This document shows, in pieces, positions 1 to 64,000 of a stretch of DNA of 64,000 nt (within the stretch, counting starts at the first letter, position 1; the number at the start of each line of letters is the position of its first letter). The translations under genes and the position numbers were made by a program. The notes under the pieces are model-generated. The model had not been told where the DNA came from and did not search any database. It saw only the letters and a list, made by a program, of their open reading frames with translations. This stretch comes from an uncultured Gammaproteobacteria bacterium (GTDB lineage Bacteria; Patescibacteriota; Patescibacteriia; Magasanikbacterales; UBA922): assembly GCA_964597575.1 (NCBI GenBank), contig CAZQXB010000001.1:778892-842891 (forward strand). The letters run 5' to 3'.

Positions 1-105
1 CGGCCCCTGGCCCATAGAGCGACTCACATCCTACCGAGTCGCTCTTTTCATTTATAAAGACGGATTGACATTTTCCCCTTTTTATGGCATGATATTGGGG
101 CATTT

Positions 106-179
106 GTCAGAGTAGCTCAGTTGGTAAGAGCGGAGCATTCATAACGCTCAGGTCGGGAGTTCGACTCTCCCCTCTGACA
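106..179 (+). tRNA. tRNA-Met (anticodon CAU; could also be a lysidine-modified Ile2 type)
   Basis: 74-nt cloverleaf read by eye. Perfect 7-bp acceptor stem gtcagag/ctctgac. D-arm gctc-agttggtaa-gagc. Anticodon loop ttCATaa. T-arm gggag-ttcgact-ctccc. Discriminator A. CCA not encoded. Confidence 0.8.
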
Positions 180-185
180 CAAAAA

Positions 186-214
186 ATACACCTACAAAAA
201 CAGGTGTATTTTTT
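186..214. terminator. Rho-independent terminator, probably bidirectional (tRNA on +, PBP gene on -)
   Basis: Hairpin tacacct-acaaaaac-aggtgta followed by a T6 run. An A-run on the other side gives a U-tract for the minus strand as well. Confidence 0.6.
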
Positions 215-229
215 ATGAAGAAAATCTCT

Positions 230-2050
230 CTACCTCGTCGGCGGAATCTGTAAGTACTGCAAGGCAAATTTCGCAATATCTCCAAATACCGGAGCCGCGG
301 TCGATGCAGAATACTCAACAGCAGGTTTTTCAAATTTAATAATCATAACAAAAGCAGGGTTTTCTGCTGGAGCAAACCCGACAAACGAGTGATTGTACGC
401 ATTTTCAATATAGCCCCCAGGCCCAGCGATTTGGGCGGTTCCTGTTTTCCCCGCCACCAAATACCCTGGTACTTTTGCTGGGGTACCATGACCTTTGTCG
501 ACCACACTCACAAGCATGCTTTTTAGCAAAGATGCGGCTCGAGAACTCATCACTTGCCGAAGTTCTTGAGGTTGTATTTTTTCTACCTTGCCGCTGCTAT
601 AACGAATTTCTGAAACAATTCGAGGTAAAACCAAATTTCCTCCGTTCGCAATCGCGGCGTACGCACTCACTAATTGAATCGGGGTCACAGTAATCCCCTG
701 TCCGAACGACGCGGTCGCAGTATAGCAGTCAAAATCACGTTTCGGATTTTTATTGAGCGATTCAATATTTCCCGCCACTTCTGTATCAAGAGTAATACCG
801 GTTTTCGTACCAAATCCAAATGTTTCCACATACTGCTTCAAACGCGTTTTTCCGAGCTTTTCTGCTAACCACACCATGCCGGTATTAATAGAATTATCTA
901 ATACGCCAATCATGGTTTGATCTTGATAGGCCTTATTTCCCGCATTTTGAATTGGTTTGTCACATACCCCTTCTCGAATACCCGAATCATAAAAATGAGT
1001 CTCTGGAGTAACTAGCCCTTCGTCGAGTGCCGCGGCCATGGCCACAGGCTTAAACACTGAACCCGGTTCATACGCCGTAAACACGGTATGGTTATTGTAA
1101 CTTGATACCTCGGCCACCTTGCCGTAATTATTAGGATCAAACGCCGGAGTGTTACACATCGCCAAAATATCCCCATTTTGAGGATTCATCATAACAAGAC
1201 TCGCACTTTCTGCTTTATAAAGAATCGCGGCCTTCTTGAGGCGTTCACAGGCCATAAACTGGAGCGTACGATCAAGGGTGAGAACCACATCCGCCCCATC
1301 TTCGACCGCCGTAAACGCTTGTCCGGCAACAGGAATAAGTCGACCGCTCGCGCTCCGTACCCCTTCAACAAACCCACCACTTCCAGCCAGGACCTTATCG
1401 AAATACCCCTCAATGCCATAGCGTCCAATGGCTTCTGCTTTATCGGTTTTTCCGACAAAGCCAACCACGTGCGAAGCAAGCTCGCCTTCTGGGTAGTACC
1501 GCTCTGCGTGTCGCTCAAGTGCAATACCCAAAATCTTTTTATCGGCAATCTTACTCGCGAGAGCATCGTCAATTTTAGGCAAAATCGGCTCGTACGGATC
1601 ATCGGGTTTTGAGAGCGTCACAAAATAGCGAAGTTTTTCTTCATCGTTTGCACCAGTGACCGCAGCAAGTTCCCGAGCTGAAGAATCAGCCATTTCTGGG
1701 GTAGTAATTGCTCGAGTATCGGCAAATACGGTGAACGTATCTTTATTTAATGCCACCGGAAAAATTTCTTTGGAATGACTATTCTGCCAATATACTAATC
1801 CACGCTGCGGGCTCATTTTTGCAACGACGCCTTGAATTTCTTCAGCTTTAGCCAAGTACTCTCCGTGCTCTACCACCATAAGCCAAAACAAGCGGAGTAC
1901 CATTACTACCCCAATACCGGCGAGCACCGTAAAGAGCCAGGTCAAACGGTGTTCATACATCTGTGTTCGTGATCCGAGCATGGTTTTAAATTCTGCGATC
2001 TTTTCCAGTGCGTCGTTCAGCCGTCTCCTTATCGATAAGCCCCTCCTCAA
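230..2050 (-). CDS. Penicillin-binding protein, class B transpeptidase (PBP2/FtsI family)
   Basis: 606-aa ORF with an N-terminal TM helix, SxxK (SVFKP) and KTGT motifs, and a transpeptidase-like C-terminus. The start may instead be the ATG at 1981 (MLGSR), 4 nt after the pilT stop. Confidence 0.85.
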   Translation of the reverse strand: MRRGLSIRRRLNDALEKIAEFKTMLGSRTQMYEHRLTWLFTVLAGIGVVMVLRLFWLMVVEHGEYLAKAEEIQGVVAKMSPQRGLVYWQNSHSKEIFPVALNKDTFTVFADTRAITTPEMADSSARELAAVTGANDEEKLRYFVTLSKPDDPYEPILPKIDDALASKIADKKILGIALERHAERYYPEGELASHVVGFVGKTDKAEAIGRYGIEGYFDKVLAGSGGFVEGVRSASGRLIPVAGQAFTAVEDGADVVLTLDRTLQFMACERLKKAAILYKAESASLVMMNPQNGDILAMCNTPAFDPNNYGKVAEVSSYNNHTVFTAYEPGSVFKPVAMAAALDEGLVTPETHFYDSGIREGVCDKPIQNAGNKAYQDQTMIGVLDNSINTGMVWLAEKLGKTRLKQYVETFGFGTKTGITLDTEVAGNIESLNKNPKRDFDCYTATASFGQGITVTPIQLVSAYAAIANGGNLVLPRIVSEIRYSSGKVEKIQPQELRQVMSSRAASLLKSMLVSVVDKGHGTPAKVPGYLVAGKTGTAQIAGPGGYIENAYNHSFVGFAPAENPAFVMIIKFEKPAVEYSASTAAPVFGDIAKFALQYLQIPPTR

Positions 2051-3056
2051 CCAAATCTTTCAGCGCATTTTCCATGGTTTGCATACTATCTTTGCCTCCG
2101 GTTTGAATGGCGCTCCGAATTTGCGCAATATTATTTTCTTTAATTAAGTTGGCAATCGCCGGGGTATTCACTAAAATTTCTCGGGCCGCAATTCTTCCGC
2201 CACCTGTTTTTGGTACTAACTGCTGAGCCACAATACCTCGAAGTACTGACCCAAGCTGAATAAGAATCTGTTTTTGCTTTGGACCGTCAAACACATCCAC
2301 AATACGCTCAACTGCTTCAGCAGCACTTGAAGTATGAAGCGTCGAAAACACCAAATGGCCAGTTTCTGCAGCTGTAAGCACCGTTGCGATGGTTTCTGGA
2401 TCACGCATTTCCCCTACCAAAATAACATTCGGATCTTGACGTAAAACATGTTTCAGTGCCGCGGCAAAAGATTTTGTATCAACTCCGATTTCGCGCTGTT
2501 CAATCAAACTTTGTTTCTCCTCGAAAACAAACTCTACTGGATCTTCAATGGTAATAATATGGGAACGGCGTGTTTTATTTATTTCTTCTACCATGGCGGC
2601 AAGGGTCGTGGATTTTCCGTGTCCGGTGGGGCCGACCACAAGCACGAGCCCATCCATGAGAGACATGAAATTTTTAAGGGCTGGTTCAAAACGAAGCGTT
2701 TCAATATCAGGAATTTTGGGAGGAATCAAACGAGCCGCAAGCCCAATCTTTCCTTCCTGCTGATGCACATTCACACGAAAACGCGCCCCATCTACTTCGT
2801 AGCTGAAATCGAGTTCAAGATCCTCTTCGTACCGCTTTTTTTGTTCACTCGTGAGAAGCTCAAAAATTCCCGCCTCCAATTCCTTTGGATCAAGCACGGT
2901 ATCGTTGACATCCTGAAGCTCTCCATCGACTCGAATAAGTGGTTTTTCCGCGGCGACCAAATGAATATCCGACGCTTTTGCGTCAATGGCAGATTGAAAA
3001 AAGGTATTCAGGGTTTTCATAAAAAATACAGGTATTTCTATAGCGTATTTTACCAC
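1986..3056 (-). CDS. pilT: Type IV pilus retraction ATPase PilT
   Basis: 356-aa ORF with Walker A GPTGHGKST and PilT-like conserved blocks (e.g. VLRQDPNVILVGEMRD). The likely GTG start at 3056 is preceded by an AGGGGG Shine-Dalgarno. An alternative ATG lies at 3020. Confidence 0.85.
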   Translation of the reverse strand: MVKYAIEIPVFFMKTLNTFFQSAIDAKASDIHLVAAEKPLIRVDGELQDVNDTVLDPKELEAGIFELLTSEQKKRYEEDLELDFSYEVDGARFRVNVHQQEGKIGLAARLIPPKIPDIETLRFEPALKNFMSLMDGLVLVVGPTGHGKSTTLAAMVEEINKTRRSHIITIEDPVEFVFEEKQSLIEQREIGVDTKSFAAALKHVLRQDPNVILVGEMRDPETIATVLTAAETGHLVFSTLHTSSAAEAVERIVDVFDGPKQKQILIQLGSVLRGIVAQQLVPKTGGGRIAAREILVNTPAIANLIKENNIAQIRSAIQTGGKDSMQTMENALKDLVEEGLIDKETAERRTGKDRRI

Positions 3057-3103
3057 ACCCTAACCCCCTGTGCTATACTACGCGTAATCACTGATTCCCC
3101 TTT

Positions 3104-3502
3104 ATGAACATATCAAAAACCCTAGCCAAGGAAATAGCTCTCTATATTGTGGTTGGGGTAGGCGGCGTACTGGTTGATGCCTTCACATTTTGGTTGGCCC
3201 TTCGTTTCGGTGCACCGACCATTTTTGCTCAGTGGCTAGCGGCCTTTGCTGGCTCCACCCACAACTTTATATGGCATTACAAGCTGGTCTTTACGCATAA
3301 CCAAAGCATGGGAAAAACCTACATCTACTCAACAGTGATGACCGGGCTCATTGTGATTCTCTCGGGGCCACTCCTTCTGTTTGTCCAATCGATCTTAGAA
3401 AATATTTGGATTAGTAAAATTGTTGTGATTGCAACCACAGCTCTTTTTGCCTACCTCATACGAAAACTATATATCTTCCGCCAAACGTATCCGATAACTT
3501 AG
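3104..3502 (+). CDS. GtrA family membrane protein (polyprenyl-phosphate-sugar flippase-associated)
   Basis: 132 aa with 4 TM helices and a GtrA-like pattern. It sits in a glycosylation locus. Confidence 0.6.
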   Translation: MNISKTLAKEIALYIVVGVGGVLVDAFTFWLALRFGAPTIFAQWLAAFAGSTHNFIWHYKLVFTHNQSMGKTYIYSTVMTGLIVILSGPLLLFVQSILENIWISKIVVIATTALFAYLIRKLYIFRQTYPIT

Positions 3503-3506
3503 GGTA

Positions 3507-3839
3507 TCATTTTTGTCGCTTTTTTGCAGCTTCAATTTCTTCTTTGAGAACTTCCCACTGTCGAGTAAGAAGGCTTGTCAAAAACTTTTCCACATTTTTC
3601 GCAAGATGGTGCTTTTTGGTATATTCTTTGACCATTTGTTTTACCAAACGAACATACTGATGGCGTGTAAACTGTTTCCAGGTGGGAGACGCGAGTACTG
3701 TTTTTTTCATGTCTAAAAAGAGAGTTGCAGCCTCCCCTTCCATTTTTTCTTTCGCAGCTCTTCCTTTTGTGGTGGTAAACAACCACATGATTGCCGCTCC
3801 GAGAAGACCTCCGACCACGAATTTCTGAGAATGTTTCAT
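3507..3839 (-). CDS. Hypothetical small membrane-anchored protein (YtxH-like?)
   Basis: 110 aa with a Gly-rich N-terminal TM segment (VVGGLLGAAIMWLF) and a charged helical tail. Confidence 0.4.
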   Translation of the reverse strand: MKHSQKFVVGGLLGAAIMWLFTTTKGRAAKEKMEGEAATLFLDMKKTVLASPTWKQFTRHQYVRLVKQMVKEYTKKHHLAKNVEKFLTSLLTRQWEVLKEEIEAAKKRQK

Positions 3840-3862
3840 AGAGAGAGGTTAGTGAATATCTC

Positions 3863-5020
3863 TTAGTATACCTTAGGTGCGTGTCTCTCGGCAACGCGTT
3901 GGTAAAGATCCATAAGAGTGTCCGCAATCCTATCCCATGAGTACAGAGCCACAGTATCTTCGCGCAGCTGTGTTTGGTCTTTAAGACTCCAAGGCGTAAC
4001 CAATTGATCCTGGAGAGCCTGAGCGAGGAGAGCTGGGTTTCCCGGGGGAACGACTCGTCCATGGCCTTTTTTGGCAACCGTACGAAGCCCTGGGAGGTCA
4101 GAGGCAACAACGGGCACACCACTTGCCATCGCCTCAAGAAGTACAAGGCCAAAAGCCTCACCTCGTGTAACGGAAGGAAGCGTAAACACATCGGCGAGGT
4201 TATACATATAAGGAAGTTCGTCGTCAGAGACCCGACCGGTGAAATGGGTAACATCTTCAATATGAAGGGTAGATGCTTCTTTTTCATAGGCAACTCGGTG
4301 CGAGCCATCACCCACTAAAAGCAATTGCACCCGCTCTCCCCGCTTTTTGAGAATAGAAATGGCCTGCAGCAAAATAGGAATACCCTTAAAAGCATGCGCT
4401 TCATCCATCCCCCCAACAAACAAAATCGTTTTGAAATCTTTTCGTAAACCGAAGCGATCGATAAGTATTTGTTTTTTTGGTCGGATAGAAAAGCGGAGAG
4501 GGTCAACCCCAAAAGGAATCTCGTGCCAGATATGGGGGTAGCGTGCGAAATGGCGAGTGGCACTTGTAGTTTGCATATAGTCAAATGTACTCGCGATGCA
4601 GGCGTCGGCCGCACGCAAAAGACGAGGAAGAACTACAGCCTGAGAAAGACGAAAAATCATACCAAGAAACCCGTGAGTGACAGGCTCCATATGGTAACTG
4701 AGCACCAAAGGAATGTTCGGATGAAGTGTTTTAAACGAAGCGATCATTTCATGAGCACCAAAAAAGGGATAGTGAAAATGAACAAGCTCAGCGCCTTCAA
4801 GCGCCTTAAAAAGCCCAGGAGTGAAGGCTCCATTGCCGTATGAAGCAAGGGTCGGGAGTCGAACGACGGTAGGGTCTGGTGGTATATTTTTCTTGTATCG
4901 CGGAGTAACCGCAATAACATCATGCCCACGAGCTCGGAGCGCTTGGCACATTTCAAAAGCCACCTGGCCCATGCCGGCCTTATATGGCGGATATACACAG
5001 ACCACGTGGACTACACGCAT
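3863..5020 (-). CDS. Glycosyltransferase family 4
   Basis: 385 aa with a GT-B fold signature. The E-x7-E region is present (LEAMASGVPVVASD). Confidence 0.8.
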   Translation of the reverse strand: MRVVHVVCVYPPYKAGMGQVAFEMCQALRARGHDVIAVTPRYKKNIPPDPTVVRLPTLASYGNGAFTPGLFKALEGAELVHFHYPFFGAHEMIASFKTLHPNIPLVLSYHMEPVTHGFLGMIFRLSQAVVLPRLLRAADACIASTFDYMQTTSATRHFARYPHIWHEIPFGVDPLRFSIRPKKQILIDRFGLRKDFKTILFVGGMDEAHAFKGIPILLQAISILKKRGERVQLLLVGDGSHRVAYEKEASTLHIEDVTHFTGRVSDDELPYMYNLADVFTLPSVTRGEAFGLVLLEAMASGVPVVASDLPGLRTVAKKGHGRVVPPGNPALLAQALQDQLVTPWSLKDQTQLREDTVALYSWDRIADTLMDLYQRVAERHAPKVY

Positions 5021-5023
5021 ACA

Positions 5024-5359
5024 CTATTTTTTAGAAATGTCTCGCAAAGCAAGTTCGCGGACAAGGGAGGTGAGCTGGCGCTCGAGTCGATCAAAATGAA
5101 CTTCAGCTCGAAATAAGAGTGCAAAAATGAGAGTAATGGCAGCGTACACAACGAGGTCAGCTCCACGGCCAATACCGAAAGTTTCGGCGACTCGAGAAGC
5201 ACTCTCAGGCCACAATGTTACAAGTGTTGCTAAACACCAAAAACAAAGCCATAAAAGAAGCGCTCGCGCGGACCATGACTTTCGAATTTTCAAATACACT
5301 CCCCCAATTGACGCAAGCACTGCCACCCCTAAAAATACCCACTGAAAAGTAATAAGCAT
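5024..5359 (-). CDS. DUF2304 family membrane protein
   Basis: 111 aa with 3 TM helices and a C-terminal coiled segment (RLERQLTSLVRELALR). This is a typical companion of GT2 genes. Confidence 0.6.
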   Translation of the reverse strand: MLITFQWVFLGVAVLASIGGVYLKIRKSWSARALLLWLCFWCLATLVTLWPESASRVAETFGIGRGADLVVYAAITLIFALLFRAEVHFDRLERQLTSLVRELALRDISKK

Positions 5360-5361
5360 AT

Positions 5362-6021
5362 TTATGAAGAAAAACGACCAAAAAATAAATCGCGCAATAC
5401 TTTAAACCCTTGGAAAAACCGCTGACCATACCGGTGATACGTCACATGAATGGGCAACTCTCCATATCGCAAATGTGCCCGACCAACCAGTACCGGTATT
5501 TCGCTTGCATGAGCCATTCGATCTTGAGTGATACGAAGTTGTGGCAAGGCAGTACCGCGAATAACCCGAAACCCACAATGACTATCTGACAGAGTGATGC
5601 CACCGAGAACATGATTGATTAATTTAGCTCCAGGCCAAATAACAAAGCGTTTCATGGCTGGAAGTTTATACTCGGCAGAATGGATTCGCTTGCCAATAAC
5701 AATATCAAGTTTTTTTTCTTCAAGAAGGTGAATTCCTCGGGCCACATCTTCTACGTCAAACTGGTCATCCCCATCGAAATGAACAACTACCTCTGCTTGA
5801 ACTATTTTGGCATACTCGTGGCCCGTTTGAAGCGCTGCACCCTGACCTCGATTAATCACATGGCGCAAAACCACAGCCCCGGCTTCAGTCGCCGCTTTAT
5901 GTGTTTCATCAACCGACCCATCATCAACTACGACTATTTGGTCTACATACGAAGAAAGGTTCCGCACAACGGAACCAATTTTCTTCTCTTCATTCAGCGC
6001 AGGAACTATTGCGAGACGCAT
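5362..6021 (-). CDS. Glycosyltransferase family 2 (polyprenol-phosphate sugar synthase-like, Dpm1/GtrB type)
   Basis: 219 aa with a GT-A N-terminus (VPALNEEKKI, VVVDDGSVDET) and a DxD-like region. Confidence 0.8.
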   Translation of the reverse strand: MRLAIVPALNEEKKIGSVVRNLSSYVDQIVVVDDGSVDETHKAATEAGAVVLRHVINRGQGAALQTGHEYAKIVQAEVVVHFDGDDQFDVEDVARGIHLLEEKKLDIVIGKRIHSAEYKLPAMKRFVIWPGAKLINHVLGGITLSDSHCGFRVIRGTALPQLRITQDRMAHASEIPVLVGRAHLRYGELPIHVTYHRYGQRFFQGFKVLRDLFFGRFSS

Positions 6022-6044
6022 ACGAAAAACACAGAAGGGGCGCC

Positions 6045-7064
6045 TTAAAAGGCCATAAATTCCTTATTAGCAATAGCATAATCAATAGTTTGACGCAAGC
6101 CATCTTCAAGACGAACGAGTGGTAACCAACCAAGGGCTTCTTTGGCGCGACGAAGGTCAGGAACGCCTTTTTTACTCATGTACGCAAGCGGGGTATCAAA
6201 CACTACCCGGGAGCGAGATTTCGTCATGGCCAAAATAAGTTCAGCCACATCGGTCATACGATAAATTTGATCTGCTCCCAAATTCACAATGTGCGTTTCT
6301 GGAGCAGTACGCATCAGACGAATCATGCCATCAACCACATCAGACACATAGCAGAGAGATTGCGACAATTCTCGATCACCATAAATAATCACGTCTTTCC
6401 CTTCGAGCGCGTTCACAATAAAATCGGGAATGAGCAAGCCATCACGCAAACGCATGCGCGGTCCGTAGGTAGGAAAAACACGCGCAATTTTAGCATCCAC
6501 TCCATGAACCTGCCGATACGTTTCAACACAGGTTTCGCCAAACCGCTTTCCCTCATCATAGCATGCACGGCTCGAAAGATGGTCAACTTTCCCCTCATCA
6601 GTTTCAGCGAACATGAAATGATCTCGAGTGGGTTCTCCGTAAATAACTGAACTTGAAGAAAAAACGTATTTAGCACGATGTTCGCGTGCGAGTTCGAGTG
6701 TCATCATCACCCCAATGGAATTCGCAGCCAGTGATTGGAGCTTGTGCGATTCAAAGTTTTTTGGACTTGTCGGGCAAGCCAAATGGTAAATTTCTTGAAC
6801 ACCCTGGTACTTCACATGAAATTTATCGAGTTCGGGAAACTGCGTTAAATCAATGGGTTTAGTGACATCGTACTTAATAAATTCAAAATCGGGATACTGA
6901 AGCAAGTGTTCAATATTTTGAATACCAGAATTGGACAAATCATCAATACAAATCACTTTCGCGTCACGAAGTAATCGCTCGGAAAGGTGCGACCCCAAAA
7001 ATCCGGCACCGCCGGTAACAATCACATTCTTTTTTTCAAAGACTCCGGTATTTTTTTCAAACAT
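6045..7064 (-). CDS. UDP-glucuronate decarboxylase-like NAD-dependent epimerase/dehydratase (UXS family)
   Basis: 339 aa with the GGAGFLGSH Rossmann motif and RACYDEGKR characteristic of UXS enzymes. Confidence 0.8.
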   Translation of the reverse strand: MFEKNTGVFEKKNVIVTGGAGFLGSHLSERLLRDAKVICIDDLSNSGIQNIEHLLQYPDFEFIKYDVTKPIDLTQFPELDKFHVKYQGVQEIYHLACPTSPKNFESHKLQSLAANSIGVMMTLELAREHRAKYVFSSSSVIYGEPTRDHFMFAETDEGKVDHLSSRACYDEGKRFGETCVETYRQVHGVDAKIARVFPTYGPRMRLRDGLLIPDFIVNALEGKDVIIYGDRELSQSLCYVSDVVDGMIRLMRTAPETHIVNLGADQIYRMTDVAELILAMTKSRSRVVFDTPLAYMSKKGVPDLRRAKEALGWLPLVRLEDGLRQTIDYAIANKEFMAF

Positions 7065-7115
7065 ACTTCTTTTTTAGTATACCACACCAAGTAACGAGAA
7101 GGATACTATCTTTTG

Positions 7116-9152
7116 TTACAAAAGGGGTTCAGTAAACATCTCGAGCCGACTGTTGGGTGGAAGATCAGGGAATTCCCACATCTCAAGCAGCCGTGGACGG
7201 TCATCAAAAACACGAATCGTTTTTCCATTATCCGTTCGTTTTACCACGACCTCAAGATACCGATCGCCGTATAAATCCGCCAAAAGAACTTGGGTCGTAC
7301 TTTTCGCACCCCCTTCTCCTATCGGAAATGCTCGAAGTTCGACTCCTTCATAGGTAAGGTAAGAAACCATTGGACCACTGCCCTGATTATGACCAACCAC
7401 AATTTCAAGGGCATCATCTCCAGTAATATTTCCAATAGCTAAGCTCGTTGGCATACGTACTTTTGGAAGTGAGACTGTATGCTGAACTGATCCATTCGAT
7501 GCAAACAACCGAAGCACGACAGCTCCCTTCGCATCGGCCATGACCGCGGCTACTTCACCTAAAGATGCACTCGGATTGCGTACAATGGTCAGAGCTTTAA
7601 GTGCCTGCCCTGGAGAAGCCGGCACCGTAAGACGCTTTACCCCAAAGAGTGAAAACACTTCGTACCACGTTGACGCATTAGGGACATACACCACAATTTC
7701 AGGAGCATCGGTTCGAGTAACGAAGCCAACAGCCATCTTCGCGTTCGCCGGAGCCGCAATTCTTTTATCACTCACAAGCGTAAAATCACTGGTGTACAAC
7801 CGCAAACGAGCATTCTTAGAATCGACACGTGAAAGCGAAATGTAGGCTAAGTCACCACGAAAAAAGATGGTTTCAACTTGAGTAGCATCCGCAAAAACTT
7901 CTATTTTTTTCTCCTCTCCTAATGAGGAGTTTTTCGCATGTACTTCAAAAGATGACTGGCCTGTGCGCCAAATAGCGAGAGCTCGTGGAATAAACGCGGT
8001 TCGAGTGAGTGCTGCTTTCTCTACCGCCCCAAAGGCTTGAACTAACCCTCGTCCAAAAAGAGCAGCATACTCATCTTCATTTTTCGGCGTCGTTTTAGAG
8101 ACGCTTTCAAATAACGCGGTATACAATTCTTTTGCTTGCCACTCTGGCTGAACACTTTTCACAAGCGCCAAAATTCCGCTTACGAATGGAGCAGCATACG
8201 ACGTTCCACGTTTGCCTGTGGCATAAGCCTCTACAAAACCAACGGCCGGATCATTCGCAATCGTACTCGCAATATCGACACCCGGGGCAGTTACATCAAT
8301 ACAACTTGAACCGCTATTCGAAAACTGAGCAAACATACGCCCTTCGCGAATCGCACTTACCCCAACCACTGTCTGCGCATTTTGAAGAGCGTCCGCACAG
8401 ACTGGATACTGTGGAGTTGTGTTCAGATCAAACAAGCTATTTCCTGCAGCGGCCACCATTGCTACTCCGTGAAAAGCAGCGTACTCAACCGCTGAACGAA
8501 GTTCGGTATCGTACGCACTTCCTACCAAACTTACATTAATAATGTCAGCTCCATTATCAACGGCATATCGAATCGCCTTTCCAAGAACAAAGCTCTCTGA
8601 AACCCCAGTTTCATCAACAACACGCACGCTCATAAGCTTCACGCGCCAATTGATGCCACGACCATGGATTCCATTGTCTCCGCGAGCGCCAATAATTCCG
8701 GCGACAATAGTTGCGTGACTAATATTTTCATGTTCTTCCGCTGAAAGATTCGTTCGAAGGCGCGGGCGCACATTGGGGTTCCCCCCTACCTCATCTGGCC
8801 CAATTTCTCCATCCCCATTCAAATCATCTGGAATAAAATTCCATCCGTACACATCATCAACATACCCATTTCGGTCATCATCAAGACCATTTTGAGCAAT
8901 CTCCCGACGGTTCGTCCAAATATTCTGAACTAAATCTGGGTGATCAATATCAATACCGTTATCAATAACAGCAACCACAGTATCGTCTGAACCCGTCGTA
9001 ATCTCCCATGCCTCAGGGACACGAAGTAACTCATACGCCCAGCGCAAGGGCTCTGGATCATTTGAAACTTTCGCATGTACTAGCCCTGGAAAACCCAAAA
9101 AAAGAATAAGCAAAAGAAGAAAGGGACGCACCAAAGAAAGACGTCTGCACAT
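7116..9152 (-). CDS. Secreted S8 family serine peptidase (subtilase) with a C-terminal FG-GAP-like repeat region
   Basis: 678 aa with a signal peptide. Catalytic Asp (VIDNGID), His (HATIVAG) and Ser (GTSYAAP) regions are present. The C-terminus carries repeats ending in EIVV. Confidence 0.85.
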   Translation of the reverse strand: MCRRLSLVRPFLLLLILFLGFPGLVHAKVSNDPEPLRWAYELLRVPEAWEITTGSDDTVVAVIDNGIDIDHPDLVQNIWTNRREIAQNGLDDDRNGYVDDVYGWNFIPDDLNGDGEIGPDEVGGNPNVRPRLRTNLSAEEHENISHATIVAGIIGARGDNGIHGRGINWRVKLMSVRVVDETGVSESFVLGKAIRYAVDNGADIINVSLVGSAYDTELRSAVEYAAFHGVAMVAAAGNSLFDLNTTPQYPVCADALQNAQTVVGVSAIREGRMFAQFSNSGSSCIDVTAPGVDIASTIANDPAVGFVEAYATGKRGTSYAAPFVSGILALVKSVQPEWQAKELYTALFESVSKTTPKNEDEYAALFGRGLVQAFGAVEKAALTRTAFIPRALAIWRTGQSSFEVHAKNSSLGEEKKIEVFADATQVETIFFRGDLAYISLSRVDSKNARLRLYTSDFTLVSDKRIAAPANAKMAVGFVTRTDAPEIVVYVPNASTWYEVFSLFGVKRLTVPASPGQALKALTIVRNPSASLGEVAAVMADAKGAVVLRLFASNGSVQHTVSLPKVRMPTSLAIGNITGDDALEIVVGHNQGSGPMVSYLTYEGVELRAFPIGEGGAKSTTQVLLADLYGDRYLEVVVKRTDNGKTIRVFDDRPRLLEMWEFPDLPPNSRLEMFTEPLL

Positions 9153-9164
9153 AAAGGAAACGCT

Positions 9165-11003
9165 TTAGCGTTCTTGAAGAACACCACCATCAAAAAACGA
9201 AGGAAGAGCTACAAGAGGGTCAATATTTTTCTGTGTTCGTACGCTCCCTTCTACCGCCGAACGATACTTTGGTTTAACCGAGAAACGTGTCTGATGATTC
9301 CCGAGCAAAAACTGCTCACTCGTGGATCGACCGAGAGAGGTGAAAAATCCTGACGGAGCTCGGTGAGCATAGGAATTGGTGCCGAGTTGAACCAGAGAGC
9401 CATGAGGGTAGTGGTAACTATCCTTAGGTAGTTTTGACAACTTACCCCCGGTTGTTGGTGAGCGTCCCGCCATAATGTCCCTTCCATCGCTCACTCCATT
9501 TCCATTGGTATCAGCGCGCATGGGGTTGGTGAGCCAATACACCACCTCTTCATAGTCTGAGACAGCATCATTATCACTGTCCGTTCGCGCATCGCTTGAT
9601 CCGTACTCTTGTTCACTTTCTGCATCGAGCCCATCGCCATCAAAATCTTTCGCCCCAGGAACCGTACTTCCGGTTGAAATGATGGTATAGGCGGTTCGTT
9701 CTGTTCCAGAGAGCTCCACCAAACGGCCTGGCCAACCCGCACCATAAAGAAGATTTGCTTCTGTTTCTGAACGCAAATGCCTCAAGGTACAGCCATACTC
9801 CACAGCAAAGACCCGTGCATCACCACGAAATTTGACAAGCCAGGTGCCTGGGCGAATACAAACAGGGGCTCCAATACCATAACGGTCAATTTCTCCCGAA
9901 GAGACACTTGCAAGCGAAGCATCTGAAGGAAACCATGACTCAAACACCTTCTGTGACATAGGATGAAGCGCGCGATCACGCCCAAAATAAAGCACCTGCC
10001 CTCGTGCATCTTTTACAACCACGCCGGGTGTTAAGGTTCCGGCCTGGGGCTGTGGCCGAAGCGTTGCAACACTTGGTTTATAGGTAATGGTCTGACGAAC
10101 AGTAGAGGTAGTTTTATCACGGTCGTAGAACTCAACATACACCGTATGAATTCCTGACCGATTTTCCAAAGTCCACGGCATTGCCTGTCGGGGTGTGCGC
10201 CATACTCCGTCGTTTAAGGTGGAAGTATTACTTACCCGAAATGACTGAATATCGGACGGATACGAAAAGAGAAGATTGACCTGCGGCACCTTCGTTTCTT
10301 TCGCACCATTATTAATGGTGAACGTAGGCTTCTTGACCGCCCGATCGACTACCTCAATGGAATCCTGAAAAATATTACTTTGTTTATACTCCCCCGTGTT
10401 CCGATCAATTTCAGTATATTCAAATTGTGCGTATATGGTTTTTCGTCCGAGTCCATTATCAAGCCGGTGGCGAAGCGTGGCGATTGGTTTTCTCCACGCC
10501 ACAGTATCCATAGGAAGGCTATTCGACACACGCATGCGGCGAATATTTTTAGGAATTCCAATTTCCACAGACACCAAACTACTGCTCGTCTCGTCATCTC
10601 CGCCTTCAATAATAAGATATCCCTCTTGGTTCAAGTAATAGATAATGGTATCGGAATAAATCGCACTATCGACATAATTCCGATTACGAAATTCCACATA
10701 AACGGTTTTTCTTCCCGAACCCTCAGACAAATACCAGTTTTTTAACTCCGGACGAAACACACGCCAGTCGGCCCCAGCTACTTCATCGCGACTATTTCCA
10801 ATACGCATATGCGTCGTAGTGGTCGGTGCCTTAAACGTAAGCGTAACAAAACGATCGCTCGTTGAGCGAACATTTTTATTTATCACAACACTTGGTTTAA
10901 TAACCGTAGCTGCTTCAGTGAAGCTAAACCACAAAATTCCAGGGATAGCCAAAACCGCGACAAACAGAAGGAGTTGAAATTGCCTGGTAAACCTGGTATA
11001 CAT
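9165..11003 (-). CDS. Secreted hypothetical protein with Ig-like tandem domains and thrombospondin type 3-like Ca-binding repeats
   Basis: 612 aa with a signal/TM N-terminus and three roughly 95-aa repeats (KTVYVEF, KTIYAQFE, HTVYVEF). The C-terminus has DxDxDG motifs (DFDGDGLD, DSDNDAVSD, DTNGNGVSD). Confidence 0.6.
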   Translation of the reverse strand: MYTRFTRQFQLLLFVAVLAIPGILWFSFTEAATVIKPSVVINKNVRSTSDRFVTLTFKAPTTTTHMRIGNSRDEVAGADWRVFRPELKNWYLSEGSGRKTVYVEFRNRNYVDSAIYSDTIIYYLNQEGYLIIEGGDDETSSSLVSVEIGIPKNIRRMRVSNSLPMDTVAWRKPIATLRHRLDNGLGRKTIYAQFEYTEIDRNTGEYKQSNIFQDSIEVVDRAVKKPTFTINNGAKETKVPQVNLLFSYPSDIQSFRVSNTSTLNDGVWRTPRQAMPWTLENRSGIHTVYVEFYDRDKTTSTVRQTITYKPSVATLRPQPQAGTLTPGVVVKDARGQVLYFGRDRALHPMSQKVFESWFPSDASLASVSSGEIDRYGIGAPVCIRPGTWLVKFRGDARVFAVEYGCTLRHLRSETEANLLYGAGWPGRLVELSGTERTAYTIISTGSTVPGAKDFDGDGLDAESEQEYGSSDARTDSDNDAVSDYEEVVYWLTNPMRADTNGNGVSDGRDIMAGRSPTTGGKLSKLPKDSYHYPHGSLVQLGTNSYAHRAPSGFFTSLGRSTSEQFLLGNHQTRFSVKPKYRSAVEGSVRTQKNIDPLVALPSFFDGGVLQER

Positions 11004-11014
11004 ACAGGATAGAA

Positions 11015-12436
11015 TTGAATAGTCGTAGTATACGAAATTTTCTTATTCTTCGCAACGGTATGATGGCTTTCCGCATAAAACAACTCATTTTACTTACCGG
11101 GGACCTCGCCCTTATGTACGCGGGCCTCTGGGGAGGGCTCGGTTTACGCACACTGTCTATCCCCTCAGCTGACCTTTGGGGTCGGCACGTTCCTATCTTT
11201 ACCCTCACTTTTTTGTGCTGGGTTGTAATCAATTACATTAATGGACTCTACGACGCCACCCGCACCTACCCCATACGTCGTTTCGCCGAAACCGGCATCA
11301 TGGCCCTCATGACTGGGGTCATCTTTTTCTACTTATTTGGAGAAGCAGGATTCTCGCCAAAAACCATTCTTCTTATTGCAGCCACCCTTACCTACATCGG
11401 TATTGGATTTTGGCATATTCAGTTTGGAAAAGCCCAAGGCAACATTCGCCTGCAGACAAAAATTGCCTTTGCTGGCTTAACCGAGGAGGCCGTTGGACTT
11501 ATCTCCATCCTCCAAAAGGAGCCTGAAAGGGGATATCGCATTGAAGCCATTTTTGATGCCGACCCAAAAGACTTCCCAACCCTCGCTTCTAGTACTTCTT
11601 TGCCTTTTTACAAGAAAGAAAAAATGAAGGAAATTTTTACGGAAAAAGGAATTAGTACTGTTATTTTGGTACCGCTCAATCAAAATGCTGAAGTGATGCC
11701 AGCACTTTACCCTGTTCTCTTCTCTGATGTCTCAGTAAAAACGCTTTCAGATTTCTATGAAGAAATTACCGGACGTATTCCCCACTCTCTTTTTTCTGAA
11801 GAGTCATTTTTAAGCAACCTCAAACGAGAAAGAAACCCCCTCTACCGCCATATTCGTCGCACAGTCGACTTACTCGCGGTGCTTCTTATCGGCAGCGTCT
11901 TTTTGATTCTCTTCCCCTTCATTGCCATTCTTATCAAGGTGAGTTCCCCAGGCCCTCTCTTTTTTAAACAAAAACGTACCGGCGAATACGGGCAGATATT
12001 TTGGATGCACAAACTTCGCTCGATGTATGCGCTTTCGCCAGACGGAAGTGCTGAACTTCATGGTTTTGAATTTGCGAAAAAGGAAGATAAACGAGTAACA
12101 CCCATTGGGAAATGGCTTCGCCGCATGCGCATTGATGAGTTGCCACAATTATGGAATTTGGTGCGCGGAGATATTACGCTCATTGGCCCACGACCAGAGC
12201 GACCTGAGATTGTCGCAGAGCTTGAAGCCCGCATGCCATACTATGCACTTCGAAACATGGTTAAACCGGGGTTGACCGGTTGGGCTGTACTTCATCAAGA
12301 TTATACCGACACCATTGAACGCTCTCTTGAAAAACTGCAGTACGATTTATACTATATAAAAAACCGTTCACTCTTACTTGACATGGCGATTCTTCTCAAA
12401 ACCATTGATAAAATTATCCGCATGAAGGGGCAGTAA
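11015..12436 (+). CDS. Polyprenyl-phosphate sugar phosphotransferase (bacterial sugar transferase, WbaP/PssY family)
   Basis: 473 aa with multi-TM segments and the conserved C-terminal catalytic domain (KLRSM, DELPQLWNLVRGDITLIGPRPERP). The true start may be the internal Met at about 11063. Confidence 0.8.
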   Translation: MNSRSIRNFLILRNGMMAFRIKQLILLTGDLALMYAGLWGGLGLRTLSIPSADLWGRHVPIFTLTFLCWVVINYINGLYDATRTYPIRRFAETGIMALMTGVIFFYLFGEAGFSPKTILLIAATLTYIGIGFWHIQFGKAQGNIRLQTKIAFAGLTEEAVGLISILQKEPERGYRIEAIFDADPKDFPTLASSTSLPFYKKEKMKEIFTEKGISTVILVPLNQNAEVMPALYPVLFSDVSVKTLSDFYEEITGRIPHSLFSEESFLSNLKRERNPLYRHIRRTVDLLAVLLIGSVFLILFPFIAILIKVSSPGPLFFKQKRTGEYGQIFWMHKLRSMYALSPDGSAELHGFEFAKKEDKRVTPIGKWLRRMRIDELPQLWNLVRGDITLIGPRPERPEIVAELEARMPYYALRNMVKPGLTGWAVLHQDYTDTIERSLEKLQYDLYYIKNRSLLLDMAILLKTIDKIIRMKGQ

Positions 12437-12484
12437 GGGGTGATTGATAAATAAAATTTTGACCAAAGATGCCATAGGCAGGCC

Positions 12485-12513
12485 TTGATTTTTTCTCTAG
12501 AAGATGCTATTCT
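12485..12513 (+). promoter_or_regulatory. Candidate sigma70 promoter for lipoprotein gene A
   Basis: TTGATT, a 17-nt spacer, then TATTCT. A GGAGG Shine-Dalgarno lies 8 nt before the ATG at 12575. Confidence 0.35.
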
Positions 12514-12574
12514 TTTTTTGCTTCCCTATGGTAGATCCAACGTGATCGCTTAGGCTAAAGCGGAGGTTAAACGA

Positions 12575-13147
12575 ATGATTGCAAAGTGTCTGGGAAAGTA
12601 CATGGTCCTACCTCACGTCCTCCTGGCGTTCACTCTGATCTTCGCCGCTGCATGCGGCGGGCAGGAGATGGAGGAAGAGGCTTACGGTGAGACCGCCTCG
12701 CCGTCCTACGCCACCGACTGTGCTGGACAGCCGCCCGGCGCGATCGTGGCGGTGACCGCCGTCCAGAAGCAGTACAGGTACGTCAGCACGAACGCACACG
12801 CGTTCACTGTGAACGCGACCAGCCCCTACGGCTGGTTCACGTTCAACAACCGGTCCACGTTCTTCGGGCAGCAAGTGTACTCGGCAATCGTCATACCGGC
12901 TCAGTTTCACTACGCCAACTACGCGCTCCCTTCCTACCCGGGAGTAGTATGGCTACTCCCTTCGTCCGGTACTTTGCCGCCGGGAACCCAGCTTTGGTGG
13001 CACACTGAAGTTCCAGGAGCCATGGGATCAACCTTGCTCGATCTAGATGAGGTGGGGCAGAGCCCGCAAGTCCTCAGATATAGCGCGAGGGACACGAGTC
13101 ACACGCAGGTAGGAAACGTGACTCTTAGCTACGTCTGCGGAAACTAG
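12575..13147 (+). CDS. Hypothetical lipoprotein (GC-rich, no recognisable family)
   Basis: 190 aa with a signal peptide ending at a lipobox-like AAAC. Codon third positions are strongly GC-biased, unlike neighbouring genes. Two further Cys residues are present. Confidence 0.6.
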   Translation: MIAKCLGKYMVLPHVLLAFTLIFAAACGGQEMEEEAYGETASPSYATDCAGQPPGAIVAVTAVQKQYRYVSTNAHAFTVNATSPYGWFTFNNRSTFFGQQVYSAIVIPAQFHYANYALPSYPGVVWLLPSSGTLPPGTQLWWHTEVPGAMGSTLLDLDEVGQSPQVLRYSARDTSHTQVGNVTLSYVCGN

Positions 13148-13261
13148 GCTCTGCCACATAACGGCGCCTCCTCCCCCCTCACGTTTCACCAGTTGCCGTA
13201 TACAGTTGTAGCCAGTTCGTTCATTGTCGAACAACCCGCTCCTGTTCAAAAACTGGTTCCC

Positions 13262-13292
13262 AAAAAAAGAGCTTTTACGGAGGCTCTTTTTT
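13262..13292 (+). terminator. Putative rho-independent terminator after lipoprotein gene A
   Basis: Hairpin aaagagc-ttttacggag-gctcttt followed by a T-run. Confidence 0.4.
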
Positions 13293-13416
13293 GGTACATA
13301 CATTTTCGAAAACCCGACTGCTCGCTAAAAAAGGAGAAACACTAAACTACCTATAAAAACCACCATTATGAATTGTAAAAATCGCTTAATCTAGCTGTTT
13401 TTTATGAATAACCTAT

Positions 13417-13445
13417 TGACAAAACCACTATTTTGTGCTATAGTG
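13417..13445 (+). promoter_or_regulatory. Near-perfect sigma70 promoter (TTGACA-17-TATAGT) for lipoprotein gene B
   Basis: TTGACA at 13417-13422, a 17-nt spacer, then TATAGT at 13440-13445. A 90-nt structured leader follows. Confidence 0.6.
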
Positions 13446-13542
13446 CGCTGTTCCGAGGCCAAAAAGCTTCACATAAACGGAACTCGACTGCCTTACAGTC
13501 GACAACCTAAAACCCTGGATTCTTCCAGAGAAAGGCTCAACC

Positions 13543-14010
13543 ATGAACCTCAAGCGTATCGCTCTTTCCCTGGTCATCGCGATCGTCAGTGCCTTCATCG
13601 GGTGCGCAGCGGGCTCCCCCCAGCAGCACCACAAGGCCGAGGTGGCCGAAGAGCGACCTACCGGCGGAGGGTGGCAGACGAAGCACTTCTACTGTACCCT
13701 CATGATGGGCAACGTGTGCCCCGACATCTCGGCCCTGCACAAGCTCGACCATCTCCTCGACGAGGTGTTGAGCGAAGGAGGCTCGAGGGACGTCCACGAT
13801 GTCGCTGAGGGGATGATCGAAAAATCCACCACCCTGGACGGCGCCGAGATGCGCCTCAGCATGGTGCCCGAGGACGCCAAGACGCCCGTCGGGTGCCGAG
13901 GGGGTTGCGGATTCATCGAGCTCCGGACACTGGATGGACGGCGCTGGATCGTCACTGTCGAAGGGAGCCGGGAGATCAACGGAAACGTGATCTTCTGGCC
14001 GGAACAGTGA
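13543..14010 (+). CDS. Hypothetical lipoprotein with 4 Cys in the mature part (GC-rich, no recognisable family)
   Basis: 155 aa with a signal peptide and an IGC lipobox (AFIGC). Cysteines occur in the blocks FYCTLMMGNVCPD and GCRGGCGF. It has the same GC3-biased codon usage as gene A. A weak terminator hairpin ccccac/gtgggg plus T-run follows at about 14018-14050. Confidence 0.6.
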   Translation: MNLKRIALSLVIAIVSAFIGCAAGSPQQHHKAEVAEERPTGGGWQTKHFYCTLMMGNVCPDISALHKLDHLLDEVLSEGGSRDVHDVAEGMIEKSTTLDGAEMRLSMVPEDAKTPVGCRGGCGFIELRTLDGRRWIVTVEGSREINGNVIFWPEQ

Positions 14011-14079
14011 CACATACCCCACCACTATACAGTGCGTGGGGTAAAATTATTTTTGGAGCATATGAGCCACAAAAAATCC

Positions 14080-14994
14080 TTACACCACATTCCACAATTT
14101 TTTCATCTCAAGCACTCCCTCTTCTAAAGAAATTATCGGCTCCCAGCCTAAAAGAGTTTTTGCTTTATCATTATCGGCTTTAGTAAAACGAACATCGCCC
14201 AAACGTGGCGGTACAAACTGTGTCTCCCCACCAATTAATTTGGCCAGGGCATTTACAGAAACAGGTTGGCCATTCCCAATGTTAATACACTCCCCTTTTC
14301 CAACCGTTGTTGCTGCCATGGCCAAAACATTGGCACGGGCAATATCTGACACGTGCGTGTAATCTCGATAATATTCGCCATCGCCACAAATCGTCATGGG
14401 TTCCCCCTTCCGGCGCTGTTCTAAGAACTTTCCGATGACAAGTGCATAGGCTCCTTGTGGATCCATGTAAGGACCATACACATTAAAGTAACAGAGTGCC
14501 ACCGTTTCAAGGCCATAGAGAGATGAAAAAAGACGGCAATACTCTTGCCCTGCCAACTTTTGCAGCGCATAAGGGCTTTGTGGATCGGGCTTCATGTCTT
14601 CGGTAATCGCCACATCCCCGCGATTTCCACCATAGATAGAAGATGACGTGCTAAAAATGACCCGCTTCACTTTCGCATCCCGTGCCGCCAAAAGAACATT
14701 CAGGGTTCCGTTAACATTGTGATCGTTTGTTATAAGTGGCTGCTCTACCGAAAATGGTACGCGCGGAACTGCCGCCAGATGAAAGACACCGTCGACACCC
14801 TGAACCGCCGAAGCGACTGCGCTCAAATCTCGAATATCTCCCTCACGATACTCAACCCCTTCAATGACTCGTTCAGGAAAACGCCCTCCCAAATAATTAT
14901 CAAACACGCGTACCGCATGACCTTCTGACAAAAGTTGTTTCACCAAGTTCGTTCCGATAAATCCTGCTCCCCCAGTAACAAGATACAGTGCCAT
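14080..14994 (-). CDS. NAD-dependent UDP-sugar 4-epimerase (GalE/WbpP-like SDR)
   Basis: 304 aa with GGAGFIG, YxxxK (SPYALQK) and extended SDR epimerase architecture. Confidence 0.75.
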   Translation of the reverse strand: MALYLVTGGAGFIGTNLVKQLLSEGHAVRVFDNYLGGRFPERVIEGVEYREGDIRDLSAVASAVQGVDGVFHLAAVPRVPFSVEQPLITNDHNVNGTLNVLLAARDAKVKRVIFSTSSSIYGGNRGDVAITEDMKPDPQSPYALQKLAGQEYCRLFSSLYGLETVALCYFNVYGPYMDPQGAYALVIGKFLEQRRKGEPMTICGDGEYYRDYTHVSDIARANVLAMAATTVGKGECINIGNGQPVSVNALAKLIGGETQFVPPRLGDVRFTKADNDKAKTLLGWEPIISLEEGVLEMKKLWNVV

Positions 14995-15004
14995 AAAGAA
15001 AAAA

Positions 15005-16390
15005 TTATTCTTTGGTACCCATGTATGGTGAACCTACTGCAATAATAGAAAACCCCGCATCTCTTAACTCACTAAAACGATGCTGAAGCATACGCCTGCC
15101 ATCCATAATAAGTGGCCGCTTCTTTTCTCCGAGAAGCAGATCGCCGAGACCGCGAAACTGCGGCCAATCGGTCGCAACGATGACCACATCAGCGCCTTTC
15201 ACTGCTTCGTATTCATGCGAGGCATAGGAAATCACCGTGTCAACTGGAAATTCTTTTTGGAAACCTTCCATAGCTGCAGGGTCGTATAACTGAATACGAG
15301 CCACACCTTTTTCACGCAAAAATTGGACCATGGAAATACTTGGGGAGTTGCGAATATCATTGGTATCACGTTTAAATGCCAAACCAAGAATCGCGACCGT
15401 TTTACCGCTCCAAGAGAAATGCGCTTCTTTCTCTGCACGAGCCAAGAAAAGTTCGAGTTGGCGCTTATTCGCTAAATAGGTTTCATTCACAAGCACTGCC
15501 TCGGTTCCCGCCATTTGTAATTGATGCGACAGTGATCGTGCATCTTTAATAAAACAGCTTCCGCCCGCATATACACTGTCGTAAAAACCCCAGGTACCGA
15601 TACGAGGGTCGCTCGTCATAATGCGACGAATCGTTTCAAACTGCACATCAGGAAAGGCTTCACAGGTTCGACCAACAACATCAAAACACACCGCTAGTCG
15701 ATTGAAGAGATAAAAATTGGCTAACAGTTTTCCAGCAGCAGCTTCTTTCGGATTCACCTCCAAGTATTGAACCGTTGGTGAATCATGAAATCGTTGATAA
15801 ATTTCACGCATCACTAAAAAATCTTCCTCTCGCCATGCCCCAACCACAATACGATCGGGCTTGAGAGAGCCCGCAATCGCCTTTCCTTCAACTAAAAATT
15901 CTGGATTCGAAACCACACCCACGTGCTTTACACCGGCTTCTTCCAAAATGGCGTCGGTACGAAGCACCATATCAATCGGTACCGTACTCTTATTCACAAC
16001 CACAAGCCGCTTCGTTTGCGCTCCCCCATTTCGTTTTGTGAGTGCTTCGGCCAATTGAGCGGCCGCAGTATTGTAGTACGTCAAATTACTTTCCCCTGTT
16101 TCTCCAATTTCAGGAGTAGGCAAACACATAAACACCGCGTCACAGGTGTCTAAAAAGGAAGAAAGATCGGCGTAGTTGGTACTGAAGGTGATTCGATCTT
16201 TGTGGCGAATGAGCAAATCCGATAAGCCTTCCTCAAAAAGACACGATTCAATGGCCTCACGGTTTCCTGATCCTAATTTTTGAATTTTTCGCTCATCAAC
16301 ATCGTAAACAAACACTCGGTGCCCGCTGTCCGCTGAAACGGCCGCCGAGCACGAGCCAACAAAGCCTGCCCCGATGTAGGCGATGTTCAT
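15005..16390 (-). CDS. Nucleotide-sugar dehydrogenase (UDP-glucose 6-dehydrogenase family)
   Basis: 461 aa with an N-terminal GAGFVGS Rossmann fold and a UDPG/MGDP dehydrogenase central/C-terminal layout. Confidence 0.8.
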   Translation of the reverse strand: MNIAYIGAGFVGSCSAAVSADSGHRVFVYDVDERKIQKLGSGNREAIESCLFEEGLSDLLIRHKDRITFSTNYADLSSFLDTCDAVFMCLPTPEIGETGESNLTYYNTAAAQLAEALTKRNGGAQTKRLVVVNKSTVPIDMVLRTDAILEEAGVKHVGVVSNPEFLVEGKAIAGSLKPDRIVVGAWREEDFLVMREIYQRFHDSPTVQYLEVNPKEAAAGKLLANFYLFNRLAVCFDVVGRTCEAFPDVQFETIRRIMTSDPRIGTWGFYDSVYAGGSCFIKDARSLSHQLQMAGTEAVLVNETYLANKRQLELFLARAEKEAHFSWSGKTVAILGLAFKRDTNDIRNSPSISMVQFLREKGVARIQLYDPAAMEGFQKEFPVDTVISYASHEYEAVKGADVVIVATDWPQFRGLGDLLLGEKKRPLIMDGRRMLQHRFSELRDAGFSIIAVGSPYMGTKE

Positions 16391-17328
16391 ACTTGGGTAC
16401 GGAAGTAATCAATCGTAATCTGGAGTCCGGTTTTCAAATCAAAAGTGGGTTCCCAATCTAAGAGTTGTTTTGCTTTTGTAATATCAGGGCGGCGGCGTGT
16501 GGGGTCATCTTGAGGAATAGGGCGATACACCACTTCACTTTGTGTTTTTGTGGCCCCTCGCACCCGTTCAGCAAATTCAGTAATCGTTATTTCTTCTGGG
16601 TTTCCTAAGTTAATTGGCCCGGTAATCGCGAGTGGTGATTCCATCATCGCGATAAAACCACGGACCAGGTCGTCTACGAAACAAAAACTGCGTGTTTGGC
16701 TGCCGTCGCCAAAAACCGTCATTTGCTCGCCACGAAGCGCCTGAAGAACGAGGTTTGAAACCACTCGCCCATCGTCGAGTGCCATTTTCGGCCCATAGGT
16801 GTTAAAAATACGCACCACCTTAATCGGTACGCCAAATCCGCGATGATAATCAAAAAAGAGCGCCTCGGCACACCGCTTGCCTTCGTCATAACATGCGCGT
16901 GGACCAATACAATTCACTGATCCTCGATATTCTTCATACTGCGGATGAATTTCAGGGTCGCCATACACCTCAGATGTTGACGCCTGAAGAATCGTGGCTC
17001 CTTTTTCTTTTGCCACCTCAAGCACATGCATCACACCAACGGTATTGGTTTGAATGGTGTGGATTGGATTTTTTTGATACTGCACGGGCGACGCAGGGCA
17101 AGCCAAATTATATATTTCGTGCACTGGCTCATCGATAGAAAATTGTTCAATAATGTCGTGTTCAATGAGCACAAAGTCCGGGTGAACCAAAAGCGCCTCG
17201 ATGTTCTTCTTTGATCCTGTTGAAAAATTATCAACACAAAGAACCCGATTTCCTCTTTCCAAAAGCCGCTCACACAGATGTGAACCAATAAACCCGGCTC
17301 CACCCGTCACCAGAATTGTCTTTTTCAT
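16387..17328 (-). CDS. UDP-glucuronate decarboxylase (UDP-xylose synthase, UXS)
   Basis: 313 aa with STSEVYGDP and RACYDEGKR blocks, very close to canonical UXS. Confidence 0.85.
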   Translation of the reverse strand: MKKTILVTGGAGFIGSHLCERLLERGNRVLCVDNFSTGSKKNIEALLVHPDFVLIEHDIIEQFSIDEPVHEIYNLACPASPVQYQKNPIHTIQTNTVGVMHVLEVAKEKGATILQASTSEVYGDPEIHPQYEEYRGSVNCIGPRACYDEGKRCAEALFFDYHRGFGVPIKVVRIFNTYGPKMALDDGRVVSNLVLQALRGEQMTVFGDGSQTRSFCFVDDLVRGFIAMMESPLAITGPINLGNPEEITITEFAERVRGATKTQSEVVYRPIPQDDPTRRRPDITKAKQLLDWEPTFDLKTGLQITIDYFRTQV

Positions 17329-17339
17329 AAAAACCTCGT

Positions 17340-18203
17340 TTATTTCTTTGGTTTCACCATATTCTTACATAACGCTCGAAAGTATGCAAGCCAAATACCC
17401 ACCCAAACCAACCCCCGAAAAACCCCTGAATGGACCCCCGCGAAGTGTTTATCGTAGTAGAGCCACATCGCATGGTAGAAGTTTCGAATCGACCGGACCC
17501 GACTCTTTTTACTGCTCTGCCCGCCTAAATGGGTAATAACGGACGTATGTACGTAGTGAATAGGAAATCCGGCATCAAGCACCCTTTTACATAAATCCAA
17601 GTCTTCTCCATACATGAAAAAACGCTCATCAAAACCCCCGACAGCGTGATAGACCTCTCGTCGAAAAAGCATGGCTGCCCCGGAAATAGCCTCAACCACA
17701 CCTGAAACATCGGGTGATTCCGCCTCCCCTTTATAGGCGTTCAGTCGTTTTGAACCCGGAAATAACTTGCCGATCCCAGATAAGTAGAAAAAAGAATTGA
17801 TTGGATTGGGCAACCGGCGCCGACACGCATGTTGAAATGACCCATCGCTATTCAACAGCTTAGGCCCAACCATTCCAACTTCAGCATGTTCCGAAAGATA
17901 CTGAACTAATACATCGACTGCTCCTTCATGGGTGATCGTATCGCTGTTTAATAAAAAAAGAAAATTTCCTGTAGCTCGTTTCAGTCCAATATTATTCGCT
18001 TTTCCAAATCCTAAATTAGCTTCATTCACGATAAGCACCACGTCCGGAAATTCTGCTTTGACCATCTCCACACTTCCGTCGGCCGAGGCATTATCGACCA
18101 CAATCACCTCAAGCTGTACGCGGGTTGCCTGAAAAAGTGAGGCGAGAGTTTGCCGAAGTAAATCTTTGGTGTTCCAATTCACGATAATTACAGAAGTACG
18201 CAT
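17340..18203 (-). CDS. Glycosyltransferase family 2
   Basis: 287 aa with VIIVNWNT, VVDNASADGS and DxD motifs. It shares a near-identical 109-bp tract with the GT2 at 19213-20097. Confidence 0.8.
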   Translation of the reverse strand: MRTSVIIVNWNTKDLLRQTLASLFQATRVQLEVIVVDNASADGSVEMVKAEFPDVVLIVNEANLGFGKANNIGLKRATGNFLFLLNSDTITHEGAVDVLVQYLSEHAEVGMVGPKLLNSDGSFQHACRRRLPNPINSFFYLSGIGKLFPGSKRLNAYKGEAESPDVSGVVEAISGAAMLFRREVYHAVGGFDERFFMYGEDLDLCKRVLDAGFPIHYVHTSVITHLGGQSSKKSRVRSIRNFYHAMWLYYDKHFAGVHSGVFRGLVWVGIWLAYFRALCKNMVKPKK

Positions 18204-18209
18204 AGTGGA

Positions 18210-19202
18210 TTATGAAACCGTGTTCGACTGCGGAGGAACAACTTCCCCTCTGAGACGCTGCCACACCCCAACTACATACCCGACCATTTTCGCACCGTCT
18301 CCGAGCATAATGATTCCGGGAAGCAGAAAATAACCGAGGAACCGCTGCATATCTGAGAGCGGTCTTGCAAAAAGAGAAAAACGTTGCCAAAACTTTTTTA
18401 TATAGAGACACGCCCCCACAAACACAACCGGCGCAAAGAGAAGATAATACCCCCCTTGTGCAAAAAGAAAAAGGGACGTAAGTAAACCTCCATACACAAC
18501 ATACCGAATAACCTGCCGGTGAAGCCACAAATTTGCATGCCCGTCTCCACGGGTATACTTATATACCTGACGCAGATATTGTTTGAGCGTTGGTCTTGGT
18601 CGCCAAAAAACCAATGGTTGGCGCACATAGGCAAAAGAGGCTCCGGTATCGCGAAGCGCCAAATCAAAGACAACATCTTCACAAATCGGAAGCCATTCTG
18701 GATATCCTCCAACCGCCTGCCACAAGGTTTTTGTAAATGCGACTGAACGGCTTGATGGCAACCAATCACGTCGAAATTCTTCTGGAGCAGGTGTTGTTGC
18801 GGCAGCGAGCAAATATGCCTTTAGCGTATCTGACTCAAAAAACCACGGACCAAAAGCGGTTGCCGACACAGTCGCTTTTCCCTCGACAATGGGCCCGGTA
18901 ATCGCCTCAAACCATGATTCTCCATATCTGCACCCGGCATCAGCTACCACAATAATATCCCCGGACGCTTGTCGAATCGCTTCGTTTCTTCCCACAGAAA
19001 TATTTCCTTCCTTCTGCACCACTTTTAATTCACTATATTGTTTCATCCCCACCTCTTTTAACCATTCATATGTTCCGTCCGTTGAGCCACCATCAACCAC
19101 CACGACCTCACGAACCCCTTGCTGAAGAGCACACAAACTATCAAGCCAGGCTTCAATATGTTCGCGCTCATTTTTTACAGTTGTAATAAGAGAAACAGAC
19201 AT
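18210..19202 (-). CDS. Glycosyltransferase family 2 with C-terminal TM helices
   Basis: 330 aa with a GT-A N-terminus (VVVDGGSTDGT) and a hydrophobic C-terminal third. Confidence 0.75.
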   Translation of the reverse strand: MSVSLITTVKNEREHIEAWLDSLCALQQGVREVVVVDGGSTDGTYEWLKEVGMKQYSELKVVQKEGNISVGRNEAIRQASGDIIVVADAGCRYGESWFEAITGPIVEGKATVSATAFGPWFFESDTLKAYLLAAATTPAPEEFRRDWLPSSRSVAFTKTLWQAVGGYPEWLPICEDVVFDLALRDTGASFAYVRQPLVFWRPRPTLKQYLRQVYKYTRGDGHANLWLHRQVIRYVVYGGLLTSLFLFAQGGYYLLFAPVVFVGACLYIKKFWQRFSLFARPLSDMQRFLGYFLLPGIIMLGDGAKMVGYVVGVWQRLRGEVVPPQSNTVS

Positions 19203-19212
19203 AACAGTAATG

Positions 19213-20097
19213 CTAACGAAAACGTGTTTTTATAAACACAGACACTCTTCCAAAGAGGGTAATGAGTGCAAGAAGAGAAAACTTTCGCAAACCAGTATAC
19301 TGCTTTCTTACAAAAAGTGACAGGCTCAAAAGAAAGTGTTTTAAGCGTTCGGCATCGTGAGTTCGCGTATAACTTCCACCATACACATGCATAACGGGTG
19401 GCGTCGCAATAACTCGCACGTCGAAACCCTTCCGTTTTAACCGCCACGCAAGATCAGTCTCTTCAAAATACATAAAGTACTCCTCACCCAAAAATCCCAC
19501 CTCTTTCAAAGCACTCATCCGCAAAAGACAGGCGGCTCCGGTTGCGTAATCGACGGGAAGTCCGTCTGGCGGAATGGTCTGTGGAAACACGGCCATATCA
19601 TGAAACCATGCCCGGACACGACTCGGCAAAAAGCTCGTAACGGGAAGTAGATACCGAAGAACGTTAAAAAATGTAGGAAAGTATCCCCCTACGGATTGAA
19701 GCGTCCCATCCGGGTACACCATTTGCGGCCCGACCATCGCAACTTTGGGATGGTTATCCAAATAGCCGACGAGCGACTGAAGCGTCTCTTCGTGTACTTC
19801 CGTATCACTATTTACAAGCCAACCATAGGTTTCATCAAGGCAATTTTGTAGCGCCCGATTATTTGCTTTTCCAAATCCTAAATTAGCTTCATTCACGATA
19901 AGCACCACGTCCGGAAATTCTGCTTTGACCATCTCCGCACTTCCGTCGGTTGAGGCGTTATCGACCACAATAATTTTTTTCAAAGAAAAACTGCTTTTGT
20001 GCAAAGCCAGAAGAGCCCGACGAGTAAGCTCACGCGTATTGAAACTGACGACGATGGCCACAACAGTGCTAGCGCTTTGGGCATTCATACAAATCAA
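19213..20097 (-). CDS. Glycosyltransferase family 2 (paralog of 17340-18203)
   Basis: 294 aa with IVVDNASTDGS and the shared block EMVKAEFPDVVLIVNEANLGFGKANN. Confidence 0.8.
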   Translation of the reverse strand: MICMNAQSASTVVAIVVSFNTRELTRRALLALHKSSFSLKKIIVVDNASTDGSAEMVKAEFPDVVLIVNEANLGFGKANNRALQNCLDETYGWLVNSDTEVHEETLQSLVGYLDNHPKVAMVGPQMVYPDGTLQSVGGYFPTFFNVLRYLLPVTSFLPSRVRAWFHDMAVFPQTIPPDGLPVDYATGAACLLRMSALKEVGFLGEEYFMYFEETDLAWRLKRKGFDVRVIATPPVMHVYGGSYTRTHDAERLKHFLLSLSLFVRKQYTGLRKFSLLALITLFGRVSVFIKTRFR

Positions 20098-22210
20098 AGA
20101 TCACTTTAAAATACCCAACACTATCTGTCTTCGTACACCGTGAAGCTACGACATTTCGAATGACTTCTTCAGGGTCTTTCTGCCATGCTAAAAATTGCGT
20201 AAGCCAGACCCGCTCATGACGCTCTATAATATCTTCTACGTGAGAAAGTACTTCGGGGTCTGTATTCCCGCTAATTCGCTGATGCGGATAAATGGCACTG
20301 ACTTCAATCGGAGCGGTTTGATATACCCGAAATGATGGTGGCGGCTCAACTCCCTCAAGCCCATAGAATATTACTACATCTTGCGGTTCAGTTTTTGCAC
20401 CAAGCGCCTCTACGGCTTGACGCCAAGGTTCTCGTCCAAAAAGCGGATGAAAAAGATACAAAGCCAGAGTAATACTGTATGCCACACCCACTGCCCCTAT
20501 AATCCAGGATCCGGCTTTTTTTGAACGCTCAAGCAGAGCAACGCACCCATGAATAAGAGTAAGAGCGAGGAGCGGGTAGAGGGTAGCGTGATATCGCGGA
20601 TCAAAGAGGGAAACTTTGGTCGCCGATACGACCAGTGCCAAAGCAAAGGCAATACCACTTACAAACACAAGTGGCTGCACTTGTTTCCAGGCATATCGGC
20701 AGGCCATAAAAAGAACTGCACCGACCCCGATTGCCGCAAGCCCAATTACCGCGGTTGGCCAATACCAGTGCAAATGGTTCATGTCCGTAATCCCTACTCG
20801 CCCACCAAGAAATCCTAGTACAACAATCGCCGGGATTTGCCACCATGGTATGGTGAGAAAATGAGCAGCATCTTCATGGAGACGGGCCTCGGCTAAAACG
20901 TATACCCATGGCACATACAAAAGAAAAAGAGTGCCAACCGACAGAAGAAGTGCTTTAGTATCAATTCGACGCCAAAGTGCATAGACCAGCTGACCGACCA
21001 GCACAAACAAAATAGGGTAAAAGGTATAGAGAAGAATAATCGAGATCAAAAGGAAAGAAAGAACAGAACGTCTTTCTTTTGGTGAAGCCAAAAATCGTTC
21101 AAAACACATCCACTGAATAAGTGTGAGAAGTATAACAACCATCGACGACCGAAGCTCGCCTGCATAGTATAGGACAAACGGCGAGAGTGCCACGAGCCCG
21201 AGCGCGCTGTTCAGTACCCACGATTTTTTTTCAGGATACAACGTACGTACTCGCGCATAGAGGAGAAGAGTAAAAAGAATGAACGCCATCACACTCACTC
21301 CCCGAAGGATCGTTACCGATGGCGGAAAAATGAAAAGAAGAGTGTGGAGGAAAATATAGTATAGCGGCGGATGAAGATCGGTATGAATGGAACGATACAC
21401 TATTTCTCGCACACTATCTTGCGCAAACGACCAAGACAGTCCTTCATCGAGCCAAACCGATTGTCGCAGAGCAAGGCCAATGACCAGAAGTCCAAACGAA
21501 AGAAATCCTAAAAAGACACGGTGATTGGTCCAAATTCTTTGTGCCGTATAGCGCACGACCTGGCATGCAAACAAAAAATATTCCTTACTGTTGAGCTTTG
21601 AAACACTGTGCTTTCTCATGCGAAACGTAAATGGAAATTCTTTTACCGTCTGGTATGAACCCTTTACTAGAATTTCGAGAAGAATCTTATACCCGGTTGT
21701 GGTAAGCACGGTGTTTGCAATAACCTCTTTTTTCATGAGAAAAAAACCACTGAGCGGATCTTCTGTTCGAGTTAACTTTCTCGCCGCCCACACCCCACAC
21801 TCTGAGGTCATTCGCCGCCACCAGGCCCAAGATTCCACTTTGCTCGTTTCCCCAAAACGACTACCAATCGCGATATCTCCTCCGGCACGAAGGGCTGCAA
21901 TCATCTGAGGGAGAATCGAAGGATCATGGCTGAGGTCAGCATCCATTACCCCAACAAGATCTCCTTTGGCCACCGCAAATCCAGCACGCACTGCACTTCC
22001 AAGACCGGCCTTACCAGGGCGCTCAATGAGGTGAATCGGATATTTTTTCATGAGTTCTTTTACTACCATGGCCGTTTTGTCCGGAGAATTATCATCAACA
22101 ATAATATACTCAACATCTTCGTTCCGAAGATGTTCTGCAACCTCCTCAAGAAGAAGGGGCACATTTTTTGCCTCATTATAGGTAGGAATAATAAGAGAAA
22201 TACGAGACAT
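20069..22210 (-). CDS. Fusion protein: N-terminal GT2 polyprenol-phosphate sugar synthase (Dpm1-like) plus C-terminal polytopic GT-C/PMT-like membrane domain
   Basis: 713 aa. The N-terminus reads IIPTYNEAKN, DDNSPDKT, DADLSHDP. The remaining roughly 480 aa have at least 11 predicted TM helices. Confidence 0.7.
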   Translation of the reverse strand: MSRISLIIPTYNEAKNVPLLLEEVAEHLRNEDVEYIIVDDNSPDKTAMVVKELMKKYPIHLIERPGKAGLGSAVRAGFAVAKGDLVGVMDADLSHDPSILPQMIAALRAGGDIAIGSRFGETSKVESWAWWRRMTSECGVWAARKLTRTEDPLSGFFLMKKEVIANTVLTTTGYKILLEILVKGSYQTVKEFPFTFRMRKHSVSKLNSKEYFLFACQVVRYTAQRIWTNHRVFLGFLSFGLLVIGLALRQSVWLDEGLSWSFAQDSVREIVYRSIHTDLHPPLYYIFLHTLLFIFPPSVTILRGVSVMAFILFTLLLYARVRTLYPEKKSWVLNSALGLVALSPFVLYYAGELRSSMVVILLTLIQWMCFERFLASPKERRSVLSFLLISIILLYTFYPILFVLVGQLVYALWRRIDTKALLLSVGTLFLLYVPWVYVLAEARLHEDAAHFLTIPWWQIPAIVVLGFLGGRVGITDMNHLHWYWPTAVIGLAAIGVGAVLFMACRYAWKQVQPLVFVSGIAFALALVVSATKVSLFDPRYHATLYPLLALTLIHGCVALLERSKKAGSWIIGAVGVAYSITLALYLFHPLFGREPWRQAVEALGAKTEPQDVVIFYGLEGVEPPPSFRVYQTAPIEVSAIYPHQRISGNTDPEVLSHVEDIIERHERVWLTQFLAWQKDPEEVIRNVVASRCTKTDSVGYFKVIFDLYECPKR

Positions 22211-22212
22211 AC

Positions 22213-23400
22213 CTATTGATGTTTTTCAATAATTCTCTCTGAACCAACATGGAAATCATCGAACTCACTTCGTACCTTTAAAATAGTTTCAACGATGCAA
22301 ATCGGCCGGTACGAGCAACCTTGCATAATAAGAAATACCGGCATATACCCGAGCATCATTTGCAAAAGGTATGGAATCACCATGCAAAAAGCAATAACAC
22401 CACCAACAAACCACTTCTTTCCGGCATCATACCAGTGAATAAGCGGGTAGATCGCGAGTGGTAGAACGAACCAGGCAGCAATAAAAACCGTCCGGCTCAT
22501 GAAAATAGGCCAACCTAAATAGGAAAGACTTGGTAAGAAAATGGCTGCAAGGTATACCTTTATGTCAACGGAAAGAGTCGCACGATGACGCCACAACAAA
22601 TACGCACCGATTGCCGCCAAAAGCAGCCAGGCATTAAAAGTCGTCAAATGAATTCCAAACCATTTAAAGAAGGTGTACTCATGGGCGTAGATGCGCCAGT
22701 TATCCATGAGCCATTCATACGAAGAATATCCAAGCACCTTTCCTCGCCACTGATTTACCACAAGAGTAAACGCCGGAAGAATGGCATAGACCAGGCCCGC
22801 TTTTATCGTCGGTTTCAAGCCCGAGCGAAAAAGATGTTCAAGCAAAAGCCCAGCCATGAAAAGCGCACTCATGGAACCACTCTCTTTGGTGAGCATCCCC
22901 AAACTTACCGCGGCTCCCCCAGCCCACAAAAATCGCACAGCTTTTGTTTCTCGCCATCGCCAGGCAGTATACACTCCAATTACAAACCACGCGTAGCCAC
23001 CGATATCCTGTACCTGAGTCAAACCATACCGAAGCAGTGGATACGCTGGAACAAGAAGAAGAACCGCGGCCACACCAGCCAAACGCCGAGCAAACACTCG
23101 CCGAAATAATCCATAGGTGGCCAAAATCATGGCCACATAAAAAATGATGTTCGTAAAAATAAGGGAATTTACGGGCGAAAGAAATCGAAATACTGTTACT
23201 CCAACGATTGGATAGAAAGGGTTGAGATACCGATTCGGGTGGAGCGGGCTATCCCCCCCTCGAAATCGCTCAATCGTCCACACAAAACTGTCTGTATCAT
23301 TATTCGGACGAAAACCAAACACGACACTATACACGACAAGGTGAAGGATCGCAAACCCTACAATAAGAAGAAGGAGTCGGTTACGCTTTACCCAATCCAT
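22213..23400 (-). CDS. Polytopic membrane protein, putative GT-C type glycosyltransferase (hypothetical)
   Basis: 395 aa with about 10 TM helices and no soluble domain. It sits in an operon with GtrB-like GT2 genes. Confidence 0.5.
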
Positions 23401-24076
23401 ATTTTACAATGCAATAAAATGCTTTGACTCCATCTTTCCACGTAATCTTTTTTCCTTCGGCATAAGTCCGCCCATTATAGGAAATGCCGACCTCATAAAT
23501 TTTGATTCCTTTTACTTTAGCGAGCTTTGCCGTAATTTCCGGCTCAAATCCAAATCGATTCTGCTCAAGGGTAAGTGACTGAAGAATGGATCGACGAATC
23601 AATTTGTAACAAGTCTCCATGTCTGTCAGATTGATATTCGTAAACATGTTTGACGCAAGTGTTAGAATCTTATTTCCCACATAATGCCAGTAGTACACGA
23701 CGCGATGCGGACCACCCCCCAAAAAACGCGACCCAAACACGGCATCGGCCTGCCACATCGTAACTGGCTCTAAAAGCCGAGGGTACTCTGCTGGATCATA
23801 CTCTAAGTCAGCATCTTGGACCAAAACGAAATCCCCGGTAGCGTGAGTAAAACCGGTTTTTAAGGCACCACCCTTGCCTTTGTTTACCTCGTGGTGCACG
23901 ACAGTATATTTCGAAGATACACTTTCAAGAAGTTCTCGAGTTTTGTCTTTGGAACAATCATTGACGACAATAATTTCTTTTTCCCAGCCTGGAGTCGGGG
24001 CGTTTGCTACTTTTTCAAGAAGCATGAGAATTGTCTTTTCTTCGTTATAGGCCGGTACGACGATCGTGAGTTTCAT
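23381..24076 (-). CDS. Glycosyltransferase family 2 (dolichyl/undecaprenyl-phosphate sugar synthase-like)
   Basis: 231 aa with [21 protein letters not shown] and QDADLEYDP. Confidence 0.8.
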
Positions 24077-24084
24077 AATACAAG

Positions 24085-25326
24085 TTAAGTAATAATATGT
24101 TGGTATATGGCAGACAGGTTCTTACGAAAACGATCTGCAGTAAAATCCCCAGCTCGCACCTGTGCACGACCTGCCACACGAGCCCGCTCGAGAGGATCGT
24201 CGTAGCGAAGGATCGCCGTAGCAATGTCCCCGGGACTCATCGGATTTACCAGAATCGCCGCGTCCCCCACCACGTCTGGAATCGCACCAGAACGAGCGGC
24301 GATGATTGGGCAGCGATTCATCATGGCTTCAACGAGCACATACCCAAACTGCTCTTGCCATAAAAAAGTAGGCACACTCGCGAGAATGAAGCAGTGCGCA
24401 TATTGATAAAAGGCACGCACTTCAGCATTCGGAAGACGTGGAATATACGTTACCGTGTCTTCAAGCTTCCACTCTTTGAGAAGCGATAAAATATAGGAAG
24501 CCTCGGGGCCCGAGCCCACCATAACCAGATGCTTATCTTTCAATTTTCCCTGAAAAGCGAGCATCTGCCAGGCAAACAATACATCGTACACACCTTTTTC
24601 CTTCACCATGCGGTTCACCATCATGATTAATTTTTTTCCACTCGATCGAAGGGTTTCCAAAACAGGTGAAAAGGAAACGGTCGTTTCAAGGGGTATAAGC
24701 CCTGGCGAAAGCACGGTTATTTTTTCCTGCGGTACCCCATACGAAGAAAGAAGTGCGGCTGAGGTTTCTGACACCGGCAAAAAAAGATCCACCCCTTCTA
24801 CCACCTCTGCGATACGACCCTGCATCCGTCGACGCCAAAGCCGTGGTGGATGAGCAAATGGTGGAATGTATCCAAATTCAAAACGACCAAAACTATTATC
24901 CCAGACCGTCGTAACCACCTTCAGTGCCGGATTTTGTTTTTTGGCACGCACCGCCTGAAGCGTATACGAAAAATACAGTTCTGCCGTGTGGGCAATATGC
25001 ATGCCTTTTAGTACTCGCTCAAGACCGTGCATCGTCTGAAGCCCGGCCAAACACACCCGGTCAAGAACAGAGGTGATGCGTGTGTCCGAAGAAGAGGGCA
25101 ACCGGAGCACAGGAAACCCCAGGGTGTCGGTGGGGTAAAGATTTTTTTTGCTCGCAATGCCCGTAACCGAAAAATCCCCTGGGAGAGCATCCCACATTTT
25201 TCCCTCCCACGGATTTAGGCTATCCCCTCTTACGAGTGCGACTTGCGTCGGTCCTCTTGCCATATACGATAGTATAACGCGCTGTAGTAAACGTATTGTT
25301 GGAGTGCAATATTCCAGCCAGTCCAC
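24085..25326 (-). CDS. Glycosyltransferase family 4 (atypical N-terminus)
   Basis: 413 aa. The C-terminal GT-B domain carries the [19 protein letters not shown] motif. The start is uncertain because the ORF overlaps the upstream gene by about 97 nt. Confidence 0.65.
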
Positions 25327-26066
25327 GAAGTAAAAAGTCCATTTTTAAGCTGACCAAGAAAATTTTTAACCGGATAGACCAGCAGAAAAAACAAAGGGTG
25401 CGAACGAACTTTTTTTGTATACAGAACCCAATTTTCTGGAGTATCCTGAAATGTTTCGTAGCATACCTTTTCTGGAAAGAAATATGGTACATGGGAACGA
25501 AGCCAATAGTCTCGTTTGCGGTTGGCTGTCTCCCATGACAGATTACTATATAATGGGCGATGGCGCAAAAAAAGTGATGTTTTCTTTACAGCCCCGCCTA
25601 CTCGGAGCCCTTCTTGGGGAATACCCCAGTACTGCAAAGCGCTCCGACGGGCTAAACAAAACTTTTGCACCCCTTGGGAGTGAAACGGCCTCTTTCCATC
25701 CCACAACTCCCATTGGAAAATATATCCATTCACGTTTGGGTTAGCAACCAACCGACGAATTTCTGCGTACACCTCGGGCGAGCCATCGAGGTACTCATCT
25801 GCATCAATCTGGAAAATCCACTCACCCTTTGCTAACTCAAACGTTCGAGAACGATGAGGCTCTGCAATACCAATATGAGGACGCTCTTCTAAGGTCGCCC
25901 CAAACTCCTTCGCTAAGCGCTGTGCGACTTCATCACACACACCATCATAGACCATGACAATATCCTGAACAAGCGGACGCACACTTTGAAGTGCACGCCG
26001 AAGCATATCTTCTTTCTCTTGATAAACCACGAGGCAGGCGGTGATTGGATGGTTGGAAGAAATCAT
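25230..26066 (-). CDS. Glycosyltransferase family 2-like protein
   Basis: The ATG at 26066 (MISSNHPITACLVVY) is preferred, as it abuts the upstream stop at 26063. The longer ORF to 26177 would overlap by 115 nt. DxD-like QIDADEY is present. Confidence 0.6.
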   Translation of the reverse strand: MISSNHPITACLVVYQEKEDMLRRALQSVRPLVQDIVMVYDGVCDEVAQRLAKEFGATLEERPHIGIAEPHRSRTFELAKGEWIFQIDADEYLDGSPEVYAEIRRLVANPNVNGYIFQWELWDGKRPFHSQGVQKFCLARRSALQYWGIPQEGLRVGGAVKKTSLFLRHRPLYSNLSWETANRKRDYWLRSHVPYFFPEKVCYETFQDTPENWVLYTKKVRSHPLFFLLVYPVKNFLGQLKNGLFTSWTGWNIALQQYVYYSALYYRIWQEDRRKSHS

Positions 26067-27496
26067 ATACTTTTCTTTGAAGATTGCTTTTCGAAAACCC
26101 ACACGAGAAAATGCGCCATACGGTCTGACCCAAAAAACGGAACGCTGCGAACCTTCGCAAAGTCGTGAACTTTCCACGCCAGTCGCCGAGCGGTACGATG
26201 AATGAGTTGAAAAAAAGTTGATTGTGGAATGTCACTTTTGTAAAAGGTGTCTAACAAACGTGAGGAGTACATTTCCTTGTAATTGCGAATGTCCTCTTCA
26301 CTTGGCGACCAAGGAGTCAACACATACACCGCGGGAAGCTTCACTAATTGTGGTTCTTGCAAAATTGAATGACCTTTACTATCTAGAATCTCCACAAACG
26401 CTTTTTCCACCTGTCTAGTTACTTTTTCTGGATCATACACTTCCCTTACCTTTTTATTACCCGCAGTACCCATCTCCTCTCTTTTTGATTTATTCTTCCC
26501 GAGAAAAATAACGGCTCCAGCCATCTGTTCTGGAGTATTGGCGATATACCCATTCTTTCCATGATCCACTTGCTCGATCTGCCCATTATCCTTATTCGGG
26601 GTACTATGCGTGATAACAGGCTTCTTCCAATACATCGCCTCATTAATTGTATTTCCAAACGCTTCACCAATCTTTGAAGTGTGAGTCAAAATATCAATGG
26701 TCTGGTAGAAGCGATGAACTTCTGCCTCATTCGCGGTTTCAGGAATAAGCACCACCTTATCCTCTGACCACATCTTTCGAACCCAATTTTTTCGTGAGGA
26801 TGGAACATCTTGAATCAGACAAGTGATCTCTGGGTTTTGCTTAAAAAGAATTGGTAGCATTTCTAAGAGTAAATCACTCCACTTGGTAATATCGGGTCGA
26901 CCCAACCTACCGATAACAAGATTATTTTTTGGAATCTTAAGAAATCTTTTATACTCCTCAATCTGCTCTGGTGTAAGCCTGTAATTTTCAAAAGAGGCGC
27001 AATCTACTGGGTTATATACCACATGCATTTTTTTGGGATTATACCCCCCACCAGTAGCCGAAATAAACCTCTCATTCAACATCATCTTACTTTTTAGCAA
27101 ATGCATATCAATCACACTACCCGTGACCGAATCATACTGACCAAACACATTGGTCTCAACAATTGCTGCTTGCGGAAGCATCACTCTTAATTTCTGCAGC
27201 AGCTCGCGCTCAAGCTGATTAGGCCCGCCTGAACGGTGAATATGAATCACGGCGGGTTGCTCTTTTTCAGCAAGGGCAAATATTTTCTCAAGGTCTCCCG
27301 CAGCCACCAGTGTTGGAATCCCCAACGACTCAAAATCTTTTTGCCGAGAACCCCCTTCTCCATAGGATATCGCAAAAATCTGAAAATAATCCTTTCGTAA
27401 ATATTTGCAAAAAGAAAACATGGTCCGCTGAGCTCCCGCGTAGGCAAACGAAGTATTAATCTCAAAGACTTTTATTTTTTGAGCTGCTTCATCCAT
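26063..27496 (-). CDS. Glycosyltransferase family 4
   Basis: 477 aa with a GT-B C-terminal domain (IGEAFGNTINEAMYWKKPVITH). Confidence 0.7.
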   Translation of the reverse strand: MDEAAQKIKVFEINTSFAYAGAQRTMFSFCKYLRKDYFQIFAISYGEGGSRQKDFESLGIPTLVAAGDLEKIFALAEKEQPAVIHIHRSGGPNQLERELLQKLRVMLPQAAIVETNVFGQYDSVTGSVIDMHLLKSKMMLNERFISATGGGYNPKKMHVVYNPVDCASFENYRLTPEQIEEYKRFLKIPKNNLVIGRLGRPDITKWSDLLLEMLPILFKQNPEITCLIQDVPSSRKNWVRKMWSEDKVVLIPETANEAEVHRFYQTIDILTHTSKIGEAFGNTINEAMYWKKPVITHSTPNKDNGQIEQVDHGKNGYIANTPEQMAGAVIFLGKNKSKREEMGTAGNKKVREVYDPEKVTRQVEKAFVEILDSKGHSILQEPQLVKLPAVYVLTPWSPSEEDIRNYKEMYSSRLLDTFYKSDIPQSTFFQLIHRTARRLAWKVHDFAKVRSVPFFGSDRMAHFLVWVFEKQSSKKSI

Positions 27497-29358
27497 AGTT
27501 CAATCATAAGGAGTGCCCACAAGTGATTACTGTAGTCAGCCACCTTTTCTTCGTGATCACGAAAAACGCGCTTGAGGGTTGTTTCCGAAAAAATGGATTT
27601 CGTTTCAGCCGCAGAGTCAAAAAGTACCTCTTTCGCAAATACCCCAAACTTCTCACGAAACAGTCGGTCGAGTGGCATACTGAACCCTTGTTTGGGGCGA
27701 TTCAATACCGACTGCGGCAAAATATCCTGAACGACTTGTCGCCACACCCACTTGCCTCCTTGGCGCAAATGAAGCCGGGCTGGAATCTGGTTCGCCAAAG
27801 CAACGACCCGAGGATCCAAAAATGGTGAACGCACTTCTAGAGCCGAGTGCATGCTCGCCATATCTACCTTATACAAGTATCCATCAGGAAGGCGTCCTTC
27901 TTGATCAGCAAGAAGTGCCGCCGCGAGGGGCCCTTCGGGCAGATATTGCTTTACCCAGTTATATAGTGCGCTTTTCTTCTTTTGACTCAAAATGCGCGCA
28001 CGAAAAGTGTCGGTAAAAAGATCGGCTTCCGTAATATATCTTTTGGAAATAGGTAAAGCGTCTTTCCAAACACTAAATCTTTTTACATACATATCGGCGA
28101 CGTCTCCGGTCATCACTTCAAGCGGGTACGCTGCTCGAGGCGATACGATAGCCGCTGCTCGCGCCGCCGCCACCCGGAGGGTATTCGGAACATGAGCGTA
28201 GGCACGAAAGAGGCGCATATGCTGGTATGTATCGTACCCACCAAATAATTCATCGGCCCCATCCCCTCCCAAAACGACGGTCGAATGTTTTTTCATGTGC
28301 TCGGCCACAATAAGGCTTGGAACAGCAGATTGGTCGGTGAATGGCTCATCGTAGGTTTCAGCCACTCTTAAAACAAACGCTTCAAGAGATGTCTCTGGCA
28401 CAATAATTTCTTCATGTATATCTGACAGGCCAAAATGTTTGGCCACGCTTCTCGCTGAACGCGTATCATCATTTTCGCCCCCCAGCGCAACACAGTATGT
28501 TTTTGGTTTGAAACCCGCTGCTGAAAGTGCAGCCACAACTGAACTCGAGTCCACTCCACCACTTAGAAAGGCGCCGACCGGCACGTCAGAAGTAACGAGG
28601 CGTGCTACCGCTGCCTCAGAAAATGCTTTCCACAAATCTTTCTTCATCACCTGAAGAGAAGGCATGACTCTCGTCTGATTTTCTCGTCGAGCATATCGAC
28701 GAACCTGAACAACACCGCGGTGCCATACTAACGTATGACCAGCAGGGAGTTTAGAAACTCCCTGAATTCCAGTTTGTGGTGCCGGCACAAACCGGAGCGA
28801 AAGGACGTCCGGAAAAACAGACCAATCAATGTCTTTTTTTATCTCAGGGTGGGTTAAGAGAGCCTTCAGTTCTGAGGCAAAAAGAAGTGTTTCTCCAAGC
28901 TCGGTATAGACAAAAGGTTTTTCCCCCATAGGGTCACGCGCGGCAAACAAGCGCTCTTCGTGCGTATCCCAAATAGCAAAAGCAAACATGCCATTCAATT
29001 TTTCCAAACACGCTTCTCCCCACGCAGCATAAGCAGTCAAAAGAACCTCGGTATCGCTTTCTGAAGAAAAAGAATGACCAAGGAGGCGCAACTCTTCACG
29101 GAGCGCTTGATAGTTAAAAATCTCTCCATTGAAAACGATAACGTAACGAGCATCATGACTTTGCTTTGGCTGTACCCCACCCAAAGAGAGGTCGATAATA
29201 GACAACCGTGCATGCCCAAAAGCAGCCGTTTGCTTCTCATTCACCCACTCTCCTTCGGCGTCTGGTCCACGATGACGAACTGCAAGGCGCATCTGTCGGA
29301 CATGAGAGGGCCGGTTCGAGAGAGGGCGTTGTCCGACACTGCCGACAATGCCACACAT
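27472..29358 (-). CDS. asnB: Asparagine synthase (glutamine-hydrolysing) family amidotransferase
   Basis: 628 aa with an MCGI N-terminal nucleophile and an SGGVDSS PP-loop. In glycan loci these enzymes often amidate uronic acids. Confidence 0.85.
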   Translation of the reverse strand: MCGIVGSVGQRPLSNRPSHVRQMRLAVRHRGPDAEGEWVNEKQTAAFGHARLSIIDLSLGGVQPKQSHDARYVIVFNGEIFNYQALREELRLLGHSFSSESDTEVLLTAYAAWGEACLEKLNGMFAFAIWDTHEERLFAARDPMGEKPFVYTELGETLLFASELKALLTHPEIKKDIDWSVFPDVLSLRFVPAPQTGIQGVSKLPAGHTLVWHRGVVQVRRYARRENQTRVMPSLQVMKKDLWKAFSEAAVARLVTSDVPVGAFLSGGVDSSSVVAALSAAGFKPKTYCVALGGENDDTRSARSVAKHFGLSDIHEEIIVPETSLEAFVLRVAETYDEPFTDQSAVPSLIVAEHMKKHSTVVLGGDGADELFGGYDTYQHMRLFRAYAHVPNTLRVAAARAAAIVSPRAAYPLEVMTGDVADMYVKRFSVWKDALPISKRYITEADLFTDTFRARILSQKKKSALYNWVKQYLPEGPLAAALLADQEGRLPDGYLYKVDMASMHSALEVRSPFLDPRVVALANQIPARLHLRQGGKWVWRQVVQDILPQSVLNRPKQGFSMPLDRLFREKFGVFAKEVLFDSAAETKSIFSETTLKRVFRDHEEKVADYSNHLWALLMIELWMKQLKK

Positions 29359-29367
29359 ACTAGAAAA

Positions 29368-30192
29368 TTATTTTTGAGCGATGATTACGATATTCCACGC
29401 GTATCGCTTTAAAAAGGGCAGAACTTTAAACACGACTCGGTCGATCACAGCTAAGCGCGTATAGAGCGGCTCTAATTTTTTATGATCCGTTAAAATCTTT
29501 TTCCAGTATCGTTCTTTATTCGGATGGACACGATCAATGAAGAAGAATTTCAAAAAAATGAAAAGAGTTGCGAACCAAAATGTTTCATACCGTACCGGAG
29601 AAAAATGCCGACGGAAAATTTCGATCTGATGCATTTTAATCGGATGTTCATCTTCGGTGCGAACTCCCATAGCCATGCGTCGATAGACATTAATGACTGG
29701 GTTATGCGCCACAGGATCCCACGACACAAAAATACCACCGGGACGAAGAACGCGCTTTGATTCAATGAGAGCGGCTTCAATATCAACATGATGCAGCAAA
29801 TTTGCTGCGTACACCACGTCAAATGACGCATCAGGAAAAGGAATTTTATCCGCATACGCCTGTGCTGTATGAACCGATGTCCCATGGAGAGCGGCTACTT
29901 TTTTAACCACCTCGAGCATTCCACTTGAAATATCAGTCGCCGTCACCTCAGCTCCCTGCTTCGCGAAATACACGGCTCCTTCCCCTGCTCCCGACCCCAG
30001 TTCTAAGACCTTTTTTCCCTTCAAATCCCCAATCGACGAAATAATAAAGCGATTTTCCGGAGAGGTGCACGCCTCAAAAAACTCGTCGACCATGACCTCT
30101 TTTGGATCAATCGAACCAGCCCATTCATCGTGAAAATGCTCTTCTTTATCTAACACCTGAGATGAGGTCGTCATAAAAAAATAAGTTTGCAC
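29368..30192 (-). CDS. Class I SAM-dependent methyltransferase
   Basis: 274 aa with motif I VLELGSGAGEG and Methyltransf_11-like spacing. Confidence 0.75.
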   Translation of the reverse strand: MQTYFFMTTSSQVLDKEEHFHDEWAGSIDPKEVMVDEFFEACTSPENRFIISSIGDLKGKKVLELGSGAGEGAVYFAKQGAEVTATDISSGMLEVVKKVAALHGTSVHTAQAYADKIPFPDASFDVVYAANLLHHVDIEAALIESKRVLRPGGIFVSWDPVAHNPVINVYRRMAMGVRTEDEHPIKMHQIEIFRRHFSPVRYETFWFATLFIFLKFFFIDRVHPNKERYWKKILTDHKKLEPLYTRLAVIDRVVFKVLPFLKRYAWNIVIIAQK

Positions 30193-30200
30193 TTAGGACA

Positions 30201-31154
30201 TTAGGTTGCTGCATTTTTACTTTCCACCCGAGCCACAATATACAACGGACGATTCTTTGAACCCTCAAAAATACGTCCGATATATTCGCCGATGGTGCCT
30301 AAAATAATAATTTGGATGCCACCAATCATAATAATCGACAGAAGAATTGTGGTGAGACCCGGCACGGTTTTCGTTGTAAAAAGTCGTAAAAAAAGAATAT
30401 ATACTGCTCCGGCAAATCCCAAACCAGCAATAGCGTACCCAACAAAGTTCACAATTTTTAGCGGAGCGTAGGAAAAAGAAAAAATAGCATCCTTACTAAG
30501 GGCAATCATTTTCCGAAGCGGGTATTTTGTTTCTCCTGCAAACCGTGCATCTCGGTTATATTGAATAATGGTACTCCGAAACCCAACCCAAGGAATGAGG
30601 CCGCGAACGAAACGGTGGCGCTCTCGCATATTCCGAAGTTCCGTCACCACAGGCCGGGCAATCAAGCGAAAATCTGCCGTATCAAGTGGAATATGAATTT
30701 TACAAATGCGCGAAATAAGACGATAGAACATTTTCGCACTCGCACGTTTAAACCACGTCTCTCCCTTCCGCGCGAGACGCTGGGCAAACACGACCTCATA
30801 CCCTTCTTCCGCTTTCTGAAATAAGTCAGCAATAAACTCCGGGGGGTCTTGTAAATCTGCATCAATCGTCACAACGTAATCCGCGCTACTATAGTCAATA
30901 CCCGCAGTAATCGCAATTTGGTGTCCAAAATTACGGCTAAAATGAAGCACCTTAACCCCCTCATGCTCACGAGCAAACACATCAAGAATGCCTGGTGTTT
31001 TATCTTTCGACCCATCGTTTATAAAAATAAACCGAACTTCGGCGGCAAGAGTACTCTGCAGTTTTAACAATCGCTCAAACAAGGCTGGTAAACACTCCTC
31101 TTCATTAAAAACAGGGATAACGACATCGAGTGTTTTTCGTGCGGATGGAATCAT
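30201..31154 (-). CDS. GT2 polyprenyl-phosphate glycosyltransferase (ArnC/GtrB-like) with two C-terminal TM helices
   Basis: 317 aa with VIPVFNEE, NDGSKDKT, IDADLQDPPE and a C-terminal TM pair typical of GtrB/ArnC. Confidence 0.85.
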   Translation of the reverse strand: MIPSARKTLDVVIPVFNEEECLPALFERLLKLQSTLAAEVRFIFINDGSKDKTPGILDVFAREHEGVKVLHFSRNFGHQIAITAGIDYSSADYVVTIDADLQDPPEFIADLFQKAEEGYEVVFAQRLARKGETWFKRASAKMFYRLISRICKIHIPLDTADFRLIARPVVTELRNMRERHRFVRGLIPWVGFRSTIIQYNRDARFAGETKYPLRKMIALSKDAIFSFSYAPLKIVNFVGYAIAGLGFAGAVYILFLRLFTTKTVPGLTTILLSIIMIGGIQIIILGTIGEYIGRIFEGSKNRPLYIVARVESKNAAT

Positions 31155-31227
31155 ACATGGGACTAAACTGCTCTTCGCATAATACGTTCAATGTACACAA
31201 AAATGCCTGGTTTGTACATACCTAGGC

Positions 31228-32841
31228 CTAGCGCATACGAGCGAACAACTCTCCCCACCACTTGACCCGAAGTTTTGTAGGGAAAAAAGAAGTGACCGCA
31301 ATAACCAGACGATTTTTGAATCCTAGGAACAAAAAAGGCTTCTTTTTTGAAATTGCTTCAAGAATATGATCTGCCACTTCAAGCGGAGAAAGAAGCGGGC
31401 CACTACTTCTGACCCCTGCACGTTCTTGGAATGCCGTATTTGTACCTGAAGGTGAACACGTTACGACAGAGCACGATTCCTTTTGCTCGTACCAAAGGGC
31501 GCTTGACCAACTCAGGATAAACGCTTTGGTTGCGGCATACACACCCATACCCGGAAGTGGATGGTGACCCGCGGAACTCGCAATATTTACCACTGTACCA
31601 CCATGGCGAGCAATCGTTGGAAGAAGTGCTCTTGTTAAAAGAACTGGGGCCATCATATTCACGCCCATCATGAGGGCGAGCTGTTCTTCGGACATAGTAT
31701 CGAAATCGCCCTTAAATCCCACCCCAGCATTATTAATAAGTACAAAAAGTGGATACTCCCGAGTGGTCTCAATGACGGTTTGAATTCCATCCACAGTAGA
31801 GAGGTCTGCGCAAATAATTCGATTTCCCTTGAGCTCTGCCATACGCTTAATCTGTTTGTCAACCAAAAGAAGGGGTTTTCCTTCGGCATGAAGACGGCAG
31901 GCTAATTCATAGCCAATACCGCTATTCGCACCGGTCACGAGCCAGTACCCGGTATTCACCACATGATCACGAATCACCCCAAGTATTGCGTCAGAAAAAA
32001 GGCGTGGTTGTTTGTTTTTAAAAAATGTCTCACGAAATGATTCGTCGGGGGTAAAAAGTGCGTCCGCCACTCCCGTATTCTTGAGAAGCGGGAAAAAATT
32101 TTTTACCGAGCGAGGCAACCAGGTCAAACCAGGAAATGGAATTTGAGCTAAGGATCGACCGGTAATGTGCTCATGAATTGCGACAAAGATGCGACCAAAA
32201 GAAATTACTTCTGTTTCAGCAATAAAGGTCTTTCCTTTTACCCTGTCAGAACCAATACAGGCAATAAGAACCGCAACCAAATCTTCCACATGAATTACCG
32301 AGACTTGATTTGATATCTTCAGACGAAATATCCAATGCTTACGATACGCTAGGGTTACTAAATGACTGATAGCATCTTTCGTTGCCATGCCACGACCATA
32401 TACCGAACTGGGGCGAATGACTGTATACGGCACACTGCTTGCCGTAATAGCCTTTTCCTCTTTAGCCATTAATTCAGATTGAGGCCCACGCGCCGGCTGA
32501 CCGAGAACAACCAGATGTTTTCCTTTTTTACCTCCTTCTAGTGCCTGGAGAAGAGCAGAAATTGAAGCGCCACCTGAGGCATCAAAAAATATCGTAGCGC
32601 TCTCTAAAAGTGCTTCCCGATACACCGACGGCTCTTCAATAGAGCCATTTAGTACACGAATTCTTGGATCTTCCAAAGACAGTGGTGTTTTCGATAAAAC
32701 CCAAACTACGCTTGACGGGCTAAGCGTAGTAAGAAGTGCCGACAACAACTGAGAGGAGACAAAACCCCGGATATCAGTTAAAAAAACCGTGGCGGTTATT
32801 TCTCCCATAAACGTTCCGGAATATTTGGTGCTTTTGGCCAA
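31228..32841 (-). CDS. Two-domain oxidoreductase: N-terminal NAD(P)-binding epimerase/dehydratase-like domain fused to a C-terminal classical SDR
   Basis: 537 aa. The C-terminus has TGANSGIG, NNAG and YAATK. The N-terminal half is paralogous to the N-terminus of 35908-37485. Confidence 0.7.
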   Translation of the reverse strand: MAKSTKYSGTFMGEITATVFLTDIRGFVSSQLLSALLTTLSPSSVVWVLSKTPLSLEDPRIRVLNGSIEEPSVYREALLESATIFFDASGGASISALLQALEGGKKGKHLVVLGQPARGPQSELMAKEEKAITASSVPYTVIRPSSVYGRGMATKDAISHLVTLAYRKHWIFRLKISNQVSVIHVEDLVAVLIACIGSDRVKGKTFIAETEVISFGRIFVAIHEHITGRSLAQIPFPGLTWLPRSVKNFFPLLKNTGVADALFTPDESFRETFFKNKQPRLFSDAILGVIRDHVVNTGYWLVTGANSGIGYELACRLHAEGKPLLLVDKQIKRMAELKGNRIICADLSTVDGIQTVIETTREYPLFVLINNAGVGFKGDFDTMSEEQLALMMGVNMMAPVLLTRALLPTIARHGGTVVNIASSAGHHPLPGMGVYAATKAFILSWSSALWYEQKESCSVVTCSPSGTNTAFQERAGVRSSGPLLSPLEVADHILEAISKKKPFLFLGFKNRLVIAVTSFFPTKLRVKWWGELFARMR

Positions 32842-34028
32842 TATTTGATTTTTCGATATGGTCCTGGACGAGTCGTATTGTAAATTTCTGGATATCGGGC
32901 TTTAACTTTTTCAATAACATCAAATATCCCCTCCTCACCAACGGGCTTTAACTTACGAAAGCGCGTTTTAAATTGAATCCATAAGCGTTCACGGAGCGTT
33001 GAAAACGAACGAGCTGAAAGGGTCATTTCTGGGTAACTCCCAAAATTGCAGCCTGTACACTTTTTTGCAATCGATTTTACTGATTCGCGAAACTGATACG
33101 ATTTGTAGACTTCAGGAAAGTGATCATCGTACACATAGATCTTTTCTGGATACCGAAAATCACAGCACGGAGCAAACGCGCCGTCAGGAAGCATTGCAAA
33201 ATACAAATTTGGCGTATCACACACATCATCTTTCCTCCAATTTGGACGGCCTGTTGTAATAAAATGATAAATCGAATCAAGATAATCGTCTGAATCAAAC
33301 AGTGCATATCCCTGACGTTTTTTCTTCTTTAAGCGCTGAATCAATTCACGAATTTTGGGGTAATCTTCTTCTTTGAATTTAAAGTACTCATCATACCCTC
33401 GAAAATTCATCGGGCTTGAGGTTTGGGTAATATGCACTGGCACAAGCGAAAGCCACCAACCAATTTCTGTGGCAAAATCTAAAATAGCATCGATTTCGTC
33501 AATGTTGTATTGAGATAACACGCACCCAAGGGCACAAATCGAATCTTTCGGAGGAAACGTATTATTAATAAACCCAATGGTTTTCATGGCGTTGTTCCAT
33601 GAATGCGGCAAGCCATTAATATAGTCAGAAAGCTCTTCGTCGAGAGAATCGATACTTACATTAATATCGCGAGCTCCATACTCAACGCACTTCGCAATTT
33701 TATCTTTTTTATGATACAACCCAGCCGTCTGGAGACGGACATCAAGCTTGTTTTGCTTGAAAATACGAACGATATCATCAATATCTGGGCGCAAAAAAGG
33801 TTCTCCGCCAGTAAGGAGAACGACCCCAGCACCAATTTTTACCAAATTCTTTGCAATTTTTTCAATTTTATCCGGAGTGAACGGTTCAATATCCTGATTT
33901 GCCTCTACGATATTACACATTTTGCACTTCTGATGGCAGTATTTTGCAATATAAAACTGAATGTAAAAGGGTGAATCCTTCGTCATGAGTGCCCGAGCCA
34001 TCGACCGTTTTGTCTGAAGAGAAAACAT
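32796..34028 (-). CDS. Radical SAM domain protein (possible SPASM/twitch C-terminal Cys cluster)
   Basis: 410 aa with CxxxCxxC (CHQKCKMC) near the N-terminus, LTGGEPFLR, and C-terminal Cys (CCDF, CTGCNFG). Confidence 0.75.
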   Translation of the reverse strand: MFSLQTKRSMARALMTKDSPFYIQFYIAKYCHQKCKMCNIVEANQDIEPFTPDKIEKIAKNLVKIGAGVVLLTGGEPFLRPDIDDIVRIFKQNKLDVRLQTAGLYHKKDKIAKCVEYGARDINVSIDSLDEELSDYINGLPHSWNNAMKTIGFINNTFPPKDSICALGCVLSQYNIDEIDAILDFATEIGWWLSLVPVHITQTSSPMNFRGYDEYFKFKEEDYPKIRELIQRLKKKKRQGYALFDSDDYLDSIYHFITTGRPNWRKDDVCDTPNLYFAMLPDGAFAPCCDFRYPEKIYVYDDHFPEVYKSYQFRESVKSIAKKCTGCNFGSYPEMTLSARSFSTLRERLWIQFKTRFRKLKPVGEEGIFDVIEKVKARYPEIYNTTRPGPYRKIKYWPKAPNIPERLWEK

Positions 34029-34120
34029 AATAAATGTAACATGAAAGGCAGCCTGAACGACCGTTCGTGCACCTCCAAAATAGTAGCATGGGAAGTCTGT
34101 TTCGTCAAAAGCCTCACCCT

Positions 34121-35911
34121 CTATCGAAGGGCATAAATAATGTACTGATTATTTTCATAGACAGGCACCTCTTCTCGCGCCGTATACCCCGGAGAAGTTT
34201 TATCAAAAATAACAAAATCCGCATCCTTGGTCCTGAATTCCGAAAGTTCAATCTGATTGTATCGACTCCAATCAAACACCCCCCATTCGACCACGGTAAA
34301 CCGAAGCTCAAGCAACCGATCGTACGCTGGGAAAAAATACTCTGGGATATAACTTAATTGAAATAAATCGCAAGTGTTCACATAAATACTATTCTTTGTA
34401 ATGAATCGAAACGCACCGGAAAACATGCAATTATTCGGCGGGATGATAAACATTTTTCCCTTATACTGTTTTGCCCAGGTAAGCACCCCCCCAAATTCAG
34501 GGTGGGCTTTGGTGAGGCCGTAATTTTTGTCGATATCAAAACTAAAATTGAACTGGTTCTCGCCATGAAGAAGTCGGTACACTTTATGGAGCTTATTATT
34601 GAACTTATGTTCAAACATCCCAAGCACTATGATTGCAATAATGAGGGGCGGAAGAATAAGTAAACGTCTTTTTTTCACCGCCCCAATTGATTGATCAGCC
34701 AGAAGCCACGTGTTCCATTTTTTCTCCCCAAAAAATTTTTCTACCTGAAGCGCATAATACCCGAACACGAGAAGTAAAAGCCCGAGACCGAGGCGATGCG
34801 ACGGAACAATAAGACTCCCTATAAGCGTAAGTGCGGCAGTAATTGAGGTGAGTGTTTTCTTACGATATAAATTCCACGAGAGTATCGTAAAGAGAAGCAC
34901 AAACAACGGTTTAATAATATACGTTGCCCGAGAGGCAAAGTAGAGATAGAAAAACTGAACGTGGTGAATAACGTATACGTTCACCAACCAAATACCGACG
35001 AGTACAAAGGCTGCGGTAAACAGACGAAAAATAGTCTGTTCATGTAAAATAACGAACTGTTTTTTTGCTCGGACAAAGAGAAGAAATATCCAAGCGGCAA
35101 GAGTAAATGCGTAGGCCTCGGGGTAGCTCTCAATATAGATGTGCCCAAACCAATATCCGTTTAAGCTGCGAAAAAGCCGAAAAAACTTTTCTGCGTCAAC
35201 TACCGGACCAATACGTGAAAGAGCCAGAAAGACATTCGGAAGAAAAAGTAAACCGGCGATCACTGACCCAATTAAGAATTCTCGATACTTTTTCGTCTGC
35301 CACGCATCGTAGAGCATAAGGAGCCCAAACGAACACATGAAAAAGATACCCGACGGCGGATGAAGATAGGTGGTTAAACTCGCGATTGTAATACTCCACA
35401 CCGGTTTTTTAAGAAGATACAAATAAAGAGCCCACGTTTGAGCAAAGAGGACGCTCGAAACCGGACTCAAATAAAACAAAGGAATTGTCGACCCCCCAAT
35501 CGCAAAACGCTCACCAACAAAAAGCATGAGAAACATGGCCGCCACCGTAAGCCATTTATTTTTCGTCAGAAGAAGAAAAATATTATACCAGGCAAGTAGG
35601 AGAAGGAGGCCAATCGGAAAACTAATCAAAACATCGGCCAATGGAAAATTGCTGGCATACCCTGGAACGTAGTAGAGAAGCTGATAGAGAATGAAGTTCC
35701 CTTTGAGACTGCCGAGGACTCCAAGATCATTATGCGCAAACGCCTGGCTGTCCATCCGCCGGATTGTCATGGCATACCCATACGAGCCGTCGCCATTTAA
35801 CGTGAAGGTGGAGGCGAGCATATACGCTGCCACCATACCCAAAAGTACAACCAGTACCATGCCGCGGGGAAATTGAATGTTACGCCATATCTCTTGGAGA
35901 TCTTTGATCAT
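34121..35911 (-). CDS. Large polytopic membrane protein with a C-terminal extracytoplasmic domain (putative GT-C glycosyltransferase, paralog A)
   Basis: 596 aa with about 12 TM helices plus a roughly 170-aa C-terminal soluble domain. It is clearly paralogous to 37485-39299. Confidence 0.6.
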   Translation of the reverse strand: MIKDLQEIWRNIQFPRGMVLVVLLGMVAAYMLASTFTLNGDGSYGYAMTIRRMDSQAFAHNDLGVLGSLKGNFILYQLLYYVPGYASNFPLADVLISFPIGLLLLLAWYNIFLLLTKNKWLTVAAMFLMLFVGERFAIGGSTIPLFYLSPVSSVLFAQTWALYLYLLKKPVWSITIASLTTYLHPPSGIFFMCSFGLLMLYDAWQTKKYREFLIGSVIAGLLFLPNVFLALSRIGPVVDAEKFFRLFRSLNGYWFGHIYIESYPEAYAFTLAAWIFLLFVRAKKQFVILHEQTIFRLFTAAFVLVGIWLVNVYVIHHVQFFYLYFASRATYIIKPLFVLLFTILSWNLYRKKTLTSITAALTLIGSLIVPSHRLGLGLLLLVFGYYALQVEKFFGEKKWNTWLLADQSIGAVKKRRLLILPPLIIAIIVLGMFEHKFNNKLHKVYRLLHGENQFNFSFDIDKNYGLTKAHPEFGGVLTWAKQYKGKMFIIPPNNCMFSGAFRFITKNSIYVNTCDLFQLSYIPEYFFPAYDRLLELRFTVVEWGVFDWSRYNQIELSEFRTKDADFVIFDKTSPGYTAREEVPVYENNQYIIYALR

Positions 35912-37485
35912 ATTTTTTTATATACACGCATGGTGCGTGATGCAGGCCAAAAATGACGCACCCGGTGTTCCTGCACTCTTTTTGCTCCGAGTTCCAAAAG
36001 GAGAGCGTCCCAATCGCTTGGCGCGCGAAAGTGAAGTGTATCTTTTTTATACAAAAGATTGTCCCAAAACGTAGTCCACCACACATCTGGCATATCGTTT
36101 GCATCGACCTCTTTCATGACAAAAATCCCGCCAGGACGAAGCGTTTCTAGAACTTTTTTTAATAACTCACGTTGTTTTTCCTCTCCGTGATGATGAAGGA
36201 CATCGTTTACAATCACCGCTTCGGCGTCTTTTACTTCTACGTCTTCCATGCGTCGACAAACAAAGGTAGCATTCGGTGATGCGGCCGAAGTTGCCTGAGC
36301 AATCCGTTTTTCATCAACATCAATGCCGATCATACGTGCGCCCGGGATCGCCTGCCCAAGAAGATTCGTGAGCATCCCCTCTCCGCACCCTAAGTCGAGG
36401 ATGGTTCCACCGACTGGCAAAACTTCTTTGAAAAAAGAAACGGGGTAAAGAGACAGCTTGAGCCAGGCTCCAAAAAACCCAAAACCGATTTGGGTATATT
36501 TATGGACTTGTTTAAAAAGTGACGTATTGGTAGCAATAACATCTCGGATACCCTTCTCAAAAGAGACGGGGGCAGTGATTCCAAAATCGTGCATATACGA
36601 CTCTCGATCAGCATAGAGATAGTCGACAAACAAATTGGCAACGGTGAGTGGAATACCGTAATGAAATTTTTTTACAAACCAAGAAACGCAGGTGGGCACT
36701 GGTATCTGACGGGGGGTCGTTCCAGTTACTTCCTTTCCGATGATACGGAATATGGCTCCGATAGACAACGCTTCAGTGGTTCCGAAATACGTCTTCCCTA
36801 TCACTTTGGTATTTCCTATGCAGGAGATAAACGATTGTACAAGATCCCCCACATAGATAAGAGAAACACGGCCTGGAAATTGAATTCTCGTCAACAGTGA
36901 ACGCTTGTAAACCATAGACACAAACGTATTGATATGAGAATTAGATCGCATGTGTGTTCCATATACCCATGTCGGACGAATAATGGTAAAGGGAAGGCCG
37001 CTCTCTTTGACCCATTGCTCTGATTTCAATTTTGACTTTCCATACTGCGTTCGTGGTGCCGGAGTACTTTCAATCGTAAGAGGAAGTGAGAAGGTGTCTT
37101 TTTTATGTCGATCCACAGCACCAATCGTACTTATAAAAATAAAATTTTTCAGCTGACGACTGTCGGACTTCAGAATATCAACCAGGTGTTTCGTCGACTC
37201 AAAATTCACCCTTTCATCCTCGGCGCCACCTCCAAAAAAATTGACGTTGGCACCGAGATGAAACACATACTGTGCCTCACGAATTTCAGTCGCATGCCTT
37301 TTAATATCACGGAGGTCTCCCTTGAGAGCAATAACACGGGGATCAGAAAAAACCACGTCATTTCGTACAAGCACATAAATCTTCGCACGCTCAGAAATAG
37401 TGGAGAGAAGGTGTGCTAAAAAATGTTTACCGATAAATCCAGTTGCCCCGGTTATGAATATCGTTGTCTGCTCTTCCATATACAT
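35908..37485 (-). CDS. Two-domain protein: N-terminal NAD-dependent epimerase/dehydratase-like domain fused to a C-terminal class I SAM methyltransferase
   Basis: 525 aa. The N-terminus has FITGATGFIGKH. The C-terminus has ILDLGCGEGM and DVLHHHGEE (Methyltransf motifs I and post-II). Confidence 0.7.
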   Translation of the reverse strand: MYMEEQTTIFITGATGFIGKHFLAHLLSTISERAKIYVLVRNDVVFSDPRVIALKGDLRDIKRHATEIREAQYVFHLGANVNFFGGGAEDERVNFESTKHLVDILKSDSRQLKNFIFISTIGAVDRHKKDTFSLPLTIESTPAPRTQYGKSKLKSEQWVKESGLPFTIIRPTWVYGTHMRSNSHINTFVSMVYKRSLLTRIQFPGRVSLIYVGDLVQSFISCIGNTKVIGKTYFGTTEALSIGAIFRIIGKEVTGTTPRQIPVPTCVSWFVKKFHYGIPLTVANLFVDYLYADRESYMHDFGITAPVSFEKGIRDVIATNTSLFKQVHKYTQIGFGFFGAWLKLSLYPVSFFKEVLPVGGTILDLGCGEGMLTNLLGQAIPGARMIGIDVDEKRIAQATSAASPNATFVCRRMEDVEVKDAEAVIVNDVLHHHGEEKQRELLKKVLETLRPGGIFVMKEVDANDMPDVWWTTFWDNLLYKKDTLHFRAPSDWDALLLELGAKRVQEHRVRHFWPASRTMRVYKKI

Positions 37486-39299
37486 TATAAACTAAGATCG
37501 TAAACAACATACCTCGCACTCTCAAATACAGGAGAGCCTCCACGAGGCTTAAACCCTGAAGAACGTTTATCGAAAATGGCAAAATCCGCACCAGTCGACT
37601 TCAAAACAGCATCACTCATTGTATTATACCCAGAAAAATCAAGCTGACGCTCTCCGGTAATACGAAACCCCAACGCCGACATTCGGTGATACCCTTCAAG
37701 AAAATCTTTCGGGCTATAGCTCAGCTGACCCATATCATCAATATTGGCGTAGATACTATTTTTAGTAAAATATCGAAAGTACACAAAATCGTTTCGGCCA
37801 TCAAGGGGAACCAAAAATAGTTTTCCTTTGTATTGTTTGGCCCAGTCTACCAGTTCACTAAACGGTGGATTAGTTCGAGAAACAGAATAATTTCGGTCAA
37901 AATCAAAGGAAAAATTAAACACATTATTGCCACGGAGAAGTTGATAGACCTTATAAAACTTATTATTTCTTAGGTACCCAAAGACACCCGCGAGAAGTAC
38001 CAAAACAAGGAGAAGAATTTTTAGATTTCTCTTCTCCTCCTCACGCGTTTGTGGTTCAAAAAACCAAAGAAGTTTTGCTTCAAAAAGATAGCAAAGTGTA
38101 ACAAGAATAAGAATCAATGCTCCCGCCCACGAGGAAAGTGTCATCATGCTCACAGCCACTAGAAGGGCCAGAATCTTTGGTAGCCAATTTCGTCGTGAAA
38201 ACAAATGGTCAAAAACGAGCACCAAATACAACACACTTAAGGGCTTGATGATGTAGAATGCACGAGCGACAAAGGTGGTGTAATAAATATTGAGGTTACC
38301 GTGCGCGTAAAAATTAAGAAGCCAGACTGCACTTCCTAAAAATCCGATAATCATAAATCGAATCAGCATCTCTTGTCGCTCCACAACAAACTTTTTCTTG
38401 AAGTAAAGAACAAGAACGAGAAAGAGAGCTGCGAATGTGTATGCGTAGGTATGAGAAAAATATGACTCAACAAAAAGCGCCGAGACTTGCCGGATCTGAA
38501 ACATGATCGCAAAGAAAAGCTCTTTCTCTTCTTCAGACAGAGTCAGGTTATTTCCCAAAAGATAGATATTGGGTGCCACAATAACAAAGGCAGCCAAAAG
38601 AGGTTTCAAAAGATCGGAGAAACGTTTTGAACGCCAGACTTCTAAAAAAAGACAGGCACTCAGAATACCGAGGAAGACAAAACCAGAAGCAGGGTGCATG
38701 TAGGCGGTAACCCCAAGCAGGGCAAAACTGATAATATAACGCGCGCGGAGAAAATAGTAGAAGGCAAAAACTTGTAGAAAGTGAACACTTCCAATAGACG
38801 TAAAAATAAAAAATGGGATAGGGTACCCATGAAGGAATAATTTTGTATCAGAAAAGAGCAGGAAAAAAATGGCCAAAAGAACTATTTTTTTATTGTTGAC
38901 CAACACGCGAAAAACATTGTACCAGGCAAGTACCAAAAGAAGTGTAAGTGGGGTACTGAAAACAAAATCACGAAGGTTATAATTATCCGCAAAAAGAGGA
39001 ATAAGCGCGAGCAGCCGGTACAGCAAAAAATTTCCTGCTCCACTATTTACGAGAACATCACTCGCATGATAGAACGATGGATTTGCCAAACGCTCTGTAA
39101 TTGCATACCCAAAAAAACAGTCTCCACAAATACTGAAGGCGTTCAGAAATGCGTAAACCGTAACCATGGCAATAAGCATGAGTGCTTCAAGACCACTTGG
39201 AATGTGGATCTCCCTCAATACTTCCCTACATTTTGCTAACCCCATACGAATCCATGTCATAGGAGAGTCATGAGACATAACGACGAGCTCGTTTAACAA
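37485..39299 (-). CDS. Large polytopic membrane protein with a C-terminal extracytoplasmic domain (putative GT-C glycosyltransferase, paralog B)
   Basis: 604 aa with the same architecture as 34121-35911. The shared C-terminal blocks are FTKNSIY, GQLSYSP and GADFAIFDK. Confidence 0.6.
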   Translation of the reverse strand: MLNELVVMSHDSPMTWIRMGLAKCREVLREIHIPSGLEALMLIAMVTVYAFLNAFSICGDCFFGYAITERLANPSFYHASDVLVNSGAGNFLLYRLLALIPLFADNYNLRDFVFSTPLTLLLVLAWYNVFRVLVNNKKIVLLAIFFLLFSDTKLFLHGYPIPFFIFTSIGSVHFLQVFAFYYFLRARYIISFALLGVTAYMHPASGFVFLGILSACLFLEVWRSKRFSDLLKPLLAAFVIVAPNIYLLGNNLTLSEEEKELFFAIMFQIRQVSALFVESYFSHTYAYTFAALFLVLVLYFKKKFVVERQEMLIRFMIIGFLGSAVWLLNFYAHGNLNIYYTTFVARAFYIIKPLSVLYLVLVFDHLFSRRNWLPKILALLVAVSMMTLSSWAGALILILVTLCYLFEAKLLWFFEPQTREEEKRNLKILLLVLVLLAGVFGYLRNNKFYKVYQLLRGNNVFNFSFDFDRNYSVSRTNPPFSELVDWAKQYKGKLFLVPLDGRNDFVYFRYFTKNSIYANIDDMGQLSYSPKDFLEGYHRMSALGFRITGERQLDFSGYNTMSDAVLKSTGADFAIFDKRSSGFKPRGGSPVFESARYVVYDLSL

Positions 39300-40065
39300 A
39301 AAGAATAGTCAGATTTTTTATGGAAATCCAAAGCGGCATCCGCCTTGAAGCATGTTCTTTGGCAAACACTTCTGGTACGGGTTCCTGAATACGTCGGCCG
39401 ATACCCGTGTAGGTTAGTCTTCGTTTACGACCCCGAGTTCCGCCTGAACTGTACGCAGCATCATCAAGAGGCGAGCGAGTAAGATGTGAGACATGCCAGT
39501 AACGCTCTTTCATCCACAACACCTCTGCCACCTCAAAAAAAACGTGATTCTCGCTATCACGGAGCATATCGTGGTCATAATCCCCTGCCCAATGCACTCC
39601 TCGTGTTTTTTTAAATGCTCGCGGAGAAAACCAACCCTGCTTCCCAAGCATATGGTACGCACCCTCTTTGCGTGTCTCGTGGAAAATATCACCAACGCAC
39701 AGATAAAACGGCACGATAACACACTCTGCATTAGGCTGACTGATTAAACGGAGCAGCTCTTCCCCTCCGCGTTTCGTCCAAATCTCATCTCCGTCAACAA
39801 TAAGGCACCACTCGGTATTTGTTCTTTCAATCATTTCTTGCCGAAGCGCGGTATGGCGCACACGGTCACACGGCCCCTTCTCTTCAAAAAGAATTTTTTC
39901 TGGAAACTCTCTCCTGACTCGCTCAATAATTTCAACCGTTGCGTCGGTTGATCCGGTATCAAATACCATGACTTGGTCGGCAAATGAAACAACCGAACGA
40001 AGTACGGCTTCAATAAAACACTCTTCATTTACGACAATACAGTGGACTGTAAATTTCGAAGGCAT
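39268..40065 (-). CDS. Glycosyltransferase family 2-like protein
   Basis: 265 aa with MVFDTGSTDAT and IVDGDEIW (DxD). Confidence 0.65.
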   Translation of the reverse strand: MPSKFTVHCIVVNEECFIEAVLRSVVSFADQVMVFDTGSTDATVEIIERVRREFPEKILFEEKGPCDRVRHTALRQEMIERTNTEWCLIVDGDEIWTKRGGEELLRLISQPNAECVIVPFYLCVGDIFHETRKEGAYHMLGKQGWFSPRAFKKTRGVHWAGDYDHDMLRDSENHVFFEVAEVLWMKERYWHVSHLTRSPLDDAAYSSGGTRGRKRRLTYTGIGRRIQEPVPEVFAKEHASRRMPLWISIKNLTILFVKRARRYVS

Positions 40066-40067
40066 AC

Positions 40068-41399
40068 TTACAAAGTAACAAGTGTTTTTCTCCGACGAAC
40101 ATACTCTGCGGCCACAACAGTATAGACATTCATAAGAAAGACTGTTCCAAAAAACGAGAAACTTGCTCCAATCACCCCAAATTGGGGAATAAGCACCATG
40201 TTAGCGCCAATCGTAATTGCAAGCTGAAGCACTCCTCCAATAGCAAGCACTTTCGTTGCATTTAATGCTGAAATCATGAGTGACCATGGCAGGGCAAGAA
40301 AATTGAGCAAAATACTATAACTCAAAATAACATAGACATTCATGGAGGCTGCGTACTCCGGCCCAAAAAGAAGAGGGAGAAAAACTTTAGACGGATAAAT
40401 AAAAAGTGCCAAACAAATTACTAAGGGGATAATTTTTCGATACATTGCTTTAAGCAATGTTTGCATTTCTAATACCGTTGCTTTCGCACTCATTTTTGGT
40501 GCAAGAACTGTTGTAAGCGACTGCAGCATATAGGTATAGAACACAATGAGTTGCATGCCGGCACTGTAAATGGCCACGTCTTTTACCGATAAATACCGAC
40601 TGATGAGTGTTTGATCAACCCGAGAGGCAATGATAATAAGAAAAGACCATATCATAACCCAAACACTAAACGAAAAAAGTTTCTGCCTCATTATAGCAAC
40701 CTCCTCGGAAGGAATAATGGTCCGTGAAAATCCTTTGGGTAACTGAGGAAGAGTTCCCAAAGTAACAAGCCACGGCACCGTAATATAGGCAAGAAGGAGG
40801 AGGCGAAGATCAAGAACCCCACAAAATACTAAACCCGCCACAAAAACAAACCGCAAAGTCCCTTTTATGGCATTCACTCGGGCAGCCGCCAAAAAACGTT
40901 GCGTCGCTTGCAAATAGACACTAATTGCTGCCGATAAAATAACCCCTCCCACGCCGAGAAAGGCGAGTTGAAAATACGGAGTGAGTGCTTCTTCATGATA
41001 CAAATGACGCGCTAACACCCCGGAGAGCAAAAGTCCACCAAGGGTAATACACAGAGTAAGGAAAAGGCGCCAACGCCACATCAATTTCACAAGGACCTTT
41101 AGTTTACTTTCTTCATGCTGGGCATAATAGTACGATGCAAAACGAAGAAAAGCGGCATTTAATCCAAAATCTGACAAATCGGTTACAGCCCCCAACACCA
41201 GAAGCGCCAACCCAAACATACCAAAAGCTTCTTGGGAAGTACTTCTTGCTAAAACTAAATTGGTCGCAAAAAGAGCAACATTATTTACAAACGAGCCAAT
41301 ATACACAACCGAAACATCACGGAACGCTTTCAGTTGAAATGTATTTCGAAGCACCTGAAACATACAGCTAATCAATAACCCGCTCTCCGTTTGTTGCAT
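40068..41399 (-). CDS. Oligosaccharide flippase (Wzx / polysaccharide biosynthesis protein, MOP superfamily)
   Basis: 443 aa with about 12 TM helices and a Wzx-like N-terminal region. Confidence 0.7.
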   Translation of the reverse strand: MQQTESGLLISCMFQVLRNTFQLKAFRDVSVVYIGSFVNNVALFATNLVLARSTSQEAFGMFGLALLVLGAVTDLSDFGLNAAFLRFASYYYAQHEESKLKVLVKLMWRWRLFLTLCITLGGLLLSGVLARHLYHEEALTPYFQLAFLGVGGVILSAAISVYLQATQRFLAAARVNAIKGTLRFVFVAGLVFCGVLDLRLLLLAYITVPWLVTLGTLPQLPKGFSRTIIPSEEVAIMRQKLFSFSVWVMIWSFLIIIASRVDQTLISRYLSVKDVAIYSAGMQLIVFYTYMLQSLTTVLAPKMSAKATVLEMQTLLKAMYRKIIPLVICLALFIYPSKVFLPLLFGPEYAASMNVYVILSYSILLNFLALPWSLMISALNATKVLAIGGVLQLAITIGANMVLIPQFGVIGASFSFFGTVFLMNVYTVVAAEYVRRRKTLVTL

Positions 41400-42114
41400 C
41401 TTCCCCTTCTACCCCAAGAAAAGAGTGAGAGACTACCCGGGTTCCTGACCAATACGCAGGCAAAAGAAATTCGGCCGGATAATCAAGAAGTGCAAAAGGA
41501 AGTGAAGACCACAGGGCCCGACGCCACCGCCAAAATTCGTAGCCAGGAAACCCATAGGCACGGGTCGAGAGATACTTAGGGCGGAGAAGCCGACCATGAA
41601 GCCCTGGCCCCTCCCAAGACGTAAGAGTGGCTTTAGGGGTAAGGATATAGCGTCCGCTCACCTTATAATACCACGATGCGCCTTTTGGTATGGTAGGGGC
41701 GAGCGCTAAAAGCATGGCAATTTCACCGAGACTTTTGAGCCGACTATCAACCAGGCGTCGCACCAGCCAGTGCTTTCCAACATGAACCACGCGAATGTCT
41801 GTATCTTCTAAAAGCTCTAGGGGTAATTTAGAGCTTCCCTCTGCCACAATAATACTGACTTTCCCAAAAAGACGTTTCACTGAAGCAATGGTTTCTTTGG
41901 TCTGTTTCAGCCGATCGAGAGGCGCATACACCGAGCGGACTGGCGTGTAGCTGAGGGGTTTTGTTGTCGGCTGGATAACCGACGTAATTATGACACACGG
42001 CGAAGCACTCGTCGTCGGTCGAGACCGCTTCCAAAACAACGCAGCCACAAAAACCATGACTTGCCACGGCCAAACCACACACACTCGGTACAGTTGTCGA
42101 AAAACAAAAAACAT
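41368..42114 (-). CDS. Hypothetical protein (N-terminal TM; possible nucleotide-sugar transferase fold)
   Basis: 248 aa with no confident family match. Confidence 0.45.
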   Translation of the reverse strand: MFFVFRQLYRVCVVWPWQVMVFVAALFWKRSRPTTSASPCVIITSVIQPTTKPLSYTPVRSVYAPLDRLKQTKETIASVKRLFGKVSIIVAEGSSKLPLELLEDTDIRVVHVGKHWLVRRLVDSRLKSLGEIAMLLALAPTIPKGASWYYKVSGRYILTPKATLTSWEGPGLHGRLLRPKYLSTRAYGFPGYEFWRWRRALWSSLPFALLDYPAEFLLPAYWSGTRVVSHSFLGVEGEDATNGERVID

Positions 42115-42123
42115 ACGAATGTC

Positions 42124-42792
42124 TTACCCCTCTCGTTTGGCTTGATAGATAAACTGAATTGCAAAAAATTCTGGAAATGAATGAAGAAGGGGTTTGAGTG
42201 GATACCCGAGGCGACGCAAAAATCGCTCGTGCGATCCTGAACAGGGACGCGCAGACTCTACCAGATATCCCGCACTCTGTATCATCTCAGTCGCCGTTTT
42301 TTTGGTAAAAAAACGAAGGTGCGTTCGATCAAGAATTCCTGCATCCTCATAGGTAAAACGACCACAAAGGAGAGCTTTACGAATAGAGTAATGTGCAATG
42401 TTTGGCATGGAGATCACCAGTTTTCCTTGTGGAGCAAGGAGGGGCCGAAGACGTTGAAGTACTTTGACTGGGTCAACCATGTGTTCAAGAACGTCTGCCA
42501 AAAAAAGAACGTCAAATTGACCGGCCTCTGCTGCATGCCGCTCAATAAATTCTTCCACCGTCTCTTGAAATAACTTCGCATACCCAACACTTGAGGCATC
42601 ACGAAAAAGGGTCTCAACCGGCTCAATTCCCCACACCTCACACTTTTTTTCATGAATAAGGTACTCCCCCATATATCCACTTGCTGTTCCAACCTCAAGA
42701 ACACGGCTCTTCGCAGGAACTGTTTCTAAAAGAAGCTGGTGTGTACTAAACGGAGCAGGGTCGTATCGATATGTTCTTTTGGAATTATTCAT
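42124..42792 (-). CDS. Class I SAM-dependent methyltransferase
   Basis: 222 aa with VLEVGTASGYMG, DVLFLADVLEHM and ISMPN. Confidence 0.75.
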   Translation of the reverse strand: MNNSKRTYRYDPAPFSTHQLLLETVPAKSRVLEVGTASGYMGEYLIHEKKCEVWGIEPVETLFRDASSVGYAKLFQETVEEFIERHAAEAGQFDVLFLADVLEHMVDPVKVLQRLRPLLAPQGKLVISMPNIAHYSIRKALLCGRFTYEDAGILDRTHLRFFTKKTATEMIQSAGYLVESARPCSGSHERFLRRLGYPLKPLLHSFPEFFAIQFIYQAKREG

Positions 42793-44311
42793 AGAGGGTC
42801 TGTTTTACTCGGGCACGAATAAGTAAAAAGAGTGGATACCCCCACACACCGAGAGCGACTATGGCACCGAACCAAAAAAACGGAGTTGGGTCATTGTGTA
42901 TGGACGTGTTTGAGATGAACCACAAGGGATAAAAGAAAAACGGTGCGGAACATATCCAAATCCACAGTCGTTTCGGCAGGCGAATAAGGTTCCGGCGTAT
43001 ACAGTACCAAGCAAACGGCAAAAGCCACGCAGTATACCACGGCCAAAAAGATTTTTGCCAAACCATAAGGAAAACGAGGAAGGAAAGAGTGATTGCACCT
43101 ACGGTCTGTTCTTCACCCCACACCGTTCGAAAGAAAAGTGCCTGAAATGCTTTTTTTATCAGTGGCCAAAGGAGCCAGACAAGAAGAACGAAGAGTGTGC
43201 CTTGAACACCCCGAGTTAAATACCAGTGGTATCCTTCACCAAGAAGCGACTGTGACAGTGGTTTTAATCCGTAGTATACAGTGGAAAATAAACTCATGAC
43301 CGCCCATTTTGACTGCATGAGAATAGGGGTAAACACTTTTGGACCATTCCAATATGGTGCCCACGCGGCAACAGTGAGAACGGTTACGACGCCACCCCCG
43401 AGGAGCAGATCTTTCAAGCGCACTGACCAATTTTTTCCCGTATCCTGCCACCACCACAAGAAAAACCATGGTGCTGTAAAAAGCGGAAGAAATTTAAGCC
43501 ACACCCCAACCATCAAAATCCCCGCCACAAAAACCCACTGACGGCTCCGAGCAAAAATGATTGCTAACAAAACAGTGATCACCCACAGCGCATCAAAGTG
43601 ACCATTCGTCACCCATTCAAAAAGAAGAATCGGAAAAAAGAGAAGCCAAATTTTTTTTTGAGATGTTGGTACTTCCTTTTCCAAAAGTTGTGAAAGGAGA
43701 AAAACTAAAAAAATCAAAGCTCCCACCATGAGCATCTTCCACAAAAAGAGAAATAAAAATGGATTTCCTTGGCTCGCTTTTTCTACGAGCACAAAAAGGT
43801 CAGCTGCAAGCGGACCGTACGAAAAGCCATGCACCGTGCTATCGGGCAAAGTATTCCCCGCAAACACATAGGAACGAGGCCAGGATTCGACAAACGGGTT
43901 CACCCCCTCAAGAATAGCTTGCCCTGCGGCTCGATAATACGTCATGTCGCTTGAACCGAGCGGAACAATAAGAAACGCAAGGCAGGCCACCAGTGGAAAA
44001 AGCCAACGATAGGTTGCTTTAGAAAAAAGCTCCTCCCTCTTTAAAAGAAAAGTGGTGGCGCCAGCAAAGAGTATTCCGACAAAAATAAGAAGAGCACCAA
44101 TACCCACAGCCTGGAGAGTAGTCGTTGGGGCCTGGCAGGTGAGCCAACCCACTTGCCACGCGCAAACACCGACAAGCGAACGGTACCACAAAAAAAGTGA
44201 CGGCACAGCAAGAATACCAAAGCCAAACAGAAGGGTGAGAAGTGGGGCCTCGCGGCGAAGACGAGCGATCATAGAGGACGACGAATAGTGGCAATAAGAG
44301 ATACCCCCCAA
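42785..44311 (-). CDS. Polytopic membrane protein, putative GT-C type glycosyltransferase (hypothetical)
   Basis: 508 aa with about 13 TM helices and Trp-rich loops. Confidence 0.5.
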   Translation of the reverse strand: MGGISYCHYSSSSMIARLRREAPLLTLLFGFGILAVPSLFLWYRSLVGVCAWQVGWLTCQAPTTTLQAVGIGALLIFVGILFAGATTFLLKREELFSKATYRWLFPLVACLAFLIVPLGSSDMTYYRAAGQAILEGVNPFVESWPRSYVFAGNTLPDSTVHGFSYGPLAADLFVLVEKASQGNPFLFLFLWKMLMVGALIFLVFLLSQLLEKEVPTSQKKIWLLFFPILLFEWVTNGHFDALWVITVLLAIIFARSRQWVFVAGILMVGVWLKFLPLFTAPWFFLWWWQDTGKNWSVRLKDLLLGGGVVTVLTVAAWAPYWNGPKVFTPILMQSKWAVMSLFSTVYYGLKPLSQSLLGEGYHWYLTRGVQGTLFVLLVWLLWPLIKKAFQALFFRTVWGEEQTVGAITLSFLVFLMVWQKSFWPWYTAWLLPFAWYCIRRNLIRLPKRLWIWICSAPFFFYPLWFISNTSIHNDPTPFFWFGAIVALGVWGYPLFLLIRARVKQTLYE

Positions 44312-45009
44312 GGAAGTGTGCCGAGAAGACGAAACATCCCGTATTCAAAAAAATAAGGAATACTCATGACTCCGGAAATAAATGGTGACACTGGCCGGAC
44401 GTCTGACGTTTTTTTCTCTTTTTGAAACAAACGCATATACTGCCGAACCAAGACTACCCCCGGCAAAATAGTGGCATGAATCCAGCCAATACGGCTTTCT
44501 TTCGCAACGGAAGTAATCAGCGAGCGGAATGTCTTTTTAGTATACCGACGCTTATGGTGCAGAGCTACGTCGTGATACGACCAAAGGCTTGGGTGAGCCG
44601 GAACCGTGACCACAATAGTGCCGCCCGGCTTTACGACGCGATACAATTCCTTCATGACCTGCTCATCGTTATCGACATGCTCAATCATATCAAGCGCCGT
44701 AACGACATCAAATGACGCATCAGGGAATGGCAAGGCCGTAGCCTCTCCGAGGGTAACTCGCTGGCCTTTTTTTTCACAAAATGACTTTGCAAGAGGACTC
44801 ATATCAAGACCTTCAGCCGCAAAACCAAGCTCACTCAATTCTAAAAGAACTGCCCCGGTGCCACACCCCACATCGAGTGCCCGAAGTGAGCCTTCTGACG
44901 CACGAACCCCATTGTGTTCTAGGGCGAGACGCAAAAAATGACGCTTGGCTTTAAACCACCAATGGTCCTGCTCCAAAATATTCATTGATGCGTACTCCTC
45001 TTGTTCCAT
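44269..45009 (-). CDS. Class I SAM-dependent methyltransferase
   Basis: 246 aa with ALDVGCGTG, DVVTALDMIEHV and VKPGGTIVV. Confidence 0.75.
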   Translation of the reverse strand: MEQEEYASMNILEQDHWWFKAKRHFLRLALEHNGVRASEGSLRALDVGCGTGAVLLELSELGFAAEGLDMSPLAKSFCEKKGQRVTLGEATALPFPDASFDVVTALDMIEHVDNDEQVMKELYRVVKPGGTIVVTVPAHPSLWSYHDVALHHKRRYTKKTFRSLITSVAKESRIGWIHATILPGVVLVRQYMRLFQKEKKTSDVRPVSPFISGVMSIPYFFEYGMFRLLGTLPWGVSLIATIRRPL

Positions 45010-45012
45010 AGC

Positions 45013-45771
45013 CTAACGATATTTACCACTGACACGGTTCGATAGCATTTGCCCGAGTTCCTGAAGCGAGCGAATAACGGCCTGAAATACTTTTACCCGG
45101 GAATCATCATCGTGGGCCCAAGCAACCGGCATTTGACGAACAGGGATTTTGTGAATATGCGCGATATAAAGAAGCTCGGTATCAAACCCCCAGCGATCAA
45201 TGCGAGCCCGAGGAAAAATGACATCAGCCGCATCCCTATGAAACGCTTTAAACCCGCACGTAAAATCTTTAATTCCTGGAACCAAAAGGTTAGAAAGTTT
45301 CGTAAAACCATGACCCAAAAAGGTACGGATCGATGACTCACTTTTTTGAATTGCGGAACCCTCCAATCGCCGACTCCCGATAACAATACGATCGGTTGGC
45401 GCCAGGACCTCCAAAAGATGATTAAATTCAGTAAGTGGAGTCGCGAGATCGATATCAAAAAATAAAACCCACTCACCTTTTGCATGTTTTGCCCCTTGTC
45501 GGACCGCGTATCCTTTCCCGTGGTTTTCAGAATAGGTGACAAGTTCGAACTGATATCTTTTCTGATACTCACGAAGCATTTTTTCTGTCTCATCTTTTGA
45601 TCCGTCATTCACAAAAAGAATTTCTACCGGCATCGGCACTGATTGAAAAAAAGAAAAAATCTGGTCAATCGTCTTAGGGATACGTCGTGTTTCGTTATAC
45701 ACCGGAATAACAATAGAAAAACGCGGTCGCTCCATATTAATTAAGAGAATATTTCTTGATAAGCTCTTCAC
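45013..45771 (-). CDS. Glycosyltransferase family 2 (polyprenol-phosphate sugar synthase-like)
   Basis: 252 aa with IVIPVYNE, VNDGSKDET and FDIDLATP. Confidence 0.8.
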   Translation of the reverse strand: MKSLSRNILLINMERPRFSIVIPVYNETRRIPKTIDQIFSFFQSVPMPVEILFVNDGSKDETEKMLREYQKRYQFELVTYSENHGKGYAVRQGAKHAKGEWVLFFDIDLATPLTEFNHLLEVLAPTDRIVIGSRRLEGSAIQKSESSIRTFLGHGFTKLSNLLVPGIKDFTCGFKAFHRDAADVIFPRARIDRWGFDTELLYIAHIHKIPVRQMPVAWAHDDDSRVKVFQAVIRSLQELGQMLSNRVSGKYR

Positions 45772-47749
45772 GAGTGGCTCCTAAATCAATACCCGAGGAA
45801 ACTGCGAGATCTAACGTTTTCTTCACTGCTTCTTTTTGACTTGTTACGTCATAGAGCCACAGAAGCCGAATCCAGCTCTCACGAATTTTCGGATCACTCT
45901 CCACGGCCCCCTGAAGCAAGGCCTCGGCTTCGGCAAATTTTCCTAAACGGGTCTTAATCGTAGCAAGCGTAAACGCAAGCTGTTGGCGCTTTGGCGAAAA
46001 AGGGATTGCTTGCTGCATGATCTCTTCAGCCTGAACAAGATATGATTGCTTTCCAGTAAGAACCGCCTGTTGCTCAAAGAGACTCGCCAATTGAATATTA
46101 ATACGCACATCGCGAGGATGAAGTGTGTGATTTTTTTCAAGCTCAAGAGCAGCTTTTACAAGAAACGCTTCAGCAAGCTCTTTCTGTTTTTGCTCGGCCA
46201 GTGGCCCAGCCACCTCGCCCATCACTCTCCCGACATCGTTACGCACATCATCAATATGTGGCGTAGGGATAGCAAGTGTTTCATCGTAGAGGGCAATAGC
46301 AGCTTGTGGGTTTCCATACACCGCCTGAACCGTTTTGAGCGCAGATTGGTTTGCGCGTTTTGGACTTATGTCCGTACTATATAAAAGTAAAAGTACAATG
46401 ATCCCAGCCCCAAGTACTGACGGCCAAGAAATCGCTTTTTTTGCTTCCCCTGTTTTTGCATGCTCACCCATGACGTAACCTGCGAGAAGAGCTAAAAAGA
46501 AGAAAAACGAAAGATACGAAGTCGGATTTTCAAAAACAAACAAGTTATGAACTAGGTGAGCTACAGTAAACCCGACCATCACAATAGCTGTTGCACTATT
46601 TATTCTTCCCGATTTCACGAGCCTGAAAATGGTATACACGGCAGCAGCAAATAACCCTAAATAACTTGCCACCCCAAGAACCCCCTGCGTCGCGAGGGTA
46701 TTCATGATCACGTTATGGGCATTATCGAACCAGGTTTCTCCATACCCAAACCGTAAAAATTCTGGACGATAAAATTCGTTAAAGGCGTAATAATAATTAT
46801 TCGGCCCCCATCCAAACACCGGTTTTGCTTTCCAGGCCTCAAAAGCCACTTTCCAGGCCATTAAACGGGTGCTTGCCGTCCCCTCAGAAAGCTCAGTGTT
46901 CAAAAGCGGGCCAAGCGAAGGGATCTCGCGGATAAACGAAGTCTGTCGAAACGAAACAAGCAAGGCTAAAACAATGACACCGAGAGCAATAACTCCGAGC
47001 GCAGGACGCCGAACTTTCGCATCAAAACGATACTTCCATAGTGTTAAAATGCTTATAATTCCAAGACCACTGAAAACCCCAAGGAGTGTTCCTCGAGTTC
47101 CACCCATGAAAATACCGAGAAATCCAAGAAAGGCACCAACGAGATAGGCGTATCGAACTGACATTTTAGCCACAGTGTCTTCAAAAAACATCCAGACTCC
47201 GAGAGCTAAAATAAACAAACCGTATCCACTTAAATAAATAGGGTTTCCGAGTGTTGCCGAAACACGGGTTGCCCCACGATTCAAAAACCACTCTGGATCA
47301 ATTTTTTGCCGCACCGCAAGAAGCATGACTAAGCTCCCTACCCCCAAAGCGACACGCTCAAGGAATCTCCAATCTTCTTTTTTCCGAATAACCGAGGAAA
47401 GAATAAGTGCGTAGGCGCCATAATGAAGCAAGGTAAAAAGACCAAGCATGCGCTCGTGGTTATTCCACAAACTTTGGTATGGATCTACTCCGAAAATGGT
47501 CGACAAAAGCCAGCTGAACAAAAAAGCGCACAAAACAAACACGAGGGCGATCTTTTTTGGAGCATACGCTTTTACATCTGAAAAGAGTAAGACGCTATAT
47601 ACTCCGATCATCACAAGAACGACCGAACGAAAAAAAAGAATTTTTGGTACGATAAAAGGAAAGATATAATCCGATGGGAACACCATGAGTGGCACGAGAA
47701 ACGCAATGGCTCCAAGACCAAGAATCACCCTCTCAAGAATTCGCTGCAT
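45737..47749 (-). CDS. O-antigen ligase (Wzy_C) family membrane protein with C-terminal TPR repeats; candidate O-oligosaccharyltransferase
   Basis: 670 aa with about 12 TM helices, a Wzy_C-like periplasmic loop (STRLMAWKVAFEAWKAKPVFGWGPNNY) and a C-terminal roughly 220-aa TPR-like helical region. Confidence 0.75.
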   Translation of the reverse strand: MQRILERVILGLGAIAFLVPLMVFPSDYIFPFIVPKILFFRSVVLVMIGVYSVLLFSDVKAYAPKKIALVFVLCAFLFSWLLSTIFGVDPYQSLWNNHERMLGLFTLLHYGAYALILSSVIRKKEDWRFLERVALGVGSLVMLLAVRQKIDPEWFLNRGATRVSATLGNPIYLSGYGLFILALGVWMFFEDTVAKMSVRYAYLVGAFLGFLGIFMGGTRGTLLGVFSGLGIISILTLWKYRFDAKVRRPALGVIALGVIVLALLVSFRQTSFIREIPSLGPLLNTELSEGTASTRLMAWKVAFEAWKAKPVFGWGPNNYYYAFNEFYRPEFLRFGYGETWFDNAHNVIMNTLATQGVLGVASYLGLFAAAVYTIFRLVKSGRINSATAIVMVGFTVAHLVHNLFVFENPTSYLSFFFFLALLAGYVMGEHAKTGEAKKAISWPSVLGAGIIVLLLLYSTDISPKRANQSALKTVQAVYGNPQAAIALYDETLAIPTPHIDDVRNDVGRVMGEVAGPLAEQKQKELAEAFLVKAALELEKNHTLHPRDVRINIQLASLFEQQAVLTGKQSYLVQAEEIMQQAIPFSPKRQQLAFTLATIKTRLGKFAEAEALLQGAVESDPKIRESWIRLLWLYDVTSQKEAVKKTLDLAVSSGIDLGATREELIKKYSLN

Positions 47750-47752
47750 ACA

Positions 47753-48532
47753 CTAGTAGATATGTTCGTCAAACCAGATTTCTTTGATTGCAACTTCAGC
47801 TTCTTTTACTTGGGCATTTGGAACACTGACCGCAAGATACCAATCATTCAGCACATTCGGAACCACGAGAAGTGATCGTCCGTTTGCATTACTTGTCACC
47901 TTAAATGCAGTATAGTCGCCCAATGTTCCGGCAATAAGCCGGCCAGTCCCCCGTAAACCTAACTGCGTGATAAGCTCAGCCTCTGGAGTTGAGGTGGTGA
48001 GGCAGGAAAAACATTTTGGACTAAACCCTGAAATAGACGGAAGTGCTTCACCCTTTCCATACCACCACACCAGCGTTTCTGTTTTCCCTCGGGCGGTTGA
48101 GGTAACAAAACTCATGCGATAGATATCAATACCTTTTTCTTTTGTAACAACAGGGCTCCCCCACGCTTGGTTGTAGCACATGGTAAGTGATGTTCCGCCG
48201 AGCACATACACCTCATCACCCCGACTCCGGCAGGTATTTGCGAAATCATATCGCACCATAACCAATTCAAATTCCTCTCTACTCGAAACCCGGGCACCAA
48301 AGCGATCACGACAAAACTTTTGTCCCTCATCGAGAACAGGAAATATTGGTGGACAAACACAGTACGGAGCAGTTGAAGTAACATCTCCGCCAGAAGCTTC
48401 GCACGACAGCGCTAAGGTCGCCCGCTCACGTTCACGGGCTTCTTTCTTTATATAGAGATACGAAGAAACGATAAGTACCGAAAAGAAAAGCAGATACCCA
48501 ATACCTTGGAAAATAGAGCGAGGAGAAGTCAT
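47753..48532 (-). CDS. Hypothetical membrane-anchored Cys-rich protein
   Basis: 259 aa with an N-terminal TM helix and at least 10 Cys. It is the first gene after the promoter at 48544-48572. Confidence 0.5.
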   Translation of the reverse strand: MTSPRSIFQGIGYLLFFSVLIVSSYLYIKKEARERERATLALSCEASGGDVTSTAPYCVCPPIFPVLDEGQKFCRDRFGARVSSREEFELVMVRYDFANTCRSRGDEVYVLGGTSLTMCYNQAWGSPVVTKEKGIDIYRMSFVTSTARGKTETLVWWYGKGEALPSISGFSPKCFSCLTTSTPEAELITQLGLRGTGRLIAGTLGDYTAFKVTSNANGRSLLVVPNVLNDWYLAVSVPNAQVKEAEVAIKEIWFDEHIY

Positions 48533-48543
48533 ATAATGACGCC

Positions 48544-48572
48544 ACTATACCATGAGGGAAAGAACCCGTCAA
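48544..48572 (-). promoter_or_regulatory. Near-consensus sigma70 promoter (TTGACG-17-TATAGT) giving a near-leaderless start for the long minus-strand operon
   Basis: On the minus strand, TTGACG (48572-48567), a 17-nt spacer and TATAGT (48549-48544). Only 11 nt separate the -10 from the ATG at 48532. Confidence 0.55.
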
Positions 48573-48589
48573 AAGACCTTTGAACCCTA

Positions 48590-48628
48590 CCCAAAAACAA
48601 AACTCCCCCGCCGAAGCGAGGGAGAATT
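48590..48628 (-). terminator. Strong rho-independent terminator after the giant surface-protein gene
   Basis: The minus strand reads ctccctcgc-ttcg-gcgggggag followed by ttttgttttt. The stem is GC-rich with a UUCG-type loop. Confidence 0.7.
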
Positions 48629-48648
48629 TGTTTCCTATCACGAAAGGA

Positions 48649-51600
48649 TTACCCTTGACGTGAAAGTGAAGTACCAACGACATCATATGAATCTGATGCA
48701 ACGTATGCTTCAGAGTTCACTGAACCGTTAACTGGAGTGTAGTAGTATTCAACTACGCCATTTGCCCAGTTATCTTCGAATTCGTCGGCTGAAGCGTCGT
48801 AGCCAGTAGCGCCGTCAAGTTTCGGTGAAACTGAAACGGTGATCTGACCAACACCACTCGCTTTACCATTGAACATAGCGGTAGTGTCAGCAACCAAGAT
48901 GAGGGTGCGTGAGCTACCAACTGGAATGGTGAAGTTATCGAGAAGGCTGTTCGTGTCATTTGATTGACCGAATACAACGTTCAAAGTGTTACCTGCTGAA
49001 GCATTGACACCGTTTGTGATGCCGATACCACCAGCGAGGCTAGCGGTGCTCGTTGCAGCGATCTGTGTTCCAAGACCACCTGACGAGTTCGCTTCCCAGA
49101 GTTGCCATGTTCCGATCGTACCAGTTGCAGTTCCGTTTGCAGTAAGACCACTTGCAGCCACATTAATGGTTGTAGTAGAAATACGCATTTCACGGTCACC
49201 ACTGTTGGTGATGCTGAACTGGAAGATCTTAGCTTGTGATGACTGTTCCAAAGTTGAACCAATGTTCACCGAAGCGATCACTGGAGCAGTGTTGTGGAAC
49301 AAGTAGAACGATGAAGTAGCAAAACGAACTGAAGTCGTATTTGCACCTGACGTTGTGCTGTCGATCTGAGCTAATCCAAGCTCCCCGCCTGACGCTGCAA
49401 CGATGCGAACATCGTTGGTGTCATTGTTGCTACGAATAGCAAACGCGTTGATGCTTGCAACATCCATGGTACCTGAACCGTTAATTTCACCCTTCAAAAC
49501 AATGTACTTAGTTTCGTCTGCACCAACTGAGTAGTTAAGCCCAGTGAAGCGAACGTAACCTGCACTTGATCCTGGAGTGTAGCTTGCTGAACCGATAGGA
49601 GTTGACATGTTGTTTGAATCGTAGAGATACAACGTGCCAAAGTTTCCTGCTGAAGTATCAGAAGCTAATGTGTCGTCTACAACCTGGAAGGTAAGACGTT
49701 CAATATTAACAGTTTCGTTTTCAGCCTTGATTGACCACTTACCAAGCTGCATCGGAGCAGCACTTGGAGTGCGGATCGATGAGATGGTCGTGCTGTCATT
49801 TGATGCAGCGATAACAACGTTAGCAGCACCAAAGGTAATCGTCTGGCCGGTAACAGCAGTAGCTGTGTCACTGTTGCTGGTCGATTGACCAACGTAGGTA
49901 ACAGCGAAGCTTACTGAAGTCGTACCAGATGAAGTTGATTCAGTGTCTGACCATACTTTGATCACCTTCTGCTCATTCGCAGCGAGTGCGAGTGAGAAGC
50001 TGAAGCTGTTCGATGAAGTAGCAACAGTGCTGAGGGTTGAACCCAAAGCGTTGTTGTTTGCATCACGAAGTTCAAGGTTCTTCAAGTATGTAGGAGCGCT
50101 GAATGCGCCACCGCCATTAAATGAAACGGTTGCGTTTGTAATGCTTACAGCTTCTGCATCACCTGCACGCACAACGAAGCGACCCACTTCGATCTTCGAA
50201 CCTAGGGAAGCTGTGCGGTTACCAAGTGCTGTGTCTTTCGACAAAGTCAAGCTGGTAGTGTCTGCAGTAAGCGTGTTACCTGCAACAACTGACGTAGCGA
50301 GATCGCTGAAGTCATTTGTTGAGAGACGTTTCGCATACAAGTTACCGAACGATACCGTATAGGTAGCAGTTCCAGTAGCTGTTGTTGGGATGTTCCCGAT
50401 AACTTCAACAACTTTCGTTTCGCCTGAAGCAATATTGATATATTGCGAAAGGTTGTACTGAGTTGCGCTGTTATAGAGGCTTGAACCAGCTGAAACGGTA
50501 AGAACCGTAACACCATCAACCACTACGCGAACGTTGCCGGTCAAACCAGCTGCGCCAGCGAATGATGAGGTAGCAACACGAAGTGCTGCTTTGCGGATTT
50601 CAAGATCTTCACCTACGGCCTTGAGGTCGTAGCGAGCAAGAACGCGATCGGTAGCACCAGCTGAAACGCGAGTTGATGGTGAATCATTGCGTTTTGAAAC
50701 TGAAGCTGAACCTGACTTCATCTTGAACCAACCGTCTGATGACGATACAGCCAAGAATGATGCTGGCAACACGTAAAAACCTGTTGAAGCATCTTGAAGC
50801 AAGATGTCGTAATCGTTCTGAACTTGCGCGCGGAAGTAGTTACCTGAACCATCATTGATCTTACCACGGAGTGTAACTACGCGGTTTGAACCTTCTGGAA
50901 TCGTGTAACCATTTGCGATGTTGAATGAAACGTAGCGGTCAGTAATTTGAGTAGCAGTACCAAGAACGGTATTGTCTGGAGCGCGGAGCTCAAGATCAGT
51001 TACGTCACGGTCCTGAAGGCTACCCTGGAAGTACACGCGAATATTCTTCAAGTGTACATCGTTATTACCACTCGTTTCGCTGATGCGGATCTTCAAAAGA
51101 TCTTTTACTTCAGCAATTTCAACGTTCCCTGCGGTTCCGCTTGATGGTTCAGTACCCAACCCACCAACTGACTGACCAGTTAAGGTTACAGTTGAGAGTG
51201 CGTCATCGCCATCAGTTAAACCAAAGGTGTTCCCAATAATTGGAAATGCGCCTGAAACAGTACCGTTTGAGATAATGTCAGAAGCAAGAGCAATATTAGC
51301 ACCAACAGTACCACCAGTTGCGTCGCTTGCTAAGTTCATAGCAACCGTCAAAACTTTTGATGAACCTGCTGGAATTGTTACTGCGTCAACACCGAAGTTG
51401 ATTGTTACTTTATCTTCCGAGTTGAAAGATGACATAACATCACCAAGGCGCATACCATCAACCCAAGCGCTTACGCCTGAGATCTTTGAGTTTGCAACCA
51501 AGCCAGTTTTGCGAACAGTAATACCTGAAACGCGAACTGGAGCGCTGTTTGCCATGAGGTTGATTTTCAAAACCTCATTATACGCAGTGCTGTTTGAGAG

Positions 51601-52434
51601 TGTCGTACCTACTGGGGTATTTGCACTCAAACCAACTGAAAGGGCACCACCGGTTGGGGTAGGACCTGGAGTTGGGTTAGGTGTTGGGTTAGGGTTCACT
51701 GAACCTGAACCAGCACCTTGTGTTGGATCCATGCTGAGGTCAGCACGCATCACGTTTGAACCAGTACCAAACGAGTTGAATGTTGATTGAGGAACGGTCG
51801 CAACATATCCTGAAAGGAATGAAGGAACGCCACCATCAACCATGCGGAGCATTCCGCCTTCAACCATGTATACAGCTGATGATGAAGCGAGTTTCACAAG
51901 CATACCATTTACTGGCATACCAGTGCTGTCACCTGCAACAACGCTGAAGTTCGCCCAGAACGCTGGATGTACATCGTACACTTTGCGGTTCCAGTTGCTG
52001 CCAGCAAGCATTGCTGCTGCGGCTTCGCTTGCGATACGGCGAATTTTGTTTCCAGATTCTACTACGTAAACGGAGTTAGAAGCTTGGAGTTTGACCAAAG
52101 TACCAGGACGGAAGTTTACGCCGTATGGTGCTGCGGTTGGCATGGTGTAGTTATCGAAGCATGATGGATCAATTGTCACCACACCTGAGTAATCTGCGAA
52201 CCATGATTTGTAGACATTTGCATTTGGGAAAAACAACGGTTGTAAATTCTGGTTAAGAATGTAAACCGCTGGATCTCCAGCGACCTTGAACTGACTGCCA
52301 ACCTGAAGGGCTGGGCATTCAACAGCTTGCGCTGCCAAAGGTGCAAGGGCCGCAACTCCCATGCTCCACAAAATAGTGGTAACAACCACTGACATTGTGA
52401 AGCCTTTTTTTACAGCTTTTAAAGCACTATTCAT
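48649..52434 (-). CDS. Giant secreted repeat-rich surface protein (candidate S-layer / surface glycoprotein)
   Basis: The preferred start at 52434 (MNSALKAVKKGFTMSVVV...AQA) gives a classic signal peptide. The ORF extends to 52572. It has three roughly 50-aa N-terminal repeats (SxxVYxVExG), a PT-rich linker NPNPTPNPTPGPTPTGG, then about 1000 aa that are Thr/Ser/Gly/Asn/Val-rich, presumably beta-rich, with almost no Cys. Confidence 0.75.
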   Translation of the reverse strand: MNSALKAVKKGFTMSVVVTTILWSMGVAALAPLAAQAVECPALQVGSQFKVAGDPAVYILNQNLQPLFFPNANVYKSWFADYSGVVTIDPSCFDNYTMPTAAPYGVNFRPGTLVKLQASNSVYVVESGNKIRRIASEAAAAMLAGSNWNRKVYDVHPAFWANFSVVAGDSTGMPVNGMLVKLASSSAVYMVEGGMLRMVDGGVPSFLSGYVATVPQSTFNSFGTGSNVMRADLSMDPTQGAGSGSVNPNPTPNPTPGPTPTGGALSVGLSANTPVGTTLSNSTAYNEVLKINLMANSAPVRVSGITVRKTGLVANSKISGVSAWVDGMRLGDVMSSFNSEDKVTINFGVDAVTIPAGSSKVLTVAMNLASDATGGTVGANIALASDIISNGTVSGAFPIIGNTFGLTDGDDALSTVTLTGQSVGGLGTEPSSGTAGNVEIAEVKDLLKIRISETSGNNDVHLKNIRVYFQGSLQDRDVTDLELRAPDNTVLGTATQITDRYVSFNIANGYTIPEGSNRVVTLRGKINDGSGNYFRAQVQNDYDILLQDASTGFYVLPASFLAVSSSDGWFKMKSGSASVSKRNDSPSTRVSAGATDRVLARYDLKAVGEDLEIRKAALRVATSSFAGAAGLTGNVRVVVDGVTVLTVSAGSSLYNSATQYNLSQYINIASGETKVVEVIGNIPTTATGTATYTVSFGNLYAKRLSTNDFSDLATSVVAGNTLTADTTSLTLSKDTALGNRTASLGSKIEVGRFVVRAGDAEAVSITNATVSFNGGGAFSAPTYLKNLELRDANNNALGSTLSTVATSSNSFSFSLALAANEQKVIKVWSDTESTSSGTTSVSFAVTYVGQSTSNSDTATAVTGQTITFGAANVVIAASNDSTTISSIRTPSAAPMQLGKWSIKAENETVNIERLTFQVVDDTLASDTSAGNFGTLYLYDSNNMSTPIGSASYTPGSSAGYVRFTGLNYSVGADETKYIVLKGEINGSGTMDVASINAFAIRSNNDTNDVRIVAASGGELGLAQIDSTTSGANTTSVRFATSSFYLFHNTAPVIASVNIGSTLEQSSQAKIFQFSITNSGDREMRISTTTINVAASGLTANGTATGTIGTWQLWEANSSGGLGTQIAATSTASLAGGIGITNGVNASAGNTLNVVFGQSNDTNSLLDNFTIPVGSSRTLILVADTTAMFNGKASGVGQITVSVSPKLDGATGYDASADEFEDNWANGVVEYYYTPVNGSVNSEAYVASDSYDVVGTSLSRQG

Positions 52435-52694
52435 AGGAATAATACGTGCGGCGACGAGCGCGCCTTCTGACAAAGCAGAAAGGTCCCATCGACACAATTT
52501 TATAATATACCCCCATGTGTCACGACTCGTTGCCGAGCCTCGACTTTTTGGTGTCACATGCCTCGCATTCAATCGCAGGCCCGCGGTGAATGAAAGGGTT
52601 TACCAAGTCAGATAATGACCTGGACCATACTGTATGGCATTCGGACGCCTGACCGAGGTCAAGCATACGTAGCCATACAATATGTAGTATTTTC

Positions 52695-54020
52695 TTACCG
52701 CACCACCGGTTGTGGTGACGGGGAAGCCTGTGTTGAGGAACTCGTTGCCGCAGAACCAGTTGGTGCGGGGGCAGTACTTACCGTACCAGTTGCGGTTGAA
52801 GCCGGTGGAACTGGTTGAGGTAACGACGTACTGTACACTTTGAGCGTTATTTCCGGAGTGACTGATGTTTCAATTTCTTTTTTCAAATTGAGTGCAGTTT
52901 GTAGTTTTTCAAGTGCTCCTCGCAAATTTTCTTGACCAAGCAGCACTTTTGCATCAGCCACAGCCTGAGCCGCAGTCTCCACCTTCTCTTGAACTGTTCT
53001 TTCTGGCGCGACTACTGTTGGTATAGTACCTGTTGCTGTAGAAGAAGTTGTTACAACAGCCATAGGAATAGTACTCGTTTCTGTTGACGCACCAGCAGTA
53101 CTTGAAACAGTAGAAGAAGCTGAACTTGGAGTAGACGCCTCAACAACAGGCAGGGTACCAGTAGCCGTAGAGGAAGCTACTGATTGAAGGGCGTTAAATG
53201 TTGATTCTAAACTAACAAGAGCTTTTTCAAGCGTAAGATTTACCGCTTGAGAGGATCCTTCTGAAGGAGTAGGGCCATTTGCAATAATGTGAGCGGCGGT
53301 AACCACAGCATTCACATTTGTTTCTGCAACTAAATTTGCGACAACAGCAACCTCTGTTTTTACGGCCATCGAAAGATCTGTTGATTTTATTTCGGTCGGA
53401 ATATTTGTAACAGAATTTGATAAATCGGTAGCGATCTGAGAAGTTTTTTCTGACACCACACTGAGAAGAGCAGAAGGATCACCTGAAGAAGTTTTTACTT
53501 TTTGAATCTCTTCATTTGTTGATTTAATATTTTCTTTCAAAGAAAGCACGACGGTCTTTGCCTGCTCCTGCTTTTTAACAACATCACTTGGAGAAGTTTG
53601 AATTTTTTTCAACTCCCCTGCTCGCTTCTGTGCATGATTCAAAAGAACTACCACTTTTTCCCCGTTACTGCCAGCAAGAAGCAGTTCCTTTTTTTCATTG
53701 ACTTTTTTAACACTATATAAGAAGTCTCCTGGTAAACTTGATTCTGCGGCTGAAACTGACACACCCCATCCATATATTGCTACACCGAAAATAAGAACGT
53801 AGACGAATGAAGCGCGGGCAATGGTTGCGATTGGACGAGGTAATAAAAACGAAAGAAAGTTTGAGAAATTTTTTGCTCGTGATGGAGATGCTTCCCGACG
53901 AGGGGCTCCCGGAACCTCATTCATCAGGCGCGCCGAAACACGCGACTTCCATTCAGCGCGAGGAGCGAGGGTCGGCAGAGCCGAAAGAGACTTCAATTGT
54001 GACCGAAGGTCACGATTCAT
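52695..54020 (-). CDS. Anti-sigma factor-like membrane protein with DUF5667-type domain and Ser/Thr/Ala-rich C-terminus
   Basis: 441 aa, overlapping the sigma gene stop. The cytoplasmic N-terminus is followed by a single TM (FVYVLIFGVAIYGWGV) and the block GDFLYSVKKVNEKKE. The C-terminal tail is low-complexity and S/T/A/P-rich. Confidence 0.65.
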   Translation of the reverse strand: MNRDLRSQLKSLSALPTLAPRAEWKSRVSARLMNEVPGAPRREASPSRAKNFSNFLSFLLPRPIATIARASFVYVLIFGVAIYGWGVSVSAAESSLPGDFLYSVKKVNEKKELLLAGSNGEKVVVLLNHAQKRAGELKKIQTSPSDVVKKQEQAKTVVLSLKENIKSTNEEIQKVKTSSGDPSALLSVVSEKTSQIATDLSNSVTNIPTEIKSTDLSMAVKTEVAVVANLVAETNVNAVVTAAHIIANGPTPSEGSSQAVNLTLEKALVSLESTFNALQSVASSTATGTLPVVEASTPSSASSTVSSTAGASTETSTIPMAVVTTSSTATGTIPTVVAPERTVQEKVETAAQAVADAKVLLGQENLRGALEKLQTALNLKKEIETSVTPEITLKVYSTSLPQPVPPASTATGTVSTAPAPTGSAATSSSTQASPSPQPVVR

Positions 54021-54588
54021 ACAAAGGATTCCGAGGTTGGCGTTTAATAACTTCTTCTAATTTTTTCGTGGCGCGATGCAGAGTAACACGGACCGCAGTT
54101 TGCTTCTTTTGCAAGGCTTCGGCAATTTCTTTGACTGACATCTCTTCCACGTAACGAAGAAAAATGACATCTTGATATTCTTGCTTCAACTGCTTTACTG
54201 CCTGAAGAAGCATTTCAGCATCTCCAGATTTTGCAGCCGCTTCGAATGCACTTGGTCGTGAGTCTGGAGTTTCCATAACCACATCAACCGACTCTGTTGG
54301 ATGTTTGGCTCGGCTACGATAGAAATCAATAATCGTACTCCGAGCAATGGTATACATGAATGCGCGGAAATGACGAACTTCTTCACGTTCAGAATTTGTA
54401 AGATACTGCCACGCTTTGGCAAACGTTTCAGCGGCTACATCTTCTGCTTCTTCGCGATGAGCAATTTTTAAAGCCACAAACCGGTAGATAGCCGAGGCAT
54501 ACTTTTGATACAGTATACTAAAGGCATCGCGGTCATGGTGGTGGCGAATGCGAAAAAGAAGAGTCAATTCATTCTGCACACTATCCAT
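54010..54588 (-). CDS. ECF-type sigma-70 family RNA polymerase sigma factor
   Basis: The ATG at 54588 (MDSVQNELTLL) is preferred. The ORF extends to 54693 through an unlikely hydrophobic N-terminus. Region 2 (YRFVALKIAHREEAEDVAAETFAKAW) and a region 4 HTH (MSVKEIAEALQKKQTAVRVTLHRATKKL) are present. Confidence 0.8.
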   Translation of the reverse strand: MDSVQNELTLLFRIRHHHDRDAFSILYQKYASAIYRFVALKIAHREEAEDVAAETFAKAWQYLTNSEREEVRHFRAFMYTIARSTIIDFYRSRAKHPTESVDVVMETPDSRPSAFEAAAKSGDAEMLLQAVKQLKQEYQDVIFLRYVEEMSVKEIAEALQKKQTAVRVTLHRATKKLEEVIKRQPRNPLYES

Positions 54589-54751
54589 ACAAGAAGACGT
54601 GAGAAAAGGAAAAACGTTACACCCAGCACTGTCACAACCAAAAAAGATATCTACGAGTATAGCCAAAAAAGCGGAAAAAAACAAGGCCCACACCCCTTAA
54701 ATACGGTTTTTTGATTACCTTAGTGATACCATTTTGTAAAAAGGATTTTAT

Positions 54752-54763
54752 TTGTGTACACAA
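54752..54763. promoter_or_regulatory. 12-bp perfect palindrome TTGTGTACACAA (candidate operator)
   Basis: Seen directly in the sequence. It lies 38 nt upstream of the -35 of the HTH gene promoter and within the upstream region of the divergent sigma gene. Confidence 0.4.
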
Positions 54764-54800
54764 GCCTATACAAATAAAAGTATACGCCTTCACAGCGCTC

Positions 54801-54829
54801 TTGACAAAACCCTAAAATTATGCTATATA
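54801..54829 (+). promoter_or_regulatory. Near-consensus sigma70 promoter with extended -10 (TTGACA-17-TGcTATATA)
   Basis: TTGACA at 54801-54806, a 17-nt spacer, TG at 54821-54822 and TATATA at 54824-54829. A second palindrome TTGTATACAA at 54843-54852 lies just downstream of the -10. Confidence 0.55.
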
Positions 54830-54882
54830 TTGTGTAGACTATTGTATACAAAAAAAGCTTACTTTCTCTTTTTTTCCTGCTT

Positions 54883-55212
54883 ATGTCATCCCCTGCTCTT
54901 ACGAGCGCTACCCCCGAAAAGCATCCCGAGGTTGTCCGCGTCTCTATTTCAGAGGCTGCTCGCCTCTTTGGGGTAAACGCTCAAACGATCCGCCGCGCAA
55001 TTAAACAAAATGAGATCACCTATATCGTTGTTGCCGGCCGCTATAAGCTCAACTTTGAAAGTTTGGTGAAATGGTCTCAACAAAAAACAACCATTAAAAA
55101 CAAGCTCAATGAACGCGGGATTGGCCAGTATATTGATCAATGGAAGATTTCAAACACTCTCTACTCCCCAAGCCCAAAATTAGTCACCCCTGAAGAAGAA
55201 ACGCATAGCTAA
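54883..55212 (+). CDS. Helix-turn-helix DNA-binding protein (excisionase/MerR-like HTH_17 type)
   Basis: 109 aa with the HTH ISEAARLFGVNAQTIRRAIKQNEI near the N-terminus. Confidence 0.65.
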   Translation: MSSPALTSATPEKHPEVVRVSISEAARLFGVNAQTIRRAIKQNEITYIVVAGRYKLNFESLVKWSQQKTTIKNKLNERGIGQYIDQWKISNTLYSPSPKLVTPEEETHS

Positions 55213-55242
55213 AAAATACCGACCGTGAGGTCGGTATTTTTA
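55213..55242. terminator. Bidirectional rho-independent terminator between convergent genes
   Basis: ataccgacc-gtga-ggtcggtat flanked by an A-run upstream and a T-run downstream. Confidence 0.7.
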
Positions 55243-55254
55243 ATGAAAAATTTC

Positions 55255-57066
55255 TTATTCCGGAAGGACTGCGGTTCCCGCTGCACGACCTTGAAGATCG
55301 TGTGGAAGCGCCGTAGACAAGCCCTTTGTTATTTGCTCCCGCAGCATACGATTTGTAATCGGATCAAAGGCCTCACCTTGGACAGAATCAACCAGCGTAA
55401 CAATCGTCCCCGCCATATCAGATGTTGGGGTAAACACAATTTCAAAAGCAACTTCAACTGTTTGAAACGGCTGAAGAGTACGACCATACCAGGTTATTTT
55501 TTTCTTCGCTTCATCAAAAACAGGAGTGTCGCCGCGTGTCACACTCGTTTGGCCAGTCAGCATAACCGCCCGCGGAAGGCTCACACTCAGTATTGGTTTT
55601 TCGGCCAACCCTCGCCCATTTTTCAAGGTAATAATCACCCAGTATTTCGTTGTCGCATTAACGCGTGGAGGTAGTGCCCCGCGACCCAACTGATCACCCT
55701 CAGAAGTGAAGTAACGAACCTCTGCATCAAGCGCAATACGGGTTCCAAGCATAAGTTGTGGAAGCTCAGCCTCACCCCTTAATTCACTTACTGTATCCCC
55801 GAGCCTTGCTTGCCCAACGACGCGCACCCGAACCACCTCGCTTGTCGCATCAGTACGTACAGGAAGACTCATGTTTTGTACAACCTCTTCACCTTTTCGA
55901 AGCGACACATCGCCAAGCGGTACGCGCACCCCACCGGAAATTCGAGTACTTTTTGTAAGCGTTCGAAGAAGTGCCGCTGTGTCTATCACCGCCTCATCAA
56001 ACAACACATCGACTGCCGAAGCACGGACAGCACCATCTTCAGTATTTTTTATGGTAACCGTAAGAGGAATCTTTTCCCCAGGCGCAGTGCTTGTTATTGC
56101 CCCATTCCACTGACCACGAATTTCAATGGCGGCCTGACTCACCACCCCCGAAGACGCAATCGGCAGCTGTGGCAAAGAAACACCATCAGAAATAATCTCA
56201 GGCGTAAACTGAATTCGATAAGCGCGATCGGAGGTGCGAAATTGCGTCGACATCCACCCCTCAAGTTCTGCCACCTGCCCTGGCAATAGCGACTCTATGC
56301 GCCAACCAAGAGGGGTAATGGTTCCAAGGTCGGCACGAAGATCGTGAAACGTAACTCCTCGCGGAGGCGCGAGTGGCACAAAAACAGTATACCCATTCAC
56401 CCCTCCTTCATGCCGAAGCGAAAACCGAAATGAACCCTGCCCATTCCGTACAACCTGCTCCGGCAAACTGAGATGTCCTCCAATAACACTGTCTCTTCCT
56501 AAGATAGTTGCGTGATTCGCTCCTAAAAACAGGTGAGTATTTTCTTCATAGATATGAACCGCAAAAACCGCTTCTTCACCTAACTGGCTGATGTATACCC
56601 CATCGACGACCAAAGAAAAGGTTGTGGTATTCGTAAAATCGAGCGGAAAGTGAACCGTGCCTGTTGCATATTCTTTTTCAGAAACAGTAATATGAGTAGG
56701 AGAAAAACCTTTCGGCCACTCGACCCTCGCTTCTGCGTGAAGATTTTCGATATCACTCGGGCGAATGATATCTGCTCGAAGGGTAAGCGTGTCTCCGGTT
56801 TTTACCCTTCCTTCTGGGAGATACATAACCACAATGGCGCGCGGGCTTACAGGTGGTGTGTATAAATAGTATCCAAGGGCCGCTGCAGCAAATAAAAGGG
56901 TGCTTGTAAGAAGTGCAAGATCAAAAAAAAACAATTTTCTGGCATGCCGAAATCGCAGAGCATATCGGCGCAGATAGTAATGATGAAGAAACGTAAAAGG
57001 AGATGCCATAATAAATACAATCCTCTCTAGTATAGAGATAGAAGAGAGATGTTTCAATATCCCCAA
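55255..57066 (-). CDS. Large hypothetical membrane-anchored protein with repeated beta-rich (Ig-like?) segments
   Basis: 603 aa with an N-terminal TM helix (FFFDLALLTSTLLFAAAALGYYLY) and no recognisable catalytic motifs. Confidence 0.5.
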   Translation of the reverse strand: MGILKHLSSISILERIVFIMASPFTFLHHYYLRRYALRFRHARKLFFFDLALLTSTLLFAAAALGYYLYTPPVSPRAIVVMYLPEGRVKTGDTLTLRADIIRPSDIENLHAEARVEWPKGFSPTHITVSEKEYATGTVHFPLDFTNTTTFSLVVDGVYISQLGEEAVFAVHIYEENTHLFLGANHATILGRDSVIGGHLSLPEQVVRNGQGSFRFSLRHEGGVNGYTVFVPLAPPRGVTFHDLRADLGTITPLGWRIESLLPGQVAELEGWMSTQFRTSDRAYRIQFTPEIISDGVSLPQLPIASSGVVSQAAIEIRGQWNGAITSTAPGEKIPLTVTIKNTEDGAVRASAVDVLFDEAVIDTAALLRTLTKSTRISGGVRVPLGDVSLRKGEEVVQNMSLPVRTDATSEVVRVRVVGQARLGDTVSELRGEAELPQLMLGTRIALDAEVRYFTSEGDQLGRGALPPRVNATTKYWVIITLKNGRGLAEKPILSVSLPRAVMLTGQTSVTRGDTPVFDEAKKKITWYGRTLQPFQTVEVAFEIVFTPTSDMAGTIVTLVDSVQGEAFDPITNRMLREQITKGLSTALPHDLQGRAAGTAVLPE

Positions 57067-57147
57067 CTTCTGCCAAAAAATGATTTTTTATGTTAAATTG
57101 GCCAAAATTAAGCGTATTCAGACAAAAGTTATCCCCTCTTCTCCCCC

Positions 57148-57176
57148 TTGACAAAATCCCTAAAAAAAGCTATAAT
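57148..57176 (+). promoter_or_regulatory. Perfect consensus sigma70 promoter TTGACA-17-TATAAT
   Basis: TTGACA at 57148-57153, a 17-nt spacer and TATAAT at 57171-57176. A GAGGT Shine-Dalgarno sits 5 nt before the ATG at 57202. Confidence 0.65.
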
Positions 57177-57201
57177 AAGCCGTTATTATTAAGCGTGAGG
57201 T

Positions 57202-58350
57202 ATGCGTATTGCCATGATCGGACAAAAGGGCATTCCAGCCACCTCAGGGGGTGTCGAGCGTCATGTGAATGATCTCGCTGTTTCCCTGAGTAAAGAAGGG
57301 CACGCCGTTGTGGTGTATGCTCGTCCTTGGTATACGCAATCAACTCCAGACACGGTTGACGGTGTTAGCATGGTGTATATCGGATCTCTTCACACCAAAC
57401 ACCTCGACACTATTACCTATACTTTTTTGGCTACGCTTCACGCCATGCGTCGCCGCCCCGATATTATTCATTATCACGGCGTAGGACCTGCACTTCTTTC
57501 GTGGATTCCTAAAATTTTTGCCCGAAAGACTACGATTGTCACGACATTTCATTCCATCGACCGCAAACATCAAAAATGGGGTGTATTTGCTCGCATGATG
57601 CTTCGCTTAGGTGAATGGGCAACCTGCCAGTTTGCTGATCGTGTTATTTCGGTTTCCCCAACCATTCAGCAATATGCTCGGGATGTATACGACCGCGAAA
57701 CGGTGTATATTCCAAATGCCGTTCCAGAACGACACGACACTCCAAGCACTGAACCTCTCCAAAAATTTGGGATTACTTCAGGATCGTATCTTCTTATGGT
57801 TTCTCGCCTTATTCCTCATAAAGGCGCTCATTACTTGGTGCAAGCGTACCAAGAGTTAGAAAAAACCCGTCCCGATCTGGTAAAGAATATCCCCCTCGTT
57901 ATTACAGGAGACGGATACTACACCGAATCGTATACAAAAAAACTTGATACCTTGATCAATAAAAACAAACACATTATTCGAACCGGAGCAGCTGCAGGCG
58001 AAACACTTTCAGCACTGTATGCACACGCAAAACTTGTTGTTCACCCATCGGATAACGAAGGTTTACCGCTTGTCGTTCTTGAAGCCATGAGTTATGGCAA
58101 ACCGATTTTGGTTTCAAATATCACGGAACATGCGTACCTTATTCCGAATCATGAATTTCAATTTGACCAAGGAAGTGTTTCCTCGCTTACCCACAAGCTC
58201 ATCACCTTGCTTGAAGCATCGAAAGAAGTTCTTGATCGCGCGGGGCAAGACAATAAAAAACATATGGAACTTGAATTCACCCTAGAGCGTATGGTTCGAC
58301 GAACAGCACACCTCTACGAACAGGCAGTCAACTCGAAGAGAAAAAAATAA
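57202..58350 (+). CDS. Glycosyltransferase family 4
   Basis: 382 aa. The N-terminus is MRIAMIGQKGIPATSGGVERHV. The C-terminal GT-B domain reads NEGLPLVVLEAMSYGKPILVSN. Confidence 0.85.
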   Translation: MRIAMIGQKGIPATSGGVERHVNDLAVSLSKEGHAVVVYARPWYTQSTPDTVDGVSMVYIGSLHTKHLDTITYTFLATLHAMRRRPDIIHYHGVGPALLSWIPKIFARKTTIVTTFHSIDRKHQKWGVFARMMLRLGEWATCQFADRVISVSPTIQQYARDVYDRETVYIPNAVPERHDTPSTEPLQKFGITSGSYLLMVSRLIPHKGAHYLVQAYQELEKTRPDLVKNIPLVITGDGYYTESYTKKLDTLINKNKHIIRTGAAAGETLSALYAHAKLVVHPSDNEGLPLVVLEAMSYGKPILVSNITEHAYLIPNHEFQFDQGSVSSLTHKLITLLEASKEVLDRAGQDNKKHMELEFTLERMVRRTAHLYEQAVNSKRKK

Positions 58351-58361
58351 AATAACACCAC

Positions 58362-58397
58362 AAAACCCTCGACACTGTGCCGAGGGTTTTGTTTTTT
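58362..58397. terminator. Bidirectional rho-independent terminator
   Basis: aaaaccctcg-acactgtgc-cgagggtttt followed by gtttttt. A-rich sequence on the 5' side serves the convergent minus-strand gene. Confidence 0.7.
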
Positions 58398-58403
58398 CCT
58401 GAA

Positions 58404-60404
58404 CTATACGCCGGTATCTCGTGTCAAAAGAATAATATCATCGACCCCGTCAAAATTGACGTCAGCCGTATCGATAAGGAGCGTACTTGGCCGTTTCGTG
58501 ATAGGGGTAGAATCAGGAAGCACTCGCACACCCAAAGCTGAAAAAATTCCAAGCGTTGCTTTACTTGCATTTAAACCGCCAACAACAATTTCGCTTGCCC
58601 CACCTGGCACAACATTCCCAACGGCCACAGCCAGGCCTCCGGTCGTTTGCGGTCCAAATGGTACCCATTCTCGAAGTCGTGTGGCCGCTGCAGAATAAAT
58701 CCCCACCGTCCCCGCCCTTCCGCCGCCACTCCCAACCACAATCTCAGGCCCTGATCCATCGGATACATCACCTGCGCCGACCGTCATCCCTCCCGACCAT
58801 TTTGGCCCAAAAGGAAAAACATCGGTAGCTAAAACATCGCCATACAGACTATATATTTTGAGCGGCGCTACGACTCCAGCTCCGGGCACTATGACTATTT
58901 CTTTTTTTCCATCGTCCTCGGCATCAAACACAGCAAAACGAAGTTCTGCTTTGAAATTAGCTGTATACGGAAACACCTCAGCGATACGTTTCCCCTCATG
59001 ATTCAAAACCGTGAGCCGGGCCCCGTTCGCAATCACGATATCTCGCTCGCCATCACCATTCATATCCGTTCGAATCGTCGTAACTCCTGGCGGGATACTA
59101 CTATCGAATGTAAAAAAACCGTTCCGAACACGCTCGCCTTTTCCGTTTACAAAACGCGCAAACCAGCCATTCGGGTACACCAATTCTTCAAGTGTTTTGA
59201 GCGGCTTTAGTAACACGACTCCGTCGGTTGGGCCAACCGTAACCTCTTCAACAATCGCGCCACTATTCACAGCCCGATCCTGAACTCCAGTTATTTTTTC
59301 ATACTCTGAAAGAAGTGGCACGTGTACACTTTTTTCGCCCCCATTCACAATAGCTCGACCGCGCGCAAACTCACGCTGCCACACAGAATCCTCTGCCCCA
59401 ACCGGTGCGGCTTCTCCAACCGGAACACCCAAATCAATATCGTACTCGTCGTACCACCACAGCTGTCCGTGATTTTTGTCTCCAAAATCAAACGAAAAAT
59501 AATGATCGCTTAAAAGCGCACTCGTAAACCCAAGCCGCATAGCCGGATAATTCATCTGATTCCCGGTATTTCCGGAATTGCTATTCATAATATTCACGCG
59601 CGGGGGCAGCCGCAGCCGTGCATTCGCCCCTGCTTTCGCAAATAACTCGGCAAACCGCTTTTTATCATAATTCTCAAGAAGCATGCCGTTTAATTCTTTG
59701 GTATATGCTGGCGTGTCATTATTTCCGACAAGCACAATCGGATTTTTCGCCAGTGCCCGCGTCTGAGCAAACAAGCTAACCATACCCGCATGCCACCGCA
59801 CATCTGGCGCCCGATCTTCAGCCCCGTCATGATCAAGATCAAGCGGACCTGGGGCAAAATAGGAAATATTATCCCAGGCATTGTCGTAAAAAATACCGTT
59901 CCACAAACCGGTCGAAAGTACTTCGCGGGTCATGAAGTCGGCTAAATACTCGGTCCAGGTTTTTCCACCCACCCGAGGGCATTCTGGCGTTACATTCAGA
60001 AGTGTTGTACCTGGCCAAAATGATTTTTTCGCTCCATCGGGCGCTGTCACATACCACCGCGGATCAATGCCTTGAAACAGGCGGTACCGCATAGGAAAAA
60101 GCTGTTTCAGTCCAGAAAAATCGTAAAATGTTTCCTGGCTTGCGACATAGGCGAGCAAAATAATATCGGGATTTCGGCGACGAAGTTCACGGAGCTCTCC
60201 TGGGTAAAGCACTTGAAAATCCATGGGCAAAATAAGCAGATCCCATTTTGCAAGTGAGACCACATCACTTTGGGTCATTTTGGTTGCCAAAAACATGTTC
60301 GCAAGTTTTGGCGCTGCTGTTGAAACTTTTGTACTCGGCACCTCAGCCAAAAGAATCCTCGGAAAAAAGAGGAGGAACGCAAGCATCACCAGACGATACT
60401 TCAT
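58404..60404 (-). CDS. Secreted protein: N-terminal glycosyl-hydrolase-like (GHL) domain plus C-terminal FG-GAP/VCBS repeat beta-propeller-like region
   Basis: 666 aa with a signal peptide (MKYRLVMLAFLLFFPRILLA). The C-terminus carries at least 5 repeats of the Dx[DN]GDGxxD...EIVVG type. Confidence 0.65.
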   Translation of the reverse strand: MKYRLVMLAFLLFFPRILLAEVPSTKVSTAAPKLANMFLATKMTQSDVVSLAKWDLLILPMDFQVLYPGELRELRRRNPDIILLAYVASQETFYDFSGLKQLFPMRYRLFQGIDPRWYVTAPDGAKKSFWPGTTLLNVTPECPRVGGKTWTEYLADFMTREVLSTGLWNGIFYDNAWDNISYFAPGPLDLDHDGAEDRAPDVRWHAGMVSLFAQTRALAKNPIVLVGNNDTPAYTKELNGMLLENYDKKRFAELFAKAGANARLRLPPRVNIMNSNSGNTGNQMNYPAMRLGFTSALLSDHYFSFDFGDKNHGQLWWYDEYDIDLGVPVGEAAPVGAEDSVWQREFARGRAIVNGGEKSVHVPLLSEYEKITGVQDRAVNSGAIVEEVTVGPTDGVVLLKPLKTLEELVYPNGWFARFVNGKGERVRNGFFTFDSSIPPGVTTIRTDMNGDGERDIVIANGARLTVLNHEGKRIAEVFPYTANFKAELRFAVFDAEDDGKKEIVIVPGAGVVAPLKIYSLYGDVLATDVFPFGPKWSGGMTVGAGDVSDGSGPEIVVGSGGGRAGTVGIYSAAATRLREWVPFGPQTTGGLAVAVGNVVPGGASEIVVGGLNASKATLGIFSALGVRVLPDSTPITKRPSTLLIDTADVNFDGVDDIILLTRDTGV

Positions 60405-61630
60405 ACAAGATTCTGATATACCTCCTCGATTTTTATTCCGTGCGCGACCGGGTCATTTTCTCGCATTACTTCTTCTCGATTCGCGGCACCTATTTTTTCT
60501 CTTTCTTCTCGCTTCGCATTAAACCAATAGCGAATCGTTTCTGCAAGCACTGTCGCATTTCCCGCAGGCGCTGCCATATGGGCCGGAATCATTTCAGGAA
60601 TTCCTCCAATCGCACTTCCGATAACCACCTTCCCCATCGCCTTCGCCTCAAGGATGGCTAAGGGATAATTTTCATACCACACCGACGGCACCACAACGAA
60701 CCTGGCTGATCCAATCACTCGATATAACTCGAGCCCCGACAAAAAACCAGCAAAGGTTACATTGCGGATATGCAAATCTTCTGCGCGCTTTTCAAGTGCT
60801 TGCCGCATGGGCCCATCACCACAAATCACATACGGAATTTCTGGTGTCGCACTCGCAGCGGCAAATAATGTTTCAAGCCCCTTCTCTTCCGAGAGTCGGC
60901 CAGAGTAGACCACGGTTCCATTGTCTTCTGTTGTCATATCAGGAAACCCGTGAGCATCCACAGGATGCGGAATGTGCACCAATTTTTCTGGATTCCACCC
61001 CATACGACGGAACAATTCATACGAAAAAAGGGAGGGACAAATCAGTACATCAATATTTTTTTCGTATACGCGCAACATTTTGTGATGCAGAATCATTTCT
61101 GCCACACAAATCGCACTATACAGCCGACTATTTTTAATACTTTTATTCAAAATGGCGCGTACATACCACCCCATCATTTCTTCTTCATGAATCTGACCAT
61201 GATGAAACAGCGTGTAATTTGGAGAAAGCAAAGCATAATCATGGACCGTCATGACAACCGGAATTTTTTTGTCGGCCAAAACCGGCAGAATGGACGGAGA
61301 AATGTGGTGATAAATATTGTGGAGGTGCGCCACATGCACCGACTGATCTTGAAGAAGTCGCTTCATTTCTTTGGCTGCTTCTTTCGACCACAGCATTGTT
61401 TTCACTCCGTGCACTTTTTCTGAAAAACGCATCTTTTCTGGCTCGTGAATATCAATCGACGGAATAAAATACGACTCAAAAGGAGTGGGTAAATTTTGCG
61501 GATGCTTTGTCGAAAACGGAATTACGACATGATTCTGTTTACCGAGAATGGACGACAAATCCAGCATGTATTTCGATGCGCCATCCCGTGGCCAAAAATA
61601 CTTGTGGACCTGCAAAATATTCATACGCAC
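60401..61630 (-). CDS. Glycosyltransferase family 4
   Basis: 409 aa with a GT-B fold. The C-terminal block is ENYPLAILEAKAMGKVVIGSAIGG. Confidence 0.8.
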   Translation of the reverse strand: MRMNILQVHKYFWPRDGASKYMLDLSSILGKQNHVVIPFSTKHPQNLPTPFESYFIPSIDIHEPEKMRFSEKVHGVKTMLWSKEAAKEMKRLLQDQSVHVAHLHNIYHHISPSILPVLADKKIPVVMTVHDYALLSPNYTLFHHGQIHEEEMMGWYVRAILNKSIKNSRLYSAICVAEMILHHKMLRVYEKNIDVLICPSLFSYELFRRMGWNPEKLVHIPHPVDAHGFPDMTTEDNGTVVYSGRLSEEKGLETLFAAASATPEIPYVICGDGPMRQALEKRAEDLHIRNVTFAGFLSGLELYRVIGSARFVVVPSVWYENYPLAILEAKAMGKVVIGSAIGGIPEMIPAHMAAPAGNATVLAETIRYWFNAKREEREKIGAANREEVMRENDPVAHGIKIEEVYQNLV

Positions 61631-61631
61631 T

Positions 61632-62711
61632 CTAGCGTTTTACGATATTTCGATACACCGATTCGTACGCTGCGACCATTCGGGCACGCGCAAAATGCTG
61701 TTTCGCATACACCCGCGCTGCCTCGGCTACCCGCACCGCTTCCTCAGGGTGCATAAGGATATTTCGAAGAGCATTTCGGAGCGCCTCGGAATCGTTTGGT
61801 GGAACAAGGAAACCGGTTTTATTATGCTGAATCAGTTCTGGCAAACCCCCAACCCGAGAAGCAAGAATGGGGCGGGCTGCGGCCATCGTTTCCATAGCCA
61901 CGATACCAAGACCCTCCCAAAGTGAGGGCATAAGAATAATATCATGTTTTTGAAGTGTCCCAGGCACGTCTGAAGTTGCAGGGGCAAACGAAACGCGATC
62001 ATTTAAATCGAGCTGCTCCACGAGCACACGAAGTTCGTCGTGCATTTCTCCGTCTCCAACAATCGACAAGTGCCATGGAATATCGGTCATTTTCGACAAG
62101 GCACGGAGTGCTACTGGTATTCCTTTTTGCGGCACTAATCGCCCAATCATAAGGAGCTTTGGCGTGGAAGAAAATACTGGCAGGGGTACCGACATGAACC
62201 GATCGAGGTCAATGCCGTACCGAATAACACATGAACCCGCGGCTTTATTCTTGTATGTTTTCATGGCAAACACATTGACCGCTTCAGAACATGCTACATA
62301 CGCGCGCGACAAGGGCGAGAGCACTCGTTTGACGAATAAACGAAGTCGGCCGACATCGGCGTCAATATTATGCTCTGTTGTTACGACTGGAATTCCAAGT
62401 GATCTCGCAGCGAGCCTGCCCCACACATCGCCCCCGAACAAATGCGTATGCACCAAATCTGGCTTCATATTTTGAAGCGCCGCACGAAGCGCAAAAAATA
62501 GCCCAACACTCACTTTCCCCCGCTTTGGCACTAATCGCACGTTCGCGCCCCCCGGCAAAATTTCTTTCACCATCGGCACGGCATCTTTTAAAACAATAAT
62601 ACTATACCGAAAATGATGATGATCTCCCCCATTCACAATATCAACCACGCAGCGTTCAGCCCCGCCGTAATTTAAGGTCGGAATAATATGAACAACATGC
62701 AACGGTTTCAT
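61632..62711 (-). CDS. Glycosyltransferase family 4
   Basis: The preferred start at 62711 (MKPLHVVHIIPTLNYGGAE) abuts the upstream stop at 62716. The ORF extends to 62768. EGLGIVAMETMAAARPILASRVGG is present. Confidence 0.8.
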   Translation of the reverse strand: MKPLHVVHIIPTLNYGGAERCVVDIVNGGDHHHFRYSIIVLKDAVPMVKEILPGGANVRLVPKRGKVSVGLFFALRAALQNMKPDLVHTHLFGGDVWGRLAARSLGIPVVTTEHNIDADVGRLRLFVKRVLSPLSRAYVACSEAVNVFAMKTYKNKAAGSCVIRYGIDLDRFMSVPLPVFSSTPKLLMIGRLVPQKGIPVALRALSKMTDIPWHLSIVGDGEMHDELRVLVEQLDLNDRVSFAPATSDVPGTLQKHDIILMPSLWEGLGIVAMETMAAARPILASRVGGLPELIQHNKTGFLVPPNDSEALRNALRNILMHPEEAVRVAEAARVYAKQHFARARMVAAYESVYRNIVKR

Positions 62712-62715
62712 ATGG

Positions 62716-63996
62716 TTAATTCTGTGGTGCAGGGCGAAGCACATGCACACCGGCAATAGCCACCCCAAACGGTAGCCACATCACACTTTGAAAGTACGAT
62801 GTATTAAAAAGTTCAAACACCATAATACCGGTCACCATTAAAAGAAGGGCTATCGCCATTGGCCGGTCGCCTTCATGGGAATATCGTACCTGCCTCCACA
62901 CGGTCATAAATACGTAAAGCAAAAATCCTAAAAAGAAAAGAACACCAAGGCCACCTTCTTCAAGAAGAACCTTTTGCAAAAATCCATGCGCATCAAGAGG
63001 CTCCCCAAAATCAATCGTATAGGCATTCGTTTCACCAAGTAACTTCTGATAGGTCCCAGGCCCATACCCAAGCCACGGCTCCCTTAGCGCATAAAACCAC
63101 GTGGCCTCACTTGCTGCCACCCGGGCAGACGTAGAACTGGCCACAATTGAGGTCGTTAAAAAGTACCCCATGTATAAAAGGATTGGCAGAAACACCACTA
63201 AAAACGGAAGAATACTTTTCGACCATTCTACAAATTTTGCTTTTACTCCTTGTCGCGACAAAAAGAGCACTGCGACCATGGCCTGTGTAAGCATCGCGAG
63301 CCACGCTGCGCGCGACAGTGTGAGAAGTGCAGCGAGCCCAATGATGCCTGCCCCAAGCAAGTACCACGTGCGTTCACGTTTTTTTCCCTCCATCGCTAAA
63401 GCCACAACAAGAGGAAGAAGCACAACCAAAGGTTCTGCTAATAAATTATGGTTGTAGCCAAGTGGCGCAATACCAAAAATGTTATATGGCACCAACCGAA
63501 CTACCGCCCCCTGAGACACTGCCACAAGTGATGAAAGTCCAAACAGGGCAATACCAATAGCAAGAAAGGCCCACAGTTTTACTGCGCGATAAAATATTTC
63601 TCGATCACGAATCACGATGAGCGGAAACCACAAAAATGCGACATACGCAAAAGCCATCACGCGAAACCAGTATTTGAACGATGAGCCTGTAATGCCATCG
63701 TATACCATGAAGGCCGACACGAGAGCCAAGAGAAGAAATAGACCATAATACCGAAAGCCCCACAATTTTTGCACTAAGAGATGTGTTGAGGCGCCGGGCA
63801 TGCGCAGAAACCAAGCTACTGCGAGTGCAAGTAAACACCCTACGGCTAAAAATTCTACGAGTGGAGCATTCAGCCCGGGAATAATGGGCAGTGTTTTCGC
63901 CCATGCAAAACGGCTGAAATCAATTTGCCACCCCAGAAAAAAACCAAAAAATAAAATTACATACAAACCAATCTCCAAATGACGTGACAAAATCAC
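62716..63996 (-). CDS. O-antigen ligase / Wzy-like polytopic membrane protein
   Basis: 426 aa with about 11 TM helices and the Wzy_C-like loop LTLSRAAWLAM. The start lies close to the window edge. Confidence 0.65.
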   Translation of the reverse strand: MILSRHLEIGLYVILFFGFFLGWQIDFSRFAWAKTLPIIPGLNAPLVEFLAVGCLLALAVAWFLRMPGASTHLLVQKLWGFRYYGLFLLLALVSAFMVYDGITGSSFKYWFRVMAFAYVAFLWFPLIVIRDREIFYRAVKLWAFLAIGIALFGLSSLVAVSQGAVVRLVPYNIFGIAPLGYNHNLLAEPLVVLLPLVVALAMEGKKRERTWYLLGAGIIGLAALLTLSRAAWLAMLTQAMVAVLFLSRQGVKAKFVEWSKSILPFLVVFLPILLYMGYFLTTSIVASSTSARVAASEATWFYALREPWLGYGPGTYQKLLGETNAYTIDFGEPLDAHGFLQKVLLEEGGLGVLFFLGFLLYVFMTVWRQVRYSHEGDRPMAIALLLMVTGIMVFELFNTSYFQSVMWLPFGVAIAGVHVLRPAPQN

Positions 63997-64000
63997 AACC

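Follow-up and report, generated by a model that had tools for sequence, protein, structure and literature searches.

The window, by which we mean the whole 64-kb stretch of DNA analyzed here, comes from a Magasanikbacteria-like bacterium of the CPR (Patescibacteria) and is taken up by a very large locus for envelope polysaccharide, one gene junction of which is occupied by two small, GC-rich genes for predicted orphan lipoproteins. Our preferred reading, held with moderate confidence, is that both are moron-like units for surface lipoproteins, acquired horizontally from a GC-rich source and now seated at a variable site of the envelope-glycan locus. The source organism, the way the genes were acquired and what they do are inferred, the last from the signal peptides together with a weak match to half a domain in one of the proteins.

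The 1,643 bp that hold both genes (Table 1) are an insertion, since the sugar transferase and epimerase genes on either side adjoin in relatives. In the closest comparison, contig L001, the flank proteins are 71% and 76% identical to those of the window (76% for the epimerase) and the two stop codons lie about 5 bp apart; L012 and L004 have empty sites too, with gaps of about 42 bp and about 110 bp. Two further relatives, L006 and L008, have other cargo at the same junction, which is therefore a variable site. Both flanks agree with the gene order of the relatives. The insertion is strain-specific and leaves the neighboring operons intact, and the remaining 46 genes of the window are of envelope-glycan, PBP, pilus-ATPase or sigma-factor types.

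Table 1. Features of the insertion and its two flanking genes (positions in the window).
Feature	Position	Strand	Remarks
Left flank, priming sugar transferase (Bac_transf), native	11015..12436	+	Pfam PF02397, E 9.6e-55; GC3 0.46
Whole insertion	12437..14079	.	between stop codons of two convergent genes
ORF1 weak candidate promoter, TTGATT-17-TATTCT, 8/12	12485..12513	+	read from sequence; below promoter-scan threshold
ORF1 Shine-Dalgarno, GGAGG	12562..12566	+	8 nt 5' of ATG; read from sequence
ORF1, 190-aa orphan lipoprotein precursor (predicted)	12575..13147	+	GC3 0.73; selected by lipoprotein rule
ORF1 3' UTR, GC 0.54, still foreign-like	13148..13261	+	
ORF1 intrinsic terminator: A-run, GAGC stem, U-run hairpin; bidirectional	13262..13293	+	
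AT-rich untranscribed spacer, GC 0.32	13294..13415	.	no similarity to host or related DNA
ORF2 promoter, TTGACA-17-TATAGT, extended -10 TG, 11/12 sigma70	13416..13444	+	
ORF2 leader, ~92 nt, GC 0.48, three hairpins	13451..13542	+	fold z = -3.79; 0/200 shuffles as stable
ORF2 weak Shine-Dalgarno, GAAAGG	13530..13535	+	
ORF2, 155-aa orphan lipoprotein precursor (predicted)	13543..14010	+	GC3 0.82; selected by lipoprotein rule
ORF2 intrinsic terminator, 12-bp hairpin (14015-14043) then UAAAAUUAUUUUU	14015..14056	+	-18.6 kcal/mol, z = -3.47
Right flank, NAD-dependent sugar epimerase, native	14080..14994	-	Pfam PF01370, E 2.4e-58

The first-pass annotation had described the two ORFs, by eye, as far richer in GC than everything else in the window, and computation bears this out. 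Window GC is 0.461 (sd of 400-bp windows 0.036), and neither GC nor GC3 is uniform: all 18 of the highest-GC 400-bp windows fall within 12451-13151 or 13401-14151, reaching 0.645, against 0.538 for the best window outside these two zones. ORF1 has a GC content of 0.593 (0.57, 0.48 and 0.73 at the three codon positions) and ORF2 of 0.628 (0.62, 0.44 and 0.82), compared with 0.459 ± 0.024 for 46 host genes, the GC3 of which is 0.417 ± 0.037 (range 0.30-0.49); this places the GC3 of ORF1 at a z of 8.6 and that of ORF2 at 10.9. Both show codon periodicity, with z(GC3-GC2) values of 5.2 and 7.5. Their codon usage is strongly foreign, running opposite to that of the host (RSCU against host -0.49 for ORF1 and -0.34 for ORF2), and the agreement between the two (+0.58) is consistent with one shared source. 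Amino-acid composition falls in the host range for both proteins, so the deviation is mainly synonymous.

At finer scale the insertion is a mosaic and not a single block, as had been proposed: promoter, spacer and terminators have a GC content of 0.31-0.34, UTRs of 0.48-0.54 and gene bodies of about 0.59-0.63. The earlier view that GC-richness is confined to the ORFs needs correction, as raised GC tracks the transcribed parts of the insertion, UTRs included. The AT-rich segments show no similarity to host or related DNA, nor to each other, and we rejected them as copies of either.

The regulatory signals had been called textbook sigma70 promoters with a GGAGG Shine-Dalgarno and terminators, a description that holds in part for each unit. 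The ORF2 promoter, one base off the 13417 given for it, is one of two sites scoring at least 11/12 in the 64 kb, but that of ORF1 is only an 8/12 candidate; no terminator lies between the transferase stop and ORF1 (fold z +0.38), and read-through from the transferase is also possible for this reason. The GGAGG belongs to ORF1, ORF2 having a weaker site, and both terminators are present; the leader of ORF2, which starts from a predicted transcription start near 13451, has no Rfam family. As to the suggestion that the regulation is native-looking, a consensus sigma70 promoter is indeed native in style (a native gene at 57202 has one of 12/12), but the AT-rich segments here have no similarity to host DNA, and the regulation of the two units may or may not be native.

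An antisense ORF at 13537-14025 was considered as a real gene and rejected (GC1 0.82; no signal peptide, promoter or family match). It is open because the sense strand of ORF2 lacks TTA, CTA and TCA codons, and is the in-register complement of ORF2, a by-product of GC-richness. Public records appear to mis-annotate ORF2, the antisense ORF being called in its place; ORF2 itself is absent from protein databases.

That both genes encode lipobox lipoproteins with extra Cys and of no recognizable family, as the first-pass annotation had it, agrees with our analysis. Among 183 six-frame ORFs of at least 70 aa, ORF1 and ORF2 are the only two selected by a lipoprotein signal rule calling for a K or R among residues 1-7, a hydrophobic stretch free of charged residues and a lipobox with its Cys at position 15-35, the pattern being of PS51257 type: [LIVMFWSTAG]2-[LIVMFYSTAGCQ]-[AGS]-C. 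The lipobox of ORF1 is FAAA-C27 (Cys codon 12653-12655), with mature Cys at 49 and 188; that of ORF2 is AFIG-C21 (Cys codon 13603-13605), with mature Cys at 51, 59, 118 and 122. Even counts of mature Cys in both predicted proteins would fit an extracytoplasmic location. Genes for Lgt and LspA are not in the window. The two proteins have no mutual similarity and were dismissed as paralogs; single-sequence AlphaFold2 models proved unusable (pLDDT 36.5 and 44.1), and Foldseek of the low-confidence ORF2 model against the PDB gave no match below E 0.16.

Residues 44-94 of ORF1 bear a weak likeness to a CarboxypepD_reg-like beta-sandwich, for which hhalign gives a probability of 85% over 51 columns, half a domain. 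ORF1 has no Pfam match at E <= 0.1, PF13620 included, and none in NCBIfam, PDB sequences, PHROGs or PADLOC. An exhaustive phmmer search of 1.84 billion representatives returned ORF1 itself, known from a single genome, and one other protein, P0003, with an E-value of 5.7e-23 that is a sum over about 10 near-identical repeats of at most 17 bits each; we rejected P0003 as a donor on account of this inflation and of the 50% GC of its contig. For ORF2 no homolog was found by word-indexed protein search or in metagenome and viral contigs, PDB sequences, plasmids or phages. The search for a donor lineage thus came to nothing: neither ORF has a homolog in 5.8 billion clusters (word-indexed search), in the viral and metagenome contig scans, in plasmids (tblastn), in phages (blastn) or in 80 related CPR loci (tblastn), and PADLOC, PHROGs and Pfam match neither protein.

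Horizontal gene transfer is common in Patescibacteria, as are genomic islands (PMC12455944), and the known hosts of CPR bacteria are GC-rich, unlike the AT-rich CPR genomes (bioRxiv 10.64898/2026.06.21.733656). On our preferred reading, the coding bodies and UTRs of two unrelated, self-contained units (both have a ribosome-binding site and a terminator to themselves, and ORF2 a near-consensus sigma70 promoter as well) would have been acquired horizontally from a GC-rich source, plausibly a GC-rich neighbor or host organism. The housekeeping sigma factor of the CPR bacterium would transcribe them from the AT-rich control elements; the products would leave the cytoplasm through Sec, receive a lipid at Cys27 in ORF1 and at Cys21 in ORF2, and stay anchored to the outer face of the membrane. 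There they may act as disulfide-stabilized, strain-specific surface proteins in binding, adhesion or host interaction, to which ORF1 would add a transthyretin-like beta-sandwich module. Several observations count against horizontal import. The lack of a homolog anywhere searched is unexpected for a recent import that has not ameliorated; the deviation is mostly silent and the amino-acid composition host-like; and control regions of 0.31-0.34 GC are not like the flanks that a GC-rich donor would supply. A recent date, in particular, is made less certain by two unrelated families, FAM and a NUDIX-like one, that appear to persist as GC-rich genes in related loci.

These two families (FAM being the L004 type) occur in related CPR glycan loci with the same unit anatomy as in the window, the GC-rich zone being the transcribed region with its UTRs, and promoter and terminator being AT-rich; their GC-richness is retained across 37-64% protein identity. 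FAM is a GC3 outlier in all nine contigs examined (GC3 0.42-0.91 against 0.23-0.52 for its neighbors), none of which is uniformly GC-rich, and its high-GC3 members do not form one group in the family tree. In L004 and L091, FAM stands at the same position beside UDPG-DH with flanking genes 60-68% identical, and the two FAM proteins are 37% identical, with GC3 of 0.82 and 0.91; the NUDIX-like genes of L006 and L067 are 35% identical and both GC3 outliers. The FAM unit includes a conserved promoter and leader, the AT-rich promoter moving with the gene, an arrangement under which AT-rich control DNA need not be native. A 7-mer, CACCAGT, shared by the 3' flanks of ORF1 and two FAM units, is coincidence (when flanks were compared with one another, 20/40 shuffles score as well). 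The first-pass annotation had offered compositionally selected secreted proteins as one role; the persistently GC-rich units of related loci lend this some indirect support, but secretion is not their common factor, because the FAM and NUDIX-like units encode cytoplasmic-type proteins.

Since two unrelated CPR families stay GC-rich across deep divergence, the GC-richness of the window units may be maintained and not recent. This reading, on which they belong to a class whose GC content is actively kept up in AT-rich CPR genomes and high GC3 is silent on the date of arrival, is tentative, and we think it less probable than acquisition from a GC-rich source. Behind it would stand selection acting on the mRNA or its codons, whether for stability, for the rate of translation or for expression kept deliberately low or high; biased gene conversion and the repeated replacement of alleles are the other candidate causes. 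It draws on the FAM and NUDIX-like outliers, on the anatomy that the window units share with them and on the mostly synonymous deviation of ORF1 and ORF2. Against it, there are no homologs of ORF1 or ORF2 through which persistence could be followed; we know of no mechanism that keeps GC3 at 0.8-0.9 in single genes of a genome with 42% GC3; the GC1 and GC2 of FAM climb with GC3 (slopes 0.22 and 0.10), the pattern to be expected of directional mutation in a GC-rich genome; genes imported again and again from an unsampled pool rich in GC would serve as an alternative; and only about five GC-rich units of this kind occur in about 1.3 Mb of CPR loci. A stronger form, that the window genes are members of a distinct CPR class of autonomous units in glycan loci (AT-rich consensus promoter, GC-rich body, terminator) whose synonymous GC-richness is maintained long-term, we regard as unlikely; in a symbiont that is AT-adapted and scavenges RNA, selection could act on translation or on the stability of mRNA, or alleles could be replaced continually from the gene pool of a GC-rich host. 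Our search of the literature found no account of gene-sized, persistently GC-rich units in CPR.

The comparison suggests in any event that high GC3 in this clade need not signal recent transfer. Composition-based detection and dating of horizontal transfer assumes that imported genes come to resemble the resident genome in composition. If, as the FAM and NUDIX-like families suggest, single genes can hold GC3 of 0.8-0.9 long-term in genomes with GC3 of 0.3-0.5, the assumption needs qualifying for CPR, a large part of the bacterial tree.

Phage or mobile-element cargo, whether true morons or the remnant of a decayed prophage or cassette, is an improbable account of the units. In its favor, their terminators, the promoter of ORF2, deviant GC and insertion between genes adjacent in relatives belong to the definition of a moron (PMC3594210). 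Many morons encode lipoproteins, and two related contigs have an HTH_17 (Xis-like) gene after the FAM unit. But the 64-kb window contains no integrase, transposase or phage gene (Pfam), and PHROGs, two viral-contig scans and a phage database gave no match; direct or inverted repeats flanking the insertion do not rise above chance, nor do boundary repeats, attC sites or transposon ends. The earlier remark that no integrase or tRNA marks a boundary is accurate (the sole tRNA of the window is a tRNA-Met at about 106-180), and the insertion shows none of the classical marks of a genomic island, namely an integrase or recombinase and tRNA or direct-repeat boundaries. Integron cassettes end in a 3' attC imperfect inverted repeat, lie near IntI and are usually promoterless; we rejected a cassette here, where the 3'-end inverted repeats are terminator hairpins only, no integrase is present and the units bring their own signals.

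A toxin/immunity or effector pair, also proposed in the first-pass annotation, is unsupported and very improbable. An accessory islet holding two neighboring genes for small orphan proteins, each protein with Cys and an export signal, would suit such a pair, but the genes do not form an operon, because each has its own terminator and ORF2 its own promoter. Both products are predicted lipoproteins and would face the same side of the membrane; they resemble neither one another nor any known pair; and there is no toxin or immunity domain (PADLOC, Pfam), no PHROGs match and no secretion-system marker of the LXG, WXG or Rhs kind. Least credible of all is that the patch is artificial (a misjoined assembly, contamination or GC-rich non-coding RNA taken for genes), to which the sharp jump in composition, the single genome behind ORF1 and the absence of ORF2 from protein databases might point. 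Assembly chimerism is effectively excluded: an independent assembly by a second assembler (Logan contig L092, SRR13355620) reproduces the insert exactly, with 100% identity across it and 13,948 bp identical in all, and that contig recurs in 3 samples. Both flanks match the gene order of relatives, and four breakpoints, every one of them falling precisely on a regulatory signal, would be required for a chimera. The two ORFs have the codon periodicity of real genes and are alone in carrying lipoprotein signals, and Rfam on 12000-14500 (E <= 10) and on the whole window (gathering threshold) yields the tRNA-Met alone.

CPR bacteria are ultra-small symbionts whose hosts and attachment molecules are mostly unknown, and strain-specific surface lipoproteins with a GC-rich codon signature in a sugar-coat locus would be candidate host-interaction factors. 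ORF1 and ORF2 might then hint at the identity of the host; should allele replacement from a host pool prove true, the genes would be molecular fingerprints of that host.

Among known systems, the CarboxypepD_reg/transthyretin-like repeats (PF13620; as in the 3,747-aa P0003) share with ORF1 residues 44-94 the motif DCxG..G.I......YR.V.......ST..G.F.F.N, the first half of a repeat; the Pfam model, however, misses ORF1, the alignment spans only half a domain and no single repeat exceeds 17 bits. Gram-positive-type lipoproteins (Lgt/LspA substrates, PROSITE PS51257) resemble both proteins in their positive n-region, hydrophobic h-region, lipobox Cys at 21 or 27 and small Gly, Ala or Ser after that Cys. 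The window proteins differ from them in having no homology to any lipoprotein family and in the Ala, not Leu, Val or Ile, at lipobox position -3 of ORF1, and no gene for the processing enzymes lies in the window.

ORFan islets at convergent junctions or in variable glycan loci (O-antigen/capsule-type) are likewise strain-specific, deviant in composition and orphan in their products, disrupt no neighboring operons and hold cargo that differs among relatives. The window insertion departs from them in lacking an integrase, tRNA, insertion sequence or repeats and in its fine-scale mosaic (body 0.60-0.63, UTRs 0.48-0.54, control 0.31-0.34), with ORFs richer in GC than the host, the reverse of the AT-richness usual in acquired ORFans.

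Phage morons (HK97 gene 15 type; lambda bor lipoprotein) are additions between genes adjacent in related genomes, with deviant GC and their own promoter and factor-independent terminator (PMC3594210). The window units differ from them in lying outside any phage or prophage (64-kb window genes; PHROGs, viral contigs, phage database), in the weak promoter of ORF1, to which read-through may add, in forming two tandem units and in being GC-richer than the host, very widely at silent sites. They resemble morons in being autonomous units, each with a factor-independent terminator and, for ORF2, an 11/12 promoter with TG; in standing between genes that adjoin at the empty sites of L001, L012 and L004, from which their GC3 sets them apart; and in their predicted products, as the product of a moron, likewise, is often a small envelope protein or lipoprotein.

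Scanned in 400-bp windows, the stretch has a mean GC content of 46.1% (sd 3.6%), and all 18 of the highest-GC windows in the 64 kb sit in 12451-13151 or 13401-14151, with a maximum of 64.5%; outside these two peaks the top window reaches 53.8%. The peaks correspond to ORF1 and ORF2, two putative lipoprotein genes that the first-pass annotation had judged to be far richer in GC than everything else, and both overall GC and GC3 bear this out when set against the other genes (see table). In both, GC3 exceeds GC1 and GC1 exceeds GC2, the pattern typical of real GC-rich genes, with periodicity z-scores of 5.2 (ORF1) and 7.5 (ORF2). Synonymous codon usage correlates negatively with that of the host, a CPR/Patescibacteria bacterium near Magasanikbacteria (r = -0.49 for ORF1, -0.34 for ORF2), and positively between the two genes (r = +0.58); amino-acid composition lies inside the range of single host genes, and the anomaly is therefore mainly one of silent sites. 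GC is 0.60-0.63 in the ORF bodies, 0.48-0.54 in the transcribed UTRs (ORF1 leader and 3' UTR, ORF2 leader), and 0.31-0.34 in control and spacer DNA (ORF1 terminator, spacer, ORF2 promoter).

The units carry autonomous expression signals, a full set for ORF2 and a less complete one for ORF1. Of the textbook promoters claimed at first pass, that of ORF2 stands, being one of only two sites in 64 kb to score at least 11/12 in a sigma70 scan, whereas the top candidate for ORF1 scores 8/12 only. The other site precedes a native glycosyltransferase gene, and consensus sigma70 promoters are therefore native style in this CPR organism. GGAGG lies 8 nt upstream of the ORF1 ATG, and the ORF1 terminator is clean; no terminator was found between the upstream transferase gene and ORF1, so read-through from the former is possible. 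The ORF2 terminator consists of a U-run preceded by a 12-bp hairpin (z = -3.5).

Gene order around the site is conserved in relatives: a 612-aa surface protein, a Bac_transf sugar transferase (+) and an epimerase (-). In L001, the closest relative, whose three flanking proteins are 71%, 76% and 62% identical to those of the window, the stop codons of transferase and epimerase are ~5 bp apart, and the gap is ~42 bp in L012 and ~110 bp in L004; since the two genes nearly abut in relatives, 12437-14079 (1,643 bp) is an insertion. Other relatives carry different cargo at this junction, in neither case GC-rich: glycosyltransferase-like and methyltransferase-like genes in L006 (11495-13445), and a nucleotidyltransferase and HEPN-like pair, read by eye, in L008 (11486-12286). 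The junction is a variable site and an insertion hot spot. The earlier remark that no integrase or tRNA bounds the patch was upheld; the 64-kb window has no integrase, transposase or phage gene, and no repeats flank the insertion.

Both N-termini conform to the lipoprotein-signal rule (...LIFAAA-C27-GG in ORF1, ...SAFIG-C21-AAGS in ORF2), as do none of the 181 other six-frame ORFs of at least 70 aa; because the signal is present only in the sense ORF2, the plus strand is the coding one. The gene call in the matching Logan contig (L092) is an antisense ORF of 161 aa (13537-14025, minus strand; L092 4006-4491), which we rejected as a real gene: it has no lipoprotein signal and is an in-register by-product of GC-richness. 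The plus-strand ORF2 is missing from a collection of 15 billion proteins, and is probably misannotated or missing in public records. Cysteine counts of the mature proteins are even (2 in ORF1, 4 in ORF2), which fits disulfide-bonded extracytoplasmic proteins. The initial description of lipobox lipoproteins with extra cysteines and no known family thus holds, and both are orphans: neither matches Pfam, NCBIfam, PHROGs, PADLOC or PDB, nor anything in viral, metagenome, plasmid and phage searches, and among 5.8 billion clusters ORF1 matches itself only and ORF2 nothing. An exhaustive protein search gave ORF1 a sole relative, P0003, a protein of 3,747 aa with ~40 tandem CarboxypepD_reg/transthyretin-like repeats (L081 814-12057, GCA_964404765.1); its E value of 5.7e-23 is the sum over ~10 near-identical repeat matches of at most 17 bits each. 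A profile of these repeats aligns with ORF1 residues 44-94 (probability 85%), a fold-level lead of moderate strength that ORF1 may be a transthyretin-like beta-sandwich, a fold common among surface and adhesin proteins. Each of 15 extracted P0003 repeat units has a conserved cysteine pair. P0003 was rejected as donor, its contig having 50% GC. Single-sequence structure models of ORF1 and ORF2 were unusable.

The entire window is one envelope-polysaccharide locus, at least 7% of the 0.91-Mb genome, with at least 15 glycosyltransferases, many methyltransferases, and almost all genes on the minus strand. The 612-aa protein is conserved in relatives, in each case adjoining the S8 peptidase gene, and several overlapping tblastn matches per single relative's gene suggest that this protein has internal repeats. 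Many TPA MAGs titled "uncultured Gammaproteobacteria bacterium" (L001, L004-L007, L011, L014 and others) carry CPR-type genes that keep the window's gene order and are 40-71% identical to the Magasanikbacteria-like window; these labels look unreliable.

Features of the window and of GC-rich units in related contigs (window positions unless a contig is named)
Feature	Position	Strand	Properties
612-aa large orphan	9165-11003	-	no Pfam match; N-terminal hydrophobic segment
ORF1	12575-13147	+	GC 0.593; GC1/GC2/GC3 0.57/0.48/0.73; GC3 z 8.6
ORF1 3' UTR	13148-13261		
ORF1 terminator	13262-13293		A-run, stem, U-run
Spacer	13294-13415		
ORF2 promoter	13416-13444	+	TTGACA-17-TATAGT with TG extension, 11/12
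ORF2 leader	13451-13542		92 nt; three hairpins, fold z = -3.8
ORF2	13543-14010	+	GC 0.628; GC1/GC2/GC3 0.62/0.44/0.82; GC3 z 10.9
46 other window genes			GC 0.459 +/- 0.024; GC3 0.417 +/- 0.037 (range 0.30-0.49)
Asn-synthase-type amidotransferase	27472-29358		
Radical SAM	32796-34028		
Flippase	40068-41399		
Wzy_C	45737-47749		
1,307-aa large orphan	48649-52572	-	no Pfam match
ECF sigma factor	54010-54693		
603-aa large orphan	55255-57066	-	no Pfam match
Native promoter	57148-57176	+	TTGACA-17-TATAAT, perfect 12/12 sigma70 consensus
Native GT4 glycosyltransferase gene	57202-58350	+	
L004 FAM	11742-12695		GC3 0.82, neighbours 0.27-0.36
L082 FAM	188-1048		GC3 0.84, neighbours 0.31-0.39
L086/87 FAM	L086 151-1023		GC3 0.81, neighbours 0.36-0.39
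L091 FAM	2671-3564		GC3 0.91, neighbours 0.48-0.50
L083 FAM			GC3 0.55, neighbours 0.28-0.39
L084 FAM			GC3 0.54, neighbours 0.39-0.47
L085 FAM			GC3 0.54, neighbours 0.49-0.52
L090 FAM			GC3 0.42, neighbours 0.23-0.38
L006 NUDIX-like gene	18240-18737	-	GC3 outlier, 0.68 vs ~0.30
L067 NUDIX-like gene	862-1542	+	GC3 outlier, 0.53 vs ~0.28

GC spikes in related loci exposed two more, unrelated gene types with like anatomy, which have no flank element in common with the window units. The first, FAM, is an uncharacterised family of ~290 aa without a Pfam match, first met in L004 and with 19 homologues; in every contig examined it sits in a sugar-nucleotide, nonulosonic-acid or glycan cluster as a stand-alone unit with TTGACA promoter, leader, GGAGG, GC-intermediate 3' UTR and terminator, and is a GC3 outlier, none of these contigs being uniformly GC-rich. 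Its high-GC3 members do not group together as a single clade. In L004 and L091 FAM adjoins UDPG-DH at the matching position, with flanking genes 60-68% identical and FAM proteins only 37%. Promoter and ~75-nt leader are near-identical between L082 (~80-187) and L086 (~45-150), the proteins being only 64% identical; this leader contains a long hairpin, and might be a cis-regulatory leader RNA that has been conserved. The second type comprises NUDIX-like genes from different CPR lineages, with proteins 35% identical; in the L006 unit the promoter is AT-rich and the terminator forms a strong hairpin. The mosaic of AT-rich promoter and GC-rich body, already remarked on in the first-pass annotation, is genuine and recurs across these genomes.

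Silent sites are saturated at these divergences, so that no single old transfer with subsequent amelioration can account for GC3 above 0.8 in several lineages; the sequences point to either repeated import from an unsampled GC-rich pool or maintenance of GC in place. This pattern weakens the step from "GC-rich" to "recent" for the window's units and backs the main rival explanation, that their GC-richness too is maintained in place, which we consider possible though rather unlikely. The reading we favour, with middling confidence, is that ORF1 and ORF2 are moron-like units for surface lipoproteins that arrived by horizontal transfer from a GC-rich source. Patescibacteria often undergo HGT (PMC12455944), and the donor could be a GC-rich host organism, since the hosts known for CPR bacteria have GC-rich genomes (bioRxiv 10.64898/2026.06.21.733656); the products might act in strain-specific surface binding or host interaction. 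On the favoured reading the GC-rich patch alone is a small acquired islet. What is unusual is that searches of billions of proteins turned up no donor, and that the clade's parallel units keep their GC-richness over long periods; this persistence, if general, would be surprising for researchers of genome composition.

Carriage as phage or mobile-element cargo would fit the anatomy of the units but not their genomic context, and is improbable. The toxin/immunity pair proposed at first pass we regard as very unlikely, since ORF1 and ORF2 form two distinct transcription units, the lipoprotein signals predict export of both products, and the searches detected no domain of a toxin or immunity protein. 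An artefact is scarcely credible given the conserved flanking gene order, the codon periodicity and a second, independent assembly: a 19-kb Logan contig (run SRR13355620), present in three samples, matches window 4080-18027 at 100% identity, which makes the suspected chimera very unlikely.

Among known concepts the phage moron comes nearest, and many morons encode lipoproteins. A moron has its own promoter and terminator and a GC content unlike that of its neighbours, and comparison with related genomes shows it plainly to be an addition (PMC3594210); the ORF1 and ORF2 units show four of its five defining features wholly or in part, but a phage genome, the defining context, is lacking around them, and they are moron-like in working without being morons. 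A further resemblance is to ordinary ORFan islets of variable glycan loci, from which they differ in a GC content far above the host's, in the fine-scale mosaic of composition and in the absence of any mobility gene.

Follow-up and report, generated by a model that had tools for sequence, protein, structure and literature searches.

A compact 34.5-kb predicted surface-glycan biosynthesis operon in a small Patescibacteria genome

Introduction

Several described kinds of glycan cluster serve as comparators for the locus reported here. The slg S-layer glycosylation clusters of Geobacillus and Paenibacillus adjoin a gene that encodes a large, secreted surface protein rich in Ser and Thr, and in O-oligosaccharyltransferase systems of the PglL/PilO type a Wzy_C-family enzyme moves a lipid-linked glycan onto protein. 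Gram-negative O-antigen (rfb) clusters, with their ligase WaaL, combine a Wzx flippase, many glycosyltransferases (GTs) and nucleotide-sugar genes. In the cps loci of Streptococcus pneumoniae, as in the Wzx/Wzy capsule and EPS clusters of other monoderms, the genes are co-oriented, and conserved 5′ genes are followed by variable, serotype-like genes for GTs, flippases and modification enzymes, the whole lying between conserved flanks; the pneumococcal loci span 10.3–30.3 kb (PMC1391919).

Here we describe a locus with likenesses to all of these systems. It lies in a window of 64,000 nucleotides, by which we mean the whole stretch of DNA analysed, taken from a 913,817-bp contig of a small Patescibacteria (CPR) genome of ~0.9 Mb. 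The locus is a compact surface-glycan biosynthesis operon, and a large example of an already known kind of locus rather than a new kind: an earlier sequence-only reading had called it unusually large, but its 34.5 kb place it among the largest of the co-oriented glycan loci already known, of comparable size to cps. The best explanation overall, to which we give a probability of roughly 0.7, is a 29-gene surface-glycan locus that would be transcribed from a promoter at its head (P1) with read-through and two internal promoters (P2 and P3), translated in a coupled manner, and devoted to a Wzx-flipped product.

Results and Discussion

An unbroken chain of minus-strand open reading frames (ORFs) runs from 48532 to 14080, a span of 34,453 bp that is 99.2% coding with a median junction of 3 nt (Table 1), which bears out the statement that every gene in this interval is on the minus strand. 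The number of genes is 29 and not about 33, a count that is reached only by adding the four ORFs of the minus strand that precede the terminator: those of the giant protein, an anti-sigma-like protein, an ECF sigma factor and a 603-aa product (55255–57066). The close packing described earlier is reproduced by longest-ORF calls, which give gaps of 2–11 nt or overlaps of 1–115 nt, the long overlaps arising because the longest ORF is taken. With starts re-placed beside the upstream stop, where several agree with the N-termini of homologues, the start codon lies within −25 to +11 nt of that stop at 25 of the 28 junctions. The three exceptions measure 92 nt (34029–34120), 73 nt (31155–31227) and 32 nt (before 25197), so that the two gaps flagged by the sequence-only reading are indeed the sole long ones. 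A Shine-Dalgarno (SD) sequence is present at 3/29 starts, as against 19% of random positions, and an Rfam search of the locus returned zero RNA elements.

Table 1. Genes and signals of the glycan locus and its surroundings, by position in the window.
Feature	Position	Strand	Assignment and evidence
Polyprenyl-phosphate phosphoglycosyltransferase	11015..12436	+	Outside operon; Pfam Bac_transf; TIGR03025 307.5 bits (cut-off 295.55)
Lipoprotein gene	13543–14010	+	Convergent with operon
Hairpin	14015..14043	.	Between operon end and lipoprotein gene; U-tract for + strand transcript only
Gene 29	14080–14994	-	SDR epimerase, nucleotide-sugar module
Gene 28	15005–16390	-	NDP-sugar 6-dehydrogenase, nucleotide-sugar module; TIGR03026 267 bits (cut-off 189.8)
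Gene 27	16387–17328	-	SDR dehydratase/epimerase, nucleotide-sugar module
Gene 26	17340–18203	-	GT2
Gene 25	18210–19202	-	GT2
Gene 24	19213–20088	-	GT2
Gene 23	20069..22210	-	GT2 domain fused to ~11-TM-helix domain
Gene 22	22213..23400	-	PMT_2-like GT-C membrane protein; 23.8 bits, under cut-off 26.1
Gene 21	23381..24076	-	Small GT2 resembling polyprenyl-phosphate hexose synthases (AglJ, PpgS)
Gene 20	24085..25197	-	GT1/GT4; clear SD GGGAGGG, rare in locus
Gene 19	25230..26066	-	Weak GT2-like, E 3.7e-4; ATGA-coupled start
Gene 18	26063..27496	-	GT1/GT4
Gene 17	27472..29358	-	AsnB-type glutamine amidotransferase; Pfam; TIGR01536 427.8 bits (cut-off 267.1)
Gene 16	29368..30192	-	Methyltransferase
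Gene 15	30201..31154	-	GT2
P3	31190..31218	-	Internal promoter candidate; TGTACA-17-TACATT, 35 nt before ATG 31154
Gene 14	31228..32808	-	Unassigned N-terminal half, short-chain dehydrogenase domain
Gene 13	32796..34028	-	Radical SAM enzyme
P2	34080..34108	-	Internal promoter candidate; TTGACG-17-TGcTACTAT, 51 nt before ATG 34028
Gene 12	34121..35911	-	Very rare polytopic membrane family; GT-C candidate
Gene 11	35908..37485	-	Fusion of SDR (NAD-dependent epimerase/reductase) and methyltransferase domains
Gene 10	37485..39260	-	11-TM protein with C-terminal soluble domain; GT-C candidate
Gene 9	39268..40065	-	GT2
Gene 8	40068..41363	-	Wzx-type (MOP family) flippase; Pfam Polysacc_synt 61.7 bits (cut-off 28.2)
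Gene 7	41368..42114	-	248 aa, one TM helix
Gene 6	42124..42792	-	Methyltransferase
Gene 5	42785..44272	-	10-TM membrane protein; GT-C candidate, MptA/MptB type
Gene 4	44269..45009	-	SAM-dependent methyltransferase
Gene 3	45013..45735	-	Small GT2 resembling polyprenyl-phosphate sugar synthases; start refined
Gene 2	45737..47749	-	WaaL-like (Wzy_C) 12-TM core, 13th TM helix, C-terminal TPR domain
Gene 1	47753..48532	-	259 aa; N-terminal membrane anchor (one TM helix), Cys-rich outer domain
P1	48544..48572	-	Head promoter; TTGACG (48572–48567)-17-TGgTATAGT (48549–48544); direct reading and scan
Terminator	48593..48624	-	Intrinsic, of upstream giant surface-protein gene; stem CTCCCTCGC/GCGGGGGAG, then TTTTGTTTTT
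Giant secreted protein	48649..52434	-	1,261 aa from M47; signal peptide, PT-rich linker, Ser/Thr/Asn-rich body

The head of the locus belongs to a frame whose order is conserved among relatives (ECF sigma factor, anti-sigma, giant secreted protein, terminator, promoter, small anchor protein, WaaL-like–TPR enzyme), and downstream of this frame the glycan genes vary. The giant protein is 78% identical to its counterpart in one related contig (L008) and 47% identical to that in another (L012); a domain search recognised no S-layer or SLH domain in it, and it is a candidate glycan acceptor or S-layer-like protein. Gene 1 has no match in Pfam or NCBIfam; together with its positional homologues (41–43% identity, with the same N-terminus) it belongs to a small, lineage-restricted family that comprises only 12 representative clusters among 1.84 billion proteins searched. 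Gene 2, by contrast with the variable glycan genes, is conserved, as expected of a ligase with relaxed donor specificity. It represents a large Patescibacteria family (42–47% identity), whose members bear the names Patescibacteria or Magasanikbacteria, and it matches Wzy_C (72 bits) and TPR in Pfam; WaaL (7tpg_B, E 5e-7) is the top PDB match of its structural model (pLDDT 85.6), and the TPR domain faces outward. We consider gene 2 a candidate glycan ligase or O-oligosaccharyltransferase.

The domain content of the remaining genes, which covers GTs, a flippase, modification enzymes and nucleotide-sugar enzymes, agrees with the glycan-biosynthesis role first proposed, and profile matches account for each of the AsnB-type enzyme, radical SAM enzyme, flippase, methyltransferases and Wzy_C protein (the "ligase") that had been listed. 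The figure of at least 14 GTs is plausible rather than firm: Pfam supports 11 GT-A/GT-B enzymes (nine GT2 and two GT1/GT4), to which as many as five membrane proteins of GT-C-like character may be added on weaker matches. Among the latter, gene 5 found no match in a search of a local copy of Pfam and aligns over its whole length, at 60% identity, with a protein recorded as PF26314 in the collinear relative L005, and the position of gene 22 is occupied by a PMT_2 gene in a more distant relative, L006. Genes 10 and 12 are paralogues (34% identity) and candidate GT-C enzymes on weak Foldseek scores (E 8e-3 to 0.3, TM ~0.35). The gene 12 family, with six matches among 5.8 billion proteins, has an invariant G40-D41 in its first loop, and the 20 best PDB matches of the gene 12 model (pLDDT 62), all of weak score, are GT-C enzymes or GT-C-like membrane proteins. 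A domain-profile search assigned no family to gene 7, the position of which holds a 247-aa gene in L005. The best relatives of the AsnB-type protein are from Patescibacteria MAGs, which, like the names of the gene 2 homologues, fits the taxon, and its role may be uronic acid amidation. Neither a Wzz-type regulator nor a separate Wzy polymerase was recognised in the locus.

From this gene content we infer that the product of the locus is a surface glycan flipped by Wzx. The likely initiating enzyme is the phosphoglycosyltransferase, whose gene is not part of the operon and which would begin the synthesis of a polyprenyl-phosphate-linked heteroglycan; some 11 cytoplasmic GT-A/GT-B enzymes would extend the chain from UDP-sugars, uronic acid among them, and the glycan would be methylated, amidated and otherwise modified. 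After flipping by Wzx, GT-C-type enzymes might decorate it outside the membrane using polyprenyl-phosphate sugars, and the conserved WaaL-like–TPR enzyme would finally transfer it to an acceptor, most likely a polymer linked to the wall or a surface protein, for which the giant protein next to the operon is an example. Less likely, in our view, the genes serve more than one glycan or glycosylation system, for example a Wzx-flipped oligosaccharide and a separate GT-C decoration of other envelope molecules. The number of GT-C-like proteins, the two small GT2s that resemble polyprenyl-phosphate sugar synthases and the differing module content of relatives would fit such an arrangement, but the operon has a single flippase and a single ligase-like gene, and co-transcription and tight coupling suggest one pathway. 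The choice between one glycan and several concerns the product only, and fits any model of transcription.

The promoter at the head of the operon, reported as TTGACG-17-TATAGT ending 11 nt before the first ATG, was confirmed by direct reading and by a scan. Across 128 kb of strand scanned, only three sigma-70-like sites match at ≥10/12 and also carry the TG of an extended −10; each of them is intergenic and faces a gene, namely a tRNA-Met gene, a lipoprotein gene and the 29-gene operon, and P1 is by far the best sense-strand promoter match. The terminator said to insulate the operon from the giant gene is likewise real: its stem (48624–48603) has 9 bp, 7 of them G-C pairs, followed by the long U-tract TTTTGTTTTT, and in relatives L008, L009 and L010 the stem is kept through compensatory changes. 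In the same three relatives the extended −10 TGGTATAGT is invariant while its flanks diverge, the −10 sits 9 nt from the ATG, and the N-terminus of gene 1 is conserved, including the N-terminal Met; even 45–47% relatives have an extended −10 behind a terminator. With 11 nt between the P1 −10 and the ATG, a 5′ UTR of ~5 nt is predicted here, and one of 0–3 nt in relatives; no SD precedes gene 1. This sequence geometry, with P1 and the terminator both kept by related Patescibacteria contigs, gives good support to a predicted near-leaderless first cistron.

Each of the two long gaps, which the sequence-only reading had singled out as places to search for internal promoters, holds a promoter-like element that is kept in L005. 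For P2, the L005 gap has diverged except for GGCTTTTGACG, a spacer of 17 nt, the TGn and the distance of 51 nt to the ATG; P3, which matches at only 8/12 positions in the window, has an L005 counterpart (TTTACA-17-TACATT) 36 nt before the ATG. Neither pairing was equalled in 20,000 shuffles (0/20,000 each), although shuffling ignores the homology between the paired gaps. Gap lengths are also alike in L005 and the window (87–92 and 70–73 nt). No canonical intrinsic terminator was found inside the 34-kb locus, though the genome has clear ones elsewhere, and none for the minus strand at the 3′ end of the operon; neither long gap contains a hairpin with a U-tract (folding z-scores +0.82 and −0.75). 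The claim of a single transcription unit is weakened by the candidate promoters, and the best reading is probably a long operon with read-through and two or more promoters inside it. Transcription would start at P1, a housekeeping-type extended −10 promoter just after the giant-gene terminator, and RNA polymerase would read through 34 kb, while P2, in front of the radical SAM gene, and P3, in front of the GT2 gene that follows, would add transcription of the distal 20 kb. Ribosomes would probably move from one gene to the next through termination-reinitiation coupling, because starts adjoin upstream stops and SDs are mostly absent.

We think it unlikely that P1 acts alone to give one 34-kb polycistronic transcript with zero functional internal promoters. 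The tight spacing, the missing internal terminators and the lead of P1 over other sense-strand matches agree with such a strict single unit, as does L006, in which P2 and P3 are absent and the corresponding genes abut, including those flanking the first gap, but it leaves unexplained why L005 keeps element sequence, spacer and distance in both gaps when the remainder of each has diverged, and why gap lengths are conserved where the locus otherwise tolerates almost zero non-coding DNA. More doubtful still is a division into three or more separate units (48532–34121, 34028–31228 and 31154–14080) that end in the gaps by Rho or at weak terminators: besides the promoter-like elements, modularity between relatives suits it, the L006 cluster beginning at a gene 9-equivalent GT2 behind its own terminator and promoter, but the gaps lack hairpins with U-tracts, and other unit ends in this genome carry strong canonical terminators. 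It is improbable that TTGACG/TATAGT is not the functional promoter, and that the operon depends instead on transcription continuing from the giant gene or on the regulon of the neighbouring ECF sigma factor, with the hairpin as an attenuator in a long leader. Genes for an ECF sigma factor and an anti-sigma are always found just upstream, and terminators are never fully efficient, but the invariant −10 amid diverging flanks, the recurrence of a terminator and extended −10 in the 45–47% relatives, and the 9-bp G+C-rich stem and long U-tract of the operon's own upstream terminator argue against it; no ECF-type motif was identified in an unsystematic inspection.

The locus departs from each described system in particular ways. 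Relative to cps, CpsABCD-type regulators and a Wzz/PCP protein were not found in the CPR locus, the initiating transferase is encoded on the other strand, apart from the operon, the conserved 5′ genes encode the small anchor protein and the WaaL-like–TPR enzyme, there are several GT-C-type proteins, and 34.5 kb are occupied in a genome of only ~0.9 Mb. Gene 2 shares the Wzy_C domain and fold of WaaL and differs from it by the extra TM helix and the outward-facing TPR domain; since CPR genomes studied so far are without lipid A/LPS genes (PMC5220378), its acceptor cannot be lipid A-core. A leader of 0–5 nt leaves no room for a JUMPStart/ops element, unlike in O-antigen clusters. With respect to slg clusters, the giant protein, a candidate glycan acceptor, differs in having no recognised S-layer/SLH domain. 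A TPR fusion is not known from WsaB or PglL.

A literature search found nothing on leaderless genes in Patescibacteria. The start of the operon is not special within its clade, for predicted short or absent leaders with the same geometry recur at other genes. Leaderless mRNAs occur in Actinobacteria, Deinococcus and archaea, and the first cistron resembles these in its −10 placed 9–11 nt before the start, its ATG start codon and its lack of an SD, differing in a predicted UTR of ~5 nt here rather than 0.

Organization of the glycan operon

An unbroken chain of minus-strand ORFs runs from 48532 to 14080 in the ORF listing and contains 29 genes, numbered here from gene 1 at the head to gene 29 at the 3′ end. 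The sequence-only reading had counted about 33, a figure reached only if four minus-strand ORFs upstream of the head terminator are added, namely those of a giant secreted protein, an anti-sigma-like protein and an ECF sigma factor, and a 603-aa ORF. Its view of the spacing was borne out by longest-ORF calls: the only two long gaps, of 92 nt (gap 1, 34029–34120) and 73 nt (gap 2, 31155–31227), lie where it had placed them, and at the other junctions the genes are separated by 2–11 nt or overlap by 1–115 nt, the long overlaps arising because the longest ORF was taken at each gene. After refinement of the starts, several of which agree with the N-termini or lengths of homologues, the start codon adjoins the upstream stop at almost every junction (e.g. 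ATGA at 26066 and 44272, TAAtATG at 45735). The refined distances are 3, 1, 3, −4, −8, 9, 4, 2, 7, −1, −4, 92, −13 and 73 nt at junctions 1–14 and 8, 9, −25, −4, 32, 8, −20, 2, −20, 10, 6, 11, −4 and 10 nt at junctions 15–28 (median 3 nt), leaving 290 of 34,453 nt non-coding (99.2% coding). Such spacing in one direction is operon-like. Of the 29 starts in the operon, 3 are preceded by a Shine-Dalgarno (SD) sequence, as are 4 of 16 starts elsewhere; at random positions the share is 19%. TGA serves as a stop codon in the locus, indicating the standard genetic code. G+C content falls to 0.41–0.43 over genes 10–13 (32000–39000), versus 0.45–0.48 in the rest of the locus; the same kind of dip is found at serotype-specific membrane-protein genes of other glycan loci.

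Positions of genes in and around the glycan operon
Feature	Position	Strand	Remarks
tRNA-Met (CAU)	106–180	+	
PBP2-type transpeptidase	230–2050		
PilT-like ATPase	1986–3056		
Epimerase gene	6045–7064	−	
S8 peptidase	7116–9152		
Phosphoglycosyltransferase (initiating, polyprenyl-phosphate)	11015–12436	+	Bac_transf E 1e-54; TIGR03025 307.5 bits, cut-off 295.55; outside operon
Lipoprotein gene (MNLKRIALSLVIAIVSAFIGC...)	13543–14010	+	Higher G+C (~0.52) stretch; terminator 14015–14043
Gene 12	34121–35911	−	
Gene 10	37485–39260	−	
DUF5667 anti-sigma-like protein	52695–54020	−	Same cassette as ECF sigma factor
ECF sigma factor	54010–54693	−	First of cassette 48649–54693 preceding locus
Small HTH gene	54885–55200	+	Divergent from sigma factor gene
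GHL15 + FG-GAP protein	58404–60404		
Second Wzy_C protein	62716–63996		

The sequence-only reading had proposed a single transcription unit and had pointed to the two long gaps as places to search for internal promoters; one candidate was found in each. P2, in gap 1 before gene 13 (radical SAM), has the form TTGACG-17-TGcTACTAT and lies 51 nt before the ATG. In L005 (SRR29476910), a related contig that is collinear with genes 4–16 and has a gene 12 counterpart of 79% identity, gap 1 is 87 nt long and has largely diverged, but GGCTTTTGACG is invariant, the spacer is again 17 nt, TGtTATCCT follows it and the ATG is likewise 51 nt away. P3, in gap 2 before gene 15 (GT2), is TGTACA-17-TACATT at 35 nt from the ATG, and its L005 counterpart is TTTACA-17-TACATT at 36 nt. 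In 20,000 shuffles of each gap pair, such a shared element never arose, an outcome that we take as support for these predicted promoters rather than proof, the shuffles ignoring homology between the gaps. With P2 and P3 apparently kept in L005, the sequence speaks against a unit devoid of internal promoters. A further promoter-like site (10/12) lies inside gene 18 (27159–27131). A candidate 11 nt before the gene 11 ATG (TTGAGA-17-TACGAT, 37525–37497) was set aside: it lies in coding sequence, and the final T of its −10 is lost in L005.

No canonical terminator was found between 14080 and 48532 by a custom hairpin-plus-U-tract scan and a tool scan. Rfam recognized no RNA element in the locus or its gaps, and neither gap folded better than shuffled sequence. 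The sequence is best read as a single read-through operon in which P1 is the main promoter and P2 and P3 are putative internal ones. Its 3′ end faces the convergent lipoprotein gene, whose terminator hairpin has a U-tract only for the plus strand. That gene has an 11/12 promoter (13416–13444) and an unusually long leader of 98 nt; the Logan contig gene caller called an antisense ORF (161 aa) there instead.

The head promoter and a predicted near-leaderless start

Read directly, the minus-strand head sequence is ...CTCCCTCGCttcgGCGGGGGAGTTTTGTTTTTgggtagggttcaaaggtcttTTGACGggttctttccctcaTGgTATAGTggcgtcattatATG. The terminator upstream of P1 consists of a 9-bp hairpin with 7 G-C pairs followed by a U-tract; canonical terminators of this sort are few in the window. 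P1 matches the consensus at 10 of 12 positions and carries an extended −10 TG. Only three sites of at least 10/12 with this TG occur on both strands of the 64-kb window, all of them intergenic and each facing a gene: the tRNA-Met, the lipoprotein gene and the glycan operon. The tRNA promoter, TTGACA-17-TGcCATGAT (within 65–180), ends 12 nt before the mature 5′ end. In addition, the GT4 gene at 57202 has a full 12/12 match in front of it. The restriction of strong sites to gene fronts, together with this 12/12 site, indicates that sigma-70-type promoters are meaningful in this organism.

The distance from the −10 of P1 to the ATG is 11 nt in the window, as had been read from the sequence at the outset, and 9 nt in three close relatives (L008, L009 and L010). 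Transcription usually starts at the seventh nucleotide after the −10, which would place the start at A48537 (preceded by C) and give a leader of about 5 nt. Gene 1 has no SD, the anti-SD duplex energy at its start being −2.8 kcal/mol, and no other ATG, GTG or TTG occurs within its first 45 codons. It begins with a positive-inside TM anchor, and the agreement of the N-terminal Met and anchor with those of homologues supports the assigned start codon. In sequence, gene 1 therefore combines two features of a near-leaderless mRNA, a −10 within about 12 nt of the start codon and no SD.

The same geometry is seen at the epimerase gene (TGgTATACT-N11-ATG, 7064–7090) and, at 10 nt, in the contig L011 (TGtTATATT at 16512); distances from extended −10 elements to starts in the window and related loci include 9, 10, 11, 11, 18, 20, 22 and 24 nt. 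As judged from these sequences, near-leaderless geometry is conserved among close relatives, yet also found beyond this operon. The conserved 9–11 nt spacing and the rarity of SDs suggest widespread use, in the clade, of translational coupling and of initiation with a short leader or none. The literature searched contained no description of leaderless genes in Patescibacteria, nor of loci of this kind.

Conservation of the head in related genomes

Gene 2 is 65% identical in the close relatives L008 (GCA_013558375.1), L009 (GCA_013565695.1) and L010 (SRR29476927), which share a frame consisting of an ECF sigma factor, a DUF5667 protein, a 1,261-aa giant protein, a 92-nt spacer, a 260-aa gene and a Wzy_C gene. 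The 260-aa proteins are 41–43% identical to gene 1 and have the N-terminal Met in common. Gene 1 had looked like an orphan in a word-indexed search, which returned the query alone, a view that was dropped when these positional homologues emerged through the gene 2 contexts; an exhaustive search assigned 12 representative clusters to its family. In the spacer, the hairpin is retained with a changed stem (CCCCTGGGC/GCCCGGGGG versus CTCCCTCGC/GCGGGGGAG), the U-tract and TGGTATAGT are invariant, and the −35 (TTGACG, with an 18-nt spacer) overlaps the U-tract. The giant protein is 78% identical to its L008 counterpart, gene 2 65% and gene 1 43%.

The arrangement from sigma factor through anti-sigma, giant protein and terminator to extended −10 is also present in the more distant L011 and L012 (45–47% identity), where the leader is longer or genes are inserted. 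L012 has an insertion at 9603–9953, between head promoter and Wzy_C gene, that comprises a 23S rRNA intervening-sequence protein gene (PF05635) and a direct repeat about 40 nt long (aaagtcaaaaagtccacaaagtctgtaaag). In every relative examined, the glycan locus is preceded by the cassette of ECF sigma factor, DUF5667 protein and giant protein. The giant protein actually starts at M47 (52434) and has a signal peptide, then a PT-rich linker and a body rich in Ser/Thr/Asn; it is 47% identical to its L012 counterpart and matches no Pfam domain and no S-layer domain. On the other side of the sigma factor gene, HTH_17 genes occupy the position of the small HTH gene in L008, L011 and L012, and a bidirectional terminator lies at 55214–55237.

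Gene 2 and the glycan pathway

The Wzy_C domain of gene 2 (PF04932) scores 72.2 bits against a cut-off of 31.7. Its structural model (pLDDT 85.6) has WaaL as best solved match (7tpg_B, E 5.3e-7, target-normalised TM-score 0.61); a PDB sequence search with gene 2 yielded TPR proteins only, the WaaL match coming from the predicted structure. Gene 2 has both the Wzy_C domain and the 12-TM fold of the WaaL family. A 13th TM helix follows after a Lys-rich loop and leads into a TPR domain, which, based on this predicted topology, should face outward. R219, R295 and H345, possible counterparts of the catalytic Arg and His in the outer loop of WaaL, are invariant in 25 homologues. The homologues form a large family at 42–47% identity, and those with a source name (about 12 of the 120 listed) come almost exclusively from Patescibacteria or Candidatus Magasanikbacteria.

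Gene 2, the only Wzy_C protein in the operon, might be a repeat-unit polymerase, or it might transfer the finished glycan. As for lipid A-core, the acceptor of WaaL, the window has no LPS genes, and CPR genomes have been reported to be without them (PMC5220378). A ligase or O-oligosaccharyltransferase with relaxed donor specificity fits better, because gene 2 is conserved (65% identity) where the neighbouring glycan genes differ. The giant Ser/Thr/Asn-rich protein is a plausible acceptor for such a transferase.

Pfam and NCBIfam assign nine GT2 and two GT1/GT4 proteins, three stand-alone methyltransferases and an SDR-methyltransferase fusion, a radical SAM enzyme, an SDR and two further SDR epimerases/dehydratases to the locus. 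An AsnB-type amidotransferase (gene 17) and an NDP-sugar dehydrogenase score above the TIGR01536 and TIGR03026 cut-offs, respectively. Several GTs thus accompany nucleotide-sugar enzymes, as in a Wzx/Wzy-dependent cluster. Gene 8 encodes a Wzx flippase of the MOP family (Polysacc_synt 61.7 bits, cut-off 28.2; about 12 TM helices), and none of the 29 proteins matches a Wzz/PCP chain-length regulator family. An exact-sequence look-up with the dehydrogenase gene located a 19-kb copy of the same 3′ end in the contig L001; look-ups with gene 1 and the AsnB-type gene found no contig. Against reference genomes, the AsnB-type protein has only non-syntenic relatives at 31–35% identity, the best in Patescibacteria MAGs.

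Genes 5, 10 and 12 encode uncharacterised polytopic proteins; together with genes 1 and 7 they had no Pfam or NCBIfam match even at E ≤ 1. Gene 5 shares 60% identity with a protein that carries an MptA_B GT-C family annotation, gene 22 has a weak PMT_2 match, and in gene 23 a GT2 domain is joined to about 11 TM helices. A very rare family, with six matches among 5.8 billion proteins and each of them in a glycan cluster of similar type, includes genes 10 and 12 as paralogues (34% identical); G40-D41 in the first loop is invariant. For the gene 12 model (pLDDT 62), the top 20 Foldseek PDB matches are all GT-C enzymes or GT-C-like membrane proteins (Emb, STT3, ArnT, ALG9/12, PglB and the GPI-transamidase subunit PIG-U), albeit weak ones (E 8e-3 to 0.3, TM 0.26–0.39), which weakly suggests a GT-C fold for both proteins.

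A variable glycan array in a conserved frame

The glycan genes that follow gene 2 differ between the relatives: an amine oxidase, Wzx, GT2, GT1, GT2-methyltransferase and PMT_2 in L008; a methyltransferase, Wzx, GT2, epimerases and an AsnB-type enzyme in L010; PMT_2 pairs and GT4 arrays, in part on the opposite strand, in L011 and L012. The contig L006 has the distal module only, behind its own terminator and promoter. At the head of that cluster (1224–1258), TGgTATAAT is followed by an inverted repeat, CCTCAttatTGAGG, which includes an SD-like GAGG just before the GTG start and might form a hairpin that controls translation. Antigenically variable capsules and O-antigens likewise have a conserved frame around differing glycan genes.

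A bolder reading, to which we give a probability of roughly 0.3, is that this surface cassette is a docking site for a hypervariable, serotype-like glycan array in the clade. The conserved cassette of Magasanikbacteria-like genomes would comprise the ECF sigma factor, the anti-sigma, the giant protein, the terminator, the (near-)leaderless promoter and the WaaL-like-TPR transferase, and the latter enzyme would, through its outward-facing TPR domain, O-glycosylate the giant, S-layer-like protein. If this is true, diversification of the glycan may influence how these episymbionts recognize their hosts or evade phages.

The present locus is a large, extremely compact member of a well-known kind, the co-oriented glycan loci in which conserved 5′ genes accompany a variable centre. 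Pneumococcal cps loci span 10.3–30.3 kb (PMC1391919). Particular to the CPR setting, the locus takes up a high share of a tiny genome, includes several GT-C-type proteins, has a conserved head of near-leaderless geometry, and encodes a WaaL-like-TPR enzyme although LPS is not expected in this organism. It amounts to 3.8% of the 0.91-Mb (913,817-bp) contig and the 64-kb window, largely envelope-glycan and surface-protein genes, to 7%; we conclude that the genome is of the CPR/Patescibacteria and of about 0.9 Mb or more. For a whole Parcubacterium genome, 20 glycosyltransferases have been reported, and how the CPR/Patescibacteria cell envelope is structured and assembled is not yet clear (PMC5220378). 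Genomes in this group measure about 1 Mb and encode few biosynthetic pathways. The giant surface protein, the WaaL-like-TPR enzyme and the rare GT-C-like proteins found here are candidates for experiments on the CPR surface. The regions flanking the operon and its cassette (1–13147 and 55255–63996) also encode mostly envelope functions, including further GT4 and GT2 genes.

What the first reader, a model, noticed from the sequence alone, without database searches (positions are those of the whole stretch)
31228..39299. Tandemly duplicated module: epimerase-fusion enzymes paired with roughly 600-aa GT-C-like membrane proteins, plus a radical SAM enzyme
The N-terminal NAD-binding domains of 31228-32841 (fused to an SDR) and 35908-37485 (fused to a SAM methyltransferase) are paralogous, sharing the block around KGKTF/IGKTYF...PRQIP. 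The two roughly 600-aa 12-TM proteins at 34121-35911 and 37485-39299 are also clear paralogs, with shared C-terminal blocks FTKNSIY, GQLSYSP and GADFAIFDK. The arrangement suggests an ancient duplication of an enzyme-plus-transferase pair followed by domain swapping, with the SDR exchanged for a methyltransferase. Neither the fusion architectures nor the membrane proteins match well-known families, so the enzymology may be novel. One possibility is modification of a polyprenol-linked sugar coupled to its GT-C-type transfer.
Basis: partly seen in the sequence, partly recalled or inferred. Interest (0 to 1): 0.65.

Follow-up and report, generated by a model that had tools for sequence, protein, structure and literature searches.

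The report
Duplicated GT-C-like glycosylation cassette with radical SAM
This stretch holds an expanded copy of a widespread but unstudied gene cassette that probably builds an unusual lipid-linked sugar and attaches it outside the cell; the two 600-aa membrane proteins are the likely transferases.

Summary
The two membrane proteins are full-length paralogs (34% identity, E=3e-110). The N-terminal NAD-type domains of the two fusion enzymes are also paralogous (29%, E=7e-34).

The region is not a free-standing novelty. It elaborates a conserved cassette: radical SAM enzyme, epimerase::SDR fusion, GtrB/ArnC-like polyprenyl-phosphate glycosyltransferase, UbiE-like methyltransferase, and a ~600-aa polytopic membrane protein. 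This cassette occurs in many bacterial lineages and in Methanoperedens archaea.

The membrane proteins have no Pfam match. Four lines point to a GT-C transferase:
- a 13-TM, N-in/C-out model whose best solved-structure matches are all GT-C enzymes;
- a profile-profile link to PMT_2;
- conserved polar residues on the outer face;
- PMT_2 or DUF2079 proteins occupying the same cassette slot elsewhere.

They form a rare, divergent branch of the DUF6798 membrane-protein superfamily.

The epimerase-like domain of 31228-32841 has lost its NAD-binding and catalytic motifs. The intact copy sits in 35908-37485, fused to a methyltransferase that is fused on the other side in other lineages.

The sugar, the acceptor and the radical SAM chemistry are unknown. 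I class this as a new variant of the three-component, GT-C-dependent glycosylation theme.

The parts
37485..39299 (-). MP-B: 13-TM GT-C-like membrane protein with a ~150-aa extracytoplasmic C-terminal domain. Clade B paralog. Likely true start is M14 at 39260.
   Evidence: 34% identical to MP-A. AF2 model pLDDT 76, pTM 0.78. The 11 best Foldseek PDB hits are all GT-C enzymes. Topology, conserved D60/H202/R346, NJ clade B with 97% bootstrap.
34121..35911 (-). MP-A: paralogous GT-C-like membrane protein. Clade A, the clade that also holds the single-copy cassette versions.
   Evidence: clade A, 100% bootstrap, together with L001, L011 and P0009. It keeps the D, HP, R..K and W/R/R conserved positions.
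35908..37485 (-). Fus2: intact extended-SDR (epimerase/dehydratase-type) domain fused to a class I SAM methyltransferase.
   Evidence: Pfam. GxxGxxG, Ser and YGKSK are present. The Ep domain is 48% identical to the Ep domain of canonical Ep::SDR fusions, and the MTase domain is 51% identical to the N-terminal MTase of triple fusions. The Ep::MTase order was seen in only 3 full-length clusters.
32796..34028 (-). Radical SAM enzyme with a conserved C-terminal Cys cluster (SPASM/twitch-like). It is the most conserved gene of the cassette. Annotated start is M10.
   Evidence: PF04055 at 7e-24. 96% identical to the L003 ortholog, while neighbouring genes are 52-79%. More than 1000 relatives exist at 60-70% identity across Bacteria and Archaea. 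Invariant Cys residues listed. Weak PDB similarity to MoaA and BlsE.
31228..32841 (-). Fus1: degenerate epimerase-like pseudo-domain fused to an intact classical SDR with a hydrophobic C-terminal tail. It is the ortholog of the cassette's Ep::SDR. Likely start is M12 at 32808.
   Evidence: Alignment A2 shows TGATGFIG changed to TDIRGFVS and a ~40-aa deletion that removes the Ser and YxxxK. Between window and L003, the N-domain is 38% identical and the SDR domain 75%. Only the SDR half hits PDB or NCBIfam.
30201..31154 (-). GtrB/ArnC/PgfS-like polyprenyl-phosphate glycosyltransferase (GT2 with two C-terminal TM helices). Predicted maker of the lipid-linked donor.
   Evidence: Full-length match to Synechocystis GtrB sll0501 (5EKP) at E=5e-88 and to ArnC at E=6e-47. 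NCBIfam PgfS at 4e-74. TM segments. Co-occurs with the rSAM in 23 of 30 long loci.
29368..30192 (-). UbiE/MftM-like SAM methyltransferase, a conserved cassette member.
   Evidence: Pfam. 60-62% identical to the cassette methyltransferases of L001, L006 and L012. Best NCBIfam match is the mycofactocin oligosaccharide methyltransferase MftM, below its cutoff.
39268..40065 (-). Soluble GT2 (265 aa), functionally linked to the membrane protein by gene fusion in other genomes.
   Evidence: Pfam GT2. 51% identical to the N-terminal domain of the GT2::MP fusion in L001; P0009 has the same fusion. Closest solved relatives are SunS and GmaR.
40068..41399 (-). Wzx-type (Polysacc_synt, MOP superfamily) flippase candidate. 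Its position upstream of GT2-MP is conserved.
   Evidence: Pfam. The same Wzx-GT2-MP order occurs in L003 and L011.
27472..29358 (-). AsnB-type glutamine amidotransferase, an accessory gene that recurs next to the cassette.
   Evidence: Pfam and NCBIfam. An AsnB homolog is also adjacent in L004 and present in L066.

Best explanation
The region is an expanded version of a conserved extracytoplasmic glycosylation cassette. The proposed steps are as follows.

1. Inferred from strong homology: the GtrB/ArnC-like GT2 (30201-31154) transfers a sugar from a nucleotide sugar to polyprenyl phosphate on the cytoplasmic face.
2. Inferred: the sugar is tailored, either before or after this transfer. The tailoring enzymes are the radical SAM enzyme, the extended-SDR domain (now supplied by Fus2), the classical SDR of Fus1, and one or two SAM methyltransferases. 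This gives a modified, probably methylated and redox-edited, sugar.
3. Inferred: the lipid-linked sugar is flipped, possibly by the adjacent Wzx-type protein.
4. Supported by fold and context but not shown: the 13-TM GT-C-like proteins MP-A and MP-B transfer it to an acceptor outside the membrane. D60 in the first outer loop would act as catalytic base. H202, R346 and K352 would hold the phosphate. The conserved C-terminal domain would bind the acceptor.

The window lineage duplicated the transferase into clades A and B, and also duplicated the epimerase domain. One epimerase copy decayed into a pseudo-domain inside Fus1. The other stayed intact and became fused to a pathway methyltransferase (Fus2). 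This is complementary degeneration. The two transferases most likely differ in acceptor position or in donor variant.
For: Paralogy.

GT-C reading:
- All 11 best Foldseek PDB hits are GT-C enzymes (STT3, ArnT, PglB, EmbB/EmbA, PIGU, ALG12, ALG3). Probabilities are 0.80-1.00 and best E is 1.2e-3. Transporters (MurJ, WzxE, MFS, ABC) score 0.12 or below.
- The 13-TM, N-in/C-out topology obeys the positive-inside rule at every loop.
- In the 96-sequence superfamily alignment, H202 (96%), R346 (98%) and D60 (70% D plus 18% N) all map to the outer face.
- hhalign of the superfamily against PMT_2-bearing cassette partners gives 91.6% probability, E=8e-7, over MP-B residues 88-223.
- One partner (L021) carries PMT_2 above its cutoff plus a weak DUF6798 match.
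- 65 of 77 distant relatives carry DUF6798, and one carries PMT_2.

Donor supply: the GT2 matches GtrB at 5e-88 and ArnC at 6e-47.

Cassette:
- A stand-alone operon rSAM-Ep::SDR-GT2-MTase-MP sits among housekeeping genes in L012.
- The same set occurs in L001, L004, L010 and L011.
- Among 30 long loci with the rSAM, 23 have the GtrB-like GT2 and 20 the methyltransferase. 26 have a ~500-800-aa polytopic protein with a C-terminal tail on the same strand.
- The membrane partner is interchangeable: PMT_2, DUF2079, the MP family, or others. This mirrors conserved gtrAB paired with a variable gtr(type).
- Rosetta-stone fusions exist: GT2::MP and MTase::Ep::SDR.

Degeneration. Duplication history.
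Against: - No direct sequence match of MP-A or MP-B to any Pfam, NCBIfam or PDB entry.
- Foldseek E-values are weak (1e-3 to 0.4) and TM-scores are only 0.26-0.49. The model was built from 9 sequences.
- D60 is not invariant across the superfamily.
- The C-terminal domain has no detectable structural relative, so its role is a guess.
- Some cassette loci (for example L006) have an ABC exporter and no recognisable GT-C nearby.
- No GtrA-type flippase is present.
- Nothing identifies the sugar, the acceptor, the order of tailoring steps, or the rSAM reaction.
- In-situ duplication of the epimerase domain cannot be told apart from acquisition of a second copy.
Confidence: 0.6

Rival explanations
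1. The membrane proteins are Wzy/WaaL/EpsG-type polymerases or ligases. They would act on undecaprenyl-diphosphate-linked oligosaccharides of the surrounding Wzx/Wzy cluster, not on the cassette's monophosphate sugar.
For: The window is a large Wzx/Wzy-type glycan cluster with a Bac_transf initiating enzyme and Wzy_C proteins. Two distant superfamily members give weak EpsG matches.
Against: No WaaL, Wzy or SEDS structure appears among the Foldseek hits, and the hits are ArnT/PglB/STT3/Emb/ALG-type enzymes. The profile link is to PMT_2. The MP occurs in a stand-alone five-gene operon with a GtrB-like synthase and no Wzx/Wzy genes. The window already has two Wzy_C proteins.
Confidence: 0.12
2. 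The membrane proteins are not transferases. They would be flippases, exporters or scaffolds that move or organise the lipid-linked product, with the real transferase encoded elsewhere.
For: There is no sequence-level family assignment. Some cassettes carry an ABC exporter in the same neighbourhood instead. No GtrA is present, so a flippase role is formally vacant.
Against: Transporter structures score a Foldseek probability of 0.12 or below. The near-invariant polar residues and the highly conserved 150-aa domain face outward. PMT_2 and DUF2079 proteins fill the same slot elsewhere. A Wzx-type flippase gene is adjacent.
Confidence: 0.1
3. The cassette does not tailor a sugar. It would modify a lipid, for example the polyprenyl carrier or another membrane lipid, and the membrane proteins would attach or handle that lipid.
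For: The extended-SDR domain scores best against lipid-type families: NAD_binding_4, thioester reductase, HpnA, SdmB and 3beta-HSD. The classical SDR has a hydrophobic tail and resembles mycolate and ketosphinganine reductases, though below their cutoffs. The rSAM gives weak matches to DUF3463 (the HpnH C-terminus) and to tetraether synthase Tes.
Against: All these matches fall far below family cutoffs. The constant partner is a GtrB-type sugar transferase. The methyltransferase resembles an oligosaccharide methyltransferase. The genomic context is glycan synthesis throughout.
Confidence: 0.1
4. The two fusion genes and the two membrane-protein genes were not duplicated together in place. The second epimerase domain (Fus2) was acquired or inserted separately, after a simple tandem duplication of the membrane-protein gene.
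For: L005 has MP-B directly followed by MP-A with no fusion gene between them. The Fus2 epimerase domain nests among canonical Ep::SDR epimerase domains, while the Fus1 copy sits on a long branch. The Fus2 methyltransferase matches a domain that is fused in a different order elsewhere.
Against: The same MP-B-Fus2-MP-A-rSAM-Fus1 order is kept in L003. L005 could equally have lost Fus2. The tree cannot resolve the question because of the long Fus1 branch.
Confidence: 0.4

Closest known systems
GtrA/GtrB/Gtr(type) three-component O-antigen glucosylation (Shigella and Salmonella phage-encoded; GtrB structure 5EKP from Synechocystis)
   Same: A GtrB-type polyprenyl-phosphate sugar synthase is present (E=5e-88 to 5EKP). 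It is paired with a polytopic membrane transferase that varies between lineages while the donor genes stay conserved.
   Different: There is no GtrA; no unassigned space exists for one between 29368 and 41399. The cassette adds a radical SAM enzyme, two SDR domains and methyltransferases. The transferase belongs to an undescribed family with a conserved C-terminal domain.
Arn pathway (ArnA/B/C/D/E/F/T) for lipid A modification with 4-amino-arabinose
   Same: It is a self-contained operon. An extended-SDR enzyme edits the sugar, an ArnC-type GT2 loads it on undecaprenyl phosphate (E=6e-47 to ArnC), and a 13-TM GT-C enzyme (ArnT, a Foldseek hit) transfers it outside. One Arn tailoring step (ArnD) acts on the lipid-linked sugar (own knowledge).
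   Different: The cassette has no aminotransferase, formyltransferase or deformylase. It has a radical SAM enzyme and methyltransferases instead. There is no direct sequence similarity between MP and ArnT. The acceptor is unknown.
Polyprenyl-phosphoribose synthase / MATE flippase / GT136 GT-C system with auxiliary SDR epimerase (Citrobacter youngae O1/O2; PMC11127046)
   Same: The GT-C enzyme has a C-terminal extramembrane domain and was recognised by predicted fold rather than sequence. A catalytic Asp sits near TM1, and essential His and Arg/Tyr residues lie at the outer face. A MOP-superfamily flippase and an SDR that diversifies the donor are also present.
   Different: The donor synthase there is a PRPP-dependent enzyme, not a GtrB-type GT2. 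It has no radical SAM enzyme. Its C-terminal domain is a beta-rich CBM, whereas the domain here is alpha/beta with no structural match.
Mycobacterial DprE1/DprE2 epimerisation of decaprenyl-phosphoribose, followed by Emb/Aft GT-C arabinosyltransferases
   Same: A two-step redox edit of a lipid-linked sugar includes a classical SDR reductase (DprE2). The product is then used by GT-C enzymes (EmbB and EmbA are Foldseek hits).
   Different: The oxidant there is a flavoenzyme. Here a radical SAM enzyme would have to play that part, which is pure inference. No specific similarity of the SDR to DprE2 was seen among the top NCBIfam matches.
Pfam DUF6798 (PF20604) membrane proteins
   Same: 65 of 77 distant relatives recovered with the family profile carry DUF6798 in the same C-terminal position. 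W486, R509 and R539 are kept across the whole set.
   Different: MP-A and MP-B do not match PF20604 themselves, even at E<=10. No function is attached to DUF6798, and no paper in the held library mentions it.

Membership tests
GT-C fold glycosyltransferases (ArnT/PglB/STT3/PMT type) | Polytopic membrane domain of about 11-13 TM helices, N-terminus inside, with an extramembrane domain outside | tested here: met
   The AF2 model has 13 TM helices. The positive-inside rule is obeyed at every loop. GT2::MP fusions place the N-terminus in the cytoplasm.
GT-C fold glycosyltransferases (ArnT/PglB/STT3/PMT type) | Structural similarity to solved GT-C enzymes | tested here: met
GT-C fold glycosyltransferases (ArnT/PglB/STT3/PMT type) | Sequence or profile membership in a recognised GT-C family | tested here: inconclusive
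   There is no Pfam, NCBIfam or PDB sequence hit. hhalign against PMT_2-type cassette partners gives 91.6% probability, E=8e-7, over 129 columns only.
GT-C fold glycosyltransferases (ArnT/PglB/STT3/PMT type) | Conserved acidic residue in the first extracytoplasmic loop, plus basic or His residues at the outer membrane face | tested here: met
   D60 is 70% D plus 18% N, D81 is 70%, H202 is 96% and R346 is 98% across 96 sequences, and all are predicted to face outward. A catalytic role was not tested.
GT-C fold glycosyltransferases (ArnT/PglB/STT3/PMT type) | Uses a polyprenyl-phosphate-linked sugar donor | not testable with these tools
   Only context is available: a GtrB/ArnC-like synthase lies in the same operon and in most related cassettes.
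Pfam DUF6798 (PF20604) | Match to the PF20604 model | tested here: not met
   MP-A and MP-B give no hit at E<=10. The relation is transitive only, through 65 of 77 profile-recovered relatives.
Gtr-type three-component system | GtrB-type polyprenyl-phosphate glycosyltransferase | tested here: met
   Full-length match to 5EKP GtrB at E=5e-88, and two C-terminal TM helices.
Gtr-type three-component system | Small GtrA-type flippase | tested here: not met
   Genes are contiguous from 29368 to 41399, with only 73-nt and 92-nt gaps, so there is no room for a gtrA gene. A Wzx-type protein is present instead.
Extended SDR (NAD-dependent epimerase/dehydratase) | GxxGxxG NAD-binding motif, catalytic Ser/Thr and YxxxK | tested here: met
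   The Fus2 N-domain has TGATGFIG, STIG and YGKSK, with Pfam Epimerase at 2.6e-19.
Extended SDR (NAD-dependent epimerase/dehydratase) | The same motifs in the Fus1 N-domain | tested here: not met
   The motif is TDIRGFVS (TSSEGFVG in the L003 ortholog). A ~40-aa deletion removes the Ser and YxxxK. The domain is 38% identical between orthologs, versus 75% for the SDR half. It is homologous but should not be filed as an active epimerase.
Classical SDR (adh_short) | TGxxxGxG, NNAG and the Ser-Tyr-Lys triad | tested here: met
   The Fus1 C-domain has TGANSGIG, NNAGVG, IASS and YAATK, with PF00106 at 1.1e-31.
Radical SAM superfamily (with SPASM/twitch-type auxiliary cluster) | CxxxCxxC motif, plus a C-terminal Cys cluster | tested here: met
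   C31/C35/C38 and C270/C288/C289/C324/C327 are invariant in 20 diverse sequences. PF04055 scores 7e-24. SPASM Pfam appears only in the L001 ortholog, at 1.8e-4, so the auxiliary-cluster type is not settled.

The most novel reading that the evidence does not exclude
The conserved five-gene cassette would make a previously unknown, radical-SAM-dependent modified sugar on a polyprenyl-phosphate carrier. It would be an oxygen-independent counterpart of the DprE1/DprE2 or ArnA type of donor editing. The sugar would be delivered by a new GT-C family (the DUF6798-related family, here duplicated) to a widely shared envelope acceptor in many uncultured bacteria, including Patescibacteria, and in some archaea.
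Probability: 0.3. Interest if true: 0.78.

Novelty: new variant of a known kind. Interest (0 to 1): 0.6.

Why it matters
- Extracytoplasmic glycosylation through lipid-linked monosaccharides drives surface diversity, antibiotic resistance (Arn) and cell-wall assembly (arabinan).
- This cassette would add a radical SAM step and a new transferase family to that theme.
- Its rSAM enzyme is 60-70% identical between Bacteria and Archaea, and the cassette can stand alone in a genome. Both points suggest a specific and important product that nobody has identified.
- It offers a compact, testable five-gene system for finding a new sugar and assigning a function to DUF6798-type proteins.
- The window itself is a clean natural example of complementary degeneration after duplication: one catalytic domain dies in one fusion protein and survives in another.

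Tried and rejected
- PDB sequence searches with the 9-sequence and 96-sequence family profiles found nothing meaningful.
- The C-terminal domain was modelled alone (pLDDT 77.5). It had no Foldseek PDB hit with probability above 0.2, so a CBM or any other fold assignment was dropped.
- I tested whether the Fus2 methyltransferase came from the Methyltransf_23 gene that follows Ep::SDR in L001, L008, L010 and L011. No similarity was found, so the idea was rejected. It matches the N-terminal methyltransferase of triple fusions instead.
- The genome scan for MP relatives gave only 2 loci. The metagenome scan with A1 gave none, and A3 was too divergent to build patterns.
- The family HMM does not detect the other membrane proteins of the window (the ORF508 MptA_B-like protein, Wzy, Wzx, and the GT2-TM fusion). 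It also misses the 742-aa Methanoperedens neighbour.
- Literature searches for DUF6798, and for GT-C combined with radical SAM, GtrB or Patescibacteria, found no description of this cassette.
- The source genome record could not be retrieved.
- Promoter, terminator and repeat scans of 27000-42500 showed nothing beyond chance, apart from one promoter-like site upstream of the rSAM gene.

Full report
**Observation**

All genes of the finding lie on the minus strand, inside a very long co-directional gene array.
- MP-A (34121-35911, 596 aa) and MP-B (37485-39299, 604 aa) align over their whole length: 34% identity, E=3e-110.
- The N-terminal ~300 residues of Fus1 (31228-32841) and Fus2 (35908-37485) align at 29% identity, E=7e-34.
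- Pfam confirms adh_short in the C-terminal half of Fus1. It confirms Epimerase/NAD_binding_4 plus a class I methyltransferase in Fus2, and Radical_SAM in 32796-34028. It finds nothing in either membrane protein.
- At the DNA level only one 80-nt stretch is still 73% alike, so the duplication is old.

**Context in the window**

Almost the whole 64-kb window is glycan biosynthesis. It contains:
- a Bac_transf initiating enzyme;
- a UDP-sugar dehydrogenase and several epimerases;
- many GT2 and GT4 genes;
- a Wzx-type flippase and two Wzy_C proteins;
- several methyltransferases and an AsnB-type amidotransferase;
- further polyprenyl-phosphate-type GT2s (PpgS-like, AglJ-like);
- further GT-C-like proteins.

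Directly downstream of Fus1 lies a 317-aa GT2 with two C-terminal TM helices. It matches the solved GtrB of Synechocystis over its full length (E=5e-88) and ArnC (E=6e-47).

The source is probably a Patescibacteria (CPR) genome. This is inferred from three points. The identical rSAM and Fus2 proteins sit on a 913,817-bp NCBI contig. A sigma-70/DUF5667 pair is present. The closest relatives come from small-filter-fraction groundwater assemblies and a Patescibacteria MAG.

**The membrane proteins**

The family is rare. A word-indexed search of 5.8 billion proteins found 7 relatives. An exhaustive profile search of 1.84 billion cluster representatives found 181 at E<=1e-3 and 39 at E<=1e-30. No source names any of them.

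The distant members almost all carry Pfam DUF6798 in the C-terminal domain (65 of 77), and one carries PMT_2. MP-A and MP-B themselves do not reach that model.

An AlphaFold2 model of MP-B (pLDDT 76, pTM 0.78) was searched against the PDB with Foldseek.
- The eleven best hits are all GT-C enzymes or GT-C-like subunits: STT3, ArnT, PglB (three entries), EmbB, PIGU (two), ALG12, EmbA-EmbB and ALG3.
- Their probabilities are 0.80-1.00. E-values are weak (1.2e-3 to 0.4) and TM-scores are 0.26-0.49.
- Flippases and transporters score 0.12 or below.

Combining the model helices with family-averaged charge gives 13 TM helices. The N-terminus is inside and the C-terminal 150-aa domain is outside, and every predicted cytoplasmic loop is K/R-rich. 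GT2::MP fusion proteins (P0009 and L001) independently place the N-terminus in the cytoplasm.

In a 96-sequence superfamily alignment the best-kept residues are H202 (96%), R346 (98%), P243, W486, R509 and R539. D60 and D81 in the first outer loop are each 70% conserved. All of these lie on the outer face. Both window paralogs keep all of them.

The C-terminal domain modelled alone is an alpha/beta domain with no solved structural relative.

**The cassette**

Contigs carrying relatives show that the finding is an elaboration of a conserved gene set.
- L003 has exactly the window order.
- Single-copy versions are:
  - L001: GT2::MP - rSAM - Ep::SDR - MTase - GtrB-like GT2 - MTase.
  - L011: GT2 - MTase - MP - rSAM - Ep::SDR - MTase - GT2 - MTase.
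  - L004 and L010: the same genes, plus B12-rSAM and, in L004, AsnB.
- L012 is a five-gene operon (rSAM - Ep::SDR - GT2 - MTase - MP) standing alone among housekeeping genes on a 650-kb contig.
- A Methanoperedens genome has rSAM - Ep::SDR - MTase - MTase next to an unrelated 742-aa polytopic protein.

The rSAM is by far the most conserved component.
- It is 96% identical between the window and L003, where neighbouring genes are 52-79%.
- It is 60-70% identical across phyla and domains, with more than 1000 relatives.
- It has ten invariant cysteines.

The window methyltransferase 29368-30192 is 60-62% identical to the cassette methyltransferase of L001, L006 and L012.

**Quantifying co-occurrence**

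A metagenome scan with the rSAM alignment gave 66 loci. Of the 30 loci that are at least 12 kb long and have an intact rSAM ORF:

| Feature near the rSAM | Loci (of 30) |
|---|---|
| GtrB-like GT2 | 23 |
| Cassette methyltransferase | 20 |
| Ep domain | 21 |
| SDR domain (fused to Ep in 11) | 18 |
| 480-800-aa protein with at least 8 hydrophobic segments and a 100-400-aa C-terminal tail, same strand, within 9 kb | 26 |

These are crude BLAST and hydropathy criteria, and some loci are near-duplicates.

Only a minority of those membrane proteins are detected by the MP-family HMM. The rest fall into several groups.
- One group is Pfam PMT_2 above its cutoff. L021 scores 57.5 bits and also has a weak DUF6798 hit at its C-terminus.
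- Another group is DUF2079, at 197 bits.
- Profile-profile comparison of the PMT_2 group with the MP superfamily gives 91.6% probability, E=8e-7, over MP-B residues 88-223 (TM2-TM6). The DUF2079 group gives 82%.

The pattern is conserved donor genes plus an interchangeable GT-C-type partner. That is the pattern of gtrAB with a variable gtr(type). It is the strongest contextual argument that MP-A and MP-B are the transferases.

Tandem pairs of the membrane partner also occur in an unrelated group (L055, L060). Duplication of this component is therefore recurrent.

**The fusion enzymes**

An alignment of Fus1, Fus2, their L003 orthologs and two canonical Ep::SDR proteins shows that the Fus1 N-domain is degenerate.
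- TGATGFIG has become TDIRGFVS (TSSEGFVG in L003).
- A ~40-residue deletion removes the catalytic Ser and YxxxK.

Between the window and L003, this domain is 38% identical while the SDR half is 75%. Fus2 is 64% and 66% in its two halves, and canonical proteins are balanced at 52% and 48%. The SDR half of Fus1 keeps all its motifs.

The Fus2 epimerase domain is 48% identical to that of canonical Ep::SDR proteins and nests among them in a tree. The Fus1 copy sits on a long branch.

The Fus2 methyltransferase domain is 51% identical to the N-terminal methyltransferase of about 800-aa MTase::Ep::SDR triple fusions (L006).

A survey of 133 relatives found:
- about 90 Ep::SDR proteins (about 557 aa);
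- about 17 triple fusions;
- only 3 full-length Ep::MTase clusters, namely the source genome, L003 and one other.

The three domains therefore belong to one pathway and have been fused in different orders. In this lineage the epimerase function moved to Fus2, and the Fus1 copy decayed.

**Duplication history**

An NJ tree of the close MP family gives:
- clade A (100% bootstrap): MP-A and its orthologs, plus the single-copy and GT2-fused versions;
- clade B (97%): MP-B and its orthologs;
- A plus B together (99%).

MP-B is thus the extra copy, inserted between the GT2 (39268-40065) and MP-A. L005 has MP-B directly followed by MP-A. It is therefore not established that the epimerase and the transferase were duplicated as one unit.

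**Mechanism proposed**

1. The GtrB-like GT2 loads a sugar on polyprenyl phosphate.
2. The rSAM, the extended SDR, the classical SDR and the methyltransferases edit the sugar.
3. A flippase, possibly the adjacent Wzx-type protein, moves it outward.
4. MP-A and MP-B transfer it to acceptors outside.

What is shown: homology of the GT2, the domain identities and motifs, the fold and topology prediction, and the co-occurrence. What is inferred: the order of steps, the chemistry, the flippase, the acceptor, and the roles of D60, H202 and R346.

Weak pointers only:
- The rSAM resembles MoaA and the sugar decarboxylase BlsE.
- The SDR has a hydrophobic C-terminal tail and resembles lipid-acting reductases.
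- The methyltransferase resembles an oligosaccharide methyltransferase.

**Comparison with known systems**

The closest known systems are the Gtr three-component system, the Arn pathway and the polyprenyl-phosphoribose/GT136 system with its auxiliary SDR epimerase (PMC11127046). The DprE1/DprE2 plus Emb/Aft pathway is also close.

This cassette shares their logic. It differs in having a radical SAM enzyme, in its fused SDR pair, in lacking GtrA, and in using an undescribed GT-C-like family. No paper in the held library describes DUF6798 or this cassette.

**Verdict**

This is a real, non-chance feature. It is incomplete on the evolutionary story and on the extent of the unit. I class it as a new variant of a known kind, with an interest score of 0.6.

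Noticed in passing
L027:10001-11191 and L028:10001-11191: The rSAM orthologs on these contigs (26-28% GC; L027 comes from a 327-kb contig) have 15 and 17 in-frame TGA codons and no TAA or TAG. In L027, the one translated, the TGA codons fall at positions where glycine is conserved. This is the signature of genetic code 25 (Gracilibacteria/Absconditabacteria). The cassette therefore also exists in recoded CPR lineages.
   Followed up: partly
window 32796-34028 compared with L003:10761-11966: The radical SAM gene is 96% identical at protein level between the two genomes, while the flanking genes are 52-79% identical. Across 20 diverse sequences its mean column identity is 64%. This is unusually strong constraint for an enzyme of unknown function.
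   Followed up: partly
window 20069-22210 (-), 22213-23400 (-), 23381-24076 (-): A second possible donor-plus-transferase set lies here. It comprises a 713-aa GT2 fused to about 11 TM helices, a 395-aa membrane protein with a weak PMT_2 match, and an AglJ-like GT2.
   Followed up: no
window 42785-44311 (-): This 508-aa, ~10-TM protein has no Pfam hit here. Its counterparts in L003 and L005 are recorded as MptA_B_family (GT-C mannosyltransferase-like). It would be a third kind of GT-C-like protein in the same operon.
   Followed up: no
window 5362-6021 (-): This 219-aa GT2 resembles the polyprenyl-phospho-N-acetylgalactosaminyl synthase PpgS (E=6e-47, below the family cutoff). It is another lipid-linked monosaccharide donor candidate in the window.
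   Followed up: no
window 48649-52572 (-), 52695-54693 (-): A 1307-aa ORF without any Pfam match sits next to a DUF5667 protein and an ECF-type sigma-70 factor. It may be a large surface protein and regulator at the edge of the glycan cluster.
   Followed up: no
L055:7679-11067 and L060:13023-16399: In an unrelated group of cassette-linked membrane proteins (no Pfam match), the gene is also present as a tandem pair. Duplication of the membrane partner has therefore happened independently more than once.
   Followed up: partly
L001:2221-4791 and protein P0009: The soluble GT2 equivalent to window 39268-40065 is fused to the N-terminus of the membrane protein, giving a cytoplasmic GT-A domain and a GT-C-like domain in one chain. 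Its closest solved relatives are the peptide and protein glycosyltransferases SunS and GmaR.
   Followed up: partly
window 34080-34108 (-): A promoter-like site (TTGACG, 17-nt spacer, TACTAT, with an upstream TG) lies in the 92-nt gap between MP-A and the rSAM gene. It is the only sizeable intergenic gap inside the module. The total number of promoter-like sites in the region is no higher than chance.
   Followed up: no
L006:11169-13568 and L006:15345-17117: In this 1.77-Mb contig the cassette carries an MTase::Ep::SDR triple fusion (799 aa). It has an ABC exporter where other loci have the polytopic membrane protein.
   Followed up: no
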